Assembly: GCF_044324875.1 (NCBI RefSeq)
Contig: NZ_CP172185.1
DNA length: 64,000 nt
Strand: one strand, 5' to 3'
From: Escherichia coli
GTDB lineage: Bacteria > Pseudomonadota > Gammaproteobacteria > Enterobacterales > Enterobacteriaceae
In this document: positions 1-64,000 of the stretch, piece by piece
How positions within the stretch are numbered: the first letter of the stretch is position 1
Layout of the letters: each line of letters opens with the position of its first letter
Notes under the pieces: model-generated
Database searches by the model: none
What the model saw: the letters and a program-made list of their open reading frames with translations, nothing else
What the model was told of the DNA's origin: nothing
Program-made: the position numbers and the translations under genes

Positions 1-663
1 AAGATTTTTATTAGCATTGGGTGGCTGGCGCTCTTGTTATTGAGTTTGCAACCGGTAGCCGACCGCCTGCTGCGTCCCATCGAAAGCACCTATCCGACAT
101 GGAATAATTCGCAAAAAGTGGACTATATCGTGGTGCTCGGAGGTGGTTATACCTGGAACCCGCAGTGGGCACCAAGCTCGAATTTAATCAATAACAGTCT
201 GCCCCGCCTGAATGAAGGTATTCGCTTATGGCGCGAAAATCCGGGATCAAAACTGATCTTCACGGGAGGCGTAGCAAAAACCAATACGGTGAGTACAGCC
301 GAAGTAGGTGCCCGAGTTGCGCAATCGCTGGGCGTGCCGCGCGAGCAAATTATCACTCTGGATTTGCCAAAAGATACCGAAGAAGAAGCTGCGGCAGTGA
401 AACAGGCGATTGGTGACGCCCCTTTCCTGCTGGTGACATCCGCGTCTCATTTGCCGCGGGCGATGATCTTTTTTCAGCAGGAAGGGTTAAATCCGCTGCC
501 AGCCCCGGCGAATCAGTTGGCCATCGACTCGCCGCTTAATCCGTGGGAACGGGCAATCCCTTCTCCGGTCTGGCTGATGCATAGCGATCGTGTTGGCTAT
601 GAAACGCTTGGCCGCATCTGGCAGTGGCTGAAAGGTCCGTCAGGCAAGCCACGGCAAGAGTGA
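1..663 (+). CDS. elyC: Envelope biogenesis factor ElyC (DUF218), 5'-truncated by window edge
   Basis: Open frame runs from position 1; translation matches DUF218/ElyC-type protein; synteny next to ycbJ-kdsB. Confidence 0.8.
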   Translation, partial: KIFISIGWLALLLLSLQPVADRLLRPIESTYPTWNNSQKVDYIVVLGGGYTWNPQWAPSSNLINNSLPRLNEGIRLWRENPGSKLIFTGGVAKTNTVSTAEVGARVAQSLGVPREQIITLDLPKDTEEEAAAVKQAIGDAPFLLVTSASHLPRAMIFFQQEGLNPLPAPANQLAIDSPLNPWERAIPSPVWLMHSDRVGYETLGRIWQWLKGPSGKPRQE

Positions 664-1533
664 TTTTGATGCCAGATCGAAGTTGCGCCGACTAAATCGT
701 CCGGTATTAACCAGTTGCGCAACTTCATCCCATAACACATACAACCAACGCCGCCAGATGAACGACTCCGCCACTGGCGCGCGTTGCAGGTAGCTCCAGA
801 GCAAATCTTCCGCCAGAGAATTATCCATTAGTCGGAACAGTTCGTATTCTCGCGGTGCCCAAAGCATTAGTCCCGGCCCGACCATCGCCAGTAACTGATC
901 GCTGCGCGAATCTTTCAGCATGCTGCGTAAACAGAAGTTACCGTGAATCAGCACACAATTGTCGTTAAAGCCTTCAAATAATGCCGGAAGACATTCGCGA
1001 GTACGAAACAGGATCCGCTTATCCTGCATCGTTAGACCGGTGTTATTGAACTGATTGAGCGTGGTCCATAGCACTTCAACATGTTGCCGGTACCATGAGG
1101 GCCAGAAATTTTCCTGAGTATTGTCGACCGCACCGACGCAACCGCGACTGTCCTGACGGTGCCAGGCCAGTAAGGCTTCAACGATTTGATCTTTGAGTTG
1201 TTCCCAGCGTTCTGGTGTTCGGGCTGGTGCCTCCACCGAAACACCACGCATCCGCTCCAGTAGCAGGACATCGGGGCCGGGGTGTTCTTCATGCGTCATC
1301 ACACCATAAATAGTCGGCATACGGACAGTCCCACTTCTTGCCAGCATGGTGGTTTTCCATGCCAGTTGTCGGGCTTTTCCGGGCGTACTAAAGCTTCTTG
1401 CCATTAACGGCATTGGGTTTCCCTGGCTGTCATACAAAGCCCACAACGCCGTATCCGCTTTTTCATTGACGCACTCAATACGACTGAGTTTTTCGCCCAG
1501 TAAATGGCTTAATTCGGCACGCAGCTGTTCCAT
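640..1533 (-). CDS. ycbJ: Putative phosphotransferase/kinase-like protein YcbJ (297 aa)
   Basis: 297-aa ORF, conserved position upstream of kdsB. Confidence 0.85.
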   Translation of the reverse strand: MEQLRAELSHLLGEKLSRIECVNEKADTALWALYDSQGNPMPLMARSFSTPGKARQLAWKTTMLARSGTVRMPTIYGVMTHEEHPGPDVLLLERMRGVSVEAPARTPERWEQLKDQIVEALLAWHRQDSRGCVGAVDNTQENFWPSWYRQHVEVLWTTLNQFNNTGLTMQDKRILFRTRECLPALFEGFNDNCVLIHGNFCLRSMLKDSRSDQLLAMVGPGLMLWAPREYELFRLMDNSLAEDLLWSYLQRAPVAESFIWRRWLYVLWDEVAQLVNTGRFSRRNFDLASKSLLPWLA

Positions 1534-1686
1534 TCAGATTACCCTCATAAAAGCTACTGCTTTCATAATGAGCGCCAATATAAAAGATGTCACCTGAATG
1601 AGATCAATTGTTGAAAAGAAAAATTGAGGAAAATCGTAACGGTACGACACTCCTCCCAAAATTGGCTGGAGTGTCGTGAAGTGAAA

Positions 1687-2612
<926 letters not shown>

Positions 2613-2663
2613 AGTTCCTCCAGATGGATCGGGTTATGAATGCATAAATCTTATCATAATCAT

Positions 2664-3896
2664 TTATGCGACGGGGTCTATTTCCCAGCCAGTGCGGCAA
2701 TCAGTAAAGAGGCCTTGCGGGCAGCGTCCTAATGTCACCCGCGTTGCCTGCTGCCAGTTAGCGAAATCAGTAATCGCCTGACGTAACCCTTTTTGCAGCG
2801 TTGTCGTTGGTTTAATGCCTTCCTGTAACCACAGAGAGATAACTTCAAGGATGCCTGTCTGGCGATGCATTTTGGCATCCATTCGCCCAACTAATTGCCC
2901 ACGATGTAATAACGGCAGAACAAAATAGCCATACTGGCGTTTCGGCGCTGGGGTATAGCACTCCAGCCGGTAGCTAAAATCAAAAAGCTGCTCTGCGCGT
3001 TTACGATCCCAGACAACAGGATCAAAAGGCGAAAGTACCGCGCTGTGCGTTGCAGTGAGCTTTCCGGCCAGCGCACGCTCGAGTAGCGGCAGCAAATCAG
3101 CATGCAGCCAAATATTGCCCAATTTTTCAACATGCACAGCAATGATTTGCCGCTGTTCAGCCCTCGCTTCGCGCCACGCTGCCAGTGCCGGACGTTTCAG
3201 CCGATAGTAATCTGCCAGCCACTGTTCGCGGAATATTCCCAGGCTACGCGCACTGTTATCCAGCATGATGATTTCTGCTTCTGTTTGCGAAACGAGATCG
3301 CGCTCATCATCCCAGTCAGGCATGACACGGTAGGTTAAATCATAAACGCGCTGGAAGTTGCGCCGTTCAATCACCATCACTTTCCCGGCAGTAAATAAAC
3401 CTTCCAGATGCCGTTTATGCGGCTTCCATTCCCACCAGCCGCTTGCACCTTTACGAGGATGCTCAAAATCGGCTGAACGTACCGGCCCCTTATCATGAAT
3501 ATGCTGAATTAACTGTGCAATTTCCGCCTCATGTTCCTGCATCCAGGCGTCATTGTATTTCCAGCCCATTTTTTCAGGTGCCAGCATGCGGTGGCGAATA
3601 AGACGAAAGTCGCTACGCGGCATAAAGCAGGCTTCATGCGCCCAGTATTCCATTAATTCGCCACGCGCCAGAGACTCATCCAGCCACTGGGCAGGATAAT
3701 TTCCCAGACGACTGAAAAGCACCAGATATGGACTACGGGCAACAATATTAATGGTATCGATTTGCAGCAAGGACATGCGGGAGATCGTTGCCGGAATATC
3801 CTCCAACGATGCTCGACGGCGGGGTTTGTTTAACAGGCCTTGCGCGGCGAGGTGAAGATTACGCGCATCAGCAAGAGAGAGGTGCGGCAGCGACAT
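2664..3896 (-). CDS. ycaQ: Winged-helix DNA-binding protein YcaQ (410 aa)
   Basis: 410-aa ORF in conserved position between lpxK and ycaR. Confidence 0.9.
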   Translation of the reverse strand: MSLPHLSLADARNLHLAAQGLLNKPRRRASLEDIPATISRMSLLQIDTINIVARSPYLVLFSRLGNYPAQWLDESLARGELMEYWAHEACFMPRSDFRLIRHRMLAPEKMGWKYNDAWMQEHEAEIAQLIQHIHDKGPVRSADFEHPRKGASGWWEWKPHKRHLEGLFTAGKVMVIERRNFQRVYDLTYRVMPDWDDERDLVSQTEAEIIMLDNSARSLGIFREQWLADYYRLKRPALAAWREARAEQRQIIAVHVEKLGNIWLHADLLPLLERALAGKLTATHSAVLSPFDPVVWDRKRAEQLFDFSYRLECYTPAPKRQYGYFVLPLLHRGQLVGRMDAKMHRQTGILEVISLWLQEGIKPTTTLQKGLRQAITDFANWQQATRVTLGRCPQGLFTDCRTGWEIDPVA

Positions 3897-3932
3897 TCAT
3901 GACTCCATCAATCGAACGCTGCCGCGGCGTAA

Positions 3933-4919
3933 CTAGTTGCCAGAAGCCAGCGAGGTTAGTTGCGCAAGCAGTTTCGCTGGTTCATCACCTGAAAGCTGTG
4001 CGTCTACAGGCAAATACCACCAATTTTCTTCTGCAAAGGCCCGGCATTTCACCGCATCTTTTTCAGTCATTACCAGCGTTTGCCCGGCGTTTACCAACGC
4101 GCTGACATCCGCATGGTTCAAAGACTGATGATCGGCCAGCGGTACACATTTTTCCGGTTGTACGCCGCACATCTTCAGCGTGGCAAAAAAGCGCGGCGGA
4201 TGTCCAATCCCCGCCATCGCCACTACATGTTCAAGCTGAGCAACGTCACAACGCGTACCGGTACGTAAATTCACCGCCTGACCCGGCAGCAGATGCATGG
4301 GGATTTCACCGCTGCGGGGGACACCGCCGTTGACGATTACCGCATCAACCGACTTTAAGCGCCCCGCTCGCTCACGCATTGGCCCCGCCGGCAACCACCA
4401 ACCATTGCCAAAGCGACGCACACCATCAATAACGACAATTTCCACATCACGCGCCAGACGGTAATGCTGTAAACCGTCGTCGGTTACGATGATCTGCACA
4501 TCAGGGTGTTGCGCCAGAATGGCTTTTACCGCATCAGAACGCACGGGAGAAACCGCAACGGGCGCGCCAGTGCGTTGATAAATCAACACAGGTTCATCAC
4601 CCGCCTGTGCTGTGGTGGTATCTGCCGACAATAACAGCGGATAAGATTCAGCCTTACCACCATATCCCCGCGATACGACCCCCACGCGAATACCGCGCTG
4701 TTGCAGCTGTTCCACCAGCCAGATAACGACCGGGGTTTTTCCGTTGCCGCCTGCGGTGAGATTACCAACCACGACAACCGGTACGGGGGCACGCCAGGCG
4801 CGCTTCAGTTTTAGTTTATAGCAAAGACGGATCGCGCCACTCACCAGGCCATACAACCAGGAGAGTGGCAGCAATAGCCGCCACAAAGGGGATTCACCAG
4901 ACCAGATTTTTTCGATCAT
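3933..4919 (-). CDS. lpxK: Tetraacyldisaccharide 4'-kinase
   Basis: 328-aa ORF with P-loop [14 protein letters not shown]; overlaps msbA stop. Confidence 0.96.
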
Positions 4920-6664
4920 TGACCAAACTGCATTTTGTGAAGTTGCGCGTAAACGCCACGGTGCTCAAGCAAATCGTTATGCGTACCGCGTTCCACAATG
5001 ACACCATCCTCGACGACCACGATTTCGTCTGCCTTTTCAATGGTAGACAAGCGGTGGGCAATCACCAGAGAGGTACGGTTTTTCTGCAACTCATCCAGTG
5101 CCGCCTGAATCGCACGTTCGGATTCGGTATCCAACGCCGAGGTAGCTTCGTCCAGAATCAGAATCGGGCTATCACGCAACAAGGCTCGAGCGATGGCAAT
5201 ACGCTGACGCTGACCGCCAGAGAGCAGCACGCCGTTTTCACCAATCACTGTATCGAGACCGTTATCCATCTTATTGATGAAGTCCATGGCGTAGGCCATA
5301 CGCGCCGCTTCTTCAATTTGCTCACGGCTGTACTGTTCAGTCCGTGCGTAAGCAATGTTGTTGGCAACCGTATCGTTAAACAGATGGACATTCTGCGACA
5401 CCAGAGCAACCTGGTTACGTAACGACGCCAGGGTATACTCGCGCAGATCGTGACCATCCATCAGGATTTCGCCTTCATCAATATCGTAAAAACGTGTGAT
5501 TAGGCTGGCGATGGTTGATTTACCTGAACCAGAGCGTCCAACCAGAGCAACCGTCTTCCCTGCCGGAATTTTCAGGTTGATGTTACGCAATGCGGGCACG
5601 TCACGTCCCGGATAAGTAAAGGTGACATTGCGGAATTCCACGTCGCCAGTCGCACGCTCGATCACGCGCTTACCTTCGTCTTTCTCCTGCTCACTGTCCA
5701 GAATGGTAAACAGCGTCTGACAAGCCGCCATACCGCGCTGGAACTGGGCGTTAACGTTGGTCAGCGATTTCAGCGGACGCATCAGTGCAATCATTGAAGA
5801 GAAAACAACGGTAATCGTACCGGCAGTCAGGCTATCCATGACACTTGGGAAGCTCGCCGCATACAGAACAAACGCCAGCGCCAAAGAGGCGATCAGCTGA
5901 ATGATCGGATCAGAGATGGAAGAGGCTGAAACCATTTTCATCCCCTGAAGACGCATTCGGTTACTGACTTTATCGAAGCGTTTCGTTTCCACTTCCTGAC
6001 CACCGAAAATCAATACTTCTTTGTGGCCCTTCAGCATTTGTTCTGCGCTGGTGGTCACCTGCCCCATGGTGTTCTGCATGTTTTTACTGATGTTACGAAA
6101 ACGCTTCGATACAACGCGAATCGCAATCGAAACAATCGGTGCCAGCACAATCAAAATGATCGACAGTTGCCAGCTGTAATAGAACATCATGATGAACAGG
6201 CCGATGATCGACGCACCTTCACGCACAACAGTAATCAGTGCGCCGGAAGAAGAAGAAGCAACCTGTTCGGAATCGTAGGTGATACGTGACAACAGCGTAC
6301 CCGTTGACTGTTTGTCAAAAAATGAAACAGGCATTCCCATCATGTGACCAAACAGGCGGCGACGCATGGTCATTACCACCTTTCCTGATACCCAGGAGAT
6401 ACAGTAGCTGGAGACATAGCTGGTGATACCACGTAAAATCATCAGCCCGATCACCACCAGCGGCATCCACACCAGCACGGAGCGATCTGTTTTACCAAAG
6501 CCATCATCAAGAAGTGGCTTAAGGAGCGATAACATGAAGGTATCGCTGGCTGCGTTGAGGATTAACGCTACGCCCGCCACGATCAGACCCGCTTTAAAAG
6601 GCGCAATGGTTGGCCACAGTCGGCGGAACGTCTGCCACGTAGAGAGATCTTTGTCGTTATGCAT
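4916..6664 (-). CDS. msbA: Lipid A/LPS ABC exporter (flippase) MsbA
   Basis: 582-aa ORF with TM domain plus ABC ATPase motifs ([17 protein letters not shown]). Confidence 0.97.
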
Positions 6665-6700
6665 TCAAAAAACCAGCATTTGTTGAAATAGCCGCATATT

Positions 6701-8965
6701 CTACCCGTTATCCACTGGCACGCCAAACCACTGATGATACCAACGAGGTAAAATTTGCTCCCTGAGGCTGCTAATCCGCCAGCCTTGCGCTGAAAAATTG
6801 ACCGTTATTTGCCCCTGATGAGGAGTATCAAGCCACTTATAACCCTGTTGTTGATAGCGATGTTTAACTTTGCTTGAGGGCAGTCGCCATGCGTTATAGC
6901 GCGATGCCGATGCGAGTGCCACTTTTCCATTCACTCGCTGAATTAATGGCAACGATGATGAGGTATTACTGCCATGGTGAGGTATCTGAAGTAATGTTGC
7001 CTGCATTTGCTGCCAGTAACGGCTTAGCATCTTTTGTTCAGCGGGGGCTTCAATATCACCGGTTAGAAGAATGCTATTCGTCCCGTCATCAACCTTAACC
7101 ACACAGGAATGGTTATTTCCTTTATCGTTGCTACCTTGTAAAGGCCAGTGCGCGCTGAAACGCAATCCTTGCCATTGCCACGCTTCGCCACGCACACAGG
7201 GCTGATGATGTTCCCAGTTTAACGGACTTCTGATCCATAACATCGGCCATGTATGCAATATTGAGTCCAGCCCTCCCCGGTGATCCAGATGTTCATGACT
7301 CAGAATAACGCCTTCCGGTTCAAGATTATGCCAGTGGAGCCAGGGGATAATCAGTTGTTGCCCACTATCTCCTTCAGGCCAGGCCAGTCCCGTGTCATAG
7401 AGAATCGCTTTGCCGTTTCTGGCTATCACCATTGCCAGCCCTTGCCCGACATCAAGCATGTACACTTGCCACTCGTCAGGTCGAGGTTTTTGCCACAGCG
7501 GCCAGCACATCAGCAAGCCTCCAGCCACACACATTGCTGGCAACGTTCGCCAGGCGTTTAATCGCCATACCACCAGTAAGAACCATGGGGAAAATGATAG
7601 CCATTGCCAACGTTCAGCAATGTTGATCCACCCTTCCGGCAAACTCTTTAACCCCCAGAAAAGTAAAGCCAAAGACCGGTCGGCAAGAAAGCATAACCCC
7701 TGTTCCAGGATTAACGGCCCGCTTAAATGCACAACCATCGCGGCGAGGATTAATGGAACCGTGATAAATGTCACCAGGGGAATTGCAAAAAGATTTGCAA
7801 TAAACGAGGTCAGACTAATGCCATGAAATATGACGATTTGCACGGGCATAAGCAGGAGTGTGATTCCCAGTTGCAGATGGATGAGGGAAACAACCGCACG
7901 CAATACCGGCGGCAGCTGCCACTCAGGACAGGGAAACCACTGATACCAAAAAATCAGTGCCGCGACCGCAGCGGCAGAGAGCCATAAACTTTGCGAGAGA
8001 ATGGCAACAGGATCCATCAGCAAAATTGCCGCCAGACAACATATCCACACATCCCAGCCACTCCATTGTCGCCCACTTAACTTAAGCATTCCCCACATGG
8101 CAAGCGCCACCACGGTACGCAATGCAGGAGGTTGCATCCCAGTCAGCCAGGCATAAAAAGCAGCACAGCAGATTCCGCCAATTAATGGCATTTGCCAGTG
8201 GATCCAGCGCCCAGGCAGAAAAACTTGCCCACCGCGAATGAGTCCGGCAGCCAGCAACGCCGCAAAAGCGATATGCAATCCCGATATCGCCATTAAATGC
8301 GCCGTTCCAGTATCGCGCATGATATTTTTGATTTCTTTGGGAACGGATAACCGTTCCCCCATACCTAAACCAAGAATAACCGCATTCCACGGATAGGGTT
8401 GCAGCGTTGTTTGTAATGACGCCAGATACTGTGCACGCAAGCTACAATTCGGTTCAATGACACTTGCCTGCAGAAAGCGGCCGGTCAGCGGCTGATGCTG
8501 GGCAATGGCATAACGCTGGCTATCAAAGCTGCCATCATTAAGTTGGCCATGAACTGCACGAACTTTGAGTTTCATTGACCATAGTTGTCCGGCACAAACC
8601 GCTTGCGGGAGATATTCACCATACAGCACGAGGCCTGGCGCAGGGAATATACGTCGACCTTGTAGATGAGTGATTTGACCGTAATGAGTGGTCATGCCGT
8701 CAGTAGCAGTGATCTCAACTATTGCATCCTGCGTCGCGCCAGTTAAGGTTTCTCCTGCCCACAAAATTTGCTTTGCCGCTGATATGCCCCAAAGAAAAAA
8801 CAGCAACGTCAGCGCGATATAACGGACGGCTTTAACAGGAATAAATGCCAGTACGCAGGCGAAGACAGTCAGAAACGCAAGGGTTAATGTCCCAGGCAAT
8901 TGGGGCAAAACCAGCAACGGAAAAATTCCGCAAATTATGCATACGCCGACTGTCGTTATTTTCAT
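6701..8965 (-). CDS. ycaI: ComEC/Rec2-family inner membrane protein YcaI
   Basis: Start chosen at internal ATG (MKITTVG) preceded by GGGAGGGG SD; ~754 aa polytopic membrane protein with C-terminal metallo-beta-lactamase-like HxHxDH. Confidence 0.88.
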   Translation of the reverse strand: MKITTVGVCIICGIFPLLVLPQLPGTLTLAFLTVFACVLAFIPVKAVRYIALTLLFFLWGISAAKQILWAGETLTGATQDAIVEITATDGMTTHYGQITHLQGRRIFPAPGLVLYGEYLPQAVCAGQLWSMKLKVRAVHGQLNDGSFDSQRYAIAQHQPLTGRFLQASVIEPNCSLRAQYLASLQTTLQPYPWNAVILGLGMGERLSVPKEIKNIMRDTGTAHLMAISGLHIAFAALLAAGLIRGGQVFLPGRWIHWQMPLIGGICCAAFYAWLTGMQPPALRTVVALAMWGMLKLSGRQWSGWDVWICCLAAILLMDPVAILSQSLWLSAAAVAALIFWYQWFPCPEWQLPPVLRAVVSLIHLQLGITLLLMPVQIVIFHGISLTSFIANLFAIPLVTFITVPLILAAMVVHLSGPLILEQGLCFLADRSLALLFWGLKSLPEGWINIAERWQWLSFSPWFLLVVWRLNAWRTLPAMCVAGGLLMCWPLWQKPRPDEWQVYMLDVGQGLAMVIARNGKAILYDTGLAWPEGDSGQQLIIPWLHWHNLEPEGVILSHEHLDHRGGLDSILHTWPMLWIRSPLNWEHHQPCVRGEAWQWQGLRFSAHWPLQGSNDKGNNHSCVVKVDDGTNSILLTGDIEAPAEQKMLSRYWQQMQATLLQIPHHGSNTSSSLPLIQRVNGKVALASASRYNAWRLPSSKVKHRYQQQGYKWLDTPHQGQITVNFSAQGWRISSLREQILPRWYHQWFGVPVDNG

Positions 8966-9120
8966 GCACCCCTCCCTGTTTATGGAAAGTGTGCAACTTT
9001 GTTGAGCGGTTGTCTGGTGGGAGTTTTGCGTTCCCCGAGGCACGTTCAGAAGAATTTAACGAGAGGGTGAAAACTGCTCAAAACTCTGCGAGGCAGCCTC
9101 CAGTTCCAGATTAGAGAAAT

Positions 9121-9148
9121 GAAAAAAGCACCCGACAGGTGCTTTTCT
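9121..9148 (-). terminator. Rho-independent terminator downstream of ihfB
   Basis: Minus-strand hairpin AGCACC-N5-GGTGCT followed by T6. Confidence 0.6.
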
Positions 9149-9171
9149 CGCGTTCAAGTTTGAGTAAAAAC

Positions 9172-9456
9172 TTAACCGTAAATATTGGCGCGATCGCGCA
9201 GTTCTTTACCTGGTTTAAAGTGAGGAACGTATTTTCCTTCCAGTTCTACTTTATCGCCAGTCTTCGGATTACGTCCGGTACGTGGTGCGCGGTAGTGCAA
9301 AGAGAAACTGCCGAAACCGCGGATTTCAATACGCTCGCCCTGCGCAAGAGTCGAGGCCATATGCTCCAGCATCTCTTTTACTGCATCTTCAACCGTCTTG
9401 GCGGGAATGTGCGATTGCTGGGTGGCAAGTCTTTCTATCAATTCTGACTTGGTCAT
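9172..9456 (-). CDS. ihfB: Integration host factor beta subunit
   Basis: 94-aa [13 protein letters not shown]...[17 protein letters not shown] fold signature. Confidence 0.97.
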
Positions 9457-9615
9457 GATTCCTCCGGTTCCTTAAAGGCAAATTTAGCGGCTGCTGTTGC
9501 TGCATTGATTAAGGGCGGCCGTAGCCGCCCTTAGTGCTTGATTACAGGACGAAACCTGCAATCTGTCAAGTAAACTCAACAAACTTCGGAATAAAAATCC
9601 CGAAGAGTCAGAGAA

Positions 9616-11289
9616 TTACTCGCCTTTAGCTGCTTTGAAAGCTTCAGCCATTGCGTTGTTGGAGAAGTTTGCATCTTCCTGTTTGTTAACAGTTGCGATT
9701 GCATCTTTCTCGTCAGCTTCGTCTTTCGCACGAACAGACAGGCTGATTGCGCGGTTTTTACGATCAACGCCGGTGAATTTAGCTTCAACTTCGTCGCCAA
9801 CGCTCAGAACCAGGGTAGCGTCTTCAACGCGGTCACGGGATGCTTCAGAAGCACGCAGGTAACCTTCAACGCCGTCAGCCAGTTCTACGGTTGCGCCTTT
9901 AGCGTCAACTGCAGTTACTTTACCGGTTACGATAGCGCCTTTCTTGTTCAGAGCAACCCAGTTGTTGAACGGATCTTCTGCGAGCTGTTTAACGCCCAGG
10001 GAGATACGTTCACGTTCTGCGTCAACCTGCAGAACAACTGCAGCGATTTCGTCGCCTTTTTTGTATTCACGAACTGCTTCTTCGCCTGCAACGTTCCAGG
10101 AGATGTCAGACAGGTGAACCAGGCCGTCGATGCCGCCGTCCAGGCCGATGAAGATACCGAAGTCAGTGATAGACTTGATTTTACCTTCAACACGGTCACC
10201 CTTGTTGTGGGTTTCCGCGAACTGCTGCCACGGGTTAGCTTTGCACTGTTTCAGACCCAGGGAGATACGACGACGTTCTTCGTCGATATCCAGAACCATA
10301 ACTTCCACTACATCGCCAACGTTAACAACTTTGGACGGGTGGATGTTTTTGTTGGTCCAATCCATTTCGGAAACGTGTACCAGGCCTTCAACGCCTTCTT
10401 CGATTTCAACGAAGCAGCCGTAGTCGGTCAGGTTGGTCACGCGACCAGTCAGTTTGGTACCTTCCGGATAACGTTTAGCGATAGCTACCCACGGATCTTC
10501 GCCCAGCTGTTTCAGGCCCAGGGATACACGGGTACGTTCGCGGTCGAACTTCAGCACTTTAACAGTGATTTCGTCGCCCACGTTGACGATTTCGCTCGGA
10601 TGCTTAACGCGTTTCCAGGCCATGTCAGTGATGTGCAGCAGGCCGTCAACGCCGCCCAGATCAACGAATGCACCGTAGTCAGTGAGGTTCTTAACGATAC
10701 CTTTAACTTCCATGCCTTCCTGCAGGTTTTCCAGCAGCTGATCGCGCTCTGCGCTGTTTTCGGATTCGATAACGGCACGACGAGAAACAACAACGTTGTT
10801 GCGCTTCTGATCCAGCTTGATTACTTTGAATTCAAGCTCTTTGCCTTCCAGGTGCAGAGTGTCACGCACCGGACGAACGTCTACCAGAGAACCTGGCAGG
10901 AACGCACGAATACCGTTCAGCTCAACAGTGAAGCCGCCCTTAACTTTGCCGTTGATAACACCGGTAACAGTTTCAGCATCTTCGTAAGCTTTTTCCAGCG
11001 TGATCCAGGCTTCGTGACGTTTAGCTTTCTCACGGGACAGCAGAGTTTCACCGAAGCCGTCTTCTACTGCGTCCAGAGCAACGTCAACTTCGTCACCTAC
11101 CTGGATTTCCAGCTCGCCCTGGGCGTTTTTGAACTGCTCAGCCGGGATGGCGGACTCAGATTTCAGACCAGCGTCAACCAGTACTACGTCTTTGTCGATA
11201 GCAACAACAACGCCACGAACGATAGAACCCGGGCGGGTTTCGATTTCTTTTAAGGACTCTTCAAAGAGTTGAGCAAAAGATTCAGTCAT
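9616..11289 (-). CDS. rpsA: 30S ribosomal protein S1
   Basis: 557-aa [24 protein letters not shown] with six S1 repeats; strong codon bias creates a spurious antisense ORF. Confidence 0.98.
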
Positions 11290-11399
11290 GTTTAATCTTC
11301 AGGTTTATATTTAACGTCCACCTGGCTCCATGCCGGATGGGGTTGTTTAACATACCCGCTGTCATTCCATTGCAACGGGGGTACTGCAAATTCGGTCGC

Positions 11400-12083
11400 T
11401 TATGCGAGAGCCAATTTCTGGCGCGCGTATTGTAGCGCTTTTTCAATCACTTGCTCAATGCTTAAGGTGGTGGAATCCAACACTAAAGCATCGGCTGCCG
11501 GAACCAGTGGCGCTACCGCTCGGTTACGATCGCGGTCGTCGCGTTCTTTGATCTCGGCCAAAAGGCGCTCAAAGTTAACACTAAAGCCCTTCTCCTGCAA
11601 CTGTAGCATGCGGCGATGCGCACGTTCTTCCGAGGAGGCGTCAAGGAAAATTTTCACTGGCGCATCAGGGAATACCACCGTTCCCATGTCGCGGCCATCG
11701 GCAATCAAGCCTGGTAATTCGCGAAACGCGCGTTGGCGACGCAATAATGCTTCACGAACGCGTGGGAATGCCGCGACTTGTGAAGCAGCATTCGCCACTT
11801 CCTGAGTACGAATTTCGCCACTGACATCTTCCCCTTCGAGGATCACTTCCAGATTGCCATTGGTCGACACAAAACGTACATCCAGATGGGATGCCAGCGG
11901 CACAAGCGCATCTTCCGATGCAACATCAACATGGTGATGTAATGCCGCCAGTGCCAGTACGCGATAAATTGCACCCGAGTCCAGCAGATGCCATTGCAAC
12001 GCTTCCGCCATAGCCTTACACAAGGTGCCTTTCCCTGCACCGCTTGGGCCATCAATGGTAATAACCGGGGCAATTGCCGTCAT
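11400..12083 (-). CDS. cmk: Cytidylate kinase
   Basis: 227-aa ORF with P-loop GPSGAGKGT. Confidence 0.97.
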
Positions 12084-12255
12084 CTTTATCTCCTTAAAAC
12101 AGGCGTACCGTTAACATAACCGCGCGCATTATACGCGCCGACGCCACAAATCGTTAACGTTGTGTGCAAAAACCAGTTTTGTCTGTATTCAGATGGGGAT
12201 TTATTGCGCAATTATAGCGGGCTGGCAGAAGACCAGCCCGAAAGATGACAATGAT

Positions 12256-13020
12256 TTACTTACCAGAGGCGATACGATCACGGATGTGTTGCGCACGCTC
12301 TGTTGATGGTGGGTGAGAGTCAAACATGGACTGGGTACGACCGCCATCCAGGCTGGCCAATTTTTCAAAGCTGCCAACCAGCCCCTGGGTGCTGATGCCA
12401 CGTTTCTTCAACAGATCAAAGGAGAAATCATCTGCTTCGGACTCTTTATCGCGGGAGTATTTAGCATTGATCGCGCCTTCTGCGATATCACCTAATTGTG
12501 AGCGAGAAAGCTGGGAAGCCACACCGCTGGTAGCGGAAATCGCATCACGTGCGGCAACGATCGCATAAGAAGCTTTCATTTCAGCCAGCGAGTGACCCAA
12601 CGCGACGTGGCCCAGTTCATGACCCAGAACGCCTTCAATTTCGTTGTCGTTCATCATGTCCATCAGGCCACTGTAGACACGAACACAGCCGTTCGCCATC
12701 GCCCATGCGTTGACGTCGCTGGTCATATAAACCTTATAGTTGACCGGCGTGCCATTAATATTGTTACCCAATGCTTTGGCGATTTTTGCCAGACGTTTAC
12801 CGTACTTGCTGGATTTACTTGCGACTTTATTGCCGCTGTCCATTTCGACACAGCCCTGATTGGCGATTGCTTTAGCATCAGCATCGCTTAATGTTGCGGC
12901 TTTATAAGCATTCAGACCTGAGCTGATAGCCAAATCGGTATTAATACCGTGCGTATTCTGACATCCTGTCAGTAAGGCTGCAGAGGTCGCAATCGCCAGC
13001 AATAATTTAGTATTCTTCAT
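12256..13020 (-). CDS. ycaL: M48-family metalloprotease lipoprotein YcaL
   Basis: Lipobox LLTGC and HELGH zinc motif; start set at second ATG (MKNTKLL), alternative start at 13029. Confidence 0.85.
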   Translation of the reverse strand: MKNTKLLLAIATSAALLTGCQNTHGINTDLAISSGLNAYKAATLSDADAKAIANQGCVEMDSGNKVASKSSKYGKRLAKIAKALGNNINGTPVNYKVYMTSDVNAWAMANGCVRVYSGLMDMMNDNEIEGVLGHELGHVALGHSLAEMKASYAIVAARDAISATSGVASQLSRSQLGDIAEGAINAKYSRDKESEADDFSFDLLKKRGISTQGLVGSFEKLASLDGGRTQSMFDSHPPSTERAQHIRDRIASGK

Positions 13021-13117
13021 GTGAATCATCCGTTGATTAATTATATATAAACATTATGTATCAATAAGTTACATTGATAATTAACGCTACCATTAATAAA
13101 AATACCCCACAAGGTCC

Positions 13118-13148
13118 GAAAAAAAACGCCGGCAATGTGCCGACGTCT
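13118..13148 (-). terminator. Rho-independent terminator after aroA
   Basis: Minus-strand hairpin (GACGTCGGCA / TGCCGGCGT) followed by T8. Confidence 0.6.
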
Positions 13149-13189
13149 TTGAAAAGAAAGGATTGTCTATGTTATCGCCCGTTATTCAT

Positions 13190-14473
13190 TCAGCCGGGTT
13201 GACTTATCCGCGCCAATTGCTCGAAATAGTCTGGAAAAGTTTTAGCGGTACATTTTGGATCAAGAATCGTCACAGCCGTATCTGACAACGCCACCAGCGA
13301 GAAACACATCGCCATCCGGTGATCATTGTATGTTGCGATCTCGGCAAAGTTCAGTTTTTCCGGTGGAGTGATACGAATGTAATCGTGCCCCTCTTCTACT
13401 TCCGCACCAACTTTACGCAGTTCTGTTGCCATCGCAAACAGGCGATCGGTCTCTTTAACACGCCAGTTATAGATATTGCGCAGCGTGGTGGTGCCTTTTG
13501 CAAATAACGCCGCCGTGGCAATGGTCATCGCCGCATCAGGAATATGGTTCATATCCATATCAATAGCGTTCAGTTCACCCCGCGTGCAGGAAATATAATC
13601 ATCGCCCCAGCAAATGGTCGCGCCCATTTTTTCCAGCACATCAGCAAAGCGAATATCACCCTGCATACTGTTGCGTCCAATGCCGGTCACTTTTACAGTG
13701 CCGCCTTTGATTGCTGCTGCTGCCAGGAAGTAAGAAGCCGAAGATGCATCGCCTTCGACCAAATAAGTACCCGGAGACTGATAAGACTGCCCGCCTTTTA
13801 CGACAAATTGTTGATAGTGCTGATTTTCAATTTCAACACCAAACGTCTTCATCAGATTGAGTGTGATGTCGATATAAGGTTTAGAAACCAGATCGCCTTT
13901 AATACGAATAACCGTATCTTCCGGCGCAAGAGGCGCAGTCATTAATAGTGCGGTGAGGAACTGGCTGGAAACGGAGCCATCAACGTCAACGTTGCCGCCA
14001 GTAAAGCCGCCCTGTAAACGCAATGGTGGATAATTTTCTTGTTCCAGGTAAGTGATCTTCGCCCCGCCCAGGCGCAGCGCATCCACCAGATGACCAATCG
14101 GGCGCTCTTTCATACGCGGCTCACCAGTCAGCACAATATCATTGCTACCCAGACAAAGAGCTGCCGCCAGCGGGCGCATTGCCGTTCCGGCGTTTCCGAG
14201 GAACAACTCCAGGGCACCTTCTGCGTGTAATGGACCGCCGTTACCGATAATTTCGCAACGCGTACGATCAGCTGAAAGCGTATAGCTTACCCCTAACGCT
14301 GCTAATGCATTCAGCATATGGCGCACGTCATCGCTATCCAGCAGATTGGTTAATACTGTTTTGCCGTGTGCTAATGCCGCCAGCAATAAAGCGCGGTTAG
14401 AAACGCTCTTGGAACCGGGCAGATTAATAGTGCCATCGACACGAGCGATGGGTTGTAACGTCAGGGATTCCAT
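13190..14473 (-). CDS. aroA: 3-phosphoshikimate 1-carboxyvinyltransferase (EPSP synthase)
   Basis: 427-aa [26 protein letters not shown]. Confidence 0.98.
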
Positions 14474-14493
14474 GAACTCAACTCTCTACAACA

Positions 14494-14524
14494 GAAATAA
14501 AAACCCCACAGGCTGACTGTGGGG
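14494..14524 (-). terminator. Intra-operon terminator/attenuator between serC and aroA
   Basis: Minus-strand hairpin CCCCACAG-N6-CTGTGGGG followed by TTTTTATTT. Confidence 0.6.
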
Positions 14525-14543
14525 ATTAAGCAAAATTTCGGCA

Positions 14544-15632
14544 TTAGCCGTGACGGCGTTCGAACTCAATCATGAAGTCTGTCAGCGCTTTAACGCCTTC
14601 CAGTGGCATGGCGTTATAAATGGACGCGCGCATTCCGCCGACCACACGGTGACCTTTCAGTGCATGAAGGCCAGCAGCAAAAGACTCTTCAAGGAACAAT
14701 TTGTCAAGCGCACTGTCCGCCAACTGGAACGGCACGTTCATCCGCGAACGGTTAGCTTTCGCCACGTCATTGCGGTAGAAATCGCTGTTATCAATCACCC
14801 CATACAGCAGTTCTGCTTTTTGCTGATTGATTTTATCCATTGCAGCTACACCGCCGTTCGCTTTCAGCCATTTAAAGACCAGACCAGACAGATACCAGGC
14901 AAATGTCGGCGGCGTGTTAAACATGGAGTCGTTATCGTTGAGAATGGAATAATCCAGAATCGACGGACACGCGATATTCGCTTTGCCCAGCAAATCTTCA
15001 CGAACGATGACGATTGTCAGGCCAGCCGGGCCGATATTTTTCTGCGCGCCAGCGTAAATTACACCATAACGGCTGACGTCAATCGGACGGGAAAGAATGG
15101 TTGAAGAGAAGTCGGCGGCGACCACCACATCTTTGCCGAAGTCTGGCGTTTCGTCGATAGCGATACCGTCGATGGTTTCATTCGGGCAGTAATGCATATA
15201 AGCAGCATTATCAGAGAGTTGCCATTCGCGCATTGGCTTAACCGCGCGCAGACCATCAACAGTCACTTTGGCGTCGAAGACATTAGGCGCGCAATATTTT
15301 TTCGCTTCTTTAATGGCACTTGCCGCCCAGTAACCAGCATCAACATAATCTGCGGTGGTTTTATCACCAAGAATATTCAGCGGTACAGCAGCAAACTGAC
15401 CACGACCGCCGCCGTGGCAGAACAATACTTTGTAGTTGGAGGGGATGTTAAGAAGATCGCGAAAATCCTTCTCGGCTTCCTCTGCAACCTGAATGAACTC
15501 TTTGCCACGGTGACTCACTTCCATCACCGACGTACCAAGACCGTTCCAGTCGCGCAGTTCCTGTTGAGCCTGTTTAAGCACCTCTGCCGGTAGCATTGCC
15601 GGACCAGAACTAAAATTGAAGATTTGAGCCAT
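14544..15632 (-). CDS. serC: Phosphoserine aminotransferase
   Basis: 362-aa [18 protein letters not shown]. Confidence 0.98.
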
Positions 15633-15830
15633 TTCCCCTCACCACGTTGCGTTGCTATTAACCTGCGGTCAATCGATTGCGACCACAGGTAATACATTAT
15701 TCCTGTGGCTATCGGTTTTATCATTCAGTGACACACATCGCAATGAGTAAAACCGTTGAGGGCAAAAATGTGGCTTGCATCACACAAAAGAATCTCTCGG
15801 ATTATTAGCAAAAAGCCGATGTTTTTACTG

Positions 15831-16523
15831 TCACGTCACCCGTTTTGCCCGACTTGCCTTCGTCCATTCTGGATTTGCACAGCGCGGACATAATTGTTTT
15901 TCCCCCGCGTTCATATGAATGATTTCACTGCAACGAATGCAGGCATAGTCCGCCGACTCGGGTACCACTTTGTAACGCTGAGTACAGTCACTGGGTAAAA
16001 TAAGTAAGCCCGGTTTCACCTTGTCATCTTCAAAGAAATAGACACTGATTTGCCCGTTGGTTTCGAGAATCGCCAGACGTACTTGCCCCAACTGCTCTAC
16101 ACCGCGCAATCGTAGCTCCATAAAGAACTCAAATTCCGTCATGTTGGAGTTATTGAGTTTTGACCAGGCCAGCTCGCCATCTTCAATAATGACAACCGGC
16201 TTGCCTTCCAGAAGATCTTCCAGTTTTTCACTGTGCGCCATCAACCACATTACCAGGCGGTATAACAACGCCAGAGTAATAAAGACGATAAGTACCGGGA
16301 CCATCGGCACATCATCATAAAACGCCACATCTCCCGCCGCTGATCCCAGCGTCAGAATGATTAACACTTCAAAAAGCGACATCTGCCGCACACCGCGTCT
16401 TCCGGTCATTTTGAGGAACAAAAAAACCAGTACAAAGGTATAAAGACTACGTAGTGCCACTTCGCCAAGGAAATCAAAAGGCACTTTATCAAATGCCATA
16501 CGGTGGAGATCGAACGCCTTCAT
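15831..16523 (-). CDS. ycaP: DUF421-family membrane protein YcaP
   Basis: 230-aa ORF, conserved location divergent from ycaO. Confidence 0.88.
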   Translation of the reverse strand: MKAFDLHRMAFDKVPFDFLGEVALRSLYTFVLVFLFLKMTGRRGVRQMSLFEVLIILTLGSAAGDVAFYDDVPMVPVLIVFITLALLYRLVMWLMAHSEKLEDLLEGKPVVIIEDGELAWSKLNNSNMTEFEFFMELRLRGVEQLGQVRLAILETNGQISVYFFEDDKVKPGLLILPSDCTQRYKVVPESADYACIRCSEIIHMNAGEKQLCPRCANPEWTKASRAKRVT

Positions 16524-16652
16524 TTTTATGCTCTTATCGTGGTTTATCCACTAAAAGCATAGTCAACAGTTCATCGGCATGGCGGCGGTGATAGTGCCTT
16601 TGAGATAAAACCCGTATTATTGCGCGCTTTCCGTACGACTAAAGTGATTTTC

Positions 16653-18413
16653 ATGACGCAAACATTTATCCCCGGCAAAGATGCCGCACTGGAAGATTCC
16701 ATCGCTCGCTTCCAGCAAAAACTTTCAGACCTCGGCTTTCAGATTGAAGAGGCCTCCTGGCTGAATCCGGTGCCTAACGTCTGGTCTGTACATATTCGCG
16801 ACAAAGAGTGCGCACTGTGTTTTACCAACGGTAAAGGCGCAACCAAAAAAGCGGCGCTGGCTTCTGCACTCGGTGAATATTTCGAGCGTCTCTCAACCAA
16901 CTACTTTTTTGCTGATTTCTGGCTGGGCGAAACCATCGCCAACGGTCCGTTCGTGCATTATCCCAACGAAAAATGGTTCCCACTGAGCGAAAATGACGAT
17001 GTGCCAGAAGGGCTGCTCGATGACCGTCTGCGCGCATTTTACGATCCGGAGAATGAACTGGCCGGCAGTATGCTGATTGACCTGCAATCCGGTAACGAAG
17101 ATCGTGGTATTTGCGGTCTGCCGTTTACGCGTCAGTCTGATAATCAGACCGTTTATATTCCGATGAATATCATTGGTAACCTGTATGTTTCTAACGGTAT
17201 GTCCGCTGGCAATACCCGTAACGAAGCACGCGTTCAGGGGTTGTCCGAAGTTTTCGAACGCTACGTGAAAAACCGCATTATTGCTGAAAGCATCAGCTTG
17301 CCGGAAATCCCGGCAGACGTGCTGGCGCGTTACCCAGCGGTGGTTGAAGCCATCGAAACGCTGGAAGCAGAAGGTTTCCCAATCTTTGCTTATGATGGTT
17401 CGCTTGGCGGTCAGTATCCGGTGATTTGCGTGGTACTGTTCAATCCTGCTAACGGTACCTGCTTTGCCTCTTTCGGTGCGCATCCTGATTTTGGCGTAGC
17501 ACTGGAACGTACCGTGACCGAGCTGCTGCAAGGTCGTGGCCTGAAAGATTTGGATGTGTTTACTCCGCCAACCTTCGATGATGAAGAAGTTGCTGAACAT
17601 ACCAACCTCGAAACGCACTTTATCGATTCCAGCGGTTTAATCTCCTGGGACCTGTTCAAGCAGGATGCCGATTATCCGTTTGTGGACTGGAATTTCTCCG
17701 GCACTACGGAAGAAGAGTTTGCTACGCTGATGGCTATCTTCAACAAAGAAGATAAAGAAGTTTATATTGCCGATTACGAGCATCTGGGCGTTTATGCATG
17801 CCGAATTATCGTACCTGGCATGTCCGATATTTATCCGGCTGAAGATCTGTGGCTGGCGAATAACAGTATGGGCAGCCATTTACGTGAAACGATTCTTTCG
17901 TTACCAGGCAGCGAGTGGGAAAAAGAAGATTACCTGAACCTCATTGAGCAACTGGATGAAGAAGGTTTTGATGACTTTACCCGCGTGCGTGAGCTGTTGG
18001 GTCTGGCGACCGGGTCGGATAACGGTTGGTACACCCTGCGTATCGGAGAATTAAAAGCCATGCTGGCGCTGGCTGGTGGCGATCTGGAACAGGCTCTGGT
18101 CTGGACCGAATGGACGATGGAGTTTAACTCATCGGTATTCAGCCCGGAACGCGCCAACTATTATCGCTGCCTGCAAACGTTGTTATTACTGGCGCAGGAA
18201 GAAGATCGCCAGCCGCTGCAATATCTGAATGCGTTTGTTCGCATGTACGGCGCAGATGCCGTGGAAGCCGCCAGTGCGGCAATGAGCGGCGAAGCGGCGT
18301 TTTATGGCTTGCAACCAGTAGATAGCGATCTGCACGCGTTTGCTGCACATCAGTCGTTGTTGAAGGCCTACGAAAAGCTGCAGCGCGCCAAAGCAGCATT
18401 CTGGGCAAAATAA
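16653..18413 (+). CDS. ycaO: YcaO-domain protein (ribosomal S12 methylthiolation accessory factor)
   Basis: Start at ATG giving MTQTFIPGKD (586 aa); YcaO family. Confidence 0.92.
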   Translation: MTQTFIPGKDAALEDSIARFQQKLSDLGFQIEEASWLNPVPNVWSVHIRDKECALCFTNGKGATKKAALASALGEYFERLSTNYFFADFWLGETIANGPFVHYPNEKWFPLSENDDVPEGLLDDRLRAFYDPENELAGSMLIDLQSGNEDRGICGLPFTRQSDNQTVYIPMNIIGNLYVSNGMSAGNTRNEARVQGLSEVFERYVKNRIIAESISLPEIPADVLARYPAVVEAIETLEAEGFPIFAYDGSLGGQYPVICVVLFNPANGTCFASFGAHPDFGVALERTVTELLQGRGLKDLDVFTPPTFDDEEVAEHTNLETHFIDSSGLISWDLFKQDADYPFVDWNFSGTTEEEFATLMAIFNKEDKEVYIADYEHLGVYACRIIVPGMSDIYPAEDLWLANNSMGSHLRETILSLPGSEWEKEDYLNLIEQLDEEGFDDFTRVRELLGLATGSDNGWYTLRIGELKAMLALAGGDLEQALVWTEWTMEFNSSVFSPERANYYRCLQTLLLLAQEEDRQPLQYLNAFVRMYGADAVEAASAAMSGEAAFYGLQPVDSDLHAFAAHQSLLKAYEKLQRAKAAFWAK

Positions 18414-18744
18414 AATCAAATAGCCTACGCAATGTAGGCTTAATGATTCGTCTGAGTTATATTACGGGGCGTTTTTTTAATGCCCCGCTTTACATATATT
18501 TGCATTAATAAAATAATTGTAATTATAAAGTTAAATATCGGTAATTTATATTTAATAAATACGATCGATATTGTTACTTTATTCGCCTGATGCTCCCTTT
18601 TAATTAACTGTTTTAGCGGAGGATGCGGAAAAAATTCAACTCATTTGTTAATTTTTAAAATTTATTTTTATTTGGATAATCAAATATTTACTCCGTATTT
18701 GCATAAAAACCATGCGAGTTACGGGCCTATAAGCCAGGCGAGAT

Positions 18745-18758
18745 ATGATCTATATCAA
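18745..18758 (+). promoter_or_regulatory. FNR-type half-site dyad in focA-pflB promoter region
   Basis: ATGAT-N4-ATCAA close to TTGAT-N4-ATCAA consensus, followed by TATAAT-like hexamer; exact promoter assignment not resolved. Confidence 0.5.
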
Positions 18759-18818
18759 TTTCTCATCTATAATGCTTTGTTAGTATCTCGTCGCCGACTT
18801 AATAAAGAGAGAGTTAGT

Positions 18819-19676
18819 GTGAAAGCTGACAACCCTTTTGATCTTTTACTTCCTGCAGCAATGGCCAAAGTGGCCGAAGAGGCAGGTGTCTATAAAGCAA
18901 CGAAACATCCGCTTAAGACTTTCTATCTGGCGATTACCGCCGGTGTTTTCATCTCAATCGCATTCGTCTTCTATATCACAGCAACCACTGGCACAGGAAC
19001 AATGCCCTTCGGCATGGCAAAACTGGTTGGCGGTATTTGCTTCTCTCTGGGGCTGATTCTTTGTGTTGTCTGCGGAGCCGATCTCTTTACTTCCACAGTG
19101 TTGATTGTTGTTGCTAAGGCGAGTGGGCGCATCACCTGGGGTCAGTTAGCGAAAAACTGGCTAAATGTCTATTTTGGCAACCTGGTCGGCGCACTGCTGT
19201 TTGTACTTTTAATGTGGCTTTCCGGCGAGTATATGACCGCAAATGGTCAATGGGGACTAAACGTCCTACAAACTGCCGACCACAAAGTGCACCATACTTT
19301 TATTGAGGCCGTCTGCCTTGGTATCCTGGCAAACCTGATGGTATGTCTGGCAGTATGGATGAGTTATTCTGGCCGCAGCCTGATGGATAAAGCGTTCATT
19401 ATGGTGCTACCGGTCGCGATGTTTGTTGCCAGCGGTTTTGAGCACAGTATCGCAAACATGTTTATGATCCCGATGGGTATTGTAATCCGCGACTTCGCAT
19501 CTCCGGAATTCTGGACCGCTGTCGGTTCTGCACCGGAAAATTTTTCTCACCTGACCGTGATGAACTTCATCACTGATAACCTGATTCCGGTTACGATCGG
19601 TAATATTATCGGCGGTGGTTTGTTGGTTGGGTTGACATACTGGGTCATTTACCTGCGTGAAAACGATCACCATTAA
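18819..19676 (+). CDS. focA: Formate channel FocA
   Basis: GTG start giving VKADNPFDLL (285 aa); ORF track extension from upstream TTG is not the real start. Confidence 0.94.
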   Translation: MKADNPFDLLLPAAMAKVAEEAGVYKATKHPLKTFYLAITAGVFISIAFVFYITATTGTGTMPFGMAKLVGGICFSLGLILCVVCGADLFTSTVLIVVAKASGRITWGQLAKNWLNVYFGNLVGALLFVLLMWLSGEYMTANGQWGLNVLQTADHKVHHTFIEAVCLGILANLMVCLAVWMSYSGRSLMDKAFIMVLPVAMFVASGFEHSIANMFMIPMGIVIRDFASPEFWTAVGSAPENFSHLTVMNFITDNLIPVTIGNIIGGGLLVGLTYWVIYLRENDHH

Positions 19677-19730
19677 TGGTTGTCGAAGTACGCAGTAAAT
19701 AAAAAATCCACTTAAGAAGGTAGGTGTTAC

Positions 19731-22013
19731 ATGTCCGAGCTTAATGAAAAGTTAGCCACAGCCTGGGAAGGTTTTACCAAAGGTGACTGGCAGAATGAAG
19801 TAAACGTCCGTGACTTCATTCAGAAAAACTACACTCCGTACGAGGGTGACGAGTCCTTCCTGGCTGGCGCTACTGAAGCGACCACCACCCTGTGGGACAA
19901 AGTAATGGAAGGCGTTAAACTGGAAAACCGCACTCACGCGCCAGTTGACTTTGACACCGCTGTTGCTTCCACCATCACCTCTCACGACGCTGGCTACATC
20001 AACAAAGCGTTGGAAAAAGTTGTTGGTCTGCAGACTGAAGCTCCGCTGAAACGTGCTCTTATCCCGTTCGGTGGTATCAAAATGATCGAAGGTTCCTGCA
20101 AAGCGTACAACCGCGAACTGGACCCGATGATCAAAAAAATCTTCACTGAATACCGTAAAACTCACAACCAGGGCGTGTTCGACGTTTACACTCCGGACAT
20201 CCTGCGTTGCCGTAAATCCGGTGTTCTGACCGGTCTGCCAGATGCTTATGGCCGTGGTCGTATCATCGGTGACTACCGTCGCGTTGCGCTGTACGGTATC
20301 GACTACCTGATGAAAGACAAACTTGCACAGTTCACCTCTCTGCAGGCTGATCTGGAAAACGGCGTAAACCTGGAACAGACTATCCGTCTGCGCGAAGAAA
20401 TCGCTGAACAGCACCGCGCTCTGGGTCAGATGAAAGAAATGGCTGCGAAATACGGCTACGACATCTCTGGTCCGGCTACCAACGCTCAGGAAGCTATCCA
20501 GTGGACTTACTTTGGCTACCTGGCTGCTGTTAAGTCTCAGAACGGTGCTGCAATGTCCTTCGGTCGTACCTCCACCTTCCTGGATGTGTACATCGAACGT
20601 GACCTGAAAGCTGGCAAGATCACCGAACAAGAAGCGCAGGAAATGGTTGACCACCTGGTCATGAAACTGCGTATGGTTCGCTTCCTGCGTACTCCGGAAT
20701 ACGATGAACTGTTCTCTGGCGACCCGATCTGGGCAACCGAATCTATCGGTGGTATGGGCCTCGACGGTCGTACCCTGGTTACCAAAAACAGCTTCCGTTT
20801 CCTGAACACCCTGTACACCATGGGTCCGTCTCCGGAACCGAACATGACCATTCTGTGGTCTGAAAAACTGCCGCTGAACTTCAAGAAATTCGCCGCTAAA
20901 GTGTCCATCGACACCTCTTCTCTGCAGTATGAGAACGATGACCTGATGCGTCCGGACTTCAACAACGATGACTACGCTATCGCTTGCTGCGTAAGCCCGA
21001 TGATCGTTGGTAAACAAATGCAGTTCTTCGGTGCGCGTGCAAACCTGGCGAAAACCATGCTGTACGCAATCAACGGTGGCGTTGACGAAAAACTGAAAAT
21101 GCAGGTTGGTCCGAAGTCTGAGCCGATCAAAGGCGATCTCCTGAACTACGATGAAGTGATGGAGCGCATGGATCACTTCATGGACTGGCTGGCTAAACAG
21201 TACATCACTGCACTGAACATCATCCACTACATGCACGACAAGTACAGCTACGAAGCCTCTCTGATGGCGCTGCACGACCGTGACGTTATCCGCACCATGG
21301 CGTGTGGTATCGCTGGTCTGTCCGTTGCTGCTGACTCCCTGTCTGCAATCAAATATGCGAAAGTTAAACCGATTCGTGACGAAGACGGTCTGGCTATCGA
21401 CTTCGAAATCGAAGGCGAATACCCGCAGTTTGGTAACAACGATCCGCGTGTAGATGACCTGGCTGTTGACCTGGTAGAACGTTTCATGAAGAAAATTCAG
21501 AAACTGCACACCTACCGTGACGCTATCCCGACTCAGTCTGTTCTGACCATCACTTCTAACGTTGTGTATGGTAAGAAAACGGGTAACACCCCAGACGGTC
21601 GTCGTGCTGGCGCGCCGTTCGGACCGGGTGCTAACCCGATGCACGGTCGTGACCAGAAAGGTGCAGTAGCCTCTCTGACTTCCGTTGCTAAACTGCCGTT
21701 TGCTTACGCTAAAGATGGTATCTCCTACACCTTCTCTATCGTTCCGAACGCACTGGGTAAAGACGACGAAGTTCGTAAGACCAACCTGGCTGGTCTGATG
21801 GATGGTTACTTCCACCACGAAGCGTCCATCGAAGGTGGTCAGCACCTGAACGTTAACGTGATGAACCGTGAAATGCTGCTCGACGCGATGGAAAACCCGG
21901 AAAAATATCCGCAGCTGACCATCCGTGTATCTGGCTACGCAGTACGTTTCAACTCGCTGACTAAAGAACAGCAGCAGGACGTTATTACTCGTACCTTCAC
22001 TCAATCTATGTAA
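19731..22013 (+). CDS. pflB: Pyruvate formate-lyase (glycyl radical enzyme)
   Basis: 760-aa ORF with glycyl-radical motif RVSGY near C-terminus. Confidence 0.98.
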
Positions 22014-22055
22014 TTAGATTTGACTGAAATCGTACAGTAAAAAGCGTACAATAAA

Positions 22056-22081
22056 GGCTCCACGAAAGTGGGGCCTTTTTT
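22056..22081 (+). terminator. Rho-independent terminator after pflB
   Basis: GGCTCCAC-GAAA-GTGGGGCC followed by T-run. Confidence 0.7.
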
Positions 22082-22204
22082 AGCACGAGAGCCTTTTTTG
22101 TCAGCTATCTATACTTTAAGGTGACTGCCAAAACAGACTCGACGTAGCCTTCGAGCTGCGCACCAACACGGCCTCAGATGGGCCACATCTGGAGAAACAC
22201 CGCA

Positions 22205-22945
22205 ATGTCAGTTATTGGTCGCATTCACTCCTTTGAATCCTGTGGAACCGTAGACGGCCCGGGTATTCGCTTTATCACCTTTTTCCAGGGCTGCCTGATG
22301 CGCTGCCTGTATTGTCATAACCGCGACACCTGGGACACGCATGGCGGTAAAGAAGTTACCGTTGAAGATTTAATGAAAGAGGTGGTGACCTATCGCCACT
22401 TTATGAACGCTTCCGGCGGCGGCGTTACCGCATCCGGCGGTGAAGCAATCCTGCAAGCTGAGTTTGTTCGTGACTGGTTCCGCGCCTGCAAAAAAGAAGG
22501 CATTCATACCTGTCTGGACACCAACGGTTTTGTTCGTCGTTACGATCCGGTGATTGATGAACTGCTGGAAGTAACCGACCTGGTAATGCTCGATCTCAAA
22601 CAGATGAACGACGAGATCCACCAAAATCTGGTTGGAGTTTCAAACCACCGCACGCTGGAGTTCGCCAAATATCTGGCGAACAAAAATGTGAAGGTGTGGA
22701 TCCGCTACGTTGTTGTCCCAGGCTGGTCTGACGATGACGATTCAGCGCATCGCCTCGGTGAATTTACCCGTGATATGGGCAACGTTGAGAAAATCGAGCT
22801 TCTCCCCTACCACGAACTGGGCAAACACAAATGGGTGGCGATGGGTGAAGAATACAAACTTGATGGTGTTAAACCACCGAAGAAAGAGACCATGGAACGC
22901 GTGAAAGGCATTCTTGAGCAGTACGGTCATAAGGTAATGTTCTAA
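22205..22945 (+). CDS. pflA: Pyruvate formate-lyase activating enzyme (radical SAM)
   Basis: Start at [14 protein letters not shown] (246 aa); CxxxCxxC radical SAM motif (CLMRCLYC). Confidence 0.96.
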
Positions 22946-22955
22946 TTTCCCCGTA

Positions 22956-22988
22956 AAGCGGCAACTTTTTTGAGTTGCCGCTTTTTTA
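22956..22988 (+). terminator. Rho-independent terminator after pflA
   Basis: AAGCGGCAACT...AGTTGCCGCTT followed by TTTTTTATT. Confidence 0.7.
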
Positions 22989-23154
22989 TTCCGCGCTGCA
23001 TAAATAATTCAGAGCTCTATTTCTAACGCCCTTACAGCACAGCTTCCAAATGTATTACCCAAACCGCCAGTATATGTCCTGCGGCTTGCGCGCATTTCTC
23101 GATTATGTAAAAACGGGTCAGATCTGCCAGAGTCAGCGTCACCGGCCACAATAA

Positions 23155-24585
23155 TTATTTGCCATTCGCTTTACGCGCCAGCAGCGGGAATATCAGCCCT
23201 AATCCTACCAGCACAAACGGCGTTGCAACATTCAGCGCCAACTGGAATGTCCACTCTGCGGTGAAGGCTTCCATTTTCGGGAAAATACCAGTCAGGCAGG
23301 CAAAAGCGGTAAAGGCAAAACACCAAATTCCGACGGTCATTGCCAGCGGCTTATTACGAATAAAGACATATTCTGGTTTATATTTCTGCGCCAGGCGAAC
23401 AACTGCAATAAATGCAACAAATACCCATAAATAACGCAGCGGCATCACTACCGAGTTAAGATTCAACAGCCATTTATAGAGATTGTTCATATCACCAATG
23501 CCGAGAGTCGGCAGCATTATCAGGATCGCCACCAGCACCAGGGTCAGAAAATAGCCATTAACGGGCGTACCAGAAGCGTTGGTACGACATAAACTGGCTG
23601 GAATATATTTGCTGTCAGCATCGCCTAATAACACTTTAAGCGGCGCATCAATCGAGAATACCAGCGCAGCTACTTGTCCCAGGGTATTCGCAATGGCATA
23701 AATCACCATTAAAGTATTACCCATGTTGTAATACTCGCCCAGCTTCTGAAAGGCGTAATACTGACCGTTAGTCATTAAGTCATCCGGGATATTACGCGAG
23801 TCAAACATCATCCCCATCGCCAGTGAGCCCAGAATGGCACAAACCGCAACCATCACCGCCAGGCATAACATCCCTTTTGGAAATTCTTTTCCTGGGTTGC
23901 GCGTTTGATTAACGTAAGGAGAAATCTTCTCTGCTCCGCCAACCGCGAAAACCAGCATTGAAATAGTGGTAATGTAGGTAAAGTCGATATGAGGAATGAA
24001 CGTTTCCCAGGTAATGTTTGTGGTCGCAATATGCACTTCAGTAATTGCAGGCGCGGTTACCGCCATCGCCACATACAGGAGCGACATAACAAACATCGCA
24101 ATCCCTGCCACAGAACCGACGATTTTCAGCGATTTCATACCGCGTGAAGCAACCCACATAAAGAAGATAAACAGCACCAGCGTTAACCCCTGTAACGCTA
24201 CGACTGAATATTCTTTGATTAACGAACCGTCGCCTTTCATCGCCCAACCGAGCGCAATCAGTATTGCCTGGGGTTTTTGTGCCAGATAGGGAATATGCAC
24301 TACCCAGTAGGTCCACGCGGCGAGGTAAGCCAGTCCGGGTCCCATCGTGTGTTTAATCCAGGTACTGACCCCGCCCTTCCCATCTTTGAAGGTCGAGCCT
24401 AACTGACCAACAATTAGCGCATAAGGTGTGAAATAGAGCGCAAAGATAAACACCCATGAAAAAACAACCACCAGCCCCTGGTTGGCGTAGTTATTAACAA
24501 CGTTGCCAAAACCCCAGACAGTGATAAAAGACATCAGCGCAATGTTGTACCATCGCAGCTGTTTTTCCTGAACATTCCCAGCCAT
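23155..24585 (-). CDS. ycaM: APC-family putative transporter YcaM
   Basis: Start set at ATG giving MAGNVQEKQLRW (476 aa); polytopic membrane protein. Confidence 0.88.
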   Translation of the reverse strand: MAGNVQEKQLRWYNIALMSFITVWGFGNVVNNYANQGLVVVFSWVFIFALYFTPYALIVGQLGSTFKDGKGGVSTWIKHTMGPGLAYLAAWTYWVVHIPYLAQKPQAILIALGWAMKGDGSLIKEYSVVALQGLTLVLFIFFMWVASRGMKSLKIVGSVAGIAMFVMSLLYVAMAVTAPAITEVHIATTNITWETFIPHIDFTYITTISMLVFAVGGAEKISPYVNQTRNPGKEFPKGMLCLAVMVAVCAILGSLAMGMMFDSRNIPDDLMTNGQYYAFQKLGEYYNMGNTLMVIYAIANTLGQVAALVFSIDAPLKVLLGDADSKYIPASLCRTNASGTPVNGYFLTLVLVAILIMLPTLGIGDMNNLYKWLLNLNSVVMPLRYLWVFVAFIAVVRLAQKYKPEYVFIRNKPLAMTVGIWCFAFTAFACLTGIFPKMEAFTAEWTFQLALNVATPFVLVGLGLIFPLLARKANGK

Positions 24586-24794
24586 AGACAAATCCTTCGC
24601 CAAAATTAAAGGGGCATCTGTAAAACGAGGGATTATGCGCGGCAAATAAGAAGTGCGGAAATAGCGAAATGCAAAATTATAACCTGCTGCACATTTTATT
24701 TTGAAACGAATAAAATTTTGAAAAAAGCAAGTCAGAGAGAAGAAACAGAAAAGCAGAGTGTGAAACAGTAAGTTCACACTCTGCGTTAATTCAT

Positions 24795-25943
24795 TTACAC
24801 GTGAGCAACGGGTTTCGGCGTATGACCGGCGTTGCGAAGCAGCATCAGCAAATAGATAAACGATACGCTGGCGATCATGATAAACAATAAATTATCGGAG
24901 AAATTCTGCATTAGCATAGCGGTAAATGACGGGCCAAGCAGACTTCCCACGGTATAGCTCAACAGTAAGGCCTGGTTCATCGCCACCAGTTGATGATGTT
25001 CAACTTTCTCGCAAGCCCATGCCATCGCCACCGGATATAGCGTAAAGCCAGCGGCACCGAGGATGAATAACGCTGGGGCCATCGCCGCCTGGCTAAGCAT
25101 CGCGATACTGCCGAGAATGACGACAAAGACCTGAACACGCAACACCAGCAGTCGACCAAACTTATCCGCCAGACGTCCAATCGGCCATTGTCCAAGGATA
25201 CCCGCACTGACCAGTACCGCCATCCAGAAACCAATGCTGGCATTGCTCACCCCTTTGTGATTGAGGAACAGCGGCATCAGGCCATATAGAGATCCCAGAA
25301 CGATTCCTGAGATAATGCAGCCATTCACGCCAAGCCGCGCCTGACGGAGTTTTAGCATTGACGTAATTGACGTCGAATCATGGTTTTCAGCCTGCTGATT
25401 CAGCACACGCGTAAACAACAGCGGTAAGATCCCTGCCAACGTCAAACCTGTAACCCACGGCAATACGGACATCAGCTCGGTTGAAACTTTGCTGACCAGT
25501 AACTGGCCTAAAAACGTTCCCACGTAATAAACCATCATATACGCAGCAAGCAAACGCCCACGGTTACGTGACGTCCCACTGCACATCAGCGCGCTCTCAA
25601 CAACCACCCAAATCATGGCACAGCCGACGCCGGCGACAAAACGCCAAGCCAACCAGCTCCAGAATCCAATCATCAGGCCAAGGCCGGCACAGCCAGCGGC
25701 AAAAATGAAGGAGGCCAGATAATAGCTGCGGTTAAAGCCAATGCGCTTAATGACATACCCTGTCAGCAATGTACCGACCAGGTTGCCGGTAAAATAGGAT
25801 GAGCTGACAACGCCTACCTGCCATGTGGACATGTGTTCCTGGGCGAGCCAAAGCGGCACGAGTGTATTTAACACTGCGATCGCCAGAGTCAACAAAAGCA
25901 GGCCAGACAGCAAAAGCATGACAGGCCGGGTATACGTGGACAT
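24795..25943 (-). CDS. ycaD: MFS transporter YcaD
   Basis: 382-aa ORF, 12-TM MFS-type sequence. Confidence 0.92.
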
Positions 25944-26257
25944 GAATTAAAACCGTGAGGAAGTTCAAATTTCATGCGCATCATGCCACCGCCAAAAACA
26001 TTGTCAATGGGTGAAAATACGCGCATATCGCAGCGGAGGTATTATCGATTTATATTACTCATTCATAACGCTAATGCTGGAGAGACGATTAATCTCATCT
26101 GATTGTTTTTATTGATCTAACACAAATTTCATACGCTTCGTTCAGTCGAAAAATTTCATGGTCACAGCAAACTCATATTTCCCGTCTATGCTTTCAGAGC
26201 AATGCATCGCGTCTGACCGATTTCAGACGTACCACTGACTCTCGAAAGGAGAAGAGG

Positions 26258-26884
26258 ATGACCAAACCGTATGTTCGTCTTGATAAAAATGATGCTGCCG
26301 TTTTGCTTGTTGATCACCAGGCTGGTTTACTTTCCCTTGTACGGGATATCGAACCCGATAAGTTTAAAAATAACGTGCTGGCGCTGGGCGACCTGGCTAA
26401 GTATTTCAACTTACCTACTATTCTTACCACCAGTTTTGAAACCGGTCCTAACGGCCCATTAGTTCCAGAACTGAAAGCACAGTTCCCCGATGCACCTTAC
26501 ATTGCTCGCCCGGGCAATATTAACGCCTGGGATAACGAAGATTTTGTAAAAGCTGTCAAAGCGACAGGTAAAAAACAGTTAATTATTGCCGGTGTGGTAA
26601 CCGAAGTTTGCGTGGCATTCCCGGCGCTTTCAGCCATTGAAGAAGGGTTTGATGTATTTGTCGTGACTGATGCATCAGGGACCTTTAATGAAATTACCCG
26701 GCATTCGGCGTGGGATCGCATGTCGCAAGCTGGTGCGCAATTGATGACATGGTTCGGCGTGGCTTGCGAGCTGCACCGTGACTGGCGTAATGATATTGAA
26801 GGACTGGCGACGTTGTTCTCTAACCACATTCCTGATTATCGTAATTTGATGACCAGTTATGACACATTAACGAAGCAGAAATAA
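26258..26884 (+). CDS. ycaC: Isochorismatase-family hydrolase YcaC
   Basis: 208-aa ORF MTKPYVRLDKNDAAVLLVDHQ. Confidence 0.94.
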   Translation: MTKPYVRLDKNDAAVLLVDHQAGLLSLVRDIEPDKFKNNVLALGDLAKYFNLPTILTTSFETGPNGPLVPELKAQFPDAPYIARPGNINAWDNEDFVKAVKATGKKQLIIAGVVTEVCVAFPALSAIEEGFDVFVVTDASGTFNEITRHSAWDRMSQAGAQLMTWFGVACELHRDWRNDIEGLATLFSNHIPDYRNLMTSYDTLTKQK

Positions 26885-26889
26885 AAGAG

Positions 26890-26911
26890 AACCGGGGTCG
26901 AAACCCCGGTT
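26890..26911. terminator. Bidirectional hairpin between convergent ycaC and dmsC
   Basis: AACCGGGGT-CGAA-ACCCCGGTT perfect inverted repeat. Confidence 0.6.
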
Positions 26912-26919
26912 GTTACTGA

Positions 26920-27783
26920 TTAGCTTGCGACGGCCATCCCCACGGTCATATGCAAACCATAGAATACGCCGCGACCGATTAATTCTCCTGCCAGAAGCAG
27001 AATGAATGAGACGGATAGTAGCGGAACCGCAGGCTGATAACCTTTTAGCTGTGGTGCAATCCACAAACACAGGGCAACAGCCAAAAGCACGATCCGCCAG
27101 GACATCAGCGCACCATAGTCCGGCACCAGCGCTGCGGCCTGCTGCACAGAACTATGAATAGTCGCCAGCTCTGCGCCCTGCATCACTGACATCACGCCAC
27201 TCACTACCAGGGCCAGTACAGAAATGGCTGGCAGCAGACGCATCGCCCAGCCATCGACGCCAGCCAGACTCAGCAACAGGTAACCCAGTAACGGGCCGCC
27301 CATGAACATCGTCAGGAAGAAGCCCATCGGTGTCCAGATGCTGTACCAGGTCGGAACGGTATCGATGCTGTTATAGACACGCACCATCATCCAGACAAAG
27401 ACTACGCCAAGAACCATCGTCACCACCAGCCACAGCGTACGCAATGCCGGTGACAGCTTGTTCAGCATTGCCAGTAACCAGCCGATGCCACCAACAGCAA
27501 AAAAGATCGAACCGCTGGCGATTTCGTTACTGAGTGCTGAAGCCCCTACCCGGTTGAGCGAGTTAAAGGCGCGCATCGGTGAACCAAGATGAAGCATAGA
27601 GGCGATAAAGCCAATGCCCATCAGCACCCATAAACCAAACATGCAGGCAATAACACGCTGCTGGGCTTCTGCTCGCAGGTCGCCTTTGAGCAGCGCCAAA
27701 GCCAGAACGATAAAACCACCCGCTACACATTGCCCGAAGACCGTGAAGATCATCAGCGGCCATTCATGCCATCCACTTCCCAT
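26920..27783 (-). CDS. dmsC: DMSO reductase membrane anchor subunit
   Basis: Start at ATG (MGSGWHEWPLMIF) with AAGGAGG SD; 287 aa. Confidence 0.94.
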   Translation of the reverse strand: MGSGWHEWPLMIFTVFGQCVAGGFIVLALALLKGDLRAEAQQRVIACMFGLWVLMGIGFIASMLHLGSPMRAFNSLNRVGASALSNEIASGSIFFAVGGIGWLLAMLNKLSPALRTLWLVVTMVLGVVFVWMMVRVYNSIDTVPTWYSIWTPMGFFLTMFMGGPLLGYLLLSLAGVDGWAMRLLPAISVLALVVSGVMSVMQGAELATIHSSVQQAAALVPDYGALMSWRIVLLAVALCLWIAPQLKGYQPAVPLLSVSFILLLAGELIGRGVFYGLHMTVGMAVAS

Positions 27784-27784
27784 C

Positions 27785-28402
27785 TCACACCTCCTTCGGG
27801 TTTGCCAGATAGCCAGTGGTATCCCCAGTCGGGCGGCTGTTGGCATTGGGTTTGATCACAATATTCGGTTTGGTAAAGTGAGCTCGCGGCAACGGCGCAA
27901 CGGCCGCCAGATCGCCATGTTTTTTACGCAGCTCGTCGATAGGGCCGAAATCCAGCGCCCGCAGCGGGCAGGATTCTACGCAGATCGGCTTTTTCCCTTC
28001 CGCAACACGGTCATAACAACCATCGCATTTGGTCATATGGCCTTTCGTTTCGTTATATTGCGGTGCGCCATACGGGCAAGCCATATGGCAGTAGCGGCAG
28101 CCAATGCACACATCTTCATCGACCACAACAAAACCATCTTCACGTTTATGCATCGCACCGCTCGGGCAGACTTTAGTACAAGCCGGATCTTCGCAGTGGT
28201 TACATGAAATCGACAGATAGTAGGCAAACACGTTCTGATGCCAGACACCGTTATCTTCCTGCCAGTCACCGCCAGCATATTCATAAATGCGGCGGAAGCT
28301 GACTTCCGGCGTCAGATCTTTATAGTCTTTACAGGCCAGCTCGCAGGTTTTGCAACCGGTGCAACGGCTGGAATCAATAAAAAATCCATACTGGGTTGTC
28401 AT
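27785..28402 (-). CDS. dmsB: DMSO reductase iron-sulfur subunit
   Basis: 205-aa ORF with four Cys clusters (CxxCxxCxxxCP). Confidence 0.97.
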   Translation of the reverse strand: MTTQYGFFIDSSRCTGCKTCELACKDYKDLTPEVSFRRIYEYAGGDWQEDNGVWHQNVFAYYLSISCNHCEDPACTKVCPSGAMHKREDGFVVVDEDVCIGCRYCHMACPYGAPQYNETKGHMTKCDGCYDRVAEGKKPICVESCPLRALDFGPIDELRKKHGDLAAVAPLPRAHFTKPNIVIKPNANSRPTGDTTGYLANPKEV

Positions 28403-28412
28403 CGGTTACTCC

Positions 28413-30857
28413 TTACACCTTTTCAACCTGAACAAGGTTTGTATGTGACGGATTCCCCTTAGCGAGAGGAGACGGACGTTGAGTGGTCAGTACATTGATA
28501 CAACCGCCCTTATCGACACGTTTTGCATCCGGGTCATACCAGGCACCTTCACCCAGTGCGACCACACCCGGCATCATTCGTGGCGTCACTTTCGCCTCAA
28601 TATGAACCTCACCACGATCGTTAAAGATCCTGACTTTATCGCCGTTGTTGATACCGCGTTTTTGCGCATCAAGCGGGTTGATCCACATTTCCTGACGGCA
28701 AGCCGCTTTCAGCACATCAACGTTGCCGTAAGTTGAGTGAACGCGAGATTTATAGTGGAAACCCGTAAGCTGCAGCGGATATTGTTTGTTCAGCGGATCC
28801 TGATAACTTTCAAAGCCCGGCGTATAGATCGGCAGTGGATCGATCACATCGCCTTCTGGCAATTCCCAAGTCGCGGCAATGTCAGCCAGCGCCTGCGAAT
28901 AAATCTCAATTTTACCCGATGGCGTGGTCAGTGGATTTGCCTGAGGATCTTCACGGAAAGCTTTATAAGCAACGTGGTGCCCTTGTGGGTCGCGCTTTTT
29001 AAAGATCCCCTGCTTGCGGAACTCTTCAAACGTTGGCAGTTCAGGAATCGCTTCCCGCGACTGGGCATACAGATGCCGCATCCACTCTTCCTGTGTACGG
29101 CCTTCAGTAAACTGTTGCTCAACGCCAAGACGTTTTGCCAGTTCGCTGGTCATTTCATAGATGGTCTTACATTCAAAGCGCGGTTTAATCACCTGATCGT
29201 TGAAAATCACGTAAGACATATTCCCGCAGGATGCATCCAGTGCAAAGTCCATCTGTTCGGAAGCGGTGCAGTCAGGCAGCAGGATGTCAGCATATTTCGC
29301 TGATGAGGTCATGTGGCAGTCGATAACCACAATCAGCTCGCACTTCTTATCATCCTGAAGGATTTCATGGGTACGGTTGATTTCAGAATGCTGGTTAATC
29401 AGGCAGTTACCGGCATAGTTCCAGATCATTTTGATCGGCACATCCAGCTTATCTTTCCCGCGCACACCATCACGCAGCGCTGTCATTTCCGGGCCACGTT
29501 CAATGGCATCGGTCCACATAAACATCGAAATGCTGGTCTGGATCGGGTTTTCGAGGGTCGGCATACGGACAAACGGTAAGCTGTATGAACCTTCACGCGC
29601 GCCGCTGTTGCCTCCGTTAATACCAACGTTACCGGTCAGAATCGCCAGCATCGAGATAGCACGGGTTGCGATTTCACCGTTAGCGTGACGCTGCGGGCCC
29701 CATCCCTGGCTGATAAACGCCGGTTTGGTACTACCGATTTCACGAGCCAATTTGATGATTTTGTCTGCCGGAACACCGGTGATTTGCGAGGCCCATTCCG
29801 GCGTTTTAGCCACGCCATCTGGCCCTTCACCCAGAATATAAGCTTTATAGTGACCATTTTTCGGCGCACTGGCTGGCAGTGTTTTCTCGTCGTAGCCAAC
29901 GCAATATTTATCGAGGAATGCCTGATCCACCAGGTTTTCGGTGATCATGACATACGCCAGACCGTTAACCAGTGCGGCATCTGTTCCTGGACGAATAGGG
30001 ATCCACTCATCTTCGCGCCCGGCACCGGTGTCGGTATAGCGCGGATCGATGATGATCATGCGGGCATTAGATTTCTGACGCGCCTGTTCAAGATAGTAAG
30101 TCACCCCACCGCCACTCATTCGCGTTTCGCCAGGGTTATTACCAAACAGCACTACCAGCTTACTGTTTTCGATATCCGACGGGCTGTTACCATCTGCCCA
30201 GCCGCCATAGGTATAGTTCAAACCTTCCGCAATTTGCGCGGAAGAGTAGTCACCGTAATGGTTCAGATAACCGCCGCAGCAGTTCATCAGGCGAGCGACC
30301 AGGGTATTTCCCGGCGGCCAGGAGCGGGTCATGGTGCCGCCCAGCGTACCGGTACCATAGTTCAGATAGATAGACTCGTTGCCGTACTCTTTGATCAGGC
30401 GCTGCATATTGGTCGCGATGATGTCGTAGGCTTCTTCCCAGCTAATGCGCTCGAATTTGCCTTCACCGCGCGCCCCGACTCGTTTCATCGGATATTTCAG
30501 GCGGTCCGGATTGTAGACACGGCGACGCATGGAACGCCCACGCAGACAGGCGCGCACCTGGTGCAGGCCGTCATAGTTGTCATCGCCGGTATTATCCGTT
30601 TCAACATATTTAATTTCACCGTCCACAACGTGCATACGTAGCGGGCAGCGACTACCACAGTTAACTGTACAGGCGCTCCAGATAACCTTTTCGTCTGATT
30701 TTGCCGGAAGGGCACTATCAACAGCGTGCGCAATCCGACTAAAAGGTAATGTTAACGCGCTGCTTGCCATTGCCAGGCCGCCGATCGCTGTCGTTTTTAC
30801 CAAACCACGGCGACTCACCTCAGCAGCCAATACCGCATCAGGGATTTTCGTTTTCAT
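28413..30857 (-). CDS. dmsA: DMSO reductase molybdopterin catalytic subunit (Tat signal)
   Basis: 814-aa ORF with twin-arginine leader (SRRGLVKTTAIGGLAMA). Confidence 0.97.
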   Translation of the reverse strand: MKTKIPDAVLAAEVSRRGLVKTTAIGGLAMASSALTLPFSRIAHAVDSALPAKSDEKVIWSACTVNCGSRCPLRMHVVDGEIKYVETDNTGDDNYDGLHQVRACLRGRSMRRRVYNPDRLKYPMKRVGARGEGKFERISWEEAYDIIATNMQRLIKEYGNESIYLNYGTGTLGGTMTRSWPPGNTLVARLMNCCGGYLNHYGDYSSAQIAEGLNYTYGGWADGNSPSDIENSKLVVLFGNNPGETRMSGGGVTYYLEQARQKSNARMIIIDPRYTDTGAGREDEWIPIRPGTDAALVNGLAYVMITENLVDQAFLDKYCVGYDEKTLPASAPKNGHYKAYILGEGPDGVAKTPEWASQITGVPADKIIKLAREIGSTKPAFISQGWGPQRHANGEIATRAISMLAILTGNVGINGGNSGAREGSYSLPFVRMPTLENPIQTSISMFMWTDAIERGPEMTALRDGVRGKDKLDVPIKMIWNYAGNCLINQHSEINRTHEILQDDKKCELIVVIDCHMTSSAKYADILLPDCTASEQMDFALDASCGNMSYVIFNDQVIKPRFECKTIYEMTSELAKRLGVEQQFTEGRTQEEWMRHLYAQSREAIPELPTFEEFRKQGIFKKRDPQGHHVAYKAFREDPQANPLTTPSGKIEIYSQALADIAATWELPEGDVIDPLPIYTPGFESYQDPLNKQYPLQLTGFHYKSRVHSTYGNVDVLKAACRQEMWINPLDAQKRGINNGDKVRIFNDRGEVHIEAKVTPRMMPGVVALGEGAWYDPDAKRVDKGGCINVLTTQRPSPLAKGNPSHTNLVQVEKV

Positions 30858-31027
30858 AATGGCTCACTCAAGCTTGCTCACGATTGATTCCAGTAACAAA
30901 CCGTATTGTGTAATTATTTCTATAGCAGTTCGCTATATAGGCTTGTATACATCGAATAATTTGAAAATCAAAGAGATAGGTAGATTTTCACTCGAAAGTA
31001 GTATTACGTGTAAGTGAGGAGTAATTA

Positions 31028-31041
31028 TTGTTCGGTATCAA
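31028..31041 (-). promoter_or_regulatory. FNR binding site of dmsA promoter
   Basis: Minus strand reads TTGATACCGAACAA (TTGAT-N4-AACAA) about 170 nt upstream of dmsA ATG. Confidence 0.7.
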
Positions 31042-31153
31042 AGGGAGACAAAAAAAGCGCCCGCAGGAGATTTAACGGTACTTACTCCTCTTGCTGATTT
31101 CCTTATTTTTCAATAAGTAAACAAAAACAAGGGGAGCAAATTATCACAAATAA

Positions 31154-32158
31154 TTACTGGTCGATGGACAGTTTATGGACACTTTCAGCCAGCGGATTAA
31201 AGCTGATCGCATCCTGTAAAAAGTCCGGTGAAAAATGCGCATACGTCATCGTTTGCTGAATCGTGGCGTGACCCAGGATCCTCTGCAACGTGACGATGTT
31301 CCCGCCGTTCATCATGAAATGCGTGGCGAACGTGTGCCGCATGACATGCGTGGCCTGCCCTTTGGGTAAGTCGGGCTTCACCTCCTGAAGGATCTCCCTG
31401 AAACTGAGATAATCAACCTGATATAACAGGCCGGTCCGGCGGGTTTTAATTAACGGCACAACGGAATCAGCTACAGGAACCGAGCGCGATTTCCCGTTCT
31501 TTGTGTTAAAGAACGTCACCCTGTTACCCACGATGTGTTCCCCGCGAAGCGTTGACGCCTCTTTCCATCTGGCCCCGGTCGAAAGGCACAGAATGGCAAT
31601 GCGTCGTGCATCACCCTCAAGCCGTTTCAGAAGGCGATCAATCTCGTCATCTGAAAGAAAGGCCATTTCTGTATTCTGAACCTTGAGTTTACGTATTCCG
31701 CGCACAGGGTTTTCGTTATGATAAACCTCCGCGTCAATTAACAACGAAAACATCGCAGATAAGGCGCACAGGTCGCGATTGATACTGGACGGCATCAGTC
31801 CCGCCTGCAACTTATCCGAGCGATACTCAATCACGAATTTTCGTGTCATCTGGCTGGCGCGCGGGTCCCCCATTTCACGTATCACCTTCTCCAGTCTGGT
31901 TCTGTAGGTATCACCATATGCCTGATTACGACCATCAAGCATCCACCACACCTCAATCAGTTCTGATAACCGCCGTTGATCGGCGGGCCTTGCCTGCCAC
32001 GGGTTATTGTGGAAATTCTGAAGAACGTATCTTTCGAATTCCTGCGCCTTTGATTTCAGGGTGAAAATCTTACGAATCCGCCTTCCTCCCGCCCCCTGAG
32101 GCCTTACATCAACCTGATAACGTCCGTCTTTGAGTTGCTTAATCGACATGATCAGCAC
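31154..32158 (-). CDS. int: Phage tyrosine integrase (P2 Int-like)
   Basis: 334 aa; conserved ILCLSTGARW...ATHVMRHTFATHFMMNGG...LQRILGH...YAHF (R, H-x-x-R, Y catalytic residues). Confidence 0.93.
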   Translation of the reverse strand: MLIMSIKQLKDGRYQVDVRPQGAGGRRIRKIFTLKSKAQEFERYVLQNFHNNPWQARPADQRRLSELIEVWWMLDGRNQAYGDTYRTRLEKVIREMGDPRASQMTRKFVIEYRSDKLQAGLMPSSINRDLCALSAMFSLLIDAEVYHNENPVRGIRKLKVQNTEMAFLSDDEIDRLLKRLEGDARRIAILCLSTGARWKEASTLRGEHIVGNRVTFFNTKNGKSRSVPVADSVVPLIKTRRTGLLYQVDYLSFREILQEVKPDLPKGQATHVMRHTFATHFMMNGGNIVTLQRILGHATIQQTMTYAHFSPDFLQDAISFNPLAESVHKLSIDQ

Positions 32159-32218
32159 CTCCGACGGATAAACCTGTTAACCCCTGCTTACTGAACGCCG
32201 CCCGTTCAATATACAGCG

Positions 32219-32560
32219 TCAGCCAGCATTGCGGCCTGATTGGGGTGATTTTTGGGTATTGCGGGTTGAAACCTGATCGTCCTCCGACTGCGTGGAGCCA
32301 TCAAGAGAGAGAGCCGGGGCGATCTGACCGGCAACAGGTAGCGTCTTATCTTTGATTAGCCAGAACATATATTTTTCAAACCGATCCACTTGAAGGACGG
32401 CCTCAACAATCTTTGCTCTGGCGATCTTTTGCCCTGACTCATAATTCCTGACAGTTGCCAGAGATAACCCTGTAATATCAGCAAATTGCTTTTGAGTTAG
32501 CCCTTCCGTCTTGCGTATCAAACGCAACTTTTTCGCATAGTCTATTGACAAGATACTCAT
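32219..32560 (-). CDS. Phage immunity repressor (P2 C-like, XRE-type HTH)
   Basis: 113 aa; HTH LTQKQFADITGLSLATVRNYESG; position between int and divergent early operon. Confidence 0.8.
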   Translation of the reverse strand: MSILSIDYAKKLRLIRKTEGLTQKQFADITGLSLATVRNYESGQKIARAKIVEAVLQVDRFEKYMFWLIKDKTLPVAGQIAPALSLDGSTQSEDDQVSTRNTQKSPQSGRNAG

Positions 32561-32663
32561 TTGGGGATTAATCTCCTACAAAAGATAACCGTACGATTAT
32601 CTTTACAAGTCATCAAAAATCATCAAAAGGCGCAACAAGCGCACCAATGCAAGAGGATAACAA

Positions 32664-33185
32664 ATGCGGGAGATTATTGCCGACAAAGAGTTATCTGGCG
32701 CTCAACCGGTTCAGGATGATGGCGCGGACAATGAATTCATTGAAGCTGCCAACGACAACGAACACCTGGAAACCAAAACCAGACCGTCCTACAAAAAGGG
32801 CGCAACCCTACGACTGGACGGCCCAGTCGCAGGACTTGTGTCACTGGAAAAAGGGGCTGCCTATCTGGGGGTAACAAAATCTGCGCTACGCGCCGCCATT
32901 CAGCGCGGGCAGATGCCGGGTCACAAAACGCGCTCAAATCCCGAAGATGAAAAGTCAGACGGTACATGGTGGTTTAACGCCAAAGCCTGGGACGAACTAG
33001 CCGACGAACTACTGGAGTGCGAACCGCCAGAGTGGCACAACTGGAAAAGCTACTGGACGTACGACCGCAAGAAAAGAAAGTTTTCACCGGCAAACAAGGA
33101 GGACTGCCAGACCGTTAAAGGTAAGCAGGTTTACTCCCCCAGAGTTTCAAAACTGGAGCAACTCAAAAACAACCAGCCCGGCTAA
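32664..33185 (+). CDS. Cox/excisionase-like early protein (173 aa)
   Basis: AGAGGA SD 7 nt upstream; central HTH-like AYLGVTKSALRAAIQRGQMP; first gene of rightward early operon. Confidence 0.55.
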   Translation: MREIIADKELSGAQPVQDDGADNEFIEAANDNEHLETKTRPSYKKGATLRLDGPVAGLVSLEKGAAYLGVTKSALRAAIQRGQMPGHKTRSNPEDEKSDGTWWFNAKAWDELADELLECEPPEWHNWKSYWTYDRKKRKFSPANKEDCQTVKGKQVYSPRVSKLEQLKNNQPG

Positions 33186-33193
33186 ACACGAAA

Positions 33194-33400
33194 ATGACCA
33201 GCAATATCATCAATGCCGTTTTGAACATTATATTCCTGGAATTAGGCGTAGTAGTGATTTATCTGCTTGGCAAGCTAACAGGACAAAAAGAACGTTTTAT
33301 TGTCCTCAACGTTCATTACGTCGCAGCTTATTCTAAAGGGCTTTTTCCAATAGTTGTTGGCGCGGGACTTACAGCGTTTGTCATCTGGCTCATCAGGTAG
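33194..33400 (+). CDS. Small hydrophobic protein (68 aa, two predicted TM segments)
   Basis: ORF directly following cox-like gene; weak RBS. Confidence 0.4.
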   Translation: MTSNIINAVLNIIFLELGVVVIYLLGKLTGQKERFIVLNVHYVAAYSKGLFPIVVGAGLTAFVIWLIR

Positions 33401-33682
33401 AGGCACACAACGTAATCATTCGTAGCTATATTTCCGCAATAGTATTCAAGTAAAGGAAGACAACAACATGAAACCAAGACAAAGATTAACCTCCAGAAGT
33501 AGTGACGCATTGCACTTTAAAGCAAAAGACATAATAGCCACAACAAAGGTAGGAGCATAAGTCTATATACACTTTCAGAATTTCTATCTGGAGAGAACAT
33601 TAAAAACGGAAGAGGAAGCCAATGAGTATTTGTTATTCATGAAAGATTGCATAGAAGGAAAAATAAGCGCAGGAGATAAATA

Positions 33683-33991
33683 ATGCGAAAACATTATTCA
33701 CAGCCACATTTCCGCAACAGTGCACCACGCAGCAATAACCGCTGGAGCCTGCGCGAAACACACGCAACGCCGGGCGGTCATGCTGTAAAACAGACTGGTC
33801 AACACACCTGGCTGATTGAGCAGGCCGGACTCGTGATCCACAGATGCCACCGCAATCCGTTTACCGGAAACCGCATTTTTGCACTGAGCAGCGGCGACAA
33901 TCAGTTCGGACAGGATTTCACACTGCACGAAGCCTTGCGAACTGCCGACCGCTTAATCGAGGGGCGCAGCTTTCAGCATACCGACTACTAA
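33683..33991 (+). CDS. Hypothetical phage early protein (102 aa)
   Basis: AGGAG SD upstream of ATG. Confidence 0.45.
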   Translation: MRKHYSQPHFRNSAPRSNNRWSLRETHATPGGHAVKQTGQHTWLIEQAGLVIHRCHRNPFTGNRIFALSSGDNQFGQDFTLHEALRTADRLIEGRSFQHTDY

Positions 33992-34029
33992 GGCAAAAGG
34001 AGTCTTAATAAGACAGAAGAGGCAGCAAG

Positions 34030-34272
34030 ATGAAAAGAGCCTATAAAGAACTCATTAACGACGCGCTTCAGAATTACCATTACGGACTTACAAGCCGTGG
34101 CACTAACGGTGACGCTGTTTCACTTGCAGCACTGACTACAGCAATCAAGGGCCTGACCTGTTGCGCCTTTGGTTCCGGAGATAATGAAGCTCTGACGGAA
34201 TTACAGGCCATTAATAAAGACCTGTCTGAAGGAAACGTAATAACCCCCTTTGTAATTCAGGAGGAAGCATGA
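34030..34272 (+). CDS. Hypothetical phage early protein (80 aa)
   Basis: ORF with plausible RBS; stop overlaps next start (ATGA). Confidence 0.5.
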   Translation: MKRAYKELINDALQNYHYGLTSRGTNGDAVSLAALTTAIKGLTCCAFGSGDNEALTELQAINKDLSEGNVITPFVIQEEA

Positions 34273-34394
34273 GCGTATTTATGTCATGGTTAATTCTTAT
34301 CCTTGCCATTATTTGCGCTGTGGGGATTATGCGGGTAATTAACAGCATTAACACCATTGAATCGTTATTTACTGGCGATAAGCGCCGTAAATAA
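34269..34394 (+). CDS. Small membrane peptide (41 aa), translationally coupled
   Basis: AGGAGG SD, ATGA overlap with upstream ORF; MSVFMSWLILILAIICAVGIMRVI hydrophobic helix; below ORF-track size cutoff. Confidence 0.45.
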   Translation: MSVFMSWLILILAIICAVGIMRVINSINTIESLFTGDKRRK

Positions 34395-34474
34395 ACAGGC
34401 GTTTAACACCAGAAACAACCAGAAACATCCGCTCACGCGGAGGGGTTGACCCGCTCAAAAAGGAGAAATCAGGA

Positions 34475-34768
34475 ATGCTTAATAATAAAAAAAACCGAAT
34501 CATTGATAACAGTGAACAGGTCAACAAAATAATCGAAGGCACAAACAAATTAATTAAGAAAAAAAACAAACTAAGCCGTGAATTAATGGAACATCCGGAA
34601 GAAATATTATTAGCCATGATGCACCAGACAGAAGCGATAGCCATCGCCCTTGCCGTGCAGGCGCTTTCTGAGTTCCGGGAAGAAAACATCAGGCTGGCTC
34701 AGGAGCTGAAAAACCTCAGACGTCAGCTTCAGAGCACTGAGGCTGGCACGTCATCACGAATACACTGA
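34475..34768 (+). CDS. Hypothetical Lys-rich protein (97 aa) in AT-rich island
   Basis: AAGGAG SD; AT-rich codon usage unlike flanking phage DNA. Confidence 0.55.
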   Translation: MLNNKKNRIIDNSEQVNKIIEGTNKLIKKKNKLSRELMEHPEEILLAMMHQTEAIAIALAVQALSEFREENIRLAQELKNLRRQLQSTEAGTSSRIH

Positions 34769-34778
34769 GGGCCACACC

Positions 34779-34988
34779 ATGACTGCAATTCTGAGAAGAC
34801 GCAATAAAACGCTTTTTACCGATACATCCGGGATGGAATACGAAGTGGAAAGCAGTGTCATCGCCACCACCACCCGATGCCCGGCAGGTGACGAACTGAT
34901 TTACGTCCACCTGACGGACGGGTCACAGATAACCGTCCTGACAGAGTCATGGCGCGAACTCGAGATAATAAGCGAGGTAAGAACATGA
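34779..34988 (+). CDS. Hypothetical phage early protein (69 aa)
   Basis: GAGGG SD; compact spacing. Confidence 0.5.
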   Translation: MTAILRRRNKTLFTDTSGMEYEVESSVIATTTRCPAGDELIYVHLTDGSQITVLTESWRELEIISEVRT

Positions 34989-35197
34989 GCAGCAAACACG
35001 ATACCAACGCACGCAGACCAGGCAAAGAGGCGCGTCACCATATCGCCGTAATGCGCAACCTGCTTATGAGTGAAATCGACGATTTTGTGGCAGGCCTGGG
35101 GCAACCGGGCGAACCAGCAACACCAGGCCAGATACACAGGGAATTACGCCGCCGCGTGGAAAACGTCGTGGATTACGTCATAAACCCGAACGACTGA
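34985..35197 (+). CDS. Hypothetical phage early protein (70 aa)
   Basis: ATG overlapping previous stop; GAGGT SD. Confidence 0.5.
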   Translation: MSSKHDTNARRPGKEARHHIAVMRNLLMSEIDDFVAGLGQPGEPATPGQIHRELRRRVENVVDYVINPND

Positions 35198-35236
35198 CGG
35201 GAACATGGCGAGCGTCAGATGACACACGCAGGGCAC

Positions 35237-35719
35237 TTATCGGGAAAAACCGATCGTAATGGCAGCCATCATCTTTTCAGCGAAAGAGAGAGATTCACGA
35301 TGACTGATATTCAGAGACATACAGGCTTTGTTGTACGCCACATTTTCCATGCATTCCAGGACAGGAGAGTCATGCATCTCAAGCTCTGGAAGGCGTGCCA
35401 GCAGAGCTTCCGTACTGAGGAGGGCGCTTTTGGTAATCAACTCATTGTAGCGATGGGCATGCTCACTCGCCGCCTGCGCACGTTGCCCGAAACGACATAT
35501 GAAATTACAGGCTCCGAGAACCACCACCACTGCCCCAAGCACCCAGCCGAAATGCCAGCCGGCTACGATGAACGCACCCGCCGCAAGGATCAAAATGTTG
35601 ATGATCGCATCAAGGCGACGATTGAATACCGCCGCGATGCGCTCCAGCCAGTAGCTGTACCAGAGACGGAACATGACCTCATCCCGTTCTCTCGATTTTT
35701 TACGTTGGTTGTTTTGCAT
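35237..35719 (-). CDS. Membrane protein (160 aa, central double TM hairpin), opposite strand to early operon
   Basis: GAGGGA SD before ATG; hydrophobic stretch INILILAAGAFIVAGWHFGWVLGAVVVVLGACNFI; more protein-like than the overlapping plus-strand ORF. Confidence 0.55.
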   Translation of the reverse strand: MQNNQRKKSRERDEVMFRLWYSYWLERIAAVFNRRLDAIINILILAAGAFIVAGWHFGWVLGAVVVVLGACNFICRFGQRAQAASEHAHRYNELITKSALLSTEALLARLPELEMHDSPVLECMENVAYNKACMSLNISHRESLSFAEKMMAAITIGFSR

Positions 35720-35953
35720 GGTGTTTTATCCCTCATCGTCATCGCTCTGCCCCTAATCAGCGCAGAGTGCAGGGTAACCTGGCTCGTGGAATTTTTGCAG
35801 CCAGACATCTTTACCCCCGGGCGTGTTGAACAAAGTGTCCGCCAGATCCACTGAACGGCGGATTCATCAATGCTAACACGCCCTTCTTTTCCGGTTGAAG
35901 GCGAAAAAACCGGACCATTACCCCGACACAAAACAGAACAACGGAGAACAACT

Positions 35954-36508
35954 ATGCCCGCACTTAAACCTATGGGTGTATCAGGTGTACCACCGAAGCA
36001 TGTCAGAGCCTGGACACAACAGGAAGATGCTCTACTGGTCGGTTTATACCCCTCCCACACCGTACCAGAACTGACAAAACACTTTCAGAGAACCGGGCCA
36101 GCAATACGAAGCCGCATCCGTCTTTTGCTCTCTCAGGGGGTTATCCACACCAAACAACCCCCCCTGAATACAAAAGAACTCAACACGCTCATCAGGAATC
36201 GCCACACAAAAACCATCCGGGAACTCGCGAATGAACTGGGGCGCTCGACATCCACGGTGGGACTGAACCTGAGAAAAAGAGGGTACCGGTTCAGGAAATA
36301 CGGGGAACTCCACCACAGAGCCAGATACAGCGATCACCTGGTGGAGTTGGTAACTGAACTGCGCGATGAACAGGGGATGACATTCAGCGAAATCAGAAAG
36401 TACATCCGGGACATGGCCGGGATATCCCTTAAAAGATGGGTCCTCGCCCGGCTTTACGCACGATATACCGCCGCTGACACCGTGCTTTGCGAACTGCTAC
36501 CGGACTGA
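35954..36508 (+). CDS. DNA-binding protein with repeated Myb/HTH-like units (~184 aa)
   Basis: Start at ATG with GGAGA SD (MPALKPMG); repeats resembling W-T-x-x-E-D-x-x-L Myb/SANT pattern. Confidence 0.5.
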   Translation: MPALKPMGVSGVPPKHVRAWTQQEDALLVGLYPSHTVPELTKHFQRTGPAIRSRIRLLLSQGVIHTKQPPLNTKELNTLIRNRHTKTIRELANELGRSTSTVGLNLRKRGYRFRKYGELHHRARYSDHLVELVTELRDEQGMTFSEIRKYIRDMAGISLKRWVLARLYARYTAADTVLCELLPD

Positions 36509-36606
36509 GTAACCACTATGCACACACAAAAAAACCGCTTGCCATGCCGCAATCAGTCAGGTTACATTTCCGCTGCACCTCATAAAACGGGTGCCGGGAT
36601 TGCAAC

Positions 36607-36648
36607 CCCCGCTGACAACTACAGCGCACAACCGCGCCAGCGGTTTTT
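36607..36648 (+). terminator. Candidate rho-independent terminator
   Basis: CCGCTG...CAGCGG hairpin followed by T7. Confidence 0.45.
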
Positions 36649-36828
36649 TTGTGCGTACCGTATCGCCACGTCTTTTTCGCGCCAGAATTATGGCGGGGCG
36701 TATGGGGCCGACTTCGGTCGGGCCGGTTTCTGTAGTTGCCGGTGGTTGCAACCCTGTACGTCTCGCCACCCAGAATTGCAACCTCTGGATGGTGAGTTTT
36801 CAAAACTTGCAACTACAGAGGCCACACC

Positions 36829-37053
36829 ATGGCAAACCGCAAACAACAGCGCGCATACGCTGCGCGTCGTCACATCCAGACTGAAATCAACCGCAGACTT
36901 TTCCGCGCATTCCGCGTCGCGCATATCATGCACATCAATATGCTGCATGAGCGCAGCCACGCACTGTCAAACATGTATTCCGCCGCTGTATTCAGCTACC
37001 TGGCGGATGACCTGCGCGAGCTGCAGGACCTCATTAACCAGCACCACCACTAA
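36829..37053 (+). CDS. Hypothetical small basic protein (74 aa)
   Basis: ATG preceded by AGAGG; preferred over overlapping low-complexity 205-aa ORF. Confidence 0.4.
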   Translation: MANRKQQRAYAARRHIQTEINRRLFRAFRVAHIMHINMLHERSHALSNMYSAAVFSYLADDLRELQDLINQHHH

Positions 37054-37121
37054 TCAACATCCCGGAGCCATCCCGCCCCCGTACGCGGGAGGCTTCCGCA
37101 CGTCCGTTTCCGGAGGTTCTC

Positions 37122-37535
37122 ATGAAGAGCGTTAAGGGACTTTCAGATATTCAGGATTTTTTTAACTGGATGTGGGCGGTGGATCCACGCCTCGCTTCCC
37201 GTCTCAATGACCTGCACGACTATTACCGCCGCGCCTGTAAACAGGCAGCCCGCAGCGCTGCCACATACGGGGATTTTTCCTTCACCGTTGACGACCGTTA
37301 CCGCGTGGATGTCAGAGACCAGAACCACAGCCTGGAGCTGGGCCTGTTCCACATCAACGGGTGCGACAGCAGCGTTATCAGCTGGTCATCGTCAGAAATG
37401 GTGCTCGTTCTGGAAATGACCACCCACAGCGTGGTCGTGAAAGGGATTAAAACAGCAGAAGACTTTATCGCTGAATACCAGCGCCTTCTTGTGCTGTACC
37501 GGGCTGCATTTCAGAAGGCAACAGCAGGGGAGTAA
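37122..37535 (+). CDS. Hypothetical phage protein (137 aa) immediately upstream of gene A
   Basis: GGAGG SD; tight spacing to replication gene. Confidence 0.55.
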   Translation: MKSVKGLSDIQDFFNWMWAVDPRLASRLNDLHDYYRRACKQAARSAATYGDFSFTVDDRYRVDVRDQNHSLELGLFHINGCDSSVISWSSSEMVLVLEMTTHSVVVKGIKTAEDFIAEYQRLLVLYRAAFQKATAGE

Positions 37536-37540
37536 GCGGA

Positions 37541-40051
37541 ATGAGCCATCACCACACGCACCTGGCGTACCCGTGGAACGCCCCGCTGCCGGTTATTGAT
37601 CCTGAGACATTCGGCAGAGCATTACCGCAGAAGCCAACCGCATTACAACGGGCAATCCGTGACTACCTCACCGAAGACATTCGCACTGAGGCCCGGCTGG
37701 ATGAAGAAACCGTGGCCTTCCTGACAACCACGGACAAAGGTAAGCAAATTAATTCACACCTTCACCGGGACGAAGAGCGGCAGATAAGGCTGGATAAGCT
37801 GGCACGACACAGACGCGAAAATCCGCCAACGGCGGTATCGGAGGCGATAGCCGAACTTCGCACCCTGCCCTCGTTTCTTGCCAGTGTGTTGATCCGTGAT
37901 CTGGCACGACTGAACCGGAAACAGCAAAGTGCCCGCAGTGAAGGTGTAAAAAACAACAGCGCATACGTGGCCGATAATTTCGTTCGCCGTGGACTGCGTG
38001 CGCGCCTGAAACGTATTGAAAGGGTTAACGACCGCTTTGCAACGCCGGCATTCAAAACCACCGTCGTGCGCCATCGCCTTGAAGAACTGCTCACACTGCC
38101 GCAACTCACCCGTGACGAAATCCAGCGCATCGCCACACTGACAGCCCAGGCATTCGCCGCAGAATTTGAACGCATATGTGATGAAGTTCTTGAACGGACA
38201 GGCAAGGATAATGACAGCCCGGTTATCTGGCTGCTGGCCTACCAGAAGGTGGCACGCACAGCCTTAATTCTGGGCATGGTCCCGCCATACTGGCCGGAAC
38301 TCGAAATCAGGCACAACCGACGCACACCGCCGGACCCTGAACGGGTTCCGGGTGCGGTACTGCGCATCACCTGCGCGACCTGGTGGAACAACCAGTTACG
38401 CCACGTCGCCGATCTCTGGCGGGAGGAGTTACTGCGCGCCGCCGGCAGAGTGTCACGTAAACAATCCCCCTATATCAGCCATGAGTCACTACTGGAGTTC
38501 CGCGAGAAGCGCCAGCGCACCTGTGACTTTCTCAAAAGCTGGGATATTGAAAACGAAGACGGCGAGCGCCTGAGTCTGGAGGACGTGTACTGGGCTGGCC
38601 TGGGTAATCCACGCAACCGCCGCAATGAAATGATGGTCTGCGTCAGAGGGATGGAGATGGTGGCCGAATTACGGGCTGACGTCGCATTCTTCATCACAGT
38701 AACCACCCCTTCCCGCTTTCACAGCGTGAACGAGAACGGCAGCCTGAACCCGAAATACAACGGTGCCACAGTACGAGATGCCAGTGATTATCTGGTTTAC
38801 GACTTCTTCGCAGCCGTAAGAAAAAAAATAAAAAAAGAGGGGCTGGGCTGGTACGGCGTGCGAACCGCTGAGCCACACCATGACGGCACGCCACACTGGC
38901 ATATGCTGGTATTCACTTCCCCGGAGAACGCAGAGCGCATCATCGAAATTATGCGCGAAGCAGCAATTAAATCAGATCGCCACGAACTGGGGGACGATAT
39001 TTCACCGCGCTTTAAATGCGAGAAGATAGACCCGGAAAAAGGCACACCGGCAAGCTATATCGCAACCTATATCGGTAAGAACCTGGACGCCAGCGCTTTC
39101 CACAACAATGATCCGAAAACCGGAAAACCTTACGTTGATGAGGAATCCGGGAAAACCATGGCGGAAACCGTGGAGAACGCCATTGCCTGGGCAAGCCTTC
39201 ACCGCATCCGTCAGTTCCAGTTTTTCGGCATTCCGCCCCGCCAGGTATGGCGTGAACTCCGCCGCCTTGCAAGCCAGATGGAGCGCAACCCGGCATCACC
39301 GAAGCACCTCGATCATGACGATATTGACGCCATTATGGCTGCCGCAGATGTGGGATGTTTTGCCACCTACATCATGAAACAGGGTGGTGTGCTCATTCCG
39401 CGCAACCAGTATCTGGTCCGCACCGCATACGAAACCGCAGACGAAGCCAACGACTACGGTGAATTCCCTCAACGTATCTACGGAATCTGCGCCCCGTCGC
39501 TCGGAGAGCGGTACACCATATGCACCCATCCGGACGAGTGGAAACTGGTTAAAAAAGAAACAATACCAGACAACCGCACGGGCGAGGGTTTTGACCTTCA
39601 GGGCGACCCCGTCGCCCCTTGGACTCGTGGCAATAACTGTCCCCGGGATGAAAAAACAGACAATCACGGACCAGAAAACAGGCAGGACCCCGGACGACTG
39701 ACGCTTCCCGAAGAGAACCTGGAAAGCTGGCTGAATACGTTAAGCAGGGGCGATCGGAGAAAACTGCGTAATCAGATTAAAAATCAGCCGTCGGGCGCAA
39801 AAACCGGACAAAACGACACCACACCGGCATCTGACACCCCTGTAAGGGTGGGGATTGTCGTGCCTGCGGATACCGCGACGGACACGCAAATCGCCCGCGA
39901 ACTTGATGCGCTGGGTGTGCAGTTGCCTGACGCGGCCATCATCTCCGTGCGTAACGGTGCCCGTGTGCGTCTGGATAACGGGGGAACAGCGTACTGGGAT
40001 GAGTCAGCCCGTCACATCATCACAGAGCAGCCAGTGGAGGCGGGAGCATGA
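37541..40051 (+). CDS. Phage replication initiation endonuclease (P2 gpA-like, rolling-circle HUH)
   Basis: 836 aa; HUH-type motif GTPHWHMLVF and tyrosine motif YIATYIGKNLD. Confidence 0.88.
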   Translation: MSHHHTHLAYPWNAPLPVIDPETFGRALPQKPTALQRAIRDYLTEDIRTEARLDEETVAFLTTTDKGKQINSHLHRDEERQIRLDKLARHRRENPPTAVSEAIAELRTLPSFLASVLIRDLARLNRKQQSARSEGVKNNSAYVADNFVRRGLRARLKRIERVNDRFATPAFKTTVVRHRLEELLTLPQLTRDEIQRIATLTAQAFAAEFERICDEVLERTGKDNDSPVIWLLAYQKVARTALILGMVPPYWPELEIRHNRRTPPDPERVPGAVLRITCATWWNNQLRHVADLWREELLRAAGRVSRKQSPYISHESLLEFREKRQRTCDFLKSWDIENEDGERLSLEDVYWAGLGNPRNRRNEMMVCVRGMEMVAELRADVAFFITVTTPSRFHSVNENGSLNPKYNGATVRDASDYLVYDFFAAVRKKIKKEGLGWYGVRTAEPHHDGTPHWHMLVFTSPENAERIIEIMREAAIKSDRHELGDDISPRFKCEKIDPEKGTPASYIATYIGKNLDASAFHNNDPKTGKPYVDEESGKTMAETVENAIAWASLHRIRQFQFFGIPPRQVWRELRRLASQMERNPASPKHLDHDDIDAIMAAADVGCFATYIMKQGGVLIPRNQYLVRTAYETADEANDYGEFPQRIYGICAPSLGERYTICTHPDEWKLVKKETIPDNRTGEGFDLQGDPVAPWTRGNNCPRDEKTDNHGPENRQDPGRLTLPEENLESWLNTLSRGDRRKLRNQIKNQPSGAKTGQNDTTPASDTPVRVGIVVPADTATDTQIARELDALGVQLPDAAIISVRNGARVRLDNGGTAYWDESARHIITEQPVEAGA

Positions 40052-40479
40052 CGCGATTTTGCTGCACCATGCAGCGCCCACAGTTTGAGGCCATCATGCG
40101 CCAGCGTATGCCGGTGCTGACACTGTTCAGGCCTGCCACAAGGCCACAACCGGGCGACGAGCTGGAAATCACGATAGTCAGCCCCGATCGCACCACGGAG
40201 ACCACCATCGCCGACATACTCAACAGGCGGCCGGGCAGCGAGAGCCATAGCTGGACTGTCGTCATTCGTCCGCGCCGTTCGCCGGAGGAACCGGAGCCGT
40301 GCACGCCTGCCGGGAAAATCATGCAGAGATATCACGAAGAGCGGACACGCAGGCACAACGGCGGACTGGCCAGAACACTGAACACAGTCAATCACAAGGC
40401 CGCGCTGGCGCGAATGGTCTTTTCACCACAACGCAATTCATTCGCCAGACCAGCACAGAACGGGAGGAAACAACAGTGA
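40048..40479 (+). CDS. Hypothetical phage protein (143 aa)
   Basis: ATGA overlap with gene A stop; GGAGG SD. Confidence 0.5.
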   Translation: MTRFCCTMQRPQFEAIMRQRMPVLTLFRPATRPQPGDELEITIVSPDRTTETTIADILNRRPGSESHSWTVVIRPRRSPEEPEPCTPAGKIMQRYHEERTRRHNGGLARTLNTVNHKAALARMVFSPQRNSFARPAQNGRKQQ

Positions 40480-40670
40480 GCAGAATATTACTTTTTCTGC
40501 TGTTTTTCGCGCCATTCGCACAATCAGCCACGCCGAACTGCGTAGCGAAAAAGAGCAACACCGTTGTCATTGTCCAGTGTGATGACGGCACGGTAACAAT
40601 CACCGACTCGAGCAAAGGAAGCGTCATTGTCTGCCGTAAAGAGAAACCCTGTCAGCGAACCGAACTTTGA
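40476..40670 (+). CDS. Small putative secreted Cys-containing protein (64 aa, GTG start)
   Basis: N-terminal signal-peptide-like SRILLFLLFFAPFAQSA; overlaps previous stop. Confidence 0.4.
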   Translation: MSRILLFLLFFAPFAQSATPNCVAKKSNTVVIVQCDDGTVTITDSSKGSVIVCRKEKPCQRTEL

Positions 40671-40681
40671 AGGAAAAATAT

Positions 40682-40761
40682 ATGAACAGGAAACAGAAGC
40701 AGGAACTGAAAGGCTTCTTACGTAAAGAAATTGCCAGGCTGGAAGATGTGGAATCTCAGTC
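40682..40761 (+). pseudogene. 5' fragment of small phage gene interrupted by IS21-family element
   Basis: MNRKQKQELKGFLRKEIARLEDVESQS... continues in frame at 43407 once the IS and one copy of the target duplication are removed. Confidence 0.8.
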
Positions 40762-40860
40762 TGCGTATTCCGCTCTATTCGATCACGGATTGGCATCGAA
40801 GTCCGATCAGCGATTCGCATCCATTCGATCAACCGGGAACTTAACTTTTTCTACCGCTTT

Positions 40861-41616
40861 TTAACGCGTTTTTTCGCTGCTTTCCACTACCGGGGGATTT
40901 TTCCTCAGTGACTCTCCCTGAAGGACCACTCGGTGTGAGTTATGTACCAGTCTGTCCAGGATGGCATCTGCTGTTGTTGGGTTCTCCATCAGACCATGCC
41001 ATTTATCTACCGGGAACTGGCTTACCACTATCGTGCTGCTTTGTCCGTAACGATCCTCTATGAGCTCCAGAAGGTCATTACACTGGGCGTTACTTAACTG
41101 TTCCAGCCCCAGATCGTCCAGGATTAGAACCTGTATTTTTTGCAACTGTTTCAGATATTTCAGCCAGCTGCCATCAACACGTCCCTGAGCCAGTTGTTCC
41201 AGTAATCGCCCGGTTCTACAGTACCGGACGCTGTGTTTCTGTCGACATGCCTGTTCGCCCAGCGCATTGGCTATCCAGCTCTTGCCACATCCTGTCGGAC
41301 CGGTTATCAGCAGGTTTTTCCTGTGGGTTATGTAGTGGCCGTTCAGCAGTTCTCTCATCTGTTCAGCCCGCAGACCTCTTGAGGCCGGATAGCGCAGCCC
41401 TTCCGGTGTTGCCTGGTATTTCAGGCCGGCATTTTTTCTCAACCGTGCCACACGGCTGTTTTCCCTGCTCAGAAGCTCGTCATCAACCAGCAGCGTCAGC
41501 CTTTCCTCGAACGACAGTTCGTCGTAGGTCTGAGGCGTTTCCCGCTGCCGTATCAGGCTCCCGGCCATCGCCGGGAGTTTCAGTTGGGTCAGTTTGTTTA
41601 ACAGGTTATCACTCAT
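40861..41616 (-). CDS. istB: IS21-family helper ATPase IstB
   Basis: Start MSDNLLNKL; Walker A GPTGCGKS; 251 aa. Confidence 0.93.
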   Translation of the reverse strand: MSDNLLNKLTQLKLPAMAGSLIRQRETPQTYDELSFEERLTLLVDDELLSRENSRVARLRKNAGLKYQATPEGLRYPASRGLRAEQMRELLNGHYITHRKNLLITGPTGCGKSWIANALGEQACRQKHSVRYCRTGRLLEQLAQGRVDGSWLKYLKQLQKIQVLILDDLGLEQLSNAQCNDLLELIEDRYGQSSTIVVSQFPVDKWHGLMENPTTADAILDRLVHNSHRVVLQGESLRKNPPVVESSEKTR

Positions 41617-41632
41617 ACTGTTGTTCCTTCTG

Positions 41633-43168
41633 TCAGTGGTAGTAGCCCGGACCACGCAGGTTTTCATGCTCTGAAGCATATGCCGGATGTTGTTCGCCCT
41701 GGCGGGATAATGGAAGCTCCAGGTTCTCCCGATGGTGACGCAGCAGATTGTCGATAAAGCGTCTGTCAGGGGCGTTATAGTGCAGGGCAACGTAACAGGC
41801 CTTTTCCAGCCGTTCCGGGCCGTATTTTTTCTGAAGTGCCAGCAGCCCCAGAACTGCACGATAAGCCAGTTCCGGATGGGGTTTTGCCTTCAGCATGGAT
41901 TCAACCACCCGGCCTGTGGACGGGCCCGTACGTTTTCCCTGCTCGATCAGGCGTTCCGGTGTCCATGTCCCGTGCTGCCGGTGGCGCTCTGGCATGTGAA
42001 GCGGATTGGTTGTGTGTTTATATTCATGTGTGCTGCGCGGATGTTGCGCCACACACTGCCCCTTGTGCCAGAGCTGTACCACCGACTGCCCCGCCTTCAG
42101 TGACAGACGCTGACCGACCAGTTCGTGTGGAACGGAGTACCAGTGACGGGCATATTCAACGTGGTAGTCAGGGCCAACCTTCACAGCTTTGTATTCCGTG
42201 TATTCATAAGGTGCCAGAGGCAGCGGAGAGAGTGCTGGCGCATCCAGTATGCGGAAGCGTTCTGCACGGGTTTGATTGCCGTACCCCTTCATTGGCCGGT
42301 TATTCATGTCTGTCAGTAACTCCCTAAGGCGCGCATTCAGCGCCCTGAGCGTGTGGAAGGTTTCATTACGGATGCGGGCAAGAAGCCATCGTTCAACGAT
42401 GAGGACGCCGTTTTCTGCTTTTGGTTTATCTTTAGGTTTGCGTGGTCGGGCCGGGATGATAACCGTGCCATAGTGCTCAGCCAGTGCCTGATAACTGTCG
42501 TTGATGACAGGCTCATATCGATCGGCCTTTTTCACTGCGCTTCTGAGGTTATCGGGGATGAGCAGCTTCGGTACGCCGCCCAGGAAGGTCAGGCAACGGC
42601 TGTGGGCATTTAACCATGACATCATGTCCTGACCTTCGCACGCTTCAACGTAGGTATAGTTGGACGCCCCCATTACGGCCACGAAGATTGCCACGCGGCG
42701 TATCTCACCGGTGTCCGGATTAATAACAGGAACCGTAGGACCACAGAAGTCGATAAAAAGCTTTTCGCCGGCACGATGCTCCTGGCGCATGGAGAGACGT
42801 CGCGTTTTTTTCCACTCCCGGTAGCAACGGCAGAAGTGCGAGTATCCCATCGCTTTGTTACCCGCCTGTGCCTTGTATTCCATCCACAACAGTTGCCGCG
42901 TCACACCTGGTTTTCTCATTTCCGTATCGAAGTACAACATGTCAGGCATTACAAGCTCTGATGCAAAGGTGTCTTTGGGCGGAAAAATGAGTTTCTCCAG
43001 CGTGTCATGGGATATATCAGCAGGTAATGGCCATGACAGAGAAGAGGCTTTGAAGCGGGCAAGAACCTCAAAAACGGTTGAGGCGCTGATGTGTAACGTC
43101 AGTCCGATACAACGGTTAGTCAGCTTCTTGTCGAACTTGAGCTGAAGGATCTTAAAACAGGTTTCCAT
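41633..43168 (-). CDS. istA: IS21-family transposase IstA
   Basis: Start METCFKILQ with AGGAG SD; DDE integrase core region; 511 aa. Confidence 0.92.
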   Translation of the reverse strand: METCFKILQLKFDKKLTNRCIGLTLHISASTVFEVLARFKASSLSWPLPADISHDTLEKLIFPPKDTFASELVMPDMLYFDTEMRKPGVTRQLLWMEYKAQAGNKAMGYSHFCRCYREWKKTRRLSMRQEHRAGEKLFIDFCGPTVPVINPDTGEIRRVAIFVAVMGASNYTYVEACEGQDMMSWLNAHSRCLTFLGGVPKLLIPDNLRSAVKKADRYEPVINDSYQALAEHYGTVIIPARPRKPKDKPKAENGVLIVERWLLARIRNETFHTLRALNARLRELLTDMNNRPMKGYGNQTRAERFRILDAPALSPLPLAPYEYTEYKAVKVGPDYHVEYARHWYSVPHELVGQRLSLKAGQSVVQLWHKGQCVAQHPRSTHEYKHTTNPLHMPERHRQHGTWTPERLIEQGKRTGPSTGRVVESMLKAKPHPELAYRAVLGLLALQKKYGPERLEKACYVALHYNAPDRRFIDNLLRHHRENLELPLSRQGEQHPAYASEHENLRGPGYYH

Positions 43169-43406
43169 AGTGCTCCTGGATTTTCTCTTTCTGGACATTG
43201 ACGTCTCCACTGGTTTAAACACGGCAATGGAGACTGTGGTGAAAAGAGTTAATTCCCGGAGTGACTGGCAGGATGCCAATCAATGATCGGAAGCATGCCA
43301 AATCGTGATCGATTGTGATGCCAAACTGTGATCGGAGATGGATGCCAAATCATGATCGATTCGAATGCCAAACTGCGATCGATTCAGATGCCATTTTGCA
43401 TCAGTC

Positions 43407-43641
43407 ATCAGATATTCCATTCGGAATGGATATCAACGACGCCTGTATGCTCCAGGTATACCGCATAGCTCAGGCTGCACTACAGGCAAAACCGTCAGAT
43501 GGACTGGTTAGAGCAGTACGTTTCTATGAACTGGTAAAGCGTGAGAATCCGCCAGTCGAAACCGGAGCATGGCAAGACGCTGTTGACTGGGTGCTCAAAG
43601 AGGCTTGTCAGGTTGTAAACACTGGCATCAAAGGAGACTGA
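43407..43641 (+). pseudogene. 3' fragment of the IS-interrupted phage gene
   Basis: In-frame continuation SDIPFGMDINDACMLQVYRIAQ...; reconstructed intact ORF about 104 aa. Confidence 0.8.
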
Positions 43642-43642
43642 T

Positions 43643-43852
43643 ATGGCTATTGCCGCAAGTTACACCATGCATCTCTATTGTGATTGTCGCCAGTGTACAA
43701 ATGGTAAATATCAAACGCCAGACTTCGGTGAATATATCGGTACGTCATGGACTGGCTGTGCAAAAGAGGCGCGTAAGGATGGCTGGCGAATAAGCAAAGA
43801 CAAAACTCGTGCTTTTGCGCCCGGGCATAAAGTTTTGAGGATTAACAAATGA
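43643..43852 (+). CDS. Small Cys-rich (zinc-ribbon-like) protein, 69 aa
   Basis: AAGGAG SD; CxC-x2-C plus distal Cys. Confidence 0.5.
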   Translation: MAIAASYTMHLYCDCRQCTNGKYQTPDFGEYIGTSWTGCAKEARKDGWRISKDKTRAFAPGHKVLRINK

Positions 43853-44250
43853 CCACTATAACCAAAGAGCGACTACTGACAATCAGGCAGTGGCGCGAAA
43901 CATACGGACCTGGTAGCAACGTTGTACTGCCAGCCGAAGAAGCGGAAAAACTGGCACGGATTGCTTTGGCATCGCTGGAAGCAAAACCAATAGGTGCTTT
44001 CCACATTGCAGAACAGCAGGTCGATGGCACAAGTGACTACATCAAGGATGGGGAGTACCGCTTGCTGACATCTGAAGAACAAAAGATAGCCCAACTTTTA
44101 GGCGATGCATGGAACCTGTATTTTACATTGCCAGTTGAGCATCCAATGGGTAGAGATGAATTTTGCCGGGCAATTCATCATTGCCAAAATATGGTGTTGG
44201 CACGCCCTGCCATCAGGGCGCTGGCCAGTAAGGGGCAAGGCTATAAATAG
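43849..44250 (+). CDS. Hypothetical phage cargo protein (133 aa)
   Basis: ATGA overlap with previous ORF; GAGGA SD. Confidence 0.55.
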   Translation: MTTITKERLLTIRQWRETYGPGSNVVLPAEEAEKLARIALASLEAKPIGAFHIAEQQVDGTSDYIKDGEYRLLTSEEQKIAQLLGDAWNLYFTLPVEHPMGRDEFCRAIHHCQNMVLARPAIRALASKGQGYK

Positions 44251-44257
44251 ATGAGCA

Positions 44258-44284
44258 AAACGCCCTCCTCCAGGGCGTTTATTT
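44258..44284 (+). terminator. Rho-independent terminator after cargo operon
   Basis: ACGCCCT-CCTCC-AGGGCGT followed by TTATTT. Confidence 0.55.
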
Positions 44285-44287
44285 CAA

Positions 44288-44314
44288 TGCACAATAGTGC
44301 ACAAATTTGCACAA
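44288..44314 (+). repeat. Three tandem 10-bp-phased TGCACAA repeats (candidate operator)
   Basis: TGCACAAtag TGCACAAatt TGCACAAttt at 44288, 44298, 44308. Confidence 0.6.
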
Positions 44315-44738
44315 TTTTTTTGAACGACTTTTTGCCCTTCCGGCCCGTGTGGCGTCTGGATCCGTCGGGGATCCGTGCGTGCACGAAAAAAGGCCTTTTT
44401 CTGCGCGCAGGTGACGGGGGAACAGCCCGCGTTTCAGGGGGTAAATAGCATTCCCTGAACGATGTTGCAGTGACACAACAGAATGGCTGTATTTCTCACG
44501 CTGAGCGTGAAAAAGACGTAAGGGCTTTTGATTTGATGGGGTGAAAGATAAGGCCGTCAAAATCGCACTGAGGCAGCGAGAATATGTCGTCAGAGTTGCG
44601 GGGTTGCGTAAGCATCCGCCCGGCGATGATGGCTACAGGGCTGGAGATGTTGTGAAATTATCTGAAGGAATAACCAGCTTGCAGGAGAACCCGGGCAAAG
44701 TCAGAATAGCGGCAGGCATCAACTCAAAAGAGGATAAT

Positions 44739-45245
44739 GTCATGAGCCACTTTAATGATTTATGCCAGATCAATCGTGAAGCTGAAGAAAAACGCGCTGA
44801 GGCAGCTCAAATTTTGCGGGATGAAGCGGCAAGGCTGATTGATTTCTATGAAGAATGGCTGGGGCTTCCATCCATGTACTGGGAAGACGATGATGGCGAC
44901 CTGCACCGCTACGTGGAGACAGGCTTGCCATGTAAGACAGCGGCGGATTTTAGTCCTCTTTCAGTCCACAATATCGCATCTGCACCAGACAATATTTTCC
45001 GCATGGCCGTGCGAACCTGGGTTAAGTCATCTGACAGCAGCTACCCGGTAAGCGTGGTTATTGCACTTGAATTATATTCAGTAGATGCGGAACGGGTGTC
45101 TCTGAGAGTCCGGGTGGAAGACGATATTTCTGTTCGCGTATTTATCAATAAACCCAGCGAAGAAGCCTGGGGCGATGTTGTTATGCACATGAAAAAGCAC
45201 ATCGCTAATCACCTGAAAAAGCGAGCGCCATCAGCACTTCGTTAA
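44739..45245 (+). CDS. Hypothetical protein (168 aa; possible GTG-extended 234-aa form from 44541)
   Basis: AGAGGA SD before ATG 44739; preceded by ~490-bp structured leader. Confidence 0.5.
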   Translation, partial: VMSHFNDLCQINREAEEKRAEAAQILRDEAARLIDFYEEWLGLPSMYWEDDDGDLHRYVETGLPCKTAADFSPLSVHNIASAPDNIFRMAVRTWVKSSDSSYPVSVVIALELYSVDAERVSLRVRVEDDISVRVFINKPSEEAWGDVVMHMKKHIANHLKKRAPSALR

Positions 45246-45260
45246 GCAGAGCTGGAGAGT

Positions 45261-45285
45261 CGGGGCATAAATTTTTTATGCCCCG
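45261..45285. terminator. Bidirectional hairpin terminator between 168-aa gene and portal gene
   Basis: Perfect palindrome CGGGGCATAAA-TTT-TTTATGCCCCG. Confidence 0.6.
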
Positions 45286-45311
45286 GCGAAGCAGCAGACA
45301 AGCGAAGCGCG

Positions 45312-46367
45312 TCAGGATATGGGCTGGGTGTCTAACAGTGCGTAAGGGTTAAAACGGATCACCTCTTCGCCCAGCCAGTCGTTGACGTGTTTCATTGCTT
45401 CCATGACGGGCATCAGTTCGTTAATGGCAAACACACGGGCTGCCTTCTCCACATCCCCGAATGACCCCTTCTCACCCGGCATGGCCCCCATCAGCTGCGG
45501 CGGTACACGGTGCACGGACAGCACATCATCACGCGATGCAGCCTTGACGTTCATGAACTCATCCTTTGCGGTGATTTGCTGAAACGGCAAAATCTGTACG
45601 CCATCCTTACCACCTCCCGCCGCGTGGATGAGCAGATTTTTAAACGCCCCGCCACCACGCGCGCTTTGCAGTGTTTCCCGCAGTTTTTCCATGCTTTCAC
45701 GGTCAACCTGCGCCGCACCGATGTAGACAATACAGCCCGCGTGTGAGCCGTTATCGTAGTAGAGCTTGCGGAAGATATCGGCGGAATGTGACAGGCTGGC
45801 AGACAGCAGGCCGCCCAGGTAATCCGGCATCCCGTAAATCTCCTGGTTGATATCAGGATTCATCAGGTGGCATATCGTCCCCTCACGAAAGCGGTACTCT
45901 TCCTGTCCTTCCTGTATATACCACCATGATTTCATATCGCTGCCACGTCGCATGTATTTCGCCAGCGCCCGGCGCAGGGCCAGCGGTTCGCCAAGCATGT
46001 TGCGCCGCAGCTCAAGACAGGCATTACCGAACACAAACCAGTCCATCGCCACCCCGGCGAACTCCTGGCGGGACAGCAGAGGATGTGGAATATAGCAGCC
46101 CAGCAGCACATTACGTTTGAAGCTGAGCGCCGACTGGTGCCAGGACGTCTGGCGGGCAGCCCGTGCCAGTCCGTACCAGTCAACGGGCGTTTCAAACCAC
46201 CGCCCGTTGTCGGCGCAGTACATGCTGTCCAGCAGGTCGGCCCCTGACAGCCGGTAAGGTCCTTCAAACGTGAAGGCACTCAGTGTCGGGTCGCTTCGCA
46301 GGGAATCCGCAAGGCTGCCCTGCGCTGCGCGGGCGTTCGTACGTCGTTGTTTATTTTTTCTGCTCAT
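45312..46367 (-). CDS. Phage portal protein (P2 gpQ-like)
   Basis: 351 aa; position and sequence type of P2 Q, adjacent to terminase. Confidence 0.9.
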   Translation of the reverse strand: MSRKNKQRRTNARAAQGSLADSLRSDPTLSAFTFEGPYRLSGADLLDSMYCADNGRWFETPVDWYGLARAARQTSWHQSALSFKRNVLLGCYIPHPLLSRQEFAGVAMDWFVFGNACLELRRNMLGEPLALRRALAKYMRRGSDMKSWWYIQEGQEEYRFREGTICHLMNPDINQEIYGMPDYLGGLLSASLSHSADIFRKLYYDNGSHAGCIVYIGAAQVDRESMEKLRETLQSARGGGAFKNLLIHAAGGGKDGVQILPFQQITAKDEFMNVKAASRDDVLSVHRVPPQLMGAMPGEKGSFGDVEKAARVFAINELMPVMEAMKHVNDWLGEEVIRFNPYALLDTQPIS

Positions 46368-48118
46368 CAGAACTCCGTAACACTGAAGGGGGCGGCATCA
46401 TGTTCACCGCCGACAGGTTCGTTGATAACGGCCAGCATGGTGGCCCATGCAAGATCGCCATGGCTTACGCCTCTTGCGCGATCTGTTTCGTAGGTGATAA
46501 ATCCGGCCTGCGTTTTTGTTTTGCGTACCGCGTTAAAGGCGCTCACCAGTTCGCGCTCGCTGCGGTCGTACTCCCACCGCCCGGCGCGCATGAGCTGCAG
46601 CATCTTCAGAACCAGCGTGCGCTTTGATGACAGGGTGAAGGTGTAGGGAATGGCTGCCGGAAAAAAGCGCTTCACAATCTGATACACCGCATCCCCGTGA
46701 CCGCCGGTTACGTCAATACCGATATGCTCAACGTTATAGCGAAAGGTGAACTCTTCAATCACCTTCGCCTGCGCCTCAAACTCCAGCCCCTGCACCCGCC
46801 GCGTCTCCACGGTGCGAAAACGCCCGCCCGGTACGGCTGGCGGCACCACCACGACAACCGCCCCGCTGTCACCGTTCCCGCTACTGCCGTTGGCGTCGTA
46901 CCCAATCCACACAGGGCGGTTCCCCATCGGACGCGGTGCAAACGGCTTCCAGTCCGGCCACTCGTCGTATCCGTCAACACCGCAGCCAATCAGGATATTC
47001 AGGTTAAATGCCGATTCCCCTTCGCGAGCAAATTCACACATGTAGAGATTGCGGAACTCGTCTTCAGTGTTATTGCGCCGGATTTTGTCAATGTTGGTTA
47101 ACGTCCATCCCTGACTGACCACATCTTCCAGCGTCACAATTTGCCGCCAGATATAGTCAGGACAGATAAGGCCGTTATGAAGCGCATTCCAGCTCACATC
47201 AAAATGCTGACGTTTATGAGTACGAAGCCCTTCATTCCAGTGATCGCCGTTCCAGTATGCATACGCCTCATGTGTTTCACTTGATGGCGTGGAAAAATAG
47301 GTACACCGCAAACCATCCAGCGTTGCCATAGCAGCAGCCACCTTGCGCAGCTCTGCGAAACGCCCCGTCCAGAAAAACTCATCAAAATACAGATTCCCTG
47401 TGTACGCTTGCGCGGTGGCCGCAGAAGTGCCGAGAAAATGCAGCTCTGCACCGTTGGAGAGGATGACTTTATCGCCCCCTTTCAGTTCCACATCAACTTC
47501 AGATGCAGCCTTCTGAATAATGCTTTTAAACTGGAGCGCCTGACGACGAGACGCAGACAAAAAAATCTGGTTACGCTGGTAAGGTTGTGCCACATCGTCA
47601 CGCAGCGCCATCAGCAGCGCTTCCTGCGCAAAATACCAGGTCGCCCCAATCTGGCGGGATTTCAGGATCATCCTGTCAGTAATTCCGGCACGCTCACAGG
47701 CACCGATAGCATCAAGCCATTTGCGCTGGTGTCCGGCCAGCCTGTCGGTAATTTTTTCCCGCAGCGCCGCGATCTGTTCCGGCGTGAAATGATTTTTGCG
47801 TTTTTTCGCCCGGCCTTTCTTTCCTGTTGCCGTCTCATCCGGCAGACCGTCATGCAGCTTTTTAAGCTGACGGGTCAGCAAATCAATTTCCTTAAAGTCC
47901 CCGCCTGTTTTATTCTGTTTTTCCGTGAGCTGAATGAGTCGCGCATCCATGGACTGCGTGACACGCTGAACCGGGGGCGTCTCATCCCACTGGTCGCGTT
48001 TTTTCCACGAATGGATCGTGTTCTGGTTGATACCCATAAGGCGGGAAATTTCCGCAACAGGGTAACCCTGCCAGTACAGCTGGCGTGCCCGCTGGCGAAC
48101 AAATGTATCCTGAATCAT
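46367..48118 (-). CDS. Terminase large (ATPase) subunit (P2 gpP-like)
   Basis: 583 aa; N-terminal HTH, ATPase/nuclease-type body; divergent from scaffold gene. Confidence 0.9.
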   Translation of the reverse strand: MIQDTFVRQRARQLYWQGYPVAEISRLMGINQNTIHSWKKRDQWDETPPVQRVTQSMDARLIQLTEKQNKTGGDFKEIDLLTRQLKKLHDGLPDETATGKKGRAKKRKNHFTPEQIAALREKITDRLAGHQRKWLDAIGACERAGITDRMILKSRQIGATWYFAQEALLMALRDDVAQPYQRNQIFLSASRRQALQFKSIIQKAASEVDVELKGGDKVILSNGAELHFLGTSAATAQAYTGNLYFDEFFWTGRFAELRKVAAAMATLDGLRCTYFSTPSSETHEAYAYWNGDHWNEGLRTHKRQHFDVSWNALHNGLICPDYIWRQIVTLEDVVSQGWTLTNIDKIRRNNTEDEFRNLYMCEFAREGESAFNLNILIGCGVDGYDEWPDWKPFAPRPMGNRPVWIGYDANGSSGNGDSGAVVVVVPPAVPGGRFRTVETRRVQGLEFEAQAKVIEEFTFRYNVEHIGIDVTGGHGDAVYQIVKRFFPAAIPYTFTLSSKRTLVLKMLQLMRAGRWEYDRSERELVSAFNAVRKTKTQAGFITYETDRARGVSHGDLAWATMLAVINEPVGGEHDAAPFSVTEF

Positions 48119-48180
48119 TTCTCCCCCTCATGTGATTCAGGCAGTTTACTCACCCCTTACAGGCCTCCTGCCATGCCCGG

Positions 48181-48204
48181 TGTTGTCGGCATTCGCTTAC
48201 AACA
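48181..48204 (+). promoter_or_regulatory. Late-promoter activator site of Ogr/Delta type in divergent P-O intergenic region
   Basis: TGTTGT-N12-ACAACA dyad (contains TGT-N12-ACA) ~70 bp upstream of scaffold gene ATG. Confidence 0.55.
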
Positions 48205-48272
48205 AACGCACTTTGTCTGTCCCTGCCCCGTTTTGCCATCATGAGACAAACGATCATCACGAGGGCCCGACA

Positions 48273-49109
48273 ATGCCTGAACAGAAAAAAACATCCCGTA
48301 AAACATTCCGCGTGGCCGTTTCCGGTCCCACCGCAGACGGTCGCGAAATCAGCGCCGCAGATTTGCGCGCGGCGGCCAGTAACTTCAACCCTGAGATTTA
48401 CGGCGCACGCGTGAACGTGGAGCACTGGCTTTCACCGGTTCCGTCCAGTGAATTTTCCGCCATGGGTGATGTGACGGCACTGAGCACAGAAGAAATCACC
48501 GAAGGTCCGCTGGTCGGTCGTACTGCGCTGTATGCGGAAATCGAACCCACCGACCGCATGAAAAATCTGGTCTCCCGGGGTAAGAAAATTTACTCCAGTA
48601 TTGAGCTGGCACGAAATTTCACCCCTACGGGCACCCCGTATCTTATTGGCCTTGCCATGACAGACACCCCGGCAAGCATCGGCACGGAGCGTCTTCAGTT
48701 CGCCCTGCAGCAGCGCCGTTCGGTCATGACCTTCAATAATCAGCAGACGGAAGCACCGATGTTCTCTGACGCCATTGAGGCTGAAGTGATCGAACTGACG
48801 GAGCGCCGCAGCGAGGAAGGTGCGCAGTGGTTTAACCGCGTGATGAACATGATTGGGCGAGGACGCAGGGCTGACGACACCCGGTTCTCCCGCATTCATG
48901 ACGCCGTTGAGGGGATAGCCTCATCGCATGCCGACCTTCTCGACCGCTTCAGTGCACTGGAATCGCGCCATCAGGCAGACAGACAGAAAGTCGCCACCCT
49001 GTCCACTGAGCTGGCAGAGCTGAAAAACAGACTGCGCGGACTGGACGCTGATCAGCAAAGTCGTTTTACGGCAACCGGCGGGCAGTCCAGACAACTGGCT
49101 GACTACTGA
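48273..49109 (+). CDS. Capsid scaffolding protein (P2 gpO-like)
   Basis: Start MPEQKKTSRKTFRVAVSG with GAGGG SD; 278 aa. Confidence 0.88.
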   Translation: MPEQKKTSRKTFRVAVSGPTADGREISAADLRAAASNFNPEIYGARVNVEHWLSPVPSSEFSAMGDVTALSTEEITEGPLVGRTALYAEIEPTDRMKNLVSRGKKIYSSIELARNFTPTGTPYLIGLAMTDTPASIGTERLQFALQQRRSVMTFNNQQTEAPMFSDAIEAEVIELTERRSEEGAQWFNRVMNMIGRGRRADDTRFSRIHDAVEGIASSHADLLDRFSALESRHQADRQKVATLSTELAELKNRLRGLDADQQSRFTATGGQSRQLADY

Positions 49110-49137
49110 CAGAAATAACCACAAGAGGTGATAACCG

Positions 49138-50277
49138 ATGAATCGGATCATGAGCGATGCCGCGCGGGCCGAGCTTTTTGCTTACCAGGCACAACAGGCG
49201 GAGATGAATAACATCACGATATCTGCGCTCTCCTCCCGCTTTTCGGTACAGCCGGCAGTGCAGCAGAGATTTGAAAACGCATCAAAGGAAAGCCATGATT
49301 TTCTTCAGAAAGCCAACAGCATTGGTGTGACAGAGCAGAAAGGTGAAAAGGTACTCCTGGACACCACCGGGCCGGTTGCGCGCACGAACAGCAGTTATGA
49401 CGGTACAAATCGTCGTAACCCGCTGAATGTGGTGGACATGAAAGCGCGACGCTATGAGTGCGAGCAGGTGAACTACGACACCTTCATCTCCTACCCTCAG
49501 CTTGACATGTGGGCCGGACACCCTGACTTCCAGCTGCGTGTGAGTCGCCAGATTGCCAGACAGGTGGCACTTGATCGCATCATGACAGGTTTTAACGGTA
49601 CGCACCATGCGGAAGTCTCGGATATAAAAAAACACCCGCGACTTGAGGACGTCAATAAGGGGTGGCTGCAGGATATCAGGGACCAGGCCCCGCAACGCGT
49701 CATGAAAGACGTGATGCTGACTGCGCGCAATATGGACAATTCGGTGGCATACACAGGCAGATACGCCAATCCCGATGCACTGGTCCAGGATGCACGCTCA
49801 TCCCTGCTTGACGAATGGCACAAGGACGCAGACGACCTCGTTGTCATCATGGGGCGAAACCTCTTTAACTCCCTGCGCCTGCCGGTCCTGAACAGTATCA
49901 GCATGCAGAATGCGAATGCCGAACTGCTTGCCGGACAGCTCATTGTGTCAACGCGGACCATTGGCGGCCTTGATGTGTACCTTGCGCCATTTTTCCCGGC
50001 TCAGTCAATGCTCATCACCTCATTCAGCAACCTGTCGGTTTACTGGCAGAAGGGGTCCATGCGTCGTCTCATGAAGGATGAGCCCGAATACAACCGTATC
50101 GCCATCTATCAGTCCGTTAACGACTGCTATGTGGTTGAGGACCATGGTAAGTGCGCACTGATTGAGAATATCAGCTTTGCCGAATATGACCATGACGCGC
50201 CGGACTGGTACCGGGACGCCACAAAAGCACTGTCAGCGCAGGCTGAAGACAGGGATGCAGGGGAAGAGGAGGATTAA
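49138..50277 (+). CDS. Major capsid protein (P2 gpN-like)
   Basis: 379 aa; AGAGGTGA SD; conserved NRYECEQVNYD...QLDMWAG...DFQLR region. Confidence 0.92.
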   Translation: MNRIMSDAARAELFAYQAQQAEMNNITISALSSRFSVQPAVQQRFENASKESHDFLQKANSIGVTEQKGEKVLLDTTGPVARTNSSYDGTNRRNPLNVVDMKARRYECEQVNYDTFISYPQLDMWAGHPDFQLRVSRQIARQVALDRIMTGFNGTHHAEVSDIKKHPRLEDVNKGWLQDIRDQAPQRVMKDVMLTARNMDNSVAYTGRYANPDALVQDARSSLLDEWHKDADDLVVIMGRNLFNSLRLPVLNSISMQNANAELLAGQLIVSTRTIGGLDVYLAPFFPAQSMLITSFSNLSVYWQKGSMRRLMKDEPEYNRIAIYQSVNDCYVVEDHGKCALIENISFAEYDHDAPDWYRDATKALSAQAEDRDAGEEED

Positions 50278-50279
50278 CC

Positions 50280-51062
50280 ATGCTGACACCGGCACAGGCT
50301 CATTTCCAGCGCGTGATGGCTTTACGGGCAGGAACGGCAGCAGAAAACGAGGATATCGTGGCCCGCACGGCTCATGAGCAGGTCCTTCACCGTCTGCGCC
50401 TGGCACAGCAACGCATAAAGGGCGTCCAGGCAAAAGCGGCAAAGGCCGCGCTCAAGCGTGAAATGCTGCCGGGTTTTGCAGGCTGGATAGACGGCACGCT
50501 GGAAGCCGACGGCGGACAGCAGGATGAGGTGATAGCCACACTCATGGTGTGGGCCGTGGACTGTGGCGACCTGGCGCTTGCACTGCGCATCGGGGATTAT
50601 GTGGTTCGCCACAACCTCACGATGCCTGACAACTTCGGGCGTACGGCAGCCACGGTACTGACCGAGGAAATCTGCAACCCTGTTCTGACACAGGCCGGAA
50701 CGGATGCACACGCCGATTTGTCCGGCTACATCGAACCGCTGGACACCCTCTGGCAAATTGTCGCGAACCGGGACATGCCCGATGAGGTCCGCGCCAAGCT
50801 GTGCAAGGCATGCGCCTTTGCCCGTCGTGGCCTGACCGATGCCGACAGCATGGCGGTGAGTCTGAAGCTGTTCCGTGAGGCAATGCACCTTAACCCGAAT
50901 GCGGGGGTAAAACGTGAGATTGCCACGCTTTCACGGGCCCTGAAAAAGGCCGGACAGGATGAAGCCGCTGCCGCACAGGAGCCTGCGGCACAGAAAGATA
51001 CAACCAGAGAACAGACCACGACGCCGAAGGCGAAAGCGAAAGCGAAGGCGAAACGTGGTTAA
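50280..51062 (+). CDS. Terminase small/endonuclease subunit (P2 gpM-like)
   Basis: 260 aa; DMPDEVRAKL motif; C-terminal Lys/Ala repeats. Confidence 0.88.
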   Translation: MLTPAQAHFQRVMALRAGTAAENEDIVARTAHEQVLHRLRLAQQRIKGVQAKAAKAALKREMLPGFAGWIDGTLEADGGQQDEVIATLMVWAVDCGDLALALRIGDYVVRHNLTMPDNFGRTAATVLTEEICNPVLTQAGTDAHADLSGYIEPLDTLWQIVANRDMPDEVRAKLCKACAFARRGLTDADSMAVSLKLFREAMHLNPNAGVKREIATLSRALKKAGQDEAAAAQEPAAQKDTTREQTTTPKAKAKAKAKRG

Positions 51063-51164
51063 CGGCTGACCCCGTCAGAAGGCGGCGTGCCGGGCGTTCC
51101 GGTTACGGTTTTCCGTTCCCCTTACACCCGGCACCCACCGCTTTTTTTTCTGAAGGAGCGATTT

Positions 51165-51659
51165 ATGAGCATGGTCGCAAGACCGGAAGCCGCCCCTGCG
51201 CGGGACGACATCACCGACACCGACGACGGCGACGCCACCATCACCGCCGGGGCATTCTGGCCGGAGATTGTGCTGCGGGAGCTGCGCCTTGCAGTACGCC
51301 TGCCGGGCCGCATCACCTCCACACGTCTGGCGCACGTTGCCACGGGAGCCGTGGCTCACGTCACGCGGGAGCTGGAAGAGTGGCAGAAGGCGCAGTCTGC
51401 CGCAGGGTTCAGCATCCTCGCAGAAGTGCCTGCCGCCACCATCAACGGTGAGAGCGTCAACGTATGGCATTACCGCAACGCCGTCTACAGCGCCACCCGC
51501 GCCCTGATTCTGGAACGCTGGCGGGATGTGGACACCACTGATAAAGGGGACCGCCGGGCTGACGCACTGGATGAGCAGATGGAAGACTTATGGCGCGATG
51601 TGCGCTGGTCCGTGGCAGATATTCTGGGTCGCCCCCGTCTTTTTGCGGAGCTGGTGTGA
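51165..51659 (+). CDS. Head completion/stabilisation protein (P2 gpL-like)
   Basis: Start at ATG with AAGGAG SD; 164 aa. Confidence 0.85.
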   Translation: MSMVARPEAAPARDDITDTDDGDATITAGAFWPEIVLRELRLAVRLPGRITSTRLAHVATGAVAHVTRELEEWQKAQSAAGFSILAEVPAATINGESVNVWHYRNAVYSATRALILERWRDVDTTDKGDRRADALDEQMEDLWRDVRWSVADILGRPRLFAELV

Positions 51660-51856
51660 TGAAAGTGAGGGCACTCCAGGGGGATACCGTCGATTTACTC
51701 TGTTTCCGGCACTACGGCACCACGCAGGGGGTGACCGCACAGGTACTTGATGCCAATCCAGGGCTCTGCCGCCAGGTAATTCTGGAAGCGGGACAGGAGG
51801 TGGAGATGCCGGAGCCGGAAAGGAAACAGCAACGCGAAAAGGTAAAGCTATGGTGA
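51659..51856 (+). CDS. Tail protein X-like small protein (65 aa)
   Basis: ATG overlapping gpL stop; position equivalent to P2 X. Confidence 0.7.
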   Translation: MKVRALQGDTVDLLCFRHYGTTQGVTAQVLDANPGLCRQVILEAGQEVEMPEPERKQQREKVKLW

Positions 51857-52140
51857 CGGGATTTTTTCAGCGCGTCAGTGACTGGATCACCTTCTGGGCG
51901 TCAGTGACGGCAACAACCATTGGTGTTATGACCATCAGCGAAAAAATTGCGCTGGCCGGGCTGCTTCTGGGGTCACTTTCCGCCATCCATGCCTGGTGCC
52001 ACCGCAGGCGTACGGAGCAGGCAATGAAGCGCCGCAATGACCTTATCGCCCGCATCCTGGCACGTTCAGAAAACCGCGAGCTTCACGACGGTGAGAGACG
52101 GGCACTGGACAGCGTGAGACAGGACGGAGAAGAGCGGTGA
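51850..52140 (+). CDS. Holin (two TM segments, 96 aa)
   Basis: Membrane protein directly upstream of endolysin, overlapping starts/stops. Confidence 0.7.
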   Translation: MVTGFFQRVSDWITFWASVTATTIGVMTISEKIALAGLLLGSLSAIHAWCHRRRTEQAMKRRNDLIARILARSENRELHDGERRALDSVRQDGEER

Positions 52141-52682
52141 AACTGCCGGTAAAACGTTATGCGGTGGCGGCCATTGTGGCGCTGGGCGTCTCCATGGCAC
52201 CCGGTGAACTGAGAACCTCACGGGAAGCACAGATAAAAATCGCCACCCGGGAAGAGTGCCGGGCGACACCGTACCGTGATATTGCAGGAGTAATGACCGT
52301 GGGATGTGGTTCAACAGGGGGCGTGGAGAACCGGGTTTACGGAGAAAAGGAGGTGGCCCGCCGCTGGGTGAATGACCTGCGGCACGCGGAAAACTGTATC
52401 AACCAGAACTTCAGCGGTGCCGCCATGCCCCAGTCCGCCTTTGAGGCGATGACCGACGCGGCGTTCAACGTCGGCTGTACCGGCCTGATGTGGTACCGGG
52501 ACAGGAGCGGCAACCGGCAGCGCACCACCATCTGGAAGCACGCACAGGCGCACCGCTGGGTGGCGATGTGCGGGAGACTGACCGATTTTGTCAACAGTGG
52601 CGGACGCCGCTCACAGGGGCTGGTTAACCGCCGGGAGGAGTTCAGACAGTGGTGTCTTCGCGACACGGGAGGCAGCACATGA
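52137..52682 (+). CDS. SAR-type endolysin (T4-lysozyme-like GH24 with N-terminal signal-anchor-release segment)
   Basis: N-terminal YAVAAIVALGVSMAPG; catalytic spacing E-x8-D-x5-T (EECRATPYRDIAGVMT). Confidence 0.82.
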   Translation: MKLPVKRYAVAAIVALGVSMAPGELRTSREAQIKIATREECRATPYRDIAGVMTVGCGSTGGVENRVYGEKEVARRWVNDLRHAENCINQNFSGAAMPQSAFEAMTDAAFNVGCTGLMWYRDRSGNRQRTTIWKHAQAHRWVAMCGRLTDFVNSGGRRSQGLVNRREEFRQWCLRDTGGST

Positions 52683-53086
52683 GACCGGTTTACGCCGTGA
52701 TTGTTGCCCTCATGGTGACCACCCTGACGGCGGCGGCCATGTGGCAGTCATACCGGCTGGGGCGTGCCGGTGAGGCACGTGACGCCGCAGAGCAGCAGCT
52801 GGGCGAATACAGCCGGGCGCTGCGTGAGTCCTCCGCCGTTATCAGCGATGCCTCCGCCGTACTGCATGAGGTGATGACGCAGCGACAGAAAAGGGCACAG
52901 GAAGGAGAAGTCAGACGTGAACAGCTTCGCGAAATTGCTGCGACGGATGAGTGCGCCGGCACTCTTCCTGACCACCGTTTTACTGACCGGCTGCGCGAAC
53001 ACACGGAACGCGCCACTGCCCGCGCCCTCCTTCCGGTTCATTCCGGCGGGACTGACGACGGGAACACGGCCCCCGCCCTTCCCTGA
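52679..53086 (+). CDS. i-spanin (LysB/Rz-like)
   Basis: Start MRPVYAVIVALMVTTLTAAAM (N-terminal TM), coiled-coil-like remainder. Confidence 0.7.
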   Translation: MRPVYAVIVALMVTTLTAAAMWQSYRLGRAGEARDAAEQQLGEYSRALRESSAVISDASAVLHEVMTQRQKRAQEGEVRREQLREIAATDECAGTLPDHRFTDRLREHTERATARALLPVHSGGTDDGNTAPALP

Positions 53087-53231
53087 ACACCCCACATGGG
53101 GAAATATCGGGATATGGAGCGACAGCCTCCTGGATGCACTGGAAACCTGCAACGCAGACAAACAGGCCATTGAGGCGCTGGAGCGCCGGAGACTCAACCG
53201 ACAGAACGGAGGGGGACATGCTGAAAAGTAA
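52917..53231 (+). CDS. o-spanin lipoprotein (LysC/Rz1-like), embedded/overlapping with i-spanin in alternate frame
   Basis: GTG start with AAGGAGAAG SD; lipobox LLTGC; Pro-rich mature region. Confidence 0.6.
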   Translation: MNSFAKLLRRMSAPALFLTTVLLTGCANTRNAPLPAPSFRFIPAGLTTGTRPPPFPEHPTWGNIGIWSDSLLDALETCNADKQAIEALERRRLNRQNGGGHAEK

Positions 53232-53682
53232 ATCCCTGAGCACACACATGAGTACAGCGTGCCGGTGGTGCAGGGCCAACCCGGAAAAGTTCACCGTGTT
53301 CATTGAACGTGGCGGGATAGAGACCACCGGCGAGACGCCGACGTTCGTGTACAACTACCGGCTGGTGATGTTCGTGATGGACTACACGGGCGATCTGGAC
53401 AACCTGACGCTTCCACTGATTGTCTGGCTGGCAGAGAACCAGCCGCAGTTGCTGCTTAATCCTGAGCGCAACAACGATATTCAGTTCACGGCGGCCATTA
53501 ACGACGACGACAGCGCGGACGTGCTGTTTGAGCTGCCGTTACGTGAACGCGTGCGCGTCACCCGCAGGGATGACGGCACCCTCATGACAGAACATCTACC
53601 GGAGCCGAAATCACGCATCCCGCAGGACGGCGACTGGTCACACATTCTGGAGGATGTGACGTGGAACATTGTCACCGGATAA
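53218..53682 (+). CDS. Tail completion protein (P2 gpR-like)
   Basis: Start ATG with GGAGGGGGA SD; 154 aa. Confidence 0.8.
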   Translation: MLKSKSLSTHMSTACRWCRANPEKFTVFIERGGIETTGETPTFVYNYRLVMFVMDYTGDLDNLTLPLIVWLAENQPQLLLNPERNNDIQFTAAINDDDSADVLFELPLRERVRVTRRDDGTLMTEHLPEPKSRIPQDGDWSHILEDVTWNIVTG

Positions 53683-53697
53683 CACGCGGAGAATGTT

Positions 53698-54354
53698 ATG
53701 GGGAAACTGAGATACCGTAACCTCGTTCCCGCTGAAGGAATGAGTAACATGTTTGTCAATATCCGGCTGGCAACCAGCCCGCAGGCAGTGAAGCGCATTG
53801 CCGCGCATGTGGGTAAGGAGCTGCGGCGCGTGAACCAGAGCCGGATGCGCGCCCAGAAAGCGCCGGACGGTTCGGTGTGGACACGCCGTAAACGCCGTAT
53901 ATCACGCCTTCAGGAGCGCATCAGCTTTATCTGGCAAAACCAGAACCGCACCCTGAAAAACTGGCATCACGGTTCAGGAAAATACGGCCAGACCATCACC
54001 GGCTGGGATGAAGACCGGAGCGGCATACGTACCTTTTACCGGAGTGATATCCTCCGTTTCCTTGAAATCAGGACACGCCGCATCAACCGTGACACCACAA
54101 AAACGGTGCCGATGTTTGCGAAGCTGCGCACGGCCCGTTATCTGAAAGTGAAGGCGGACGCATCAGGCGTGACGGTGGGCTACAGCGGCGTGGCGGCACG
54201 CATTGCCCGCGTTCACCAGTTCGGGGAGCGCGACCGGGTGGCCGCAGGGATGTATACGGATTATCCGGCCCGTGAACTTCTTGGAATAACACCGGCAGAT
54301 GAACGACTTATTCAGCGTATCATTATGGACAATATCGCGAGGGCTGTGGCATGA
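53698..54354 (+). CDS. Tail completion/virion morphogenesis protein (P2 gpS-like)
   Basis: 218 aa; DGSVWTRRKRR motif typical of S family; alternative start at 53740. Confidence 0.78.
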   Translation: MGKLRYRNLVPAEGMSNMFVNIRLATSPQAVKRIAAHVGKELRRVNQSRMRAQKAPDGSVWTRRKRRISRLQERISFIWQNQNRTLKNWHHGSGKYGQTITGWDEDRSGIRTFYRSDILRFLEIRTRRINRDTTKTVPMFAKLRTARYLKVKADASGVTVGYSGVAARIARVHQFGERDRVAAGMYTDYPARELLGITPADERLIQRIIMDNIARAVA

Positions 54355-54932
54355 ACGCGGAATTAATGCGCCTTATCAGCAACATCATCAGAACCGGCGT
54401 GATTTTCGACGTGAACCCGCAGACCTGGGAGGTCCGGGTGCGCAGTGGCGGACTGGAGACAGGCTGGCTTCGCTGGAGCACCGCGCGGGCGGGCGCGTTC
54501 AGTGTCTGGGTGCCGCCAGCCACCGGTGAACAGGTGGCGTTCGTCTGTATCGGTGGTAATCCCGAAACCGCGATAATCATCGGCAGCCTCTGGAGCGATG
54601 ATATCCCGGCACCGGGCAGCACACTGAAGGAAATCATCATGACAGCACCGGACGGTGCGGTATTCCGCTACGATGCAGACGCCGGTGCACTGGAGGTTAA
54701 GGGGATTAAAACAGCCAGCATTCAGGCCGACACGCGCATCACCCTGGACACGCCGGAGGTGGTGTGTACCCGCAAACTTATCACCGCCACCCTGGAGGTG
54801 CAGAACGGCGGCGAGATGCGCGGCAGCATATCCCACAGCGGCGGCAGCCTGACATCCAACGGTATCACCGTTCATACGCACACCCACGGTGGCGTCAGGA
54901 CGGGCCCGGGCACCACGGGAGGCCCGCAATGA
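54351..54932 (+). CDS. Baseplate spike/assembly protein (P2 gpV-like)
   Basis: 193 aa; C-terminal HTHTHGG spike-tip motif. Confidence 0.9.
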   Translation: MNAELMRLISNIIRTGVIFDVNPQTWEVRVRSGGLETGWLRWSTARAGAFSVWVPPATGEQVAFVCIGGNPETAIIIGSLWSDDIPAPGSTLKEIIMTAPDGAVFRYDADAGALEVKGIKTASIQADTRITLDTPEVVCTRKLITATLEVQNGGEMRGSISHSGGSLTSNGITVHTHTHGGVRTGPGTTGGPQ

Positions 54933-55279
54933 CCGCTGTTTACAGGGGGATGAACCCGCAGGGAACCGGCACGCTGAGCGACAGCGAACACCTGAAAAAC
55001 AGCGTGCGGGATATCCTGACCACACCGCCAGGCAGCCGGGTGATGCGCCGCGAATACGGCAGCCTGTTACCGGACCTCATCGACGAGCCCATGAACGACA
55101 CCACGCGTTTACAGTGCATGAGCGCCACGGTGACTGCGCTGGCGCGCCATGAACCCCGTATAGCACTGCAGAACGTCGATGTGAACTGGCGGGCTGGCGG
55201 ACGCGCCGTGGTGACGTTATCCGGCATCATCACCGAAACCATGCAGAACATCACATTCAGTATCACCCTGAGGGAGTAA
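54929..55279 (+). CDS. Baseplate wedge protein (P2 gpW / gp25-like)
   Basis: Start MTAVYRG overlapping V stop; 116 aa. Confidence 0.87.
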   Translation: MTAVYRGMNPQGTGTLSDSEHLKNSVRDILTTPPGSRVMRREYGSLLPDLIDEPMNDTTRLQCMSATVTALARHEPRIALQNVDVNWRAGGRAVVTLSGIITETMQNITFSITLRE

Positions 55280-55282
55280 ATC

Positions 55283-56179
55283 ATGCCTTCCGTTGACCTG
55301 TCACAGTTACCGGAACCGGCCATCATCGCGCAGCCGGATTTTGAGTCCATCCTGGCAGACATTAAAACCATGATGGTGAGCTCCTTCCCGGAAGAATACC
55401 GCGCCGCCGTCACCCGTGCCCTTACTCTGGAATCCGAGCCATTGAACATCATTTCCCAGGCCATGGCCTTTCGTGAAATGCTGCTTCGCCAGCGCATCAA
55501 TGAAGCCGCCCGCGCCTGCATGCTCAGCCACAGCCGGGGCAGTGACCTGGACAATCTGGCCGCCAACAACAACACCCGCCGCCTGGTCATTCATCCGGCC
55601 ACTGATACCACGGAAGCAGTGATGGAAAGCGACACATCGCTGCGTCTGCGTGCCCAGTCAGCCTGGGACGGCCTGAGTGTGGCCGGACCGTCCGGCGCGT
55701 ATGAGTATTTTGCCCGGAGCGCAAGCGGTCTTGTCCGTGATGCGCGCGCCATCAGCCCGTCACCGGCCACAGTCACCGTCTCCATCCTGTCAGCAGACGG
55801 TGACGGCACCGCCGGTGAGGCGTTACTGAACACGGTGCGCACCGCCCTGAATGCCGAGAACGTGCGCCCGGTTGCCGACCGCCTGACTGTGCAGAGTGCT
55901 ACCATCGTGAACTGGGTAATGGAAGCGAAGCTGTATTTTTATCCAGGGCCGGAGTCTGAACCCATGCTTGCGGCCGCTGACGCCGCTTTCCGTGCATGGC
56001 TGGCAGACCAGGGCCGTATCGGTCAGGACGTGGCCCTGTCAGCCATCACTGCAGCGCTGCATGTTCACGGTGTCCAGCGCGTTGAGGTCATAAAACCCAC
56101 GCAGAACATCACCATCAGTGACACTCAGGCAGCCAGATGTACCACATTCAGCATCAGCGAAGGAGGACGCAATGAGTGA
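55283..56179 (+). CDS. Baseplate assembly protein (P2 gpJ-like)
   Basis: 298 aa, conserved position and size. Confidence 0.9.
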   Translation: MPSVDLSQLPEPAIIAQPDFESILADIKTMMVSSFPEEYRAAVTRALTLESEPLNIISQAMAFREMLLRQRINEAARACMLSHSRGSDLDNLAANNNTRRLVIHPATDTTEAVMESDTSLRLRAQSAWDGLSVAGPSGAYEYFARSASGLVRDARAISPSPATVTVSILSADGDGTAGEALLNTVRTALNAENVRPVADRLTVQSATIVNWVMEAKLYFYPGPESEPMLAAADAAFRAWLADQGRIGQDVALSAITAALHVHGVQRVEVIKPTQNITISDTQAARCTTFSISEGGRNE

Positions 56180-56735
56180 CAGGAAAAAAACAGACAGCGC
56201 ACAGCACAGTACATCACTGCTTCCACCGTCCGCAGGGCCATTCATGCGCGCCACAGAGGCGACAGGAGTACGCATCAGTGCCATACCGGTGGACGCCGAC
56301 ACCCTGTGGTCGCCGGACCGCTGCCCTGCTCACCTCCTGCCCTACCTTGCATGGGCATGTTCCGTTGACAGCTGGGACCGCAACTGGCCGGAAGAGACCA
56401 GGCGACAGGTGATTCGGGACGCATGGATGATACATCGCCACAAAGGGACCATCAGTGCACTCCGCCGCATCGTTGAACCACTGGGCTACCTCATCCGTGT
56501 ATCAGAATGGTGGGAGTTTGACGGCTCGCCCGGGACCTTCACCATTGAGATTGGCACACTTGAAACCGGAGTAAGTGAAGAGCTGCATGAAGAAATGGAG
56601 CGTCTGATTGCCGATGCGCGCCCCGTCAGCCGCCACCTCGTGGGGCTTAGTATCATCCAGGAAATACACGGTGCCATTTACGCCGCTGCCGCAGGTTACG
56701 ACGGCGACATCATCACCATTTACCCGGAAGACTGA
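56172..56735 (+). CDS. Baseplate protein (P2 gpI-like)
   Basis: Start MSDRKK with AAGGAGGA SD, overlaps J stop; 187 aa. Confidence 0.87.
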   Translation: MSDRKKTDSAQHSTSLLPPSAGPFMRATEATGVRISAIPVDADTLWSPDRCPAHLLPYLAWACSVDSWDRNWPEETRRQVIRDAWMIHRHKGTISALRRIVEPLGYLIRVSEWWEFDGSPGTFTIEIGTLETGVSEELHEEMERLIADARPVSRHLVGLSIIQEIHGAIYAAAAGYDGDIITIYPED

Positions 56736-56738
56736 ACC

Positions 56739-58973
56739 ATGAGCACGAGAAAATTCAGAACCCTTATCACCGACATCGGGCTGGCAAAGCTGGCCGCAAC
56801 AACGGCGCCTGGCGGTAGACCTGTACGCCTTACGCACATGGCTGTAGGGGACGGCAATGGAGAGCTTCGTCAGCCGCAGAAAAACCAGACATCGCTTTAC
56901 AATGAGGTTTGGCGCCAGTCTGTCAACCGCGTCTTCACCGACCCGGAGAACCCGAACCGCCTCATCGCCGAACTGGTCATTCCTCCTGAAACCGGCGGAT
57001 TCTGGGTGCGTGAAATTGGTGTGTTTGATGATACAGGTACAATGATTGCAGTAGGAAATACCGCTGAAAGTTACAAGCCCACCAGAGAGGAAGGTTCAGG
57101 GCGGGCGCAGATATTCCGTGCAGTAATCACCGTCACCTCCGACGCCGTGGTGGAACTGGTCATGGACACAACAACAATTCTGCCGACCACGGACTACATT
57201 GATGAGAAAATGGCGGAACACGCACGTTCCCGTAACCACCCTGACGCGACACTGACAGAAAAAGGATTCACCCAACTGAGCAGCGCCACAAACAGCACCT
57301 CTGAAACACTGGCCGCCACACCGAAGGCCGTCAAGGCTGCATATGACCTTGCAGCCGGTAAAGCACCCGCCAGCCACACCCACCCGTGGAATCAGATAAC
57401 TGGTGTGCCATCAGCCTCGCTGACGGCAAAAGGCACCGTACAGCTGAGCAGTGCCACAAACAGTGAGTCAGAGACTGAGGCGGCCACCCCCAAAGCGGTT
57501 AAAGCCTTACACGATATGGTGACGAGCAAGTATACAGGACAGGATGCAACCACCGGACGCAAAGGCATCGTACAGCTGAGCAGCGCCACAAACAGCAATT
57601 CCGAAACACTGGCGGCCACACCGAAGGCAGTAAGTGATGCACTGAGCATGGCGTTCGTGAAGCCAACAACATCCCTGGGGGAAACAGACCTGAACACTCT
57701 GGGGCGTAAGGAAGACGCGGGAGATTATTACCAGCAGAGTGACTCAGGTGCGAGAACAGACAGAAACTATCCTGTAGAGAAGGCAGGAGAGTTACGCATC
57801 CGTGTTGGTGCATGGGGATTCTGCCAGCATGAATACACGAGCTGGGATCCGCCACGAAAATTTATCAGGACAGTTACCGGAAACTTTAACGGTAACGGCC
57901 CATGGTCAGAGTGGGTGGAGGTGACAAACACAGATGCAACAACTGGACGCAAAGGCATCGTACAGCTGAGCAGCGATACAAACAGCAATTCCGAAACGCT
58001 GGCGGCCACACCAAGAGCCGTCAAGGCTGCATATGACCTTGCAGCCGGTAAAGCACCCGCCAGCCACACCCACCCGTGGAATCAGATAACAGGTGTGCCA
58101 TCAGCCTCGCTGACGGCAAAAGGCACCGTACAGCTGAGCAGTGCCACAAACAGTGAGTCAGAGACTGAGGCCGCCACCCCCAAAGCGGTTAAAGCCTTAC
58201 ACGATATGCTGACGAGCAAGTATACAGGACAGGATGCAACCACCGGACGCAAAGGCATCGTACAGCTAAGCAGCGCCACAAACAGCAATTCCGAAACGCT
58301 GGCGGCCACACCAAAAGCTGTTAAAGCTGCGTATGACCTTGCCAACAGCAAAGCCTCGGCAGCCCACACTCATCGCTGGGCTCAGATCACAGACGCCCCT
58401 GTTTTTTCGTCTGTTGCCCGCGTCATCATGGGTAAACAAAGCATAAAAGATATTCTTGATTACTTTGGTTTAGGAGAAGGCTCGACGCTGCCAGTTGGCG
58501 TACCCGTTCCGTGGCCTTCGTCAAGACCACCTGAGGGGTGGTTACAGTGCAACGGTGCCGCATTCACGCGTACAAAATACCCAAAACTGGCGGTGGCCTA
58601 CCCTGACCTCAGGCTACCAGATTTGCGCGGGGAATTTATTCGTGGATGGGATGACCTGCGAATGATTGACAGGGGACGCTTATTGTTATCCACACAGGAA
58701 GCAACATATATTTGTACCGCCATACAGGCGTACCACGGCGTAGCGGGAGGTGCAGATATTCAGGCAGGGATTTCATTTGCATCACATGATAACGACATCA
58801 TAAACATAACCCCTGATCAACCCAGAACCGGTAACGGCATCCTGTACGGCACAAAACCAGTTGACAGATGGGCAATAGCCAGAGCCGGTAAGCTGGTGAG
58901 TAATGAAAAAGACAGATGGATAGCGATCAGACCGCGCAATATCGCTTTTAATTATATTGTGAGGGCAGTTTAA
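56739..58973 (+). CDS. Tail fibre protein (P2 gpH-like) with internal repeat array
   Basis: 744 aa; repeated TGRKGIVQLSSATNSNSETLAATPKAVKAAYDLA units; C-terminal receptor-binding region. Confidence 0.9.
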   Translation: MSTRKFRTLITDIGLAKLAATTAPGGRPVRLTHMAVGDGNGELRQPQKNQTSLYNEVWRQSVNRVFTDPENPNRLIAELVIPPETGGFWVREIGVFDDTGTMIAVGNTAESYKPTREEGSGRAQIFRAVITVTSDAVVELVMDTTTILPTTDYIDEKMAEHARSRNHPDATLTEKGFTQLSSATNSTSETLAATPKAVKAAYDLAAGKAPASHTHPWNQITGVPSASLTAKGTVQLSSATNSESETEAATPKAVKALHDMVTSKYTGQDATTGRKGIVQLSSATNSNSETLAATPKAVSDALSMAFVKPTTSLGETDLNTLGRKEDAGDYYQQSDSGARTDRNYPVEKAGELRIRVGAWGFCQHEYTSWDPPRKFIRTVTGNFNGNGPWSEWVEVTNTDATTGRKGIVQLSSDTNSNSETLAATPRAVKAAYDLAAGKAPASHTHPWNQITGVPSASLTAKGTVQLSSATNSESETEAATPKAVKALHDMLTSKYTGQDATTGRKGIVQLSSATNSNSETLAATPKAVKAAYDLANSKASAAHTHRWAQITDAPVFSSVARVIMGKQSIKDILDYFGLGEGSTLPVGVPVPWPSSRPPEGWLQCNGAAFTRTKYPKLAVAYPDLRLPDLRGEFIRGWDDLRMIDRGRLLLSTQEATYICTAIQAYHGVAGGADIQAGISFASHDNDIINITPDQPRTGNGILYGTKPVDRWAIARAGKLVSNEKDRWIAIRPRNIAFNYIVRAV
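57328..57625 (+). repeat. Copy 1 of ~300-bp near-identical direct repeat inside tail-fibre gene
   Basis: Near-identical to 58018-58315 (offset 690 bp) with five single-base differences noted in the aligned core. Confidence 0.8.
58018..58315 (+). repeat. Copy 2 of ~300-bp direct repeat inside tail-fibre gene
   Basis: See copy 1. Confidence 0.8.
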
Positions 58974-59584
58974 TGAGTAACACTGCAGTTCTGGATGAAA
59001 ACGGTATCGCCACTTTCGCAGGCGATATCACTGTATATCACTATGATGAGGAAACCCGGGAATACACCTCATCCTCTGTGGAGTATCTCGCCCTGGGGGT
59101 GGGTACCCCGGCACATTCATGCGCCGATGCCCCGCCAGAGGCAATGCCGGGTTACGTGATTTGCCGGACGTCCACGCTGGACGGGTGGGAGTATGTCCCC
59201 GATCATCGTGGAGAGACGGTATACAGCACAGAGAACGGTAATCCGGTCCAGATTACCCAACCAGGTGACTACCCGGAAGGGACAACGACAAAACAGCCTG
59301 CCACACCATGGGATACCTGGAACGGTGAGGCGTGGGTAACCGATACAGAACGGCAGCAAGCCGAAGAGCTGGAGGTTGCCAGACAGCAACGCAAGGAACG
59401 GGTGGATCAGGCGATGAAGTCCATCGACCTCATCAACCTTAAGTTGCGGGCAGGTCGCAGTCTGACACCAGAAGAAACGGCAAAACTGAATGCCGTGCTG
59501 GATTATATCGACGAGCTGAACGCACTGGATATCAGCACGGAGCCTGAAATAAGCTGGCCGGAAACACCACCAGAAATGGAATGA
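58973..59584 (+). CDS. Tail fibre assembly chaperone (P2 gpG-like)
   Basis: 203 aa; start overlaps H stop. Confidence 0.87.
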   Translation: MSNTAVLDENGIATFAGDITVYHYDEETREYTSSSVEYLALGVGTPAHSCADAPPEAMPGYVICRTSTLDGWEYVPDHRGETVYSTENGNPVQITQPGDYPEGTTTKQPATPWDTWNGEAWVTDTERQQAEELEVARQQRKERVDQAMKSIDLINLKLRAGRSLTPEETAKLNAVLDYIDELNALDISTEPEISWPETPPEME

Positions 59585-59654
59585 GCGGGGAAAAGGAACG
59601 GGCATTCATAAATAATTCATCATGCAGGTGCCGCAAGAATGCGGCACATTACCT

Positions 59655-60143
59655 TCACATCAGATCATTTACGCCGCTTACTGTGGTATTCCAGACCGAA
59701 CTTAACTTCCCTTTCATTCCCGAAAGCATATCAGACACCGGCGACGAGGCCATACTCTCCCGCAAATCCTCATCACAGCGTTCCAGACTGACAGTGAACT
59801 CAATTTTTTTGGCCTTACCGTGGCGGTCAAGTTCGCTTCGCGTTGTGCGGACAGCCGTTATCACATACATGCCGTATATCTGCCCCACACCGTCAATCAG
59901 CGGCCATGGGCGACCAGTGTAAGCCTGCGTCGTTAAAAGGCTGAGGGAAACCTCACCGCCGGTAATTTCGGGATAAAGCACACCGGACAACGTGATCTGG
60001 TCGTCACCCGCCCCGATATACTGCCAGCTGGCCGAACGATTGATGCGTTCATTTTTAACGTGGCGCCAGGTTTTATTATGTTGCAGTTGTTGATGAGGCA
60101 GCGTACGCAACTCAAAAACAAACATGCCGTAAATCATCATCAT
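59655..60143 (-). CDS. Tail protein U-like
   Basis: 162 aa; follows tape-measure gene on minus strand; conserved ITLSGVL...GRPWPLIDG...YGMYVIT region. Confidence 0.82.
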   Translation of the reverse strand: MMMIYGMFVFELRTLPHQQLQHNKTWRHVKNERINRSASWQYIGAGDDQITLSGVLYPEITGGEVSLSLLTTQAYTGRPWPLIDGVGQIYGMYVITAVRTTRSELDRHGKAKKIEFTVSLERCDEDLRESMASSPVSDMLSGMKGKLSSVWNTTVSGVNDLM

Positions 60144-60154
60144 GCGAGGTACTC

Positions 60155-63100
60155 CTAATCTCTGTCACGGAAACTACCGACTGTCTGGCGGATACGGCGT
60201 TCCATTTCCGCACGGACGGCATCACCCACCATTTTTGCCAGTTCGCGCGGGTTTTGCGTGTGAACATCATGCAGGTGAATATGCAGTTCGCCAGTTAATC
60301 CCCATGGTGCCGGCTCACTCTGGCGCGGTCGGGGCGATGCGGGGGATATGGGCTGGCGCACAGCCTCAACCACCGGACGGGATGTTGCCGCCATCACTGG
60401 TGTCATTAGCGGGGAGAACGTCGGCATGACATCGTGAGTCATAACCGGTTTGATCACCGGCGGAACCACTGGCGTAATATTACCGGACAGTACCGGACGG
60501 ACGACCGGAGGAATAACCGGCACATTATTCACGGACACCACCGGCTTCACGACCGGCGACACGTTCGCCGTGGTGGATATCAGCGGCGAAACACTGACAG
60601 GCGGTGGCGCTGGCAGCGGTGGCAACGAAGGCACACTGACCGACGGCACCTGCGGCAGTCTGACAGGTGGCTCACTGACACTACCCGGTAACAGGGAAGC
60701 TGCTCGGTTAAAGCGTTCCTCCTTCCACTCACCACGAACGGCCAGCGCTTCCGGCAGGTTTTTAAAGATAATATCGCCGGGACCAGCGCGTTTTTTCGCC
60801 TGTTTCGCCTCATCCAGCAGACCACCGGTGTTATCGACGATTTTGTTCAGGCGGCGCATAGTGCCGGTATTCTCCCCCGTCAGGGGTGGTTGCCCCCCTT
60901 TGGGTTTTTCGCCGTCTTTTTTATCCTCGTCCTTTTTCGGCGGATTAATGACGTTAACATCCGCCAGAAGCATGGCAGCTTTCTCGTTCAGCAACTCCTT
61001 CTGTTTTAGTTCTTCCGCCTTTTTCCGGGCGCGCTCAACCGCCGACGGAATCAGCCCGAGTTTTTCCAGCACCCGGGTTAATGAGTCAATCAGCAGCGTA
61101 ACCGGACCGGTCACCAGATTGCTGATAAACTCCCCTACCTTCTGCCCGAACGTACGCCCGGCTTCCGTGCACTTGTCCAGCTCATCCTTTGTTGTGCTTA
61201 CCGGCGCGAACAAATCCACGAACCACTGCCACACACGCCCGATTGTCTGCCCGACATACTCAAACAGCGGTCCCAGTGGTGCCACAGCCTCGCGCAGTGG
61301 CGTAAGCCCCTGCCACAGGCCGGACAAGAACCCGCCCACGACAGCCTTCAGCTGGTCCCAGTGCCGCCAGATAAGCACTGCCGCACCGACCAGTGTCGCC
61401 ACCACAAGGCCCACCGGACTTAACAGAAAACCCAGCGCCCCGCCAAGTGCGCCCACCGCACCACTCACCATCCCCCACAGTGCGGGCAGACCTGACAGTC
61501 TGAGCGCCAGTATTCCGATACCGCGCCCCAGTGAAATCAGTGCGCCGCCAGGTGAAGTGAACGCAGCCAGCAGACCACCACGCAGCGCGCCAAGTCCCGC
61601 CTGCACACCACGAAGCCGCCCCGCAACTACGCCCAGCAGTGCAGCAAACCGTCCGGCACCGGAGGTGATACCGACAAACAGCACGCGCCAGCCACCGATA
61701 CCGCCCAGCGGACCACCGAGTACGCCGCGCAGCTGCGTCAGTAACGGCAGCGCACGACCGAGGCCGGATGTGCCGGTCAGCAGGGCAAACCCAAGACGCA
61801 GTTTTGCCAGCGGCCCCATCAACACACCAGTGGCAAGTGACAGCGCCCCCATGGCCGCAACCGCAGCCAGCAGTACACCACCGGCAATCAGCAGTTGTTT
61901 TGTCAGTTCAGGGTGCGCCTGAGCCAGCGCGGTGACTTTCGCAATAACCCGGGTGAACGACTGCGTGACAGAACGCAGCGGCCCGTCAACGAGGTCAGCG
62001 ACACGGATACGCAGTCCTTCCCATGCGCTGTTCAGTGATTTCAGGTCACCGTCCAGGTTATCAGCCATAACACGGGCAGTGTGATTAAGTTCCCCGGTGG
62101 CCAGTTCAATCTCCTGCGTAAGACGGGGAAGATTATTTTCCCCCGCCGCAGTGACAAGATTCATCAGGGAAACATAGGACTCCTGCCCGGCAATAGCCCT
62201 GAAAAAGGAGACCTGCGCGGCATTACCGTATTTTCGGGTGGCCTGGTACAGCTCATTCAGGATATTTTCCATCCGGCGCATGTTCCCGTAAGCATCCTGC
62301 GTCTCCACGCCAAGCTCTTTCAGTGCCATTGCAGCGGCCTTCGGCGGATCAACCAGACGTGACAGACTGGCACGCAGCGCCGTACCTGCATCACTTCCAC
62401 GGATCCCCACACTGCCAAGGACACCCGTCATGGCTGCCGCCTGTTCAAGGGACAGGCCAAGTGAAGCTGCAACCGGACCCGTGTACTTCATGGTTTCACC
62501 CAGTGAACGGAGATCCGTATTGGTTCGTGTGAAGGTGGCGGCCAGCGTGTCACCCACGCGATCCATCTGGTCAGCGGACAGACCAAACTGTGTGAGGATA
62601 TTCGAACTGATATCGGCAGTCTGTCCCAGGTCCATCCCTGCAGCCATTGCCAGATCAAGCACGCCGGGTAGCGCCGCCTGTATGGCCTGTGGTGTGAAGC
62701 CGGCCATGGCAAGGAACGCCTGACCGCTGGCAGCATCACCGGCGGTAAACTGCGTTTCAGAGCCCAGCTTAATGGCCTGTTCGCGCAGCGCCTTAAACTG
62801 CGGACTGTTTTTGTCAATACGGGTCAGCGCCTGGACGCGTGACATCTCCTTACCAAAACTGACCGCCGGTTGCAGGAAACGTCCGGCCGCATAGCCGCCT
62901 GCCGCCGCCGTACCAACCGCCGTAAGTCCGACCGTTTTAAGTTTTCCCGCCGTCTCCTGAGCACGGGAATATTGCTGGCGTGCCTGCGTGACACGTGCCA
63001 GCGCCTGCCGTTCGCGTTCCAGCTGGTCGTTGTATTGCTGTGTTCGCCGTATGGCCTGTTGAATGGTGTTGTCACTGCCGGAAAGCGCAATACCGTGGCG

Positions 63101-63466
63101 CCGCAGCTCACCACCCAGTTCGCGCATTCGCTGAACTTCACGCGCACGGACCTCATTGAGACGCTCAAGTTTGAGGCTCAAATCGTTCATCAGCTTTTTC
63201 TGTTTGTCAGACAGCACGGTTCCGGCGCGCTGAATTTGCTGAAGTGCGCTTAACTGGCGTTGTGCCCGGGCAATGCCGTTTCCGGCCTTGTTTGCAGCCT
63301 CGCGGGCGCGATCAAATGAACGGGCGTGGCGTTCCAGGTTTTTGATCGCACCCTGCGTTCTCTGTATGGAGTCGCCAAGCTGGCCCATCATGCGACGGGC
63401 GTTTTCGGTGGGACGGGTCAGCCTGTCAACAGCGCTGAAGGCGACCCGTATATCAAGCGTTTTCAT
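60155..63466 (-). CDS. Tail tape measure protein (P2 gpT-like), with C-terminal Pro/Val-rich repeats
   Basis: About 1100 aa; start set at ATG (MKTLDIRV) that overlaps the stop of the predicted E' frameshift extension; upstream GTG alternative at 63502. Confidence 0.88.
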   Translation of the reverse strand: MKTLDIRVAFSAVDRLTRPTENARRMMGQLGDSIQRTQGAIKNLERHARSFDRAREAANKAGNGIARAQRQLSALQQIQRAGTVLSDKQKKLMNDLSLKLERLNEVRAREVQRMRELGGELRRHGIALSGSDNTIQQAIRRTQQYNDQLERERQALARVTQARQQYSRAQETAGKLKTVGLTAVGTAAAGGYAAGRFLQPAVSFGKEMSRVQALTRIDKNSPQFKALREQAIKLGSETQFTAGDAASGQAFLAMAGFTPQAIQAALPGVLDLAMAAGMDLGQTADISSNILTQFGLSADQMDRVGDTLAATFTRTNTDLRSLGETMKYTGPVAASLGLSLEQAAAMTGVLGSVGIRGSDAGTALRASLSRLVDPPKAAAMALKELGVETQDAYGNMRRMENILNELYQATRKYGNAAQVSFFRAIAGQESYVSLMNLVTAAGENNLPRLTQEIELATGELNHTARVMADNLDGDLKSLNSAWEGLRIRVADLVDGPLRSVTQSFTRVIAKVTALAQAHPELTKQLLIAGGVLLAAVAAMGALSLATGVLMGPLAKLRLGFALLTGTSGLGRALPLLTQLRGVLGGPLGGIGGWRVLFVGITSGAGRFAALLGVVAGRLRGVQAGLGALRGGLLAAFTSPGGALISLGRGIGILALRLSGLPALWGMVSGAVGALGGALGFLLSPVGLVVATLVGAAVLIWRHWDQLKAVVGGFLSGLWQGLTPLREAVAPLGPLFEYVGQTIGRVWQWFVDLFAPVSTTKDELDKCTEAGRTFGQKVGEFISNLVTGPVTLLIDSLTRVLEKLGLIPSAVERARKKAEELKQKELLNEKAAMLLADVNVINPPKKDEDKKDGEKPKGGQPPLTGENTGTMRRLNKIVDNTGGLLDEAKQAKKRAGPGDIIFKNLPEALAVRGEWKEERFNRAASLLPGSVSEPPVRLPQVPSVSVPSLPPLPAPPPVSVSPLISTTANVSPVVKPVVSVNNVPVIPPVVRPVLSGNITPVVPPVIKPVMTHDVMPTFSPLMTPVMAATSRPVVEAVRQPISPASPRPRQSEPAPWGLTGELHIHLHDVHTQNPRELAKMVGDAVRAEMERRIRQTVGSFRDRD

Positions 63467-63616
63467 GCTCTGCGTTCCCGCTGCGAAGGGCCGCCCGCTC
63501 ACGCCAGGCGACCACCTCGCCGGGATCCATCAGGAAGATTTCAGCGGGAGACCAGTTGAAAATAACGGCGATATCCGCCACAAAGTCTTCAATATGCTCA
63601 AAGGGCACGACGGTTA

Positions 63617-63979
63617 TCAGCCTGCCGTCGCCGCCACGCTCTTCCCGCCAGAGTCCTGACCGGCCAAAAAATTAACCGCCACCCCGCACAGCTGAATAAA
63701 ATCAGCGGACCCCATGCGCTTAAGCAGAACCTCGTCCAGTCGCGGCGAAGTGACGCGCGGGAGTAACTCAAACATCGCGTCCGTTTTCATGTTCAGCACG
63801 TCAAGCAGTGACAGCCCGCGCAGTGAACCGGCCTGCTGTACAGCAGGCGTGATTTCCACATACGTGATTTTTTTGTTACCGAGCACAAGGGGCGTTTTCA
63901 GCGTCACGCCGCGCTCACTGGTCACGTCCGCCGCATCAGCACCGTCAGTAACAGGGGCAACAACCGGATTTTCTTTCAT
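63617..63979 (-). CDS. Tail tube-associated protein E-like (zero-frame product)
   Basis: 120 aa; immediately upstream of tape measure; contains slippery heptamer near 3' end. Confidence 0.72.
   Translation of the reverse strand: MKENPVVAPVTDGADAADVTSERGVTLKTPLVLGNKKITYVEITPAVQQAGSLRGLSLLDVLNMKTDAMFELLPRVTSPRLDEVLLKRMGSADFIQLCGVAVNFLAGQDSGGKSVAATAG
63665..63671 (-). other. Candidate programmed -1 frameshift site (T TTT TTG) for E/E+E'
   Basis: Minus-strand AAT TTT TTG in E frame; -1 frame stays open ~63 codons and stops (TGA) overlapping tape-measure ATG. Confidence 0.55.
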
Positions 63980-64000
63980 GCATAAAACCTCAAATCAGGG

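Follow-up and report, generated by a model that had tools for sequence, protein, structure and literature searches.

Which sequences separate pflA from ycaM in the 64,000-nucleotide stretch of Escherichia coli DNA analyzed here (henceforth the window, whose coordinates are used throughout), and what became of the two genes that occupy this position in K-12? As judged from the stop codons, at 22943-22945 for pflA and at 23155-23157 on the complementary strand for ycaM, the spacer covers 22946-23154 and is exactly 209 bp long, in agreement with the gap of about 210 bp described in a first-pass annotation of this DNA. The same annotation placed ycaK and ycaN between pflA and ycaM in K-12. The MG1655 annotation confirms this, the order being ycaD, ycaM (b0899), ycaN (b0900, opposite strand), ycaK (b0901) and pflA (b0902) with a pflA-ycaM interval of 1.7 kb that contains both genes, and when K-12 was compared with the window, no direct pflA-ycaM adjacency was found in K-12. 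The comparisons presented below make it very probable that the 209-bp interval is what an old chromosomal deletion left behind as its scar, the two genes affected being dispensable, ancestral to the genus and repeatedly lost.

The genes bordering the interval are intact. On the plus strand, pflB (19731-22013) is followed by pflA (22205-22945), which encodes the 246-aa pyruvate formate-lyase activating enzyme, as supported by translation and by the annotation of relatives; the translated product has no internal stop and does not differ from K-12 PflA at any residue. On the minus strand, ycaM (23155-24585) encodes an APC-family amino-acid permease of 476 aa (translation; Pfam AA_permease_2) with one amino acid difference from K-12 and no internal stop, and its stop codon abuts that of ycaN, as in K-12. 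The neighbouring ycaD (24795-25943, minus strand) is likewise intact, with two amino acid differences from K-12. A mechanically called ycaM open reading frame extends to a GTG at 24777 (540 aa), whereas relatives are all annotated with a start that yields 476 aa; the annotation of ycaM in strain 135 is 9 nt shorter.

Read from left to right, the interval consists of the pflA terminator, a ycaK 3' remnant, the junction and a ycaN 3' remnant, which together account for its whole length. A terminator scan predicted an intrinsic (Rho-independent) terminator for pflA at 22955-22990 on the plus strand (hairpin 22955-22984), shortly after the pflA stop codon, with a 13-pair stem including 6 G-C pairs, a 4-nt loop and a subsequent T-run, TTTTATT. 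The terminator sequence is common to K-12, JJ2434, E. albertii and other Escherichia. In the first-pass annotation this terminator was followed directly by the ycaM stop, a reading that has to be corrected: about 170 nt lie in between, made up of the ycaK 3' flank and end followed by 113 nt of the ycaN 3' end. On these sequence comparisons, the interval is best described as a deletion scar composed of gene remnants rather than as a plain intergenic spacer.

The ycaK remnant, identified by global alignment and translation, occupies 22997-23043 on the minus strand and is degenerate, comprising the 3' flank, the stop codon and the last three codons of the gene. The stop codon is TTA at 23032-23034, that is, TAA on the minus strand, and the last codons read A-V-L-stop in the window versus D-A-L-stop in K-12. 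Using blastn against K-12, positions 22000-23001 align at 98.6% and positions 23042-24000 at 96.7%, and the 40 nt of the window between these two blocks stand opposite 1,511 bp of K-12 (NC_000913 948773-950283). Global alignment of the 40-nt stretch that BLAST had left unaligned with the ycaK 3' side of K-12 gave 45/62 matches (z=6.2 relative to shuffles), and 51/68 matches (z=14) were obtained in the same way for this ycaK-side stretch and the E. albertii scar. Pairwise global alignment was preferred here, as MAFFT alignment of the scars with the full K-12 interval had placed the ycaK-side remnant on the ycaN side. The 40 nt were also considered as filler DNA or an IS footprint; this was rejected in view of their homology to other Escherichia scars and to the K-12 ycaK 3' side.

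The remainder of the interval, 23041-23154 on the plus strand (BLAST block from 23042), is a pseudogene fragment of ycaN, a LysR-type regulator gene, consisting of the last 37 codons and TAA. Its in-frame translation, SFQMYYPNRQYMSCGLRAFLDYVKTGQICQSQRHRPQ*, agrees with K-12 YcaN in 35 of the 37 C-terminal residues and terminates at the same stop codon; at the nucleotide level, the remnant is ∼97% identical to K-12. It has neither a start codon nor an HTH domain. In Pfam, K-12 YcaN shows HTH_1 at residues 7-63 and LysR_substrate at residues 91-290; HTH_1 is lost and LysR_substrate incomplete in the window remnant, which thus does not qualify as a functional LysR regulator, and a Pfam scan of the 37-aa fragment returned no domain match. 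In RefSeq (PGAP), the equivalent 111 nt carry the label 'incomplete; missing N-terminus' or 'LysR family transcriptional regulator'.

Both gene ends are thus homologous, syntenic and in the same orientation, their interior is missing, and an intact version exists in close relatives. As remnants of both ycaK and ycaN survive at the junction, the interval points to a deletion. Where the first-pass annotation had offered lineage-specific gene content or a deletion as alternatives, both apply: the remnants lie at the junction, and the allele is found in 1,021 of the 5,426 complete E. coli genomes surveyed. A deletion of ∼1.47 kb would have taken out nearly the whole of ycaK, the divergent promoter region between the two genes, and ∼265 codons from the start of ycaN, leaving over as non-functional sequence the pflA terminator, a decayed stretch of ycaK 3' flank together with the last three codons, and the last 37 ycaN codons. 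The ycaN 3' end would survive by its position, since it abuts the stop codon of the retained ycaM and a deletion reaching further would damage that gene.

The deletion junction, located at 23039-23050 by the alignments, reads GCTTCCAAATG. It is similar both to CTACCATATC, which lies close to the 3' end of ycaK in K-12, and to CTTCCAGATC, located around codon 265 of K-12 ycaN; the two K-12 sequences agree in 8 of 10 positions, as read from K-12 and not from the true parent allele. This hybrid-like copy of the CTACCATATC/CTTCCAGATC repeat, a short one read from an allele other than the parent, weakly suggests short-homology slippage, and the event may accordingly be pictured as a RecA-independent deletion of the slippage type at a short imperfect direct repeat. 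Neither an IS nor an att-like sequence, as a sign of deletion by a mobile element, was detected at the junction within 22946-23154. The 45-nt left side of the scar is only ∼62% identical to K-12, versus ∼98% for the rest of the region. Because these ∼45 nt are far more diverged than their surroundings, no recent, simple deletion starting out from a K-12-like allele can account for the scar, and the history must be that of an old allele, possibly moved by recombination.

Allele counts among the 5,426 complete RefSeq genomes distinguish three common states. Intact ycaK-ycaN, represented by the K-12 1,511-bp segment, is present in 3,318-3,341 genomes, among them K-12 derivatives, BL21, HB101, O104:H4 and IAI39 (98.6% identical to K-12). 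The window-type scar is carried by the 1,021 genomes mentioned above (∼19%; 988 with a 52-nt junction probe), including O157:H7 strains such as EDL933, O169:H41 and strain 042. A larger loss that also took ycaM and created a pflA-ycaD junction occurs in 1,047 genomes, including JJ2434 (ST131) and SF-468; here, the pflA terminator is joined through 4 nt to the ycaD terminator (JJ2434 locus 7243-7346). The few dozen remaining genomes include other, rarer events, some of which are IS1-associated. In CUPS04 (2526-3918), IS1 stands in place of the entire ycaN, most of ycaK and the 3' part of ycaM, while two IS1 copies interrupt ycaN in EC96; these IS1-associated losses indicate that ycaK and ycaN are dispensable. 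The counts also dispose of an assembly or collapse artefact in the window, which we reject outright because the same contiguous junction recurs identically in the reference strain 042 and in 1,021 complete genomes that were assembled independently.

By what we take to be the established strain assignments, strains of phylogroups A, B1 and F (IAI39) include carriers of the intact state, those of D (042) and E (O157:H7) carriers of the scar, and those of B2 carriers of the largest deletion, a pattern that is drawn from a handful of named strains and is indicative only. A simple phylogroup D/E/F trait was rejected as a description of the scar, IAI39 having intact genes. As a marker to place the strain or lineage, a use the first-pass annotation had envisaged, the locus serves in part: it excludes K-12-like and JJ2434-like (ST131) alleles, but it identifies no lineage. 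Over 10.5 kb, the window is 99.3% identical to O169:H41, 99.0% to 042, 98.6% to IAI39, 98.1% to K-12 and 97.9% to JJ2434. The best 24-kb match in the collection is strain 135, from chicken, at 99.3%, with no closer genome. At ∼0.97 Mb, SMS-3-5 and IAI39 carry unrelated genes because of a large inversion.

Elsewhere in the window, a P2-like prophage lies between dmsA and serS (31068-64000), with genes for an integrase, a Cox-family protein, a replication endonuclease, a portal protein, a terminase and a P2-family capsid protein. Homology to the prophage-free strains IAI39 and 042 ends at ∼31067-31073, and serS is situated beyond the window end. Strain 135 carries a prophage that is 99.6-99.9% identical but lacks window positions 40762-43400.

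For the ancestry of the locus, one genome per species was scanned for relatives of YcaD and the neighbouring genes were mapped. Every other Escherichia species recovered with ycaM and pflA adjacent retains the ycaN 3' end. In the Escherichia species L004 and L008 (93% and 90% identical to the window, respectively), about five ycaK codons are kept and ycaN begins 11 nt later; in L005 (95.7% identical), about 40 more nt of ycaN are kept and the ycaK end is lost. All three species resemble the window in having ycaK-ycaN deleted and the ycaN 3' end preserved, but they display two other junctions and a K-12-like flank sequence. As the ycaN 3' end is kept by all, with different junctions, the alignments indicate that the pair was present in the Escherichia ancestor and was lost at least three times within the genus, besides which E. 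coli underwent the larger deletion and the IS1 events.

The polarity could in principle be reversed, such that the window represents the ancestral state and K-12-like strains gained ycaK-ycaN by insertion. The pair is indeed not universal at the family level: in Salmonella, several Citrobacter, Kluyvera and Yokenella, ycaM is next to pflA with no ycaN or ycaK, and in many other genera ycaD is next to pflA or other cassettes lie between. A gain of this kind is nevertheless hardly credible. The window keeps the last 37 ycaN codons in frame, together with the ycaK stop and last codons, and an insertion cannot leave such fragments in genomes without the insert. Moreover, three different junctions are found in Escherichia, all retaining the ycaN 3' end, and since the Salmonella and Citrobacter spacers carry no trace of ycaN, any gain would predate the genus Escherichia rather than fall in the K-12 lineage. 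The reading retained is therefore one of presence in the ancestor followed by repeated loss.

Further afield, Enterobacteriaceae bacterium 89 (9234-11667) has homologues of ycaN (68% aa) and ycaK (60% aa) next to pflA; it belongs to a distant genus, and its locus is without ycaM and has an extra LysR-like ORF. The pair at pflA may perhaps be older than Escherichia, or it may have been separately inserted in this bacterium. Across the Enterobacteriaceae, the interval from ycaD or ycaM to pflA is variable, ranging from ∼45 bp to ∼6.6 kb; several Citrobacter, for instance, have a ∼264-aa ORF of secreted or lipoprotein-like type there, Pluralibacter has another LysR gene, and Raoultella, Klebsiella and some Citrobacter have a multi-gene cassette of ∼5 kb. 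In a record labelled E. coli E69 (8625-14984), synteny breaks 3' of ycaM, where a hairpin gives way to AT-rich DNA containing large, unrelated ORFs; a ycaN remnant is absent, and pflA does not appear within 6 kb. Its 90.6% identity to the window suggests that this record is not from E. coli in the strict sense.

How old the scar allele is can be approached through E. albertii, for which the comparison comprises one genome, the type strain NBRC 107761. Its scar has the same junction position as the window, the same flank-specific sequence and a length within 1 nt; it differs by ∼25% divergence in the ycaK-side remnant and by only 52% identity over the last 40 nt of the ycaN remnant. To find further contexts, E. 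albertii YcaM was looked up as an exact protein, with no match. The segment of the window comprising the terminator and the ycaK remnant is 86.5% identical to E. albertii, which equals the genome average, but only 68-76% identical to L004, L005 and L008, although these species are overall much closer to the window than E. albertii is; from ∼23053 onwards, the ycaN remnant of the window is K-12-like. Because the segment matches E. albertii at the genome average while it matches closer species and K-12 poorly, the scar allele appears, as a view held loosely, to be old relative to the diversification of E. coli, either as a long-standing polymorphism or as an import. Recombination would then have homogenized all but the immediate junction, and the stretch concerned is very short.

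A stronger version, in which the scar has coexisted with the intact allele since before the E. coli-E. albertii split, or has crossed between species, with recombination confining linkage to ∼100 bp around the junction, is a tentative proposal that we rate as doubtful though worth considering. If it were true, it would, together with at least three other independent losses, suggest that the YcaN/YcaK module has repeatedly been selected for and against, rather than simply decaying neutrally. Alternatively, the scars of E. coli and E. albertii might each have their own origin, the same short repeat having undergone slippage more than once, with no shared ancient deletion. The imperfect direct repeat at the junction could be a hot spot, and other Escherichia lineages have independently deleted the same genes within a few nucleotides of this junction. 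Such a coincidence would leave unexplained, however, why both scars share the flank-specific CATAAATAATTCAG.GC..TATTT.TA, which is absent from K-12, IAI39, L004, L005 and L008, and it also sits badly with the identity values given above for the segment made up of the terminator and the ycaK remnant, on which E. albertii exceeds the much closer Escherichia species. We consider independent origin unlikely; the flank and the identity pattern point to an allele common to E. coli and E. albertii.

The persistence of the ycaN 3' end in all Escherichia scar alleles also raises the question of whether the fragment is kept for a function of its own, as a 3' UTR or terminator of ycaM, a small ORF (ATG at 23050, 34 aa) or a small RNA. 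In line with this idea, the window and E. albertii share 95% identity over the 62 nt of 23053-23114. This value is not unusual, though, as 11.6% of all 62-nt windows in the alignment of the two reach 95%, and in L004, L005 and L008 the remnant is 71-85% identical, versus 88-96% for the flanking genes; the L008 remnant additionally has a 7-nt deletion. The lower conservation of the remnant relative to its neighbours fits neutral decay. Likewise, scans within the ycaN remnant found no terminator-like site on the minus strand, no match in Rfam, and a single weak promoter-like match at the level expected from shuffles, all of which weighs against a function. Strains of the JJ2434 type are entirely without the fragment, and its position explains its retention more simply, a longer deletion being one that would damage ycaM. 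The ycaN remnant is thus probably not functional, and a role of its own as the reason for its retention strikes us as very improbable.

As for the consequences, deletion of ycaN in BW25113 altered expression of the adjacent ycaC, ycaD and focA and gave a negative phenotype on formate, from which YcaN was concluded to regulate adjacent y-genes (PMC9068703). YcaK is a putative NAD(P)H oxidoreductase with a flavodoxin fold, according to the K-12 annotation and Pfam. Extrapolating from the work in K-12, the strain of the window would be devoid of YcaK and of the YcaN regulator, and control of ycaC, ycaD and focA by YcaN would be inapplicable in this strain and in ∼40% of sequenced E. coli. Both are dispensable accessory genes that Escherichia has lost repeatedly. 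In practical terms, the pflA-ycaD region offers a cheap three-state marker, the states being intact, window-type scar and larger loss including ycaM. Beyond such bookkeeping the significance is small, the scar fragment being already annotated as a pseudogene in RefSeq.

Set against known loci, the window is collinear with the K-12 locus (b0899-b0902) in its flanks, at ∼98% identity, with pflB and pflA plus terminator on one side and the ycaN 3' end, ycaM, ycaD and ycaC on the other; it differs in that the 1,511 bp of K-12, namely the 5' 796 nt of ycaN, the divergent intergenic region, all of ycaK and 25 nt of flank, are represented by 40 diverged nt. In 042 (EC042_RS29340), O169:H41 Res13-Lact-PER13-34 (IMQ31_RS06230) and O157:H7, junction and remnant are identical to the window, and PGAP annotates, between pflA and ycaM, a pseudogene of 111 nt labelled 'missing N-terminus'; the 042 scar shows only point differences from the window, at 3 mismatches. 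The JJ2434/SF-468 allele has lost ycaK and ycaN at the same locus, with its left breakpoint just past the pflA terminator, but lacks ycaM and the ycaN fragment as well, such that window positions 22988-24744 have no counterpart. Taken with these loci, the interval amounts to an ordinary polymorphism of gene content, one that public annotation already shows, and it is only mildly unusual for the age of an allele common to E. albertii and for the repeated, independent loss of the same gene pair.

Follow-up and report, generated by a model that had tools for sequence, protein, structure and literature searches.

The 64,000-nucleotide stretch of Escherichia coli DNA analysed here (the window) is chromosomal from 285 to 31073, where it is collinear with K-12 (98% in alignment). 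dmsA lies on the minus strand (28413-30857) and the FNR-type site of its promoter, TTGTTcggtATCAA (31028-31041), read from the sequence and identical to that of K-12, is kept on the chromosomal side; the FNR consensus is reportedly TTGAT-N4-ATCAA, with the dmsA site at -41.5. Against the uninterrupted K-12 serS-dmsA spacer, a comparison that the first-pass annotation had recommended, identity stops at 31067/31068. The prophage starts at 31068 and runs to the window end at 64000, giving ~32.9 kb of phage DNA inside the window, IS included. Insertion directly upstream of dmsABC had been predicted, with the left ~33 kb in the window and the junction within the ~110 bp between the FNR site and the int stop at 31154, and that is where it falls. 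A sister prophage, 99.7% identical, is also present between serS and dmsA in E. coli ECCNB12-2 (NZ_CP033635). Gene identities are from PHROG profiles, and protein identities are from a tblastn table against P2, 186, P88 and vB_EcoM-569R5.

Nearest the junction is the tyrosine integrase gene, int (31154-32149, minus strand; phrog_1, 1.8e-70), whose product is 51% identical to its counterpart in P2, 36% in 186, 48% in P88, 90% in vB_EcoM-569R5 and 91% in PhiECO5, the prophage of UTI89. Next is a gene for a C-type immunity repressor with a helix-turn-helix (HTH; 32219-32560, minus; phrog_147, 3e-28), 34% identical to P2 C, 64% to that of UTI89 and 88% to that of vB_EcoM-569R5. Divergent from it is a gene for a 173-aa Cox-family excisionase/switch regulator (32664-33185, plus; phrog_23196, 1.6e-92), and the homologue in NZ_CP033635 is annotated as 'Cox family DNA-binding protein'. 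By homology, lysogeny is presumably kept by the P2-type C repressor opposite the Cox-type excisionase over a divergent switch. The early accessory ORFs (33194-36508, mixed strands) fall in PHROG families without assigned function. On the plus strand are 33194-33400, 34475-34768, 34779-34988 and 34985-35197, together with DUF4761 (33683-33991), DUF4754 (34030-34272) and an HTH protein (35870-36508); a single ORF is on the minus strand (35237-35674). Across 33194-36508 PADLOC gave no match and the Pfam matches were weak HTH ones only.

Upstream of gene A is a putative P4/P1-type antisense-RNA immunity cassette (36575-37053), all of it on the plus strand. An isrK-like leader RNA with its terminator (36575-36650; Rfam RF01394, 60.1 bits against a gathering score of 50) holds target boxes a1 (36600-36607) and b1 (36616-36624), and is followed by a C4 / P4-CI-type antisense RNA (36686-36773; RF01695, 80.1 bits against 45) with loops b′ (36729-36739) and a′ (36744-36751). 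Further 3′ are boxes a2 (36776-36783) and b2 (36809-36819), the latter abutting the GAGG Shine-Dalgarno of a 74-aa 'derepression protein' gene (36829-37053; Pfam PF25738 'Derepression protein family', 3.5e-6), whose product is 87-89% identical to its P88 (87%) and UTI89 homologues. Boxes a1/b1 and a2/b2, on both sides of the C4 RNA in the same transcript, are complementary to its loops a′/b′, and loop and target covary in the three-way comparison of the window, P88 and UTI89. The order of isrK-like leader and C4-family RNA is that of P4 immunity (CI RNA, epsilon); as in P4, P1 and P7 each of the two antisense loops matches one upstream and one downstream box, and as in P4 and the P1/P7 immI (c4 RNA, icd/ant) the downstream box adjoins the ribosome binding site of a small 'Derepression'-family gene. 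P1 and P7 are heteroimmune, and the covariation among the related phages resembles this. Unlike the P4 and P1 cases, the carrier is a full-size P2-family phage rather than a satellite or a P1-type plasmid prophage, and the replication gene downstream is of gpA type, not P4 alpha. The RNA pair is also in P88 and satellite P4 and was not found in P2 or 186, and BLAST gave no direct similarity between the derepression protein and P4 epsilon. Judged by homology, the cassette may be a second layer of control ahead of the derepression gene and replication gene A.

An ORF without assigned function (37122-37535, plus) precedes the gene for a gpA-type rolling-circle replication endonuclease (37541-40051, plus; phrog_91 'nicking at origin of replication', 2.5e-241), 32% identical to A of P2, 33% to that of 186 and 51% to that of P88. 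The A-to-Q accessory region that follows (40048-45245, plus) is at the position of a known P2 defence hotspot (bioRxiv 10.64898/2026.02.27.708500). What had been taken for cargo is a 2639-bp IS21-family element and small ORFs in PHROG families without assigned function (40048-40479, 40476-40670, 43643-43852, 43849-44250 and 44541-45245, plus); PADLOC, NCBIfam and Pfam gave no family and no recognisable defence system in this region. The element, ISSso4-like and on the minus strand (40762-43400), splits a plus-strand ORF of 104 codons (40682-40761, resuming 43401-43641). It has istA (in ORF 41633-43279; NF033546, 1.1e-84, 284 bits, cut-off 160) and then istB (in ORF 40861-41859; NF038214, 2.2e-76, 257 bits, cut-off 200), TG...CA ends and a 6-bp target duplication, TCAGTC, at 40756-40761 and 43401-43406, as expected for the IS21 family. 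Copies at 99.7-99.9% identity are elsewhere in E. coli; the element is precisely missing from the otherwise 99.7% identical NZ_CP033635 prophage, and none of 5426 complete E. coli genomes has it at this prophage position (40762), which leaves room for the source strain to differ at the far end past 64000.

The head genes begin with those for portal gpQ (45312-46367, minus; phrog_68, 2.5e-146) and large terminase gpP (46367-48118, minus; phrog_5751, 1.6e-153), whose products are 44-46% identical to those of P2 and 82-86% to those of P88. Divergent from them, on the plus strand, are the genes for scaffold gpO (48273-49109), major capsid gpN (49138-50277), small terminase gpM (50280-51062), head completion gpL (51165-51659) and gpX (51659-51856), assigned to phrog_73, 70, 74, 71 and 46 respectively, with 36-48% identity to P2 and 70-77% to P88. 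This is the divergent Q-P and O-N-M-L head module of the Peduoviridae (PHROG matches of 1e-59 to 1e-153), with order and strands as in P2 and 186 and proteins 36-48% identical to their counterparts there. The plus-strand lysis cassette (51850-53231; phrog_1350, phrog_7, phrog_214) has genes for a holin (51850-52140), a lysozyme-type endolysin (52194-52682), the LysB spanin (52679-53086) and an embedded LysC (52968-53231, position mapped from the NZ_CP033635 annotation). The first two had been labelled Y and K; they are a holin and an endolysin by PHROG, non-homologous to P2 Y/K and without a tblastn match in P2, 186 or P88.

Genes R, S (tail completion), V, W, J, I (baseplate), H and G, in PHROG tail and baseplate families, occupy 53218-59584 on the plus strand, with tail fibre H, which has internal repeats, at 56739-58973 and fibre assembly G at 58973-59584; the R-to-H proteins are 33-63% identical to those of P2 and 67-80% to those of P88, and G had no match in the tblastn comparison. 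Beyond G the strand changes, and 59655-63979 (minus; phrog_76, phrog_28) encodes gpU (59655-60143), tape measure gpT (60155-63502; 1115 aa from the first start codon), the E′ frameshift segment (63453-63608) and gpE (63617-63979). Of the Peduoviridae baseplate and tail set, the window holds X to G together with U, T, E and E′; the evidence for FI, FII and D comes from the NZ_CP033635 copy, at a position past the window end. P88 and UTI89 also carry the U-T-E block on the minus strand; in P2 and 186 it has the opposite orientation. The gene order earlier proposed, that of P2, holds for int, C, cox, A, Q-P-O-N-M-L-X, LysB and R-S-V-W-J-I-H-G, all named by PHROG match, and fails past G, where U, T and E follow within the window, on the minus strand, and FII-FI, beyond it, are likewise inverted. 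The genes other than those for control would form a full set for P2-type morphogenesis, in which the tail block from sheath to U has the inverted orientation seen in P88. Judged from NZ_CP033635, ~7.1 kb more phage DNA probably lies to the right of 64000, with FII, FI, D, ogr, hok-type modules and attR; ogr, for an Ogr/Delta zinc-finger late-gene activator, is beside D in the NZ_CP033635 and UTI89 prophages. The completeness of the window prophage and its far-end direct repeat are likewise read from that copy, in another strain.

The IS21-family insertion raises the prospect that the prophage is a decaying, non-functional remnant and not a viable phage. The annotation of the NZ_CP033635 sister copy lists the tape-measure gene and a small ORF as pseudogenes, and the right end past 64000 could be damaged. 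Against this, each of the 40 phage genes examined within the window has an open, full-length reading frame, the 1115-aa tape measure included. The IS strikes just one accessory ORF of 104 codons, the NZ_CP033635 relative retains both att copies intact, and prophages of this type are common in E. coli and conserved. Decay is considered unlikely. The window copy would rather be an otherwise unbroken prophage additionally struck by an IS in a small A-Q accessory ORF, with no essential gene in the window disrupted. The IS takes the genome to ~40 kb, roughly 7% over the uninterrupted 37.4 kb, an enlargement that might impede cos packaging; similarity to P2 or 186 located no cos site. P88 is mitomycin C-inducible (PMC5285337), and by analogy the window prophage may be too.

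That this is a P2-family prophage, as had been recognized at first sight, is borne out by capsid, terminase, baseplate and tail proteins and a gpA with P2/186 homologues in P2 order, by structural proteins best matched by P2-like phages, and by the combination of gpA with an int-C/cox switch in which the Cox-family gene is divergent. The comparison with P2 and 186 that had been suggested does yield family homologues, at 32-63% identity, and the closest lineage is instead that of P88 and PhiECO5, with P88 proteins 60-86% identical. Membership of the classical P2 (Peduovirus) or 186 (Eganvirus) genus would accord with the family-level gene set and switch layout, with Int 51% identical to that of P2 and with H, I and J 55-63% identical to their P2 counterparts. 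It is nevertheless highly improbable, as both P2 and 186 are outside the best 25 of 284 phage records in megablast, the FI-FII-E-T-U tail block is inverted with respect to both, the holin and endolysin are unrelated to those of P2 and the C4/isrK cassette is here and not in P2/186. The ICTV convention for a genus is at least 70% nucleotide similarity over the genome; neither 70% similarity nor collinear late genes was found with respect to Peduovirus or Eganvirus. At genus level the prophage is not P2- or 186-like; on its sequence it is P88/PhiECO5-like. What it has in common with P2 (Peduovirus P2, NC_001895) is architecture at the family level (int-C/cox, gpA, divergent Q-P and O-N-M-L-X, R-S-V-W-J-I-H-G), and it differs in being without old, tin and fun(Z), in its 173-aa Cox (91 aa in P2), in its inverted tail block, unrelated lysis enzymes and extra RNA-immunity cassette, and in its attB.

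Among records of isolated phages, P88 (Xuanwuvirus P88, NC_026014; Chen et al. 2017, PMC5285337) is one of the closest. It has identical gene order, U-T-E-FII-FI on the opposite strand, structural proteins 60-86% identical, and in common with the window prophage the isrK and C4 RNAs and the derepression protein (87% identical), though with a different C4 'a' loop specificity. Its integrase differs (48% identical) and its attP is without the serS core; it has an invertible fibre segment and DNA invertase that are absent from the window prophage, ParM/ParR in the A-Q region, and a different holin and endolysin. Its DNA is ~78-80% identical over 33% of the first 21 kb (the prophage genome being incomplete in the window), and nucleotide similarity is probably below genus level. 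PhiECO5 of UTI89 uses this attB too, the serS terminator in the serS-dmsA spacer, and has a closely related integrase (91%), the same isrK/C4/derepression cassette and the shared overall order, including the inverted tail block, with ogr and hok beside attR; nucleotide identity in its structural genes is 70-77%. Its early region differs, its A-Q hotspot holds ParM/ParR, its lysis genes include an M15 peptidase where the window prophage has a lysozyme, and its fibre region has an invertase where the window prophage has none. PhiECO5 is immunity class IX of Nilsson et al. 2011 (PMC3448106), a class in which near-identical C and operator spacer would be expected; with C just 64% identical to that of UTI89, and 88% to that of vB_EcoM-569R5, the immunity type is probably different. 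With a probability of about 0.93, 31068-64000 covers the ~33 kb on the int side of a temperate Peduoviridae myophage of ~40 kb that belongs to the P88/PhiECO5 lineage and is placed between serS and dmsA.

Three-way alignment of K-12, the window and NZ_CP033635 defines a 15-bp core, AAAAGCGCCCGCAGG (31053-31067, no strand; here the attL copy), common to attB, attL and attR, with one copy in the window (0.02 expected by chance) and one in K-12. In NZ_CP033635 two direct copies, 37,389 bp apart, flank the 99.7% identical prophage, and a 20-bp version is repeated in UTI89, so that the direct repeat foreseen at the far end is present by proxy. The core, 12 bp from the FNR-like dmsA site, is one half of the hairpin of the bidirectional serS terminator, which lies 24 bp past the serS stop codon. 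What the phage split and rebuilt is this terminator hairpin downstream of serS and not the serS gene; the first-pass annotation had envisaged replacement or reconstitution of the 3′ end of the upstream gene, and the coding sequence of serS is intact at its 3′ end. Sequence and folding show that the hairpin restored at the serS junction has a shorter U-run. The P′ side of attP (31068-31181, no strand; by comparison with the annotated P2 attP) has a core-type inverted-repeat half, GGTACTTA, at 31077-31084 and two arm-type TGGACA repeats (31165-31170 and 31176-31181) within the 3′ end of int. The reconstructed attP has two TGGACA arm repeats per side, an A/T-rich IHF-like palindrome and the core between inverted GGTACTTA boxes. 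In P2 attP, likewise, the P′ arm CTGTGGACACTGTGTGGACAC overlaps the int 3′ end and the P arm has two repeats, and P2 also has the IHF-like A/T palindrome and a non-tRNA intergenic target. The PhiECO5 core is 20 bp (AAAGCGCCTGCGGGCGCTTT) as against 15 bp in the window, the overlap being 14 bp. A P2-type tyrosine integrase would have recombined attP with attB, the GC-rich serS terminator hairpin, at the shared core.

On the dmsA side all sequence farther upstream than about -74 relative to the FNR-dependent promoter has given way to phage DNA. The promoter itself had been thought intact, and it is: the core promoter matches K-12 exactly up to the att core. Rfam RF02084 places a putative sRNA, STnc130, at 30948-31082 on the plus strand (125.8 bits against a gathering score of 55, full model), divergent from dmsA and antisense to its leader; its final 15 nt come from the phage. 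The serS terminator/att core supplies its terminator stem, in which phage bases break two of the eight pairs. In Salmonella STnc130 is listed as a putative sRNA next to dmsA (PMC3632133).

Integration might be regulatory, altering dmsABC or STnc130 expression through loss of the terminator half and of upstream DNA, with a C-int transcript reading into dmsA or STnc130 reading antisense into int as the proposed routes. Folding indicates that the attL hairpin is lost in the serS/int reading direction and weakened, by those two of eight pairs, in that of STnc130; no canonical terminator was found between int and the dmsA promoter, and phage DNA starts ~33 bp past the FNR site centre. Against this, the chromosomal side keeps the FNR box, the -10 region and a ModE-like palindrome, CGCTATATAggcttgTATACATCG (read at ~30931-30955), each of them the same as in K-12; STnc130 is itself putative. 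In UTI89 the full hairpin is kept at attL, and because of this a regulatory effect would not be a conserved property of the group. Such an effect is improbable, and the serS-dmsA prophage is an ordinary P2-family temperate phage whose site and type were already on record, to which little new is added. The site was catalogued in 2011 for PhiECO5 (Nilsson, Karlsson & Haggard-Ljungquist 2011, PMC3448106), with whose coordinates those of the UTI89 prophage compared here (NC_007946, 911187-948481) are equal, and a P88-like island 'downstream of serS' was described in ST131 in 2025 (PMC12632120). The dmsA-int-C-cox junction is present in 342 of 5426 complete E. coli genomes (~6%).

The observation made in the first-pass annotation, that a P2-like prophage stands directly upstream of dmsABC, is confirmed, and its interpretation is supported with corrections. 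The window is collinear with K-12 at ~98% identity from 285 to 31073, from ycbJ back to the serS-dmsA spacer, with dmsA called at 28413-30857 on the minus strand. At 23002-23041 there is a separate difference from K-12, with ~1.5 kb (most of ycaN and all of ycaK) missing and ~40 bp in its place. In a three-way alignment of the window with the K-12 spacer and the serS flank of a related genome, identity to K-12 runs from the dmsA start codon to 31067 and breaks at 31068, and the chromosome-phage boundary is fixed exactly at 31067/31068. This is inside the ~110-bp interval, FNR site to int stop, to which the junction had been assigned, 12 bp past the FNR-like box TTGTTcggtATCAA (31028-31041) and 87 bp short of the int stop codon (31154). 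The same alignment identifies AAAAGCGCCCGCAGG (31053-31067) as common to attB and to the junctions on the dmsA and serS sides; this core occurs once in the window, against 0.02 copies expected by chance. An att site of the tRNA type is ruled out because an ARAGORN scan of the whole window gives neither tRNA nor tmRNA genes.

The K-12 core is one strand of a hairpin, AAAAAGCGCCtgcgGGCGCTTTTTTT, that begins 24 bp past the serS stop codon and on RNA folding forms a 10-pair stem-loop. At the serS-side junction the same hairpin folds with 9 pairs, followed by UUUU as against seven U in K-12, and at the dmsA-side junction, in the serS/int direction, it is gone; the terminator is thus cut in two by the phage and restored on the serS side, with the serS coding sequence intact. 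The suggestion that the phage had replaced or reconstituted the 3′ end of the upstream gene is refined by the alignment and folds, which show the target to be the serS terminator, with the coding sequence untouched. Read on the opposite strand, the serS hairpin is the terminator of STnc130, which Rfam matches over the full model at 30948-31082 (125.8 bits), and since STnc130 and serS end in the same hairpin, the att core sits in a bidirectional terminator common to serS and this putative sRNA. In the window 2 of the 8 stem pairs of the STnc130 terminator are broken because its 3′ half is phage DNA. The terminator is rebuilt to differing degrees among members of the phage group: the UTI89 prophage PhiECO5 has a 20-bp att core, AAAGCGCCTGCGGGCGCTTT, that spans the whole hairpin, so that both UTI89 junctions keep it. 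A bidirectional att terminator, unevenly rebuilt from phage to phage, could merit a small experiment. STnc130 runs divergent from the dmsA leader and spans the dmsA promoter; it is on record only as a putative sRNA adjoining dmsA in Salmonella (PMC3632133).

The dmsA FNR box, promoter and leader are identical to those of K-12 in the alignment and dmsABC is intact, as had been supposed from the sequence at first reading. Bearson and colleagues (in 2002) reportedly placed the P1 start of dmsA 223 bp upstream of the start codon as first annotated, and centred FNR at -41.5. This agrees with a start near 30993, since the start codon now in use lies a further 87 nt upstream. On that numbering the first phage bases would fall near -74 of P1. 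A weak upstream promoter, P2, at about -91, would be displaced by phage DNA, and a ModE-like palindrome (CGCTATATAggcttgTATACATCG, read at about 30931-30955) remains on the dmsA side. No canonical terminator stands between C-int and dmsA or between STnc130 and int. Transcripts of C-int might conceivably run on into dmsA, or those of STnc130 into int, a possibility that we rate as low.

The dmsA-int-C-cox junction is entire in 342 of 5426 complete E. coli genomes (~6%; megablast of 29500-33000). The best match, NZ_CP033635 (strain ECCNB12-2), has its prophage between serS and dmsA and is 99.66-99.75% identical over 27841-64000, save for one 2639-bp insertion in the window. Past the equivalent of 64000 it has tail tube and sheath genes, then D (VgrG/Pvc8-type) and ogr, then ~3.7 kb of hok/gef-type modules, then attR and serS. 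The window itself ends before any far-end repeat, but since this 99.7% identical relative carries two directly repeated copies of the 15-bp core, separated by 37,389 bp, the att-type direct repeat looked for at the far end is present there. For the window's own far end a second AAAAGCGCCCGCAGG is predicted ~7.1 kb past 64000, followed by CGCTTTTTAGATTCAG and the serS stop codon. The ogr-attR interval of the sister prophage (8400-12100 of the extracted locus) consists of repeated modules, among them at least two hok/gef-type toxin ORFs preceded by sok-like regions, and a small ORF present in several copies that each end in a terminator AAAAAATGCCCGC...GCGGGCA; the UTI89 prophage has, in contrast, a single hok module at this place.

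An attP was reconstructed by joining the phage arm of NZ_CP033635 to that of the window, and is predicted to read ...TTAAGTACCATGC-core-AGATTTAACGGTACTTA... Its P arm has two TGGACA repeats 11 bp apart and is followed, in order, by an A/T-rich palindrome GAAAATAAAATCCATTTATTTTCA, TTAAGTACC, the core and GGTACTTA (window 31077-31084), with TGGACA again in the P′ arm at 31165-31170 and 31176-31181, within the 3′ end of int. The annotated attP of P2 has the same plan, with a P arm that contains the repeats TGTGGTCA and TGTGGAC, then an IHF site GAAATAAATCCTTTTATTTCA, the core and a P′ arm CTGTGGACACTGTGTGGACAC overlapping the 3′ end of int. This homology, together with an Int 51% identical to that of P2, suggests a P2-type integration mechanism.

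All 40 extracted phage genes are open, and their identities come from PHROG profiles. The lysogeny switch comprises int (31154-32149, minus), a C-type repressor (32219-32560, minus) and a Cox-family regulator (32664-33185, plus); small ORFs of the early region and a gpA-type nickase for replication (37541-40051) follow. Head and packaging functions are portal Q and terminase P (45312-48118, minus) and O, N, M, L and X (48273-51856, plus), then come the lysis genes for holin, lysozyme and LysB/LysC (51850-53231) and the tail and baseplate genes R, S, V, W, J, I, H and G (53218-59584). The gene order of the first-pass annotation is correct through G; what it overlooked is the inverted tail block already inside the window on the opposite strand, namely U (59655-60143), tape measure T (60155-63502) and E′/E (63453-63979), all minus. 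The tape measure is intact at 1115 aa, ~300 aa longer than P2 gpT, and is annotated as a broken pseudogene in NZ_CP033635 (16028-19339 of the extracted locus). A small ORF at 43849-44250 is likewise intact in the window and a pseudogene in that relative. Tail-fibre gene H has internal direct repeats of ~350 bp at ~95% identity (57276-58392). Between G and U the window phage has a gap without a gene (59585-59654), unlike P88 and the UTI89 prophage, which carry an invertase or an alternative fibre segment there. The sole minus-strand ORF of the rightward early region, at 35237-35674, encodes 145 aa and belongs to a family without assigned function (phrog_6315); with SLATT and BaxI (Bax-inhibitor-like) hints, all sub-threshold, it may be a prophage-expressed moron for a membrane protein. 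A similarity search for cos in 43400-45400 against the cos regions of P2 and 186 gave just chance 8-10-mers. As to SOS control, the sole CTGT-N8-ACAG box (42495-42510) is within an insertion sequence, and nothing points to a Tum-like antirepressor under LexA control.

None of 50,697 phage records covers 80% of the query in megablast of 31042-52000, the best being vB_EcoM-569R5, P88-type prophages and P88, at 33-50% query coverage and 78-80% identity. The vB_EcoM-569R5 record is actually a prophage with the same dmsA flank, and its Int is 90% identical to that of the window. Proteins share 32-63% identity with those of P2 and 186, and structural proteins share 60-86% with those of P88; holin, endolysin and G have no counterpart in any of the three. 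The block U-T-E-FII-FI runs opposite to H-G in P88 (genus Xuanwuvirus) and in the UTI89 prophage, as its U-T-E part does in the window; in P2 and 186 the order is FI-FII-E-T-U-D and the strand is that of H-G. The megablast matches, protein identities and gene order place the element in the P88 lineage of Peduoviridae, with a similarity to P88 that is probably under the genus threshold. Membership of Peduovirus or Eganvirus is excluded with certainty by the 32-63% protein identity and the tail-block order. The designation P2-like holds for the Peduoviridae gene set, though the element is nearer to P88 and its tail block is inverted. P88, obtained through mitomycin C induction (PMC5285337), has another integrase and another attP, and because that attP is without the serS core, P88 itself is ruled out as the phage of this site.

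Both the site and the phage type have been recorded before. PhiECO5 was listed by Nilsson et al. 2011 (PMC3448106) at 911187-948481 of UTI89, with a new C immunity class, IX, and these coordinates run from just past serS to just short of dmsA; its Int is 91% and its C repressor 64% identical to those of the window. In ST131 strain NS30, according to a 2025 paper (PMC12632120), a ‘phage P88’ island of 38.6 kb lies ‘downstream of a serS gene’. A full-text literature search linking serS, dmsA and prophage gave no match. The P88/PhiECO5 lineage fills the serS-dmsA site in ~6% of complete E. coli genomes, and to a type both known and common the present element adds its own repressor type, lysis cassette and IS insertion. 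The main value is one of annotation, with an exact boundary, intact dmsABC and serS, the lineage placed and the cargo an IS21-family element, and raises no new question by itself.

The 2639-bp element at 40762-43400 is the sole difference from NZ_CP033635. Its ends are TG...CA, with TCAGTC duplicated at the target, and it encodes IstA (NF033546, 284 bits) and IstB (NF038214, 257 bits). Other ISSso4-type copies of the IS21 family in E. coli match it at 99.7-99.9% identity. The element splits a 104-codon phage ORF starting at 40682 and lengthens the phage genome by ~7%, to ~40 kb. Since none of 5426 complete E. coli genomes shares its position, the insertion is recent and strain-specific. The A-Q interval is a known P2 defence hotspot (bioRxiv 10.64898/2026.02.27.708500). 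Of the ‘cargo’ noted there at first reading, this element is IS21-family and the other ORFs are PHROGs without assigned function, having no PADLOC, NCBIfam or Pfam match (ORFs 40048, 43849 and 44541 included). A defence system in the hotspot or early region was rejected, PADLOC giving just a cross-match between DrmD and the IstB ATPase.

Further work might be worthwhile on one part alone, an RNA cassette directly upstream of gene A. Rfam places an isrK-like leader RNA at 36575-36650 and a C4 antisense RNA at 36686-36773, between an HTH gene and a 74-aa gene (36829-37053) that matches the Pfam ‘Derepression protein family’ (PF25738, 3.5e-6). P88 carries this RNA pair too, as does the immunity region of satellite P4, where the order is likewise the same; P2 and 186 gave a match to neither RNA. 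Each of the two loops in the C4-like RNA matches one upstream and one downstream box on the same strand. Loop UCUGUAGUUGC is complementary to 36616-36624 and 36809-36819, the latter box abutting the GAGG before the start codon of the 74-aa gene, and loop GGUUGCAA to 36600-36607 and 36776-36783. In the window the a boxes read TTGCAACC with a′ loop GGTTGCAA and the b boxes CAACTACAG with b′ loop CTGTAGTTG, loop b′ of the C4-like RNA being CUGUAGUUG. P88 has TTTCCAC with GTGGAAA for a and is as the window for b, and UTI89 has TTGGAAC with GTTCCAA for a and CAACAAAG with CTTTGTTG for b. Both loops and both target sets thus co-vary across the three phages, the pattern that a functional antisense immunity element should give if its specificity differs from phage to phage, as in P1/P7 c4 and P4 CI. 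The 74-aa protein as a direct relative of P4 epsilon was rejected, there being no BLAST similarity and the link going through the Pfam profile only.

A tentative reading, to which we give roughly one chance in three, is that P2-family phages of the P88/PhiECO5 type run a second RNA immunity layer of the P4/P1 kind, in which an isrK-like leader and a C4/CI-like antisense RNA would be joined by a ‘derepression’ protein, distantly of the epsilon family, with its ribosome-binding site masked by that RNA. Helper-type phages would then be carriers, and possibly evolutionary donors or recipients, of P4's module for immunity and P2-helper derepression, and P88/PhiECO5-type phages would gain an induction route absent from P2. 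Rfam already assigns such prophage matches to the C4 family, and a literature search of incomplete coverage found nothing on the RNA cassette in P2-family phages. The cassette, with its clear covariation of loop and target, bears on the origin of the regulatory parts shared by P2-family helpers and P4 satellites. It lies at 36575-37053 of the window, and also at 5028-5295 and 33370-33660 of the extracted loci L003 and L007.

Follow-up and report, generated by a model that had tools for sequence, protein, structure and literature searches.

A palindromic putative repressor operator and phased repeats in the lysis/lysogeny switch of a P2-like prophage of Escherichia coli

[quoted passage not shown]

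The C repressors of the phages P2, P2 Hy dis and WPhi bind two direct half-sites of 8-10 bp, which have centre-to-centre distances of 22, 26 and 34 bp, respectively, and are placed around the -10 or the -35 element of the early promoter Pe (PMC1904268). The crystal structure of P2 C is a symmetric dimer like those of proteins binding palindromes, a result its authors called surprising (PMC2995052; PMC4752584), and the binding of a symmetric C dimer to non-palindromic direct repeats is a puzzle in the P2 field (PMC2995052; PMC4752584). Direct repeats in helical phase, located in the switch as well as at att, are the binding sites of the Cox and Apl proteins (PMC3936717; PMC7498355), and WPhi Cox binds within the Pe-Pc region, to a direct repeat (PMC5009727). 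The start of the lysogenic promoter Pc in WPhi leads to an overlap of 82 nt between the Pe and Pc transcripts (PMC1904263). In the annotation of the P2 record, the Pe -35 TTGACA lies over the start of C with the operators O1 and O2 on either side of the -10, Pc is found 18-43 bp before the cox ATG, and the Cox site is located between the attP core and the 3' end of int. Immunity classes are defined by a C identity of at least 95% (PMC3448106). Nilsson et al. 2011 (PMC3448106) tentatively placed PhiECO5, a prophage of E. coli UTI89, in immunity class IX, its operators being unmapped, and also noted a group of larger Cox proteins.

In the current study, we have analysed a stretch of 64,000 nucleotides of E. 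coli DNA (hereafter, the window), in which a P2-like (Peduoviridae) prophage sits between dmsA and serS and has its lysis/lysogeny switch at positions 32545-32683. We identify the region as a P2-type immunity switch because it is flanked by a repressor of the P2 C family and by a Cox-family protein, which bears out the preliminary description of this DNA, where the interval 32561-32663, the core of this switch, had been read as a candidate immunity switch region. The C immunity repressor gene (32219..32560, minus strand), supported by its ORF and a Pfam HTH_3 domain, encodes a protein of 113 aa that matches the PDB entries 2L49/2XCJ ('C protein') over residues 8-92 with an E-value of 3.7e-15, and shares 49% identity with the C of WPhi and 34% with that of P2. 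The cox gene (32664..33185, plus strand) encodes a long-form member of the Cox family of 173 aa, named 'Cox family DNA-binding protein' in RefSeq, with a Pfam Phage_Cox domain at residues 56-129 (E 1.5e-8); a sequence comparison of this protein with the PDB detected no match. Its Shine-Dalgarno sequence AGAGGA, as read from the sequence, is found at 32652..32657 (plus strand), 6 nt 5' of the ATG at 32664. Downstream of C in the lysogenic operon lies a tyrosine integrase gene (31154..32158, minus strand; Pfam Int_N and Phage_integrase), which shares its strand with C; the element is flanked by dmsA. C and cox are divergent and separated by a spacer of 103 bp (32561-32663). This is the layout of a P2-type switch, with a small C-family HTH repressor (~100 aa, here 113 aa), a divergent Cox-family gene ~100-115 bp from C, and int downstream of C. 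A two-domain CI of ~190 aa, as in the 186-type switch, is not what the locus encodes, as the repressor has 113 aa and its best relative of solved structure is P2 C.

At least 26 of 5,426 complete E. coli genomes carry the region with an identity of 99% or more, and its DNA is 80% identical to that of the induced phages vB_EcoM-569R5 and 705R2. Only three of 50,697 phage records, two of them being these induced phages, contain a C with 88% identity; every other C in these records is less than 60% identical, and that of phage P88 proper is a different one (38%). None of the 50,697 phage records yielded a C of an immunity-tested phage with at least 95% identity, in a comparison to which the classes IV-VII (Karlsson 2006) do not belong. 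The switch is an uncharacterised immunity type within the ordinary P2-type kind. The contig of relative L066 (C 60% identical) carries a second C-like ORF of 94 aa (MHRRFFMNSQPIDYAPRLAAIRKAEG...) directly downstream of C (L020, 1916-2200), and two proteins of 195 aa from E. coli/Citrobacter (P0021 and P0038) are ~50% identical to the repressor over 73% of its length and have an extra region, with P0021 also matching Pfam PF15731.

In a search for the other end of the prophage, no shared core of at least 13 nt was found within the window, which stops inside the tail genes. A search of Rfam gave no match in the switch, and its sole match was the host sRNA STnc130 at the att site (RF02084, 125.8 bits; 30948-31082, plus strand). 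The host/prophage junction, at ~31067, is located inside the 3' terminator of STnc130, and the right half of the terminator stem is altered in the window (GCGCCCGCAGGAGATTT, compared to GCGCCCGCAGGCGCTTT in 569R5), so that integration may change the termination of this sRNA.

The early promoter and the phased 10-mers

The best plus-strand promoter match consists of a -35 element TTGACA at 32545..32550, inside codons 4-6 of C, and a -10 element TAATCT at 32569..32574, detected in a PWM scan and separated from the former by a spacer of 18 bp. With a score of 12.2, a level that is reached 0.29 times per kb per strand, it is the best promoter match in the region, and its start, which would be that of Pe, is predicted at ~32581. 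To compare this arrangement across phages, 19 close and then 80 broader relatives were taken from viral contigs (245 relatives found), giving 69 distinct switch sequences. A TTGAC-type hexamer is present at the place of the Pe -35 in nearly all relatives, and the -10 is kept as TAACCT or TATCCT with the same 18-bp spacing in all relatives scanned for promoters; hexamers of the TAACCT/TATCCT/TATCAT type are seen at this place in the sequences of other relatives. The complement of the Pe -10 region holds the Shine-Dalgarno sequence GGAG of C (32576..32573).

Downstream of the predicted Pe start, the 9-mer TCATCAAAA is found at 32610-32618 and again at 32620-32628, that is, with a period of 10 bp from start to start, which leaves a gap of 1 bp between the copies. 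The preliminary description had reported this tandem repeat correctly, and it is statistically rare: the window has just two loci at which a 9-mer recurs exactly after 10 bp, with 0.35 expected. The other locus is ACCAGAAACA, present twice at 34408-34427 in an intergenic part of the early region, just 5' of a TTGACC hexamer and of the ORF 34475-34768. The TCATCAAAA pair forms boxes 2 and 3 of an array of five phased 10-mers, CTTTACAAGT, CATCAAAAAT, CATCAAAAGG, CGCAACAAGC and GCACCAATGC (32601..32650, plus strand), with a core ACAAR, which we consider putative Cox boxes. Alignment of 27 distinct relatives in a register of 10 bp, counted from the start of cox, shows five phased 10-mers with the ACAAR core.

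Across lineages, the array travels with the cox allele and not with the C allele. In phages with an 84-88% identical C and the same putative C half-sites, the TCATCAAAA pair is replaced by CCAAAACAAACCATCACAA. On the other hand, phages of the UTI89/PhiECO5 type, with a C only 64-65% identical and a different operator, have a Cox of the same clade (70-75% identical) and the same boxes. The ACAAR array is replaced by CATAAGCCGA repeats in relative L041 (C 72%, Cox 50% identical) and by AAATAACCGC repeats in L066 (Cox 42% identical), and further lineages carry repeats phased by 10-11 bp at the array position, such as CCTAGAACG/CTTAAAGCGC, which fit the P2 cox-box consensus TTAAA(G/C)NC(A/C).

Phased ACAAR arrays are seen both in the switch and at the att arm, where three boxes, AAAAACAAGG, GGAGCAAATT and ATCACAAATA (31123..31152, plus strand), adjoin the int stop codon (31154) and form a putative Cox site for excision. 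A PWM was built from 36 distinct switch boxes, and three phased boxes were scored on both strands of the whole window. The switch, the source of the training set, ranked first, a host site at 25523 second, and the att array third of 128,000 positions, its score being reached or bettered at only 6 of these. The array is conserved as CCAAAACAGG, GGGAACAAAT and TAACACAAAT in 569R5 and in a similar form in UTI89, with differing adjacent bases, and ranks third in the 569R5 and second in the UTI89 locus; since the three att arms are homologous, this amounts to one observation with conservation and not to three independent ones. A lineage-specific att test in a fourth lineage, that of the Salmonella relative L106, gave only weak matches and was weakly positive. 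The att-arm array could also be ordinary A-rich intergenic DNA, for which we informally estimate a p of roughly 0.005. Besides, 569R5 and UTI89 have a strong array of phased ACAAR boxes, CAAAAAAAATACCACAAATCAATACAAGG, at yet a third place, a divergent spacer among the early genes (L001 ~5780-5812, plus strand; L105 ~1168, minus strand). This array has no equivalent in the window and may mark another Cox-controlled promoter.

Based on this distribution, we regard Cox boxes as the most likely identity of the phased 10-mers, the TCATCAAAA pair among them. A different origin would be A-rich repeats made by slippage and acting through DNA curvature, or sites for IHF or Fis that tune Pe and Pc. The boxes are indeed short, A-rich and loose in sequence, with A-tracts recurring every 10 bp, and a slippage or conversion event is suggested by the one extra array unit in L038 and by box 2 of the window, which resembles a copy of box 3. 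However, neither curvature nor a host factor would explain that the sequence of the array switches with the cox allele across lineages and that the ACAAR core is found again at the att arm, at the very place bound by P2 Cox. The Cox/Apl repeats of P2, WPhi and 186, moreover, are all located in this part of the switch, and we consider this alternative explanation unlikely.

The palindrome, its putative half-sites and the C repressor

The intergenic region also contains the palindrome mentioned in the preliminary description, which proved longer than reported there. The segment GATAACCGTACGATTATC (32584-32601) is self-complementary at 16 of its 18 positions, with a single mismatched pair (C32589/A32596), and the symmetry extends to a near-palindrome of 24 bp with 11 of 12 pairs (32581..32604), the two halves of which are AAAGATAACCGT and ACGATTATCTTT. 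No other 24-bp palindrome in the 64-kb window reaches 11 of 12 pairs, and first-order Markov simulations gave a mean of 0.16 of this quality per 64 kb. Its arms contain two putative half-sites, H2 (32582-32589, plus strand) and H3 (32603..32596, minus strand). A third putative half-site, H1 (CAAGATACT, 32549..32557, plus strand; core AAGATA at 32550-32555), is a direct copy of the left arm of the palindrome and is located 32 bp upstream of it, inside the C gene. The resulting direct repeat of AAGATA (32550-32555 and 32582-32587) has its copies on either side of TAATCT. By sequence, the locus has the two direct half-sites, two to three helical turns apart and flanking the Pe -10 or -35, that are typical of C operators, and the third, inverted copy is extra. 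The comparison with the P2 operators made in the preliminary description holds for this AAGATA repeat, which is P2/WPhi-like in flanking the Pe -10 at a distance of 32 bp, and not for TCATCAAAA.

The relatives share a common plan, with TTGACA a few codons into C, followed by H1, a -10 of the form TAAYCT or TATCCT at 18 bp from the -35, and the palindrome with H2 and H3. All members of the close group have the same arms, AAAGATA--, and vary freely in the central 4-8 bp; in L023 the 24-bp palindrome is perfect. Where the arms do change, both change together, as in L039/L040 (GATACTCG/CGAGTATC), in L066 (GGTATCA/TGATACC) and in group B (TTCACC/GGTGAA). The arm sequence also goes with the recognition helix of the repressor: the half-site AAGATAAC is found with the helix LSLATVRNYESGQK, TTCACC/GGTGAA with VSVGTIGNYESGYK, AAGGTATC with LSVSTIKGYETGQR, and GGTTCTT/AAGAACC with VALGTIKKYETGHQ. 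Because the arms change with the repressor type across relatives, we consider the palindrome to be very probably the repressor operator that sets the immunity specificity, and the arms AAGATAAC and H1 together to be the likely operators of C. Of the immunity operators proposed in the preliminary description, the palindrome is retained, and the TCATCAAAA repeat, which is not tied to C, is not. A palindromic operator, if this assignment is right, would be a modest but real departure from the description of C-family repressors as proteins binding direct repeats.

The assignment of H1 is based on its co-variation with the palindrome. Across 15 lineage representatives, the left arm agrees with the H1 region of its own lineage at 0.78 and with that of other lineages at 0.60, which none of 20,000 permutations matched (p<5e-5). 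Codons 2-4 of C (SIL, VIL, VNM, GTL) vary along with H1, from which we argue that the DNA rather than the peptide is the constrained object. In the window, H1 agrees with H2 at only 6-7 of 8-11 positions, and in L039/L040 H1 did not follow the change of H2 and H3. The C half-site is locally enriched around the switch, including GATAAC-like motifs. Two of these, at 32654-61 (AGGATAAC) and 32690-97 (GTTATCTG), were considered as extra C sites and rejected, as they are unchanged in group B, where the half-site is TTCACC.

An inverted repeat at this place might also act as a nucleic-acid hairpin, either a stem-loop at the 5' end of the Pe mRNA or a fold within the Pc leader, that would make the transcript more stable or attenuate it. 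This would be in line with the compensatory changes of the arms, which preserve pairing, with the C/A mismatch, which would become a G-U pair in the minus-strand RNA, and with the location of the palindrome, right where the Pe transcript is predicted to begin. However, a hairpin has no need for the unpaired third copy H1, which co-varies with the arms, nor for an arm sequence tied to the recognition helix of the repressor. Moreover, the minimum free energy fold of the 90-nt Pe leader (32581-32670; z -1.96) is without the palindrome hairpin and pairs the right arm with the region of the cox Shine-Dalgarno sequence. A role of the palindrome as a hairpin is, based on these points, quite improbable.

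The preliminary description had instead proposed the two TCATCAAAA copies as the direct-repeat operator of C, equivalent to O1 and O2 of P2. C-family repressors do bind direct repeats (PMC1904268; PMC2995052), and an exact 9-mer pair is statistically unusual, but the proposal also implied that the repeat would be conserved among phages sharing this repressor, and the pair is absent, with CCAAAACAAACCATCACAA in its place, from phages that have an 84-88% identical C and the same AAGATAAC half-sites. Conversely, phages that differ in C and operator have kept the array around the pair. Furthermore, the 10-bp period of the pair differs from the 22, 26 and 34 bp of the known C operators, and the pair is found 29-47 bp past the predicted start of Pe instead of flanking the -10 or the -35, so that we regard this proposal as very improbable. 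Finally, binding of the palindrome by Cox, or by both repressors in a lambda-like manner, is scarcely credible even though the palindrome borders the array and shares 4 bp of its right arm with box 1 (CTTTACAAGT), since the palindrome follows the C type, and group B, which shares the Cox clade and the boxes, has a TTCACC palindrome.

The lysogenic promoter, the proposed switch and the known systems

The position of Pc is uncertain. It is most likely an extended -10 TGtTATCCT on the minus strand (32662..32654), antisense to the cox Shine-Dalgarno sequence, with TCGGCA at 32683..32678 as its -35 and a predicted start at ~32647. This position is the commonest among the minus-strand candidates of distinct relatives (48 of ~110 candidates over ~60 loci), although the conservation of TATCCT there is confounded by the role of its complement as ribosome-binding site of cox. 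Lineages without the TG at this -10 have better -35 hexamers, and the published Pc start of WPhi (82-nt Pe overlap, 60 nt from O2) maps to the homologous place. An alternative Pc with a geometry like that of P2 Pc (32619..32647, minus strand) would consist of TTGGTG (32647..42), a 17-bp spacer and GATGAT (32624..19). It scores 6.9 here and up to 10.4 in L037, has a predicted start at ~32612, and would put the TCATCAAAA copies at the -10 and the start of Pc. Both leading candidates would be convergent with Pe, with overlaps of ~67 or ~31 nt, and one conserved candidate would be divergent. This last one, TTGTAA-15-TATCTT, with a predicted start at ~32575, overlaps the palindrome and is a minor possibility, which we have demoted because the C mRNA would start at its own Shine-Dalgarno sequence and be almost leaderless. 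The minus-strand match with the best PWM score (10.1), TTGATG-17-TACGGT, was rejected as Pc, its -10 being located in the variable centre of the palindrome and absent from relatives. The preliminary description had placed the operators and both promoters within 32561-32663, which is right in part; H1, the Pe -35 and the likely Pc -35 fall outside this interval, inside the coding sequences of C and cox.

Two further features of the DNA around these promoters were observed. Family-wide (L023-L102), the Shine-Dalgarno sequence of C gives, as its reverse complement, the Pe -10 (TAATCT/TATCCT; 32569-32576), and that of cox, AGGATA, gives the favoured Pc -10 TATCCT (32652-32662), so that the -10 of each promoter would double as the ribosome-binding site of the opposing gene. 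In addition, a terminator-like hairpin on the minus strand (32645..32629; GGTGCGCTTGTTGCGCC followed by TTTTGATGAT) overlaps boxes 4-5, and has no conserved stem in L066.

Considering these assignments, we propose a model of the switch, to which we give a probability of about 0.7 and in which we infer the protein-DNA contacts, the transcription starts and the direction of regulation. Pe would drive cox and the early genes rightward from ~32581, and the C repressor would occupy three copies of the half-site AAGATAAC and thereby shut Pe, with H1 between the Pe -35 and -10 and the H2/H3 palindrome over the Pe start. The direct repeats H1 and H2, 32 bp or three helical turns apart, would flank the -10 as in P2 and WPhi, and H3 would be the symmetric partner that allows a C dimer to occupy a true palindrome. 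Together, H1-H3 would set the immunity specificity. Cox would polymerise on the five 10-mers at 32601-50 and block the leftward Pc and, at high concentration, Pe too, and the three-box array at 31123-52 would serve Cox in excision. With Pc at 32662..32654, the transcripts of Pe and Pc would overlap by ~67 nt.

This model predicts an 8-bp half-site behind superinfection immunity, and, if the assignments hold, the region defines an uncharacterised immunity type of P2-like prophages. A close homologue of P2 C with a natural palindromic operator would offer a convenient structural comparison for the puzzle posed by the P2 C dimer. The separation of C and its operator from cox and its boxes would also imply, provided that the assignments are right, that new immunity types can arise by recombination inside a spacer of 100 bp. 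More tentatively, and with slightly less than even confidence, we suggest that a large clade of the C family reads a true palindrome plus an auxiliary direct half-site, that this symmetric mode is ancestral, that the direct repeats of P2 and WPhi are arms of two degenerate palindromes, and that the switch is built of freely recombining modules, C with its operator and cox with its boxes. If true, these phages would be a natural system for how a symmetric C dimer reads asymmetric DNA, and the junction between the two modules would lie within ~10 bp.

Among the known systems, 186 resembles the window in the reading proposed here for Cox, as Apl is both an excisionase and a lytic repressor that binds direct repeats one helical turn apart, between the convergent promoters pR and pL and at att (PMC7498355). 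It differs in its 192-aa CI, which has inverted-repeat operators, and in the presence of cII, whereas the repressor of the window is a homologue of P2 C. P2 itself shares the int-C-cox order, a Pe -35 TTGACA that overlaps the beginning of C, operators flanking the Pe -10, and two places for Cox sites, namely the switch and the stretch from the att core to the 3' end of int, the operators and Cox sites of the window being putative. Its C is only 34% identical, however, and its half-sites GTTTAGAT are 22 bp apart and lack an inverted copy. In addition, its cox box TTAAA(G/C)NC(A/C) occurs in mixed orientations, in contrast to ACAAR in a single orientation (PMC3936717), and the Pc of P2 has a TATAAT 38-43 bp before cox.

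WPhi has the closest characterised repressor (C 49% identical), and its direct half-sites also flank the Pe -10 at about three helical turns (34 bp, compared to 32 bp in the window). Its Cox repeats are likewise found between O2 and cox, but consist of two 12-nt repeats for a Cox of 90 aa, and not of five 10-bp-phased boxes for a Cox of 173 aa. The half-site of WPhi is ATTGGTGAC instead of AAGATAAC, and its operator has been described without an inverted half-site. In the WPhi sequence (L104, 590-619), we observed a 9-bp inverted repeat, TCAAAAGGT-N12-ACCTTTTGA, which encloses the published O2 and is not described in the WPhi literature examined; a related AAAGGT...ACCTTT is conserved in L097-L102. 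A WPhi reporter construct without the right arm of this inverted repeat was still repressed, which indicates that an inverted copy can be dispensable and calls for caution regarding the role of H3.

PhiECO5 of E. coli UTI89 shares with the window the serS-dmsA integration site, a Cox of the long clade (~74% identity) and, at both the switch and att, an array of phased ACAAR boxes. It differs in its C, which is 64% identical and has another recognition helix, and in its operator palindrome, TTCTTCACCA-ca-TGGTGAAGAA, and, given this different palindrome, PhiECO5 should be heteroimmune to the prophage of the window.

Follow-up and report, generated by a model that had tools for sequence, protein, structure and literature searches.

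The small genes that temperate phages express early are recognised as a source of host-directed factors. In phage 186, two genes of the early lytic operon, annotated between the Cox/Apl switch gene and gene A, are small (66-75 aa) and non-essential: fil encodes a cell-division inhibitor and dhr an inhibitor of host replication. The corresponding cox-to-A interval of P2 holds orf78 and orf80-83, tightly packed with overlapping stops and starts, together with replication gene B. Homologues of fil and dhr also occur in SEN5 and phiT5282H, where a short DUF4761 gene immediately precedes them. DUF4761 is also present in P88 (Xuanwuvirus, Peduoviridae), whose genes come in the order of an integrase, a repressor, Cox, DUF4761, DUF4754, a peptide, small genes and a replication endonuclease. 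Type I toxin peptides such as Hok, TisB and Ldr, like other small membrane proteins of phages, measure ~40 aa and combine one hydrophobic helix with a charged tail.

Here we describe a block of small genes within a 64,000-nt window of Escherichia coli DNA (contig NZ_CP172185.1; "the window" denotes this whole stretch), which from position 31154 onward is a P88-like (P2-family) prophage adjoining dmsA. The block resembles P88 in the gene series listed above, and P2 in its cox-to-A position, the size class of its genes and their packing, but it shows no homology to the P2 genes and lacks the gene B that P2 carries there. In parts it is 80-90% identical at the nucleotide level to P88-like phages, some of which share the dmsA-adjoining attachment site. 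Unlike these phages, the lineage studied here has neither the 92-aa gene between DUF4761 and DUF4754 nor the MarR-like gene, and instead carries orf68, a dead orf71 and orf97.

Gene content and layout of the block

The prophage genes follow the order integrase, HTH repressor, Cox, small-gene block and replication endonuclease (gene A type). According to the ORFs and the RefSeq annotation, integrase and repressor are transcribed leftward, a Cox-family gene heads the rightward operon and the endonuclease lies further 3′, which is the divergent switch layout of P2-family (Peduoviridae) early operons, as in P2 and 186. Context and annotation thus bear out the sequence-only reading of this DNA, which had recognised a block of small early-operon genes in a temperate P2-like phage. 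That reading had also counted seven rightward ORFs with good ribosome-binding sites after the cox-like gene. All seven are real, coinciding with RefSeq CDSs in 100%-identical E. coli genomes (Table 1), but the start of the last one had been misplaced at 34949. We prefer 34985 because of its Shine–Dalgarno (SD) duplex (−9.8 versus −2.4 kcal/mol), its ATGA overlap with the orf69 stop and the alignment of the orthologue in the relative L005 from residue 1. SD duplexes were indeed good for six genes (−5.8 to −10.3 kcal/mol) but weak for orf68 (−1.7 kcal/mol), which starts 8 nt past the cox stop.

Starts and stops of block genes overlap by 1 or 4 nt, as TAATG once and as ATGA twice, the orf69-orf70 junction being the second translational coupling. 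No plus-strand terminator was predicted inside the block, the sole plus-strand terminator-like site lying upstream at 32511. Promoter-like sites in the block were at chance level (6 versus 4.6 in shuffles, from a consensus scan that counts as weak evidence), and an Rfam scan of 32000-37500 gave no match inside it, only isrK and C4 further downstream. The whole block would be transcribed from the early promoter, upon infection or induction, into one polycistronic mRNA.

Gene maps of 87 DUF4761-anchored loci revealed core genes mixed with exchangeable cassettes, whose breakpoints we mapped against the relatives L003, L004, L005 and L006. The core of the P88-like group comprises DUF4761, DUF4754, p41, an orf69-like gene and an orf70-like gene; orf68, orf71 and orf97 are exchangeable. 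The block described here maps as core genes (DUF4761, and DUF4754 with p41), swappable cargo (orf68, orf97) and a dead orf71. It is the accessory part of a P88-like early operon, a case of ordinary phage mosaicism and not a new system, and it leaves the current understanding of phage biology unchanged. Since P88-like prophages occur in about one in six complete E. coli genomes (∼950 of 5426 match part of the block), the DUF4761/DUF4754/p41 trio forms a common, conserved and wholly uncharacterised set.

Table 1. Features of the small-gene block and the adjoining Cox-family gene (positions in the window)
Feature	Coordinates	Strand	Description
Cox-family gene	32664-33185	+	Pfam Phage_Cox, E 1.5e-8
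orf68	33194-33400	+	68-aa small membrane protein, two hydrophobic segments; RefSeq CDS WP_029399966
pseudo-orf71	33468-33683	+	71-codon gene with in-frame TAA at codon 31 (33558-33560)
DUF4761 protein	33683-33991	+	102 aa, core gene of P88-like early operons
DUF4754 protein	34030-34272	+	80 aa, acidic, all-helical, core gene; phrog_2549
p41	34269-34394	+	41-aa single-pass membrane peptide; RefSeq CDS WP_024211217
Hairpin	34428-34441		5 bp, TCCGC-N4-GCGGA, 34 nt past the p41 stop
orf97	34475-34768	+	97 aa, lineage-specific; 5′ half is AT-rich island 2
orf69	34779-34988	+	69-aa acidic protein; RefSeq CDS WP_000125224
orf70	34985-35197	+	70 aa; RefSeq CDS WP_000095507

Coding conservation of the block genes

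Both DUF proteins belong to their Pfam families well within the gathering threshold, which is 27 bits in either case: DUF4761 (PF15958) scored 158.9 bits (E 4.7e-47, profile positions 10-100 of 105) and DUF4754 (PF15946) 41.1 bits (E 2.2e-10, positions 1-75 of 80). The DUF4761 protein is basic (pI 10.4), with a disordered N-terminus, five beta strands and a C-terminal helix. Some block products, such as this basic protein, may have a part in phage regulation or replication, a possibility that counts against the modulator role discussed below.

Among the remaining genes, orf68 matched phrog_14475 (E 3.7e-25), a family of unknown function, and has hydrophobic windows at residues 2-30 and 48-68; its homologues (74-82% nucleotide identity) lie directly 3′ of cox in ∼320 further E. 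coli genomes. The orf69 product had no Pfam match and is distantly related to the products of the 67-aa and 71-aa genes that occupy its place in relatives, with amino acid identities of 45% to L005 4000-4215 and 32% to the 67-aa family. At the end of the block, orf70 matched phrog_4144 (E 8.6e-13) over the C-terminal half of 99-aa proteins and was 81% identical in amino acids to its L005 orthologue over residues 1-70.

Across related prophages, the median dN/dS was 0.046 for DUF4754, 0.17 for DUF4761, 0.20-0.25 for p41 (range 0.10-0.28) and 0.36 for orf68 (range 0.26-0.37); orf70 gave 0.12, with a family median of 0.17. These ratios point to purifying selection on all testable block genes. Coding conservation across related prophages, against which the sequence-only reading had set its gene calls, therefore holds for five of the seven genes (dN/dS 0.05-0.36) and is weaker for orf69, for which dN/dS was 0.45 against L005, its one usable pair, and 0.087 within the distantly related 67-aa family. 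We left orf97 out of this comparison because it has no diverged relative.

A conserved ATGA overlap between the DUF4754 and p41 genes

The hydrophobic 41-aa peptide had been described in the earlier reading as coupled to the preceding ORF by an ATGA overlap, and this was upheld. The p41 ATG overlaps the TGA of the DUF4754 gene, and in the gene maps a p41 homologue was present in 82 of the 87 loci, with the ATGA overlap in all 82. The pattern recurred in 42 independently sampled DUF4754-anchored loci, where 41 combined ATGA with a peptide homologue and one had GTGA. An 80-81 aa DUF4754 homologue lay upstream of the peptide gene in 80 loci. p41 is a core gene of the P88-like group; most of its relatives are 37 aa long.

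In the main clade, the SD-like motif upstream of p41, read by eye, amounts to no more than GGGG. Ribosomes terminating on DUF4754 would restart on p41, and because of this presumed termination and restart the two proteins would be produced together. The peptide would then enter the inner membrane, which its one helix would cross so that the basic C-terminus faces the cytoplasm. As a check on a complex of the two proteins, we modelled them as a linker fusion with AlphaFold2 (pTM 0.49), which placed DUF4754 helices at residues 3-48 and 52-66 (pLDDT 83-90) and gave a pLDDT of 50-76 for the peptide, providing no usable sign of a complex. A Foldseek search of the PDB with this model returned no match with E below 0.6.

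Predicted role of the encoded proteins

Neither sequence profiles nor structure prediction nor fold search assigned a function to any block protein. When all of them were scanned against Pfam, PHROGs, NCBIfam and PADLOC, the matches were confined to DUFs and families of unknown function, with no PADLOC defence-protein match below E 0.01, and PDB sequence searches with DUF4761, DUF4754, orf97, orf70 and the DUF4754 profile found only designed helical repeats. We found no mention of the block genes in the searchable literature. In a 16-sequence database of Fil, Dhr and other P2/186 early proteins, no block protein had a match better than E ∼0.7 (phmmer --max), and homology to P2/186 orf78, B, orf80-83, cII, fil, dhr and others was rejected. 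Two particular candidates, a motif-level likeness of the orf69 family to Dhr ('..T.DG....V') and a relationship of DUF4754 to Fil, were likewise rejected (hhalign probability 0.1% each). Because of this lack of likeness to Fil, Dhr or P2/186 early proteins, the functional analogy with fil and dhr is one of position.

Taken together, we think that the block is probably an accessory, non-replicative segment of the early operon, from cox to A, in which core genes and cassettes are expressed from one mRNA, p41 is translationally coupled, and the products are dispensable modulators. By analogy, these would act on the host cell or on phage development and would be neither replication nor structural proteins, and their role may resemble that of fil and dhr at the equivalent place in 186.

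A sharper version of this idea is that the block consists of dedicated anti-defence or host-takeover factors, each inhibiting a host immune system or machine early in infection. The sequence-only reading had raised such a role, and the position of fil and dhr in 186 would suggest it. The genes are small, early and accessory, with variable slots after cox and after p41; by annotation, the corresponding place in 186 holds genes proven to be host-directed, and in SEN5 and phiT5282H the neighbours of DUF4761 are fil and dhr homologues. In the profile, PDB sequence and fold searches, however, the block proteins matched no characterised inhibitor, and the near-universal presence of DUF4761, DUF4754 and p41 under strong purifying selection would, as a general expectation, fit a fixed housekeeping role in the phage better than that of a gene in an arms race. 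We therefore regard dedicated inhibitors as possible but somewhat unlikely, and favour the broader reading of an accessory segment encoding dispensable modulators. Within the latter, DUF4754 and p41 could form a fixed two-part module, a helical soluble protein plus a membrane peptide made in step with it, by which P88-like phages would act early in infection on a target in the host inner membrane, a specific proposal that we consider speculative and unlikely to hold in this form. If true, the module would be a host-takeover device like fil and dhr in role, unrelated to them in sequence, with a target such as division, transport or a membrane-bound defence sensor.

The lineage-specific cassette orf97

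Among the 87 loci, only four carried orf97. Homology to L005, which lacks the gene, stops at 34447 and picks up again at 34841. The product is rich in Lys and Asn at its N-terminus and, judged by eye, apparently helical at its C-terminus. All full-length matches were E. coli copies at least 98% identical to it, and fragments were 94-100% identical; no relative below 94% identity was found in 5.8 billion clusters or by an exhaustive phmmer search of 1.84 billion representatives. The reading frame contains two A8 runs (34487-34494 and 34559-34566), the second of which varies: it is A7 in L012, which shifts the frame; it is longer in P0007, where the frameshift leaves 35 aa and A9 is deduced from the protein; and P0003 has a 6-nt insertion there.

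The narrow distribution, the missing diverged relatives and the frameshifted variants would be expected if orf97 were a non-functional ORF, arisen by chance or decaying, in an AT-rich insertion. Its length, however, was reached by only 10 of 5000 dinucleotide shuffles (14 of 5000 for the length of orf68), its SD sequence is strong and well spaced (AAGGAG, −8.7 kcal/mol), and the ORF fits neatly between its neighbours. It is also intact in most carrier genomes, and the homopolymer differences could be sequencing errors. On balance, we find it rather doubtful that orf97 is non-functional and treat it as one of the cassettes of the accessory segment.

Toxin-like features of p41

p41 is strongly hydrophobic (Kyte–Doolittle maximum of 2.78 over 19 residues) and ends in a charged KRRK; read by eye, neither Fil nor Dhr contains a comparable helix. 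At 37-41 aa, with a charged tail behind its one transmembrane helix, p41 recalls the Hok, TisB and Ldr peptides, and it is always encoded together with, and coupled to, the soluble acidic DUF4754 protein. One might therefore picture p41 as a peptide that damages membranes like a type I toxin or a holin and serves exclusion, abortive infection or the timing of lysis, DUF4754 being its partner or antidote; a frameshifted copy in strain GF4 would be consistent with this. While p41 is a small hydrophobic peptide as in type I toxin-antitoxin systems, neither the antisense RNA nor the separate promoter of such systems was detected (no Rfam match, and a promoter scan of weak evidential value). The gene is placed in a polycistronic early operon and not in a lysis cassette, and p41 has no family in Pfam, PHROG or NCBIfam. 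Finally, nearly all prophages carry an intact copy; this speaks against a strongly toxic peptide in lysogens, whose copy of the operon would presumably be repressed. A toxin is thus an improbable identity for p41, and we retain the coupled membrane peptide of the accessory segment.

Origin of the AT-rich islands

The sequence-only reading had noted two conspicuously AT-rich stretches, and the base composition confirmed both. Against 180-nt windows of the prophage part (mean GC 0.551, sd 0.059), GC was 0.359 for 33400-33680 (island 1, z = −3.25) and 0.331 for 34440-34620 (island 2, z = −3.72). Island 1 is made up of the orf71 copy and the 67-nt spacer 33401-33467, and island 2 is the 5′ half of orf97. 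The foreign origin suggested for them held in part: the islands are cassettes swapped or absent in the closest relatives, but no donor was found. As in morons, autonomous inserts expressed in lysogens that bring along a promoter and a terminator, the composition is atypical, but no flanking promoter or plus-strand terminator was predicted; the cassettes sit in frame with the gene packing of the operon.

Island 1 is no empty spacer but holds a 71-codon ORF with an in-frame TAA (GC 0.352), whose final stop overlaps the DUF4761 start (TAATG). It aligns without gaps to an intact 71-aa gene at the same position in L005 (3016-3231, 38% amino acid identity). Another intact copy (protein P0006, 76% amino acid identity) is present on the metagenome contigs L006 and L007, which share the gene order cox-orf68-orf71-DUF4761 with our prophage. 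The same TAA was found in L001, L008 and L088. Downstream of it, differences from L006 were spread evenly over the codon positions (10:7:7; dN/dS 1.46), in contrast to 5:2:11 for DUF4761. The orf71 copy is thus a pseudogene, inactivated by one nonsense codon. Gaps after orf68 in L004 and L011, considered as orf71 remnants, contained unrelated sequence.

That the islands are instead functional non-coding DNA (promoters, an sRNA gene or binding sites of silencer proteins) is highly improbable: enterobacterial AT-rich DNA is often bound by H-NS and often contains promoters, and island 1 is unannotated in RefSeq, but this island aligns codon for codon to intact 71-aa genes, island 2 belongs to an ORF with a strong ribosome-binding site, and the block yielded neither an Rfam match nor promoter-like sites above chance.

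Every stretch of the 33 kb of prophage with GC below 0.40 falls within 32430-34669. A small hairpin between p41 and orf97 was present in all clades, with 98.8% of cells paired and compensatory changes from C-G to U-A in two of the five pairs (6 cells), a level reached by none of 500 shuffles. It has no U-run on the plus strand; on the minus strand, a T-rich run follows, and the site was flagged as terminator-like.

The early-gene block belongs to a common P2-family prophage

From 31154 onward the window is occupied by a P2-family prophage, whose features are collected in the table below. Several complete E. coli genomes carry a 100% identical prophage adjoining dmsA, and Escherichia phage P88 and other Xuanwuvirus records share 80–90% identity with the prophage region, in parts only. 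RefSeq annotates seven CDS in the block of small early genes (33194–35197) and, beyond it, a leftward 160-aa gene, an HTH protein, a 'derepression protein' and a replication endonuclease. The block is an accessory early-gene set of a common E. coli prophage family, real but ordinary, and its families are already catalogued as DUFs and PHROGs of unknown function. Our analysis adds a nonsense-inactivated gene as the reading of the first AT-rich island, a gene entirely without relatives (orf97), a corrected start for the last gene, and the strict conservation and predicted translational coupling of DUF4754 and the 41-aa membrane peptide p41.

Features of the prophage early region
Feature	Coordinates	Direction	Remarks
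Integrase	31154–32158	leftward	
HTH repressor	32219–32560	leftward	
Cox-family gene	32664–33185	rightward	173 aa; Pfam Phage_Cox E 1.5e-8
AT-rich island 1	33401–33682		282 nt; unannotated in RefSeq
Pseudo-orf71 frame	ATG 33468 to TAA 33681–33683	+	stop overlaps DUF4761 start as TAATG
TAA at orf71 codon 31	33558–33560		
Hairpin 3′ of p41	34428–34441		TCCGC-N4-GCGGA, 5 bp
orf97	34475–34768		strong ribosome-binding site
A8 runs in orf97	34487–34494; 34559–34566		
160-aa membrane protein	35237–35719	−	flanked by rightward early genes; phrog_6315 (unknown function), E 5e-65
isrK match (Rfam)	36575–36650	+	60.1 bits, E 2e-11
C4 antisense RNA match (Rfam)	36686–36773	+	80.1 bits, E 3.8e-15; in tandem with isrK match
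74-aa gene	36829–37053		directly 3′ of isrK/C4 tandem

All seven short ORFs described in the sequence-only reading exist, but the last starts at 34985 rather than at 34949: the Shine–Dalgarno energy is −9.8 kcal/mol at the former vs −2.4 at the latter, the start overlaps the stop of the preceding orf69 as ATGA, and the alignment with the orthologue in strain 23CRST011 begins at residue 1. The good ribosome-binding sites ascribed to these genes were found for all except orf68. The genes are tightly spaced, with three stop/start overlaps; within the block no terminator-like site was predicted on the plus strand, and sites resembling promoters were no commoner than expected by chance. Every clade retains the hairpin downstream of p41, and two of its five pairs show compensatory C-G to U-A changes. 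It has no U-run on the plus strand, and the T-rich run that follows on the minus strand is terminator-like by scan.

The two AT-rich islands

The AT-rich stretches noticed earlier are confirmed as real, with a base composition that is extreme by the standards of this phage (GC 0.359 and 0.331 vs 0.551 ± 0.059); across the 33 kb that belong to the prophage, stretches with GC below 0.40 are confined to 32430–34669. Sequence comparison shows island 1 to be a dead gene inactivated by a nonsense mutation. It matches, with no gap, a 71-aa gene annotated at this position in strain 23CRST011, and its frame is interrupted in the window by the TAA at codon 31, a stop shared by three other copies of this allele. 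Searching a database with its read-through translation retrieved one intact 71-aa relative (76% identity), found on two metagenome contigs that share the order cox-orf68-orf71-DUF4761. The window is identical to these contigs up to 33554 and 82% identical beyond; in the remainder of orf71 the differences are even over codon positions (10:7:7; dN/dS 1.46), whereas the neighbouring DUF4761 gene shows a third-position bias. In other relatives unrelated sequence fills the space between orf68 and DUF4761, which marks the position after cox as a variable slot.

Island 2 is the 5′ half of orf97, a probable gene without relatives. Only 10 of 5000 dinucleotide shuffles reached the length of this ORF. 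The only hits in searches of 5.8 billion clusters (word-indexed) and 1.84 billion representatives (exhaustive phmmer) were nearly identical copies and fragments from E. coli, with no diverged relatives in either. The gene is present in 4 of 87 related loci and is inserted relative to the 23CRST011 locus, where homology ends at 34447 and restarts at 34841. Of its two A8 runs, the second is variable, with a 1-nt deletion in one copy (L012), a frameshift-truncated product in another (P0007) and a 6-nt insertion in a third (P0003). These length differences could reflect slippage-driven on/off variation, or else assembly error.

DUF4754 and p41 form a conserved pair

The ATGA overlap reported between the 41-aa ORF and the preceding gene is present in the sequence, and its recurrence shows DUF4754 and p41 to be a strictly conserved pair, probably coupled in translation. 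We gathered two independent sets of viral contigs, 80 with DUF4761 as anchor and 42 with DUF4754. In the first set, a DUF4754-type ORF (mostly 80–81 aa) ends at the peptide start in 80 loci, and a p41 homologue is found in 82 of 87 loci, every one with the ATGA overlap; in the second, ATGA precedes a hydrophobic peptide that is homologous in 41 of 42 loci, the remaining one having GTGA. Most p41 relatives are 37 aa long (MSIFISWLVLIISVVCAIGIMRIIHSVKKIERFFTGE). By reading of the sequence, the Shine–Dalgarno-like motif upstream of the peptide in this clade is GGGG only, which would fit initiation by termination-reinitiation.

Median pairwise dN/dS was 0.046 for DUF4754, 0.165 for DUF4761, 0.20–0.25 for p41, 0.087 for a 67-aa family distantly related to orf69, 0.17 for orf70-like genes and 0.36 for orf68, and window-specific pairs gave similar values. 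Given these low values, the coding conservation across related prophages on which the sequence-only reading had staked its case holds for the testable genes, weakly so for orf69 itself (0.45).

Two sporadic inactivations of block genes were seen in resident prophages: in E. coli strain F11 (NZ_CP184143) an IS5-family transposase splits an otherwise identical block, and in strain GF4 (L088, 1328–1386) p41 is unannotated and has both a Gly-to-Glu substitution and a deletion of 1 nt.

Relation to known early genes

Profile searches matched no block protein to a family of known function, a sequence search of solved structures gave no match, and none of the papers covered by a literature search mentioned the block's families or accessions. 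A linker-fusion model predicted a helical DUF4754 and a single long helix for p41; its output held no evidence of contacts between them, and a fold search with it found nothing.

Small non-essential genes occupy the same place in P2 and 186; those of 186 include two whose record annotations read 'overexpression blocks cell division' (fil) and 'inhibits host DNA replication' (dhr). Homologues of fil and dhr in SEN5 and phiT5282H are immediately preceded by a short DUF4761 gene. Neither direct nor profile comparison revealed homology of the block genes to P2 or 186 early proteins, and membership in the fil/dhr families was rejected on the same comparisons. The likeness to host-takeover genes is therefore one of position alone, and a similar action of the block genes would be an inference by analogy. 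For the host-takeover or anti-defence role suggested in the sequence-only reading, the analysis yielded neither support nor contrary evidence.

Other features of the early region

The Cox-family protein is about twice as long as P2 Cox (91 aa), an acidic extension of ∼55 residues preceding the Cox domain (Pfam match residues 56–129); its relatives have either the long form or one of 93–95 aa. Just 6 of the 87 related loci have a homologue of the 160-aa membrane protein, which shows a weak, sub-threshold SLATT_1 match (E 0.006; 16.5 bits vs a cut-off of 41). Because SLATT domains are two-helix membrane effectors belonging to defence systems, this gene could be lysogen-expressed cargo. The 74-aa gene is 'hypothetical' in RefSeq here, and its homologues in relatives are annotated as 'derepression protein'. 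Together with the isrK/C4 tandem it forms what we take to resemble an antirepressor module under antisense control, of the P1 immI type, set within a P2-like early region. Of the 87 related loci, 40 have an ORF of a family that overlaps this stretch.
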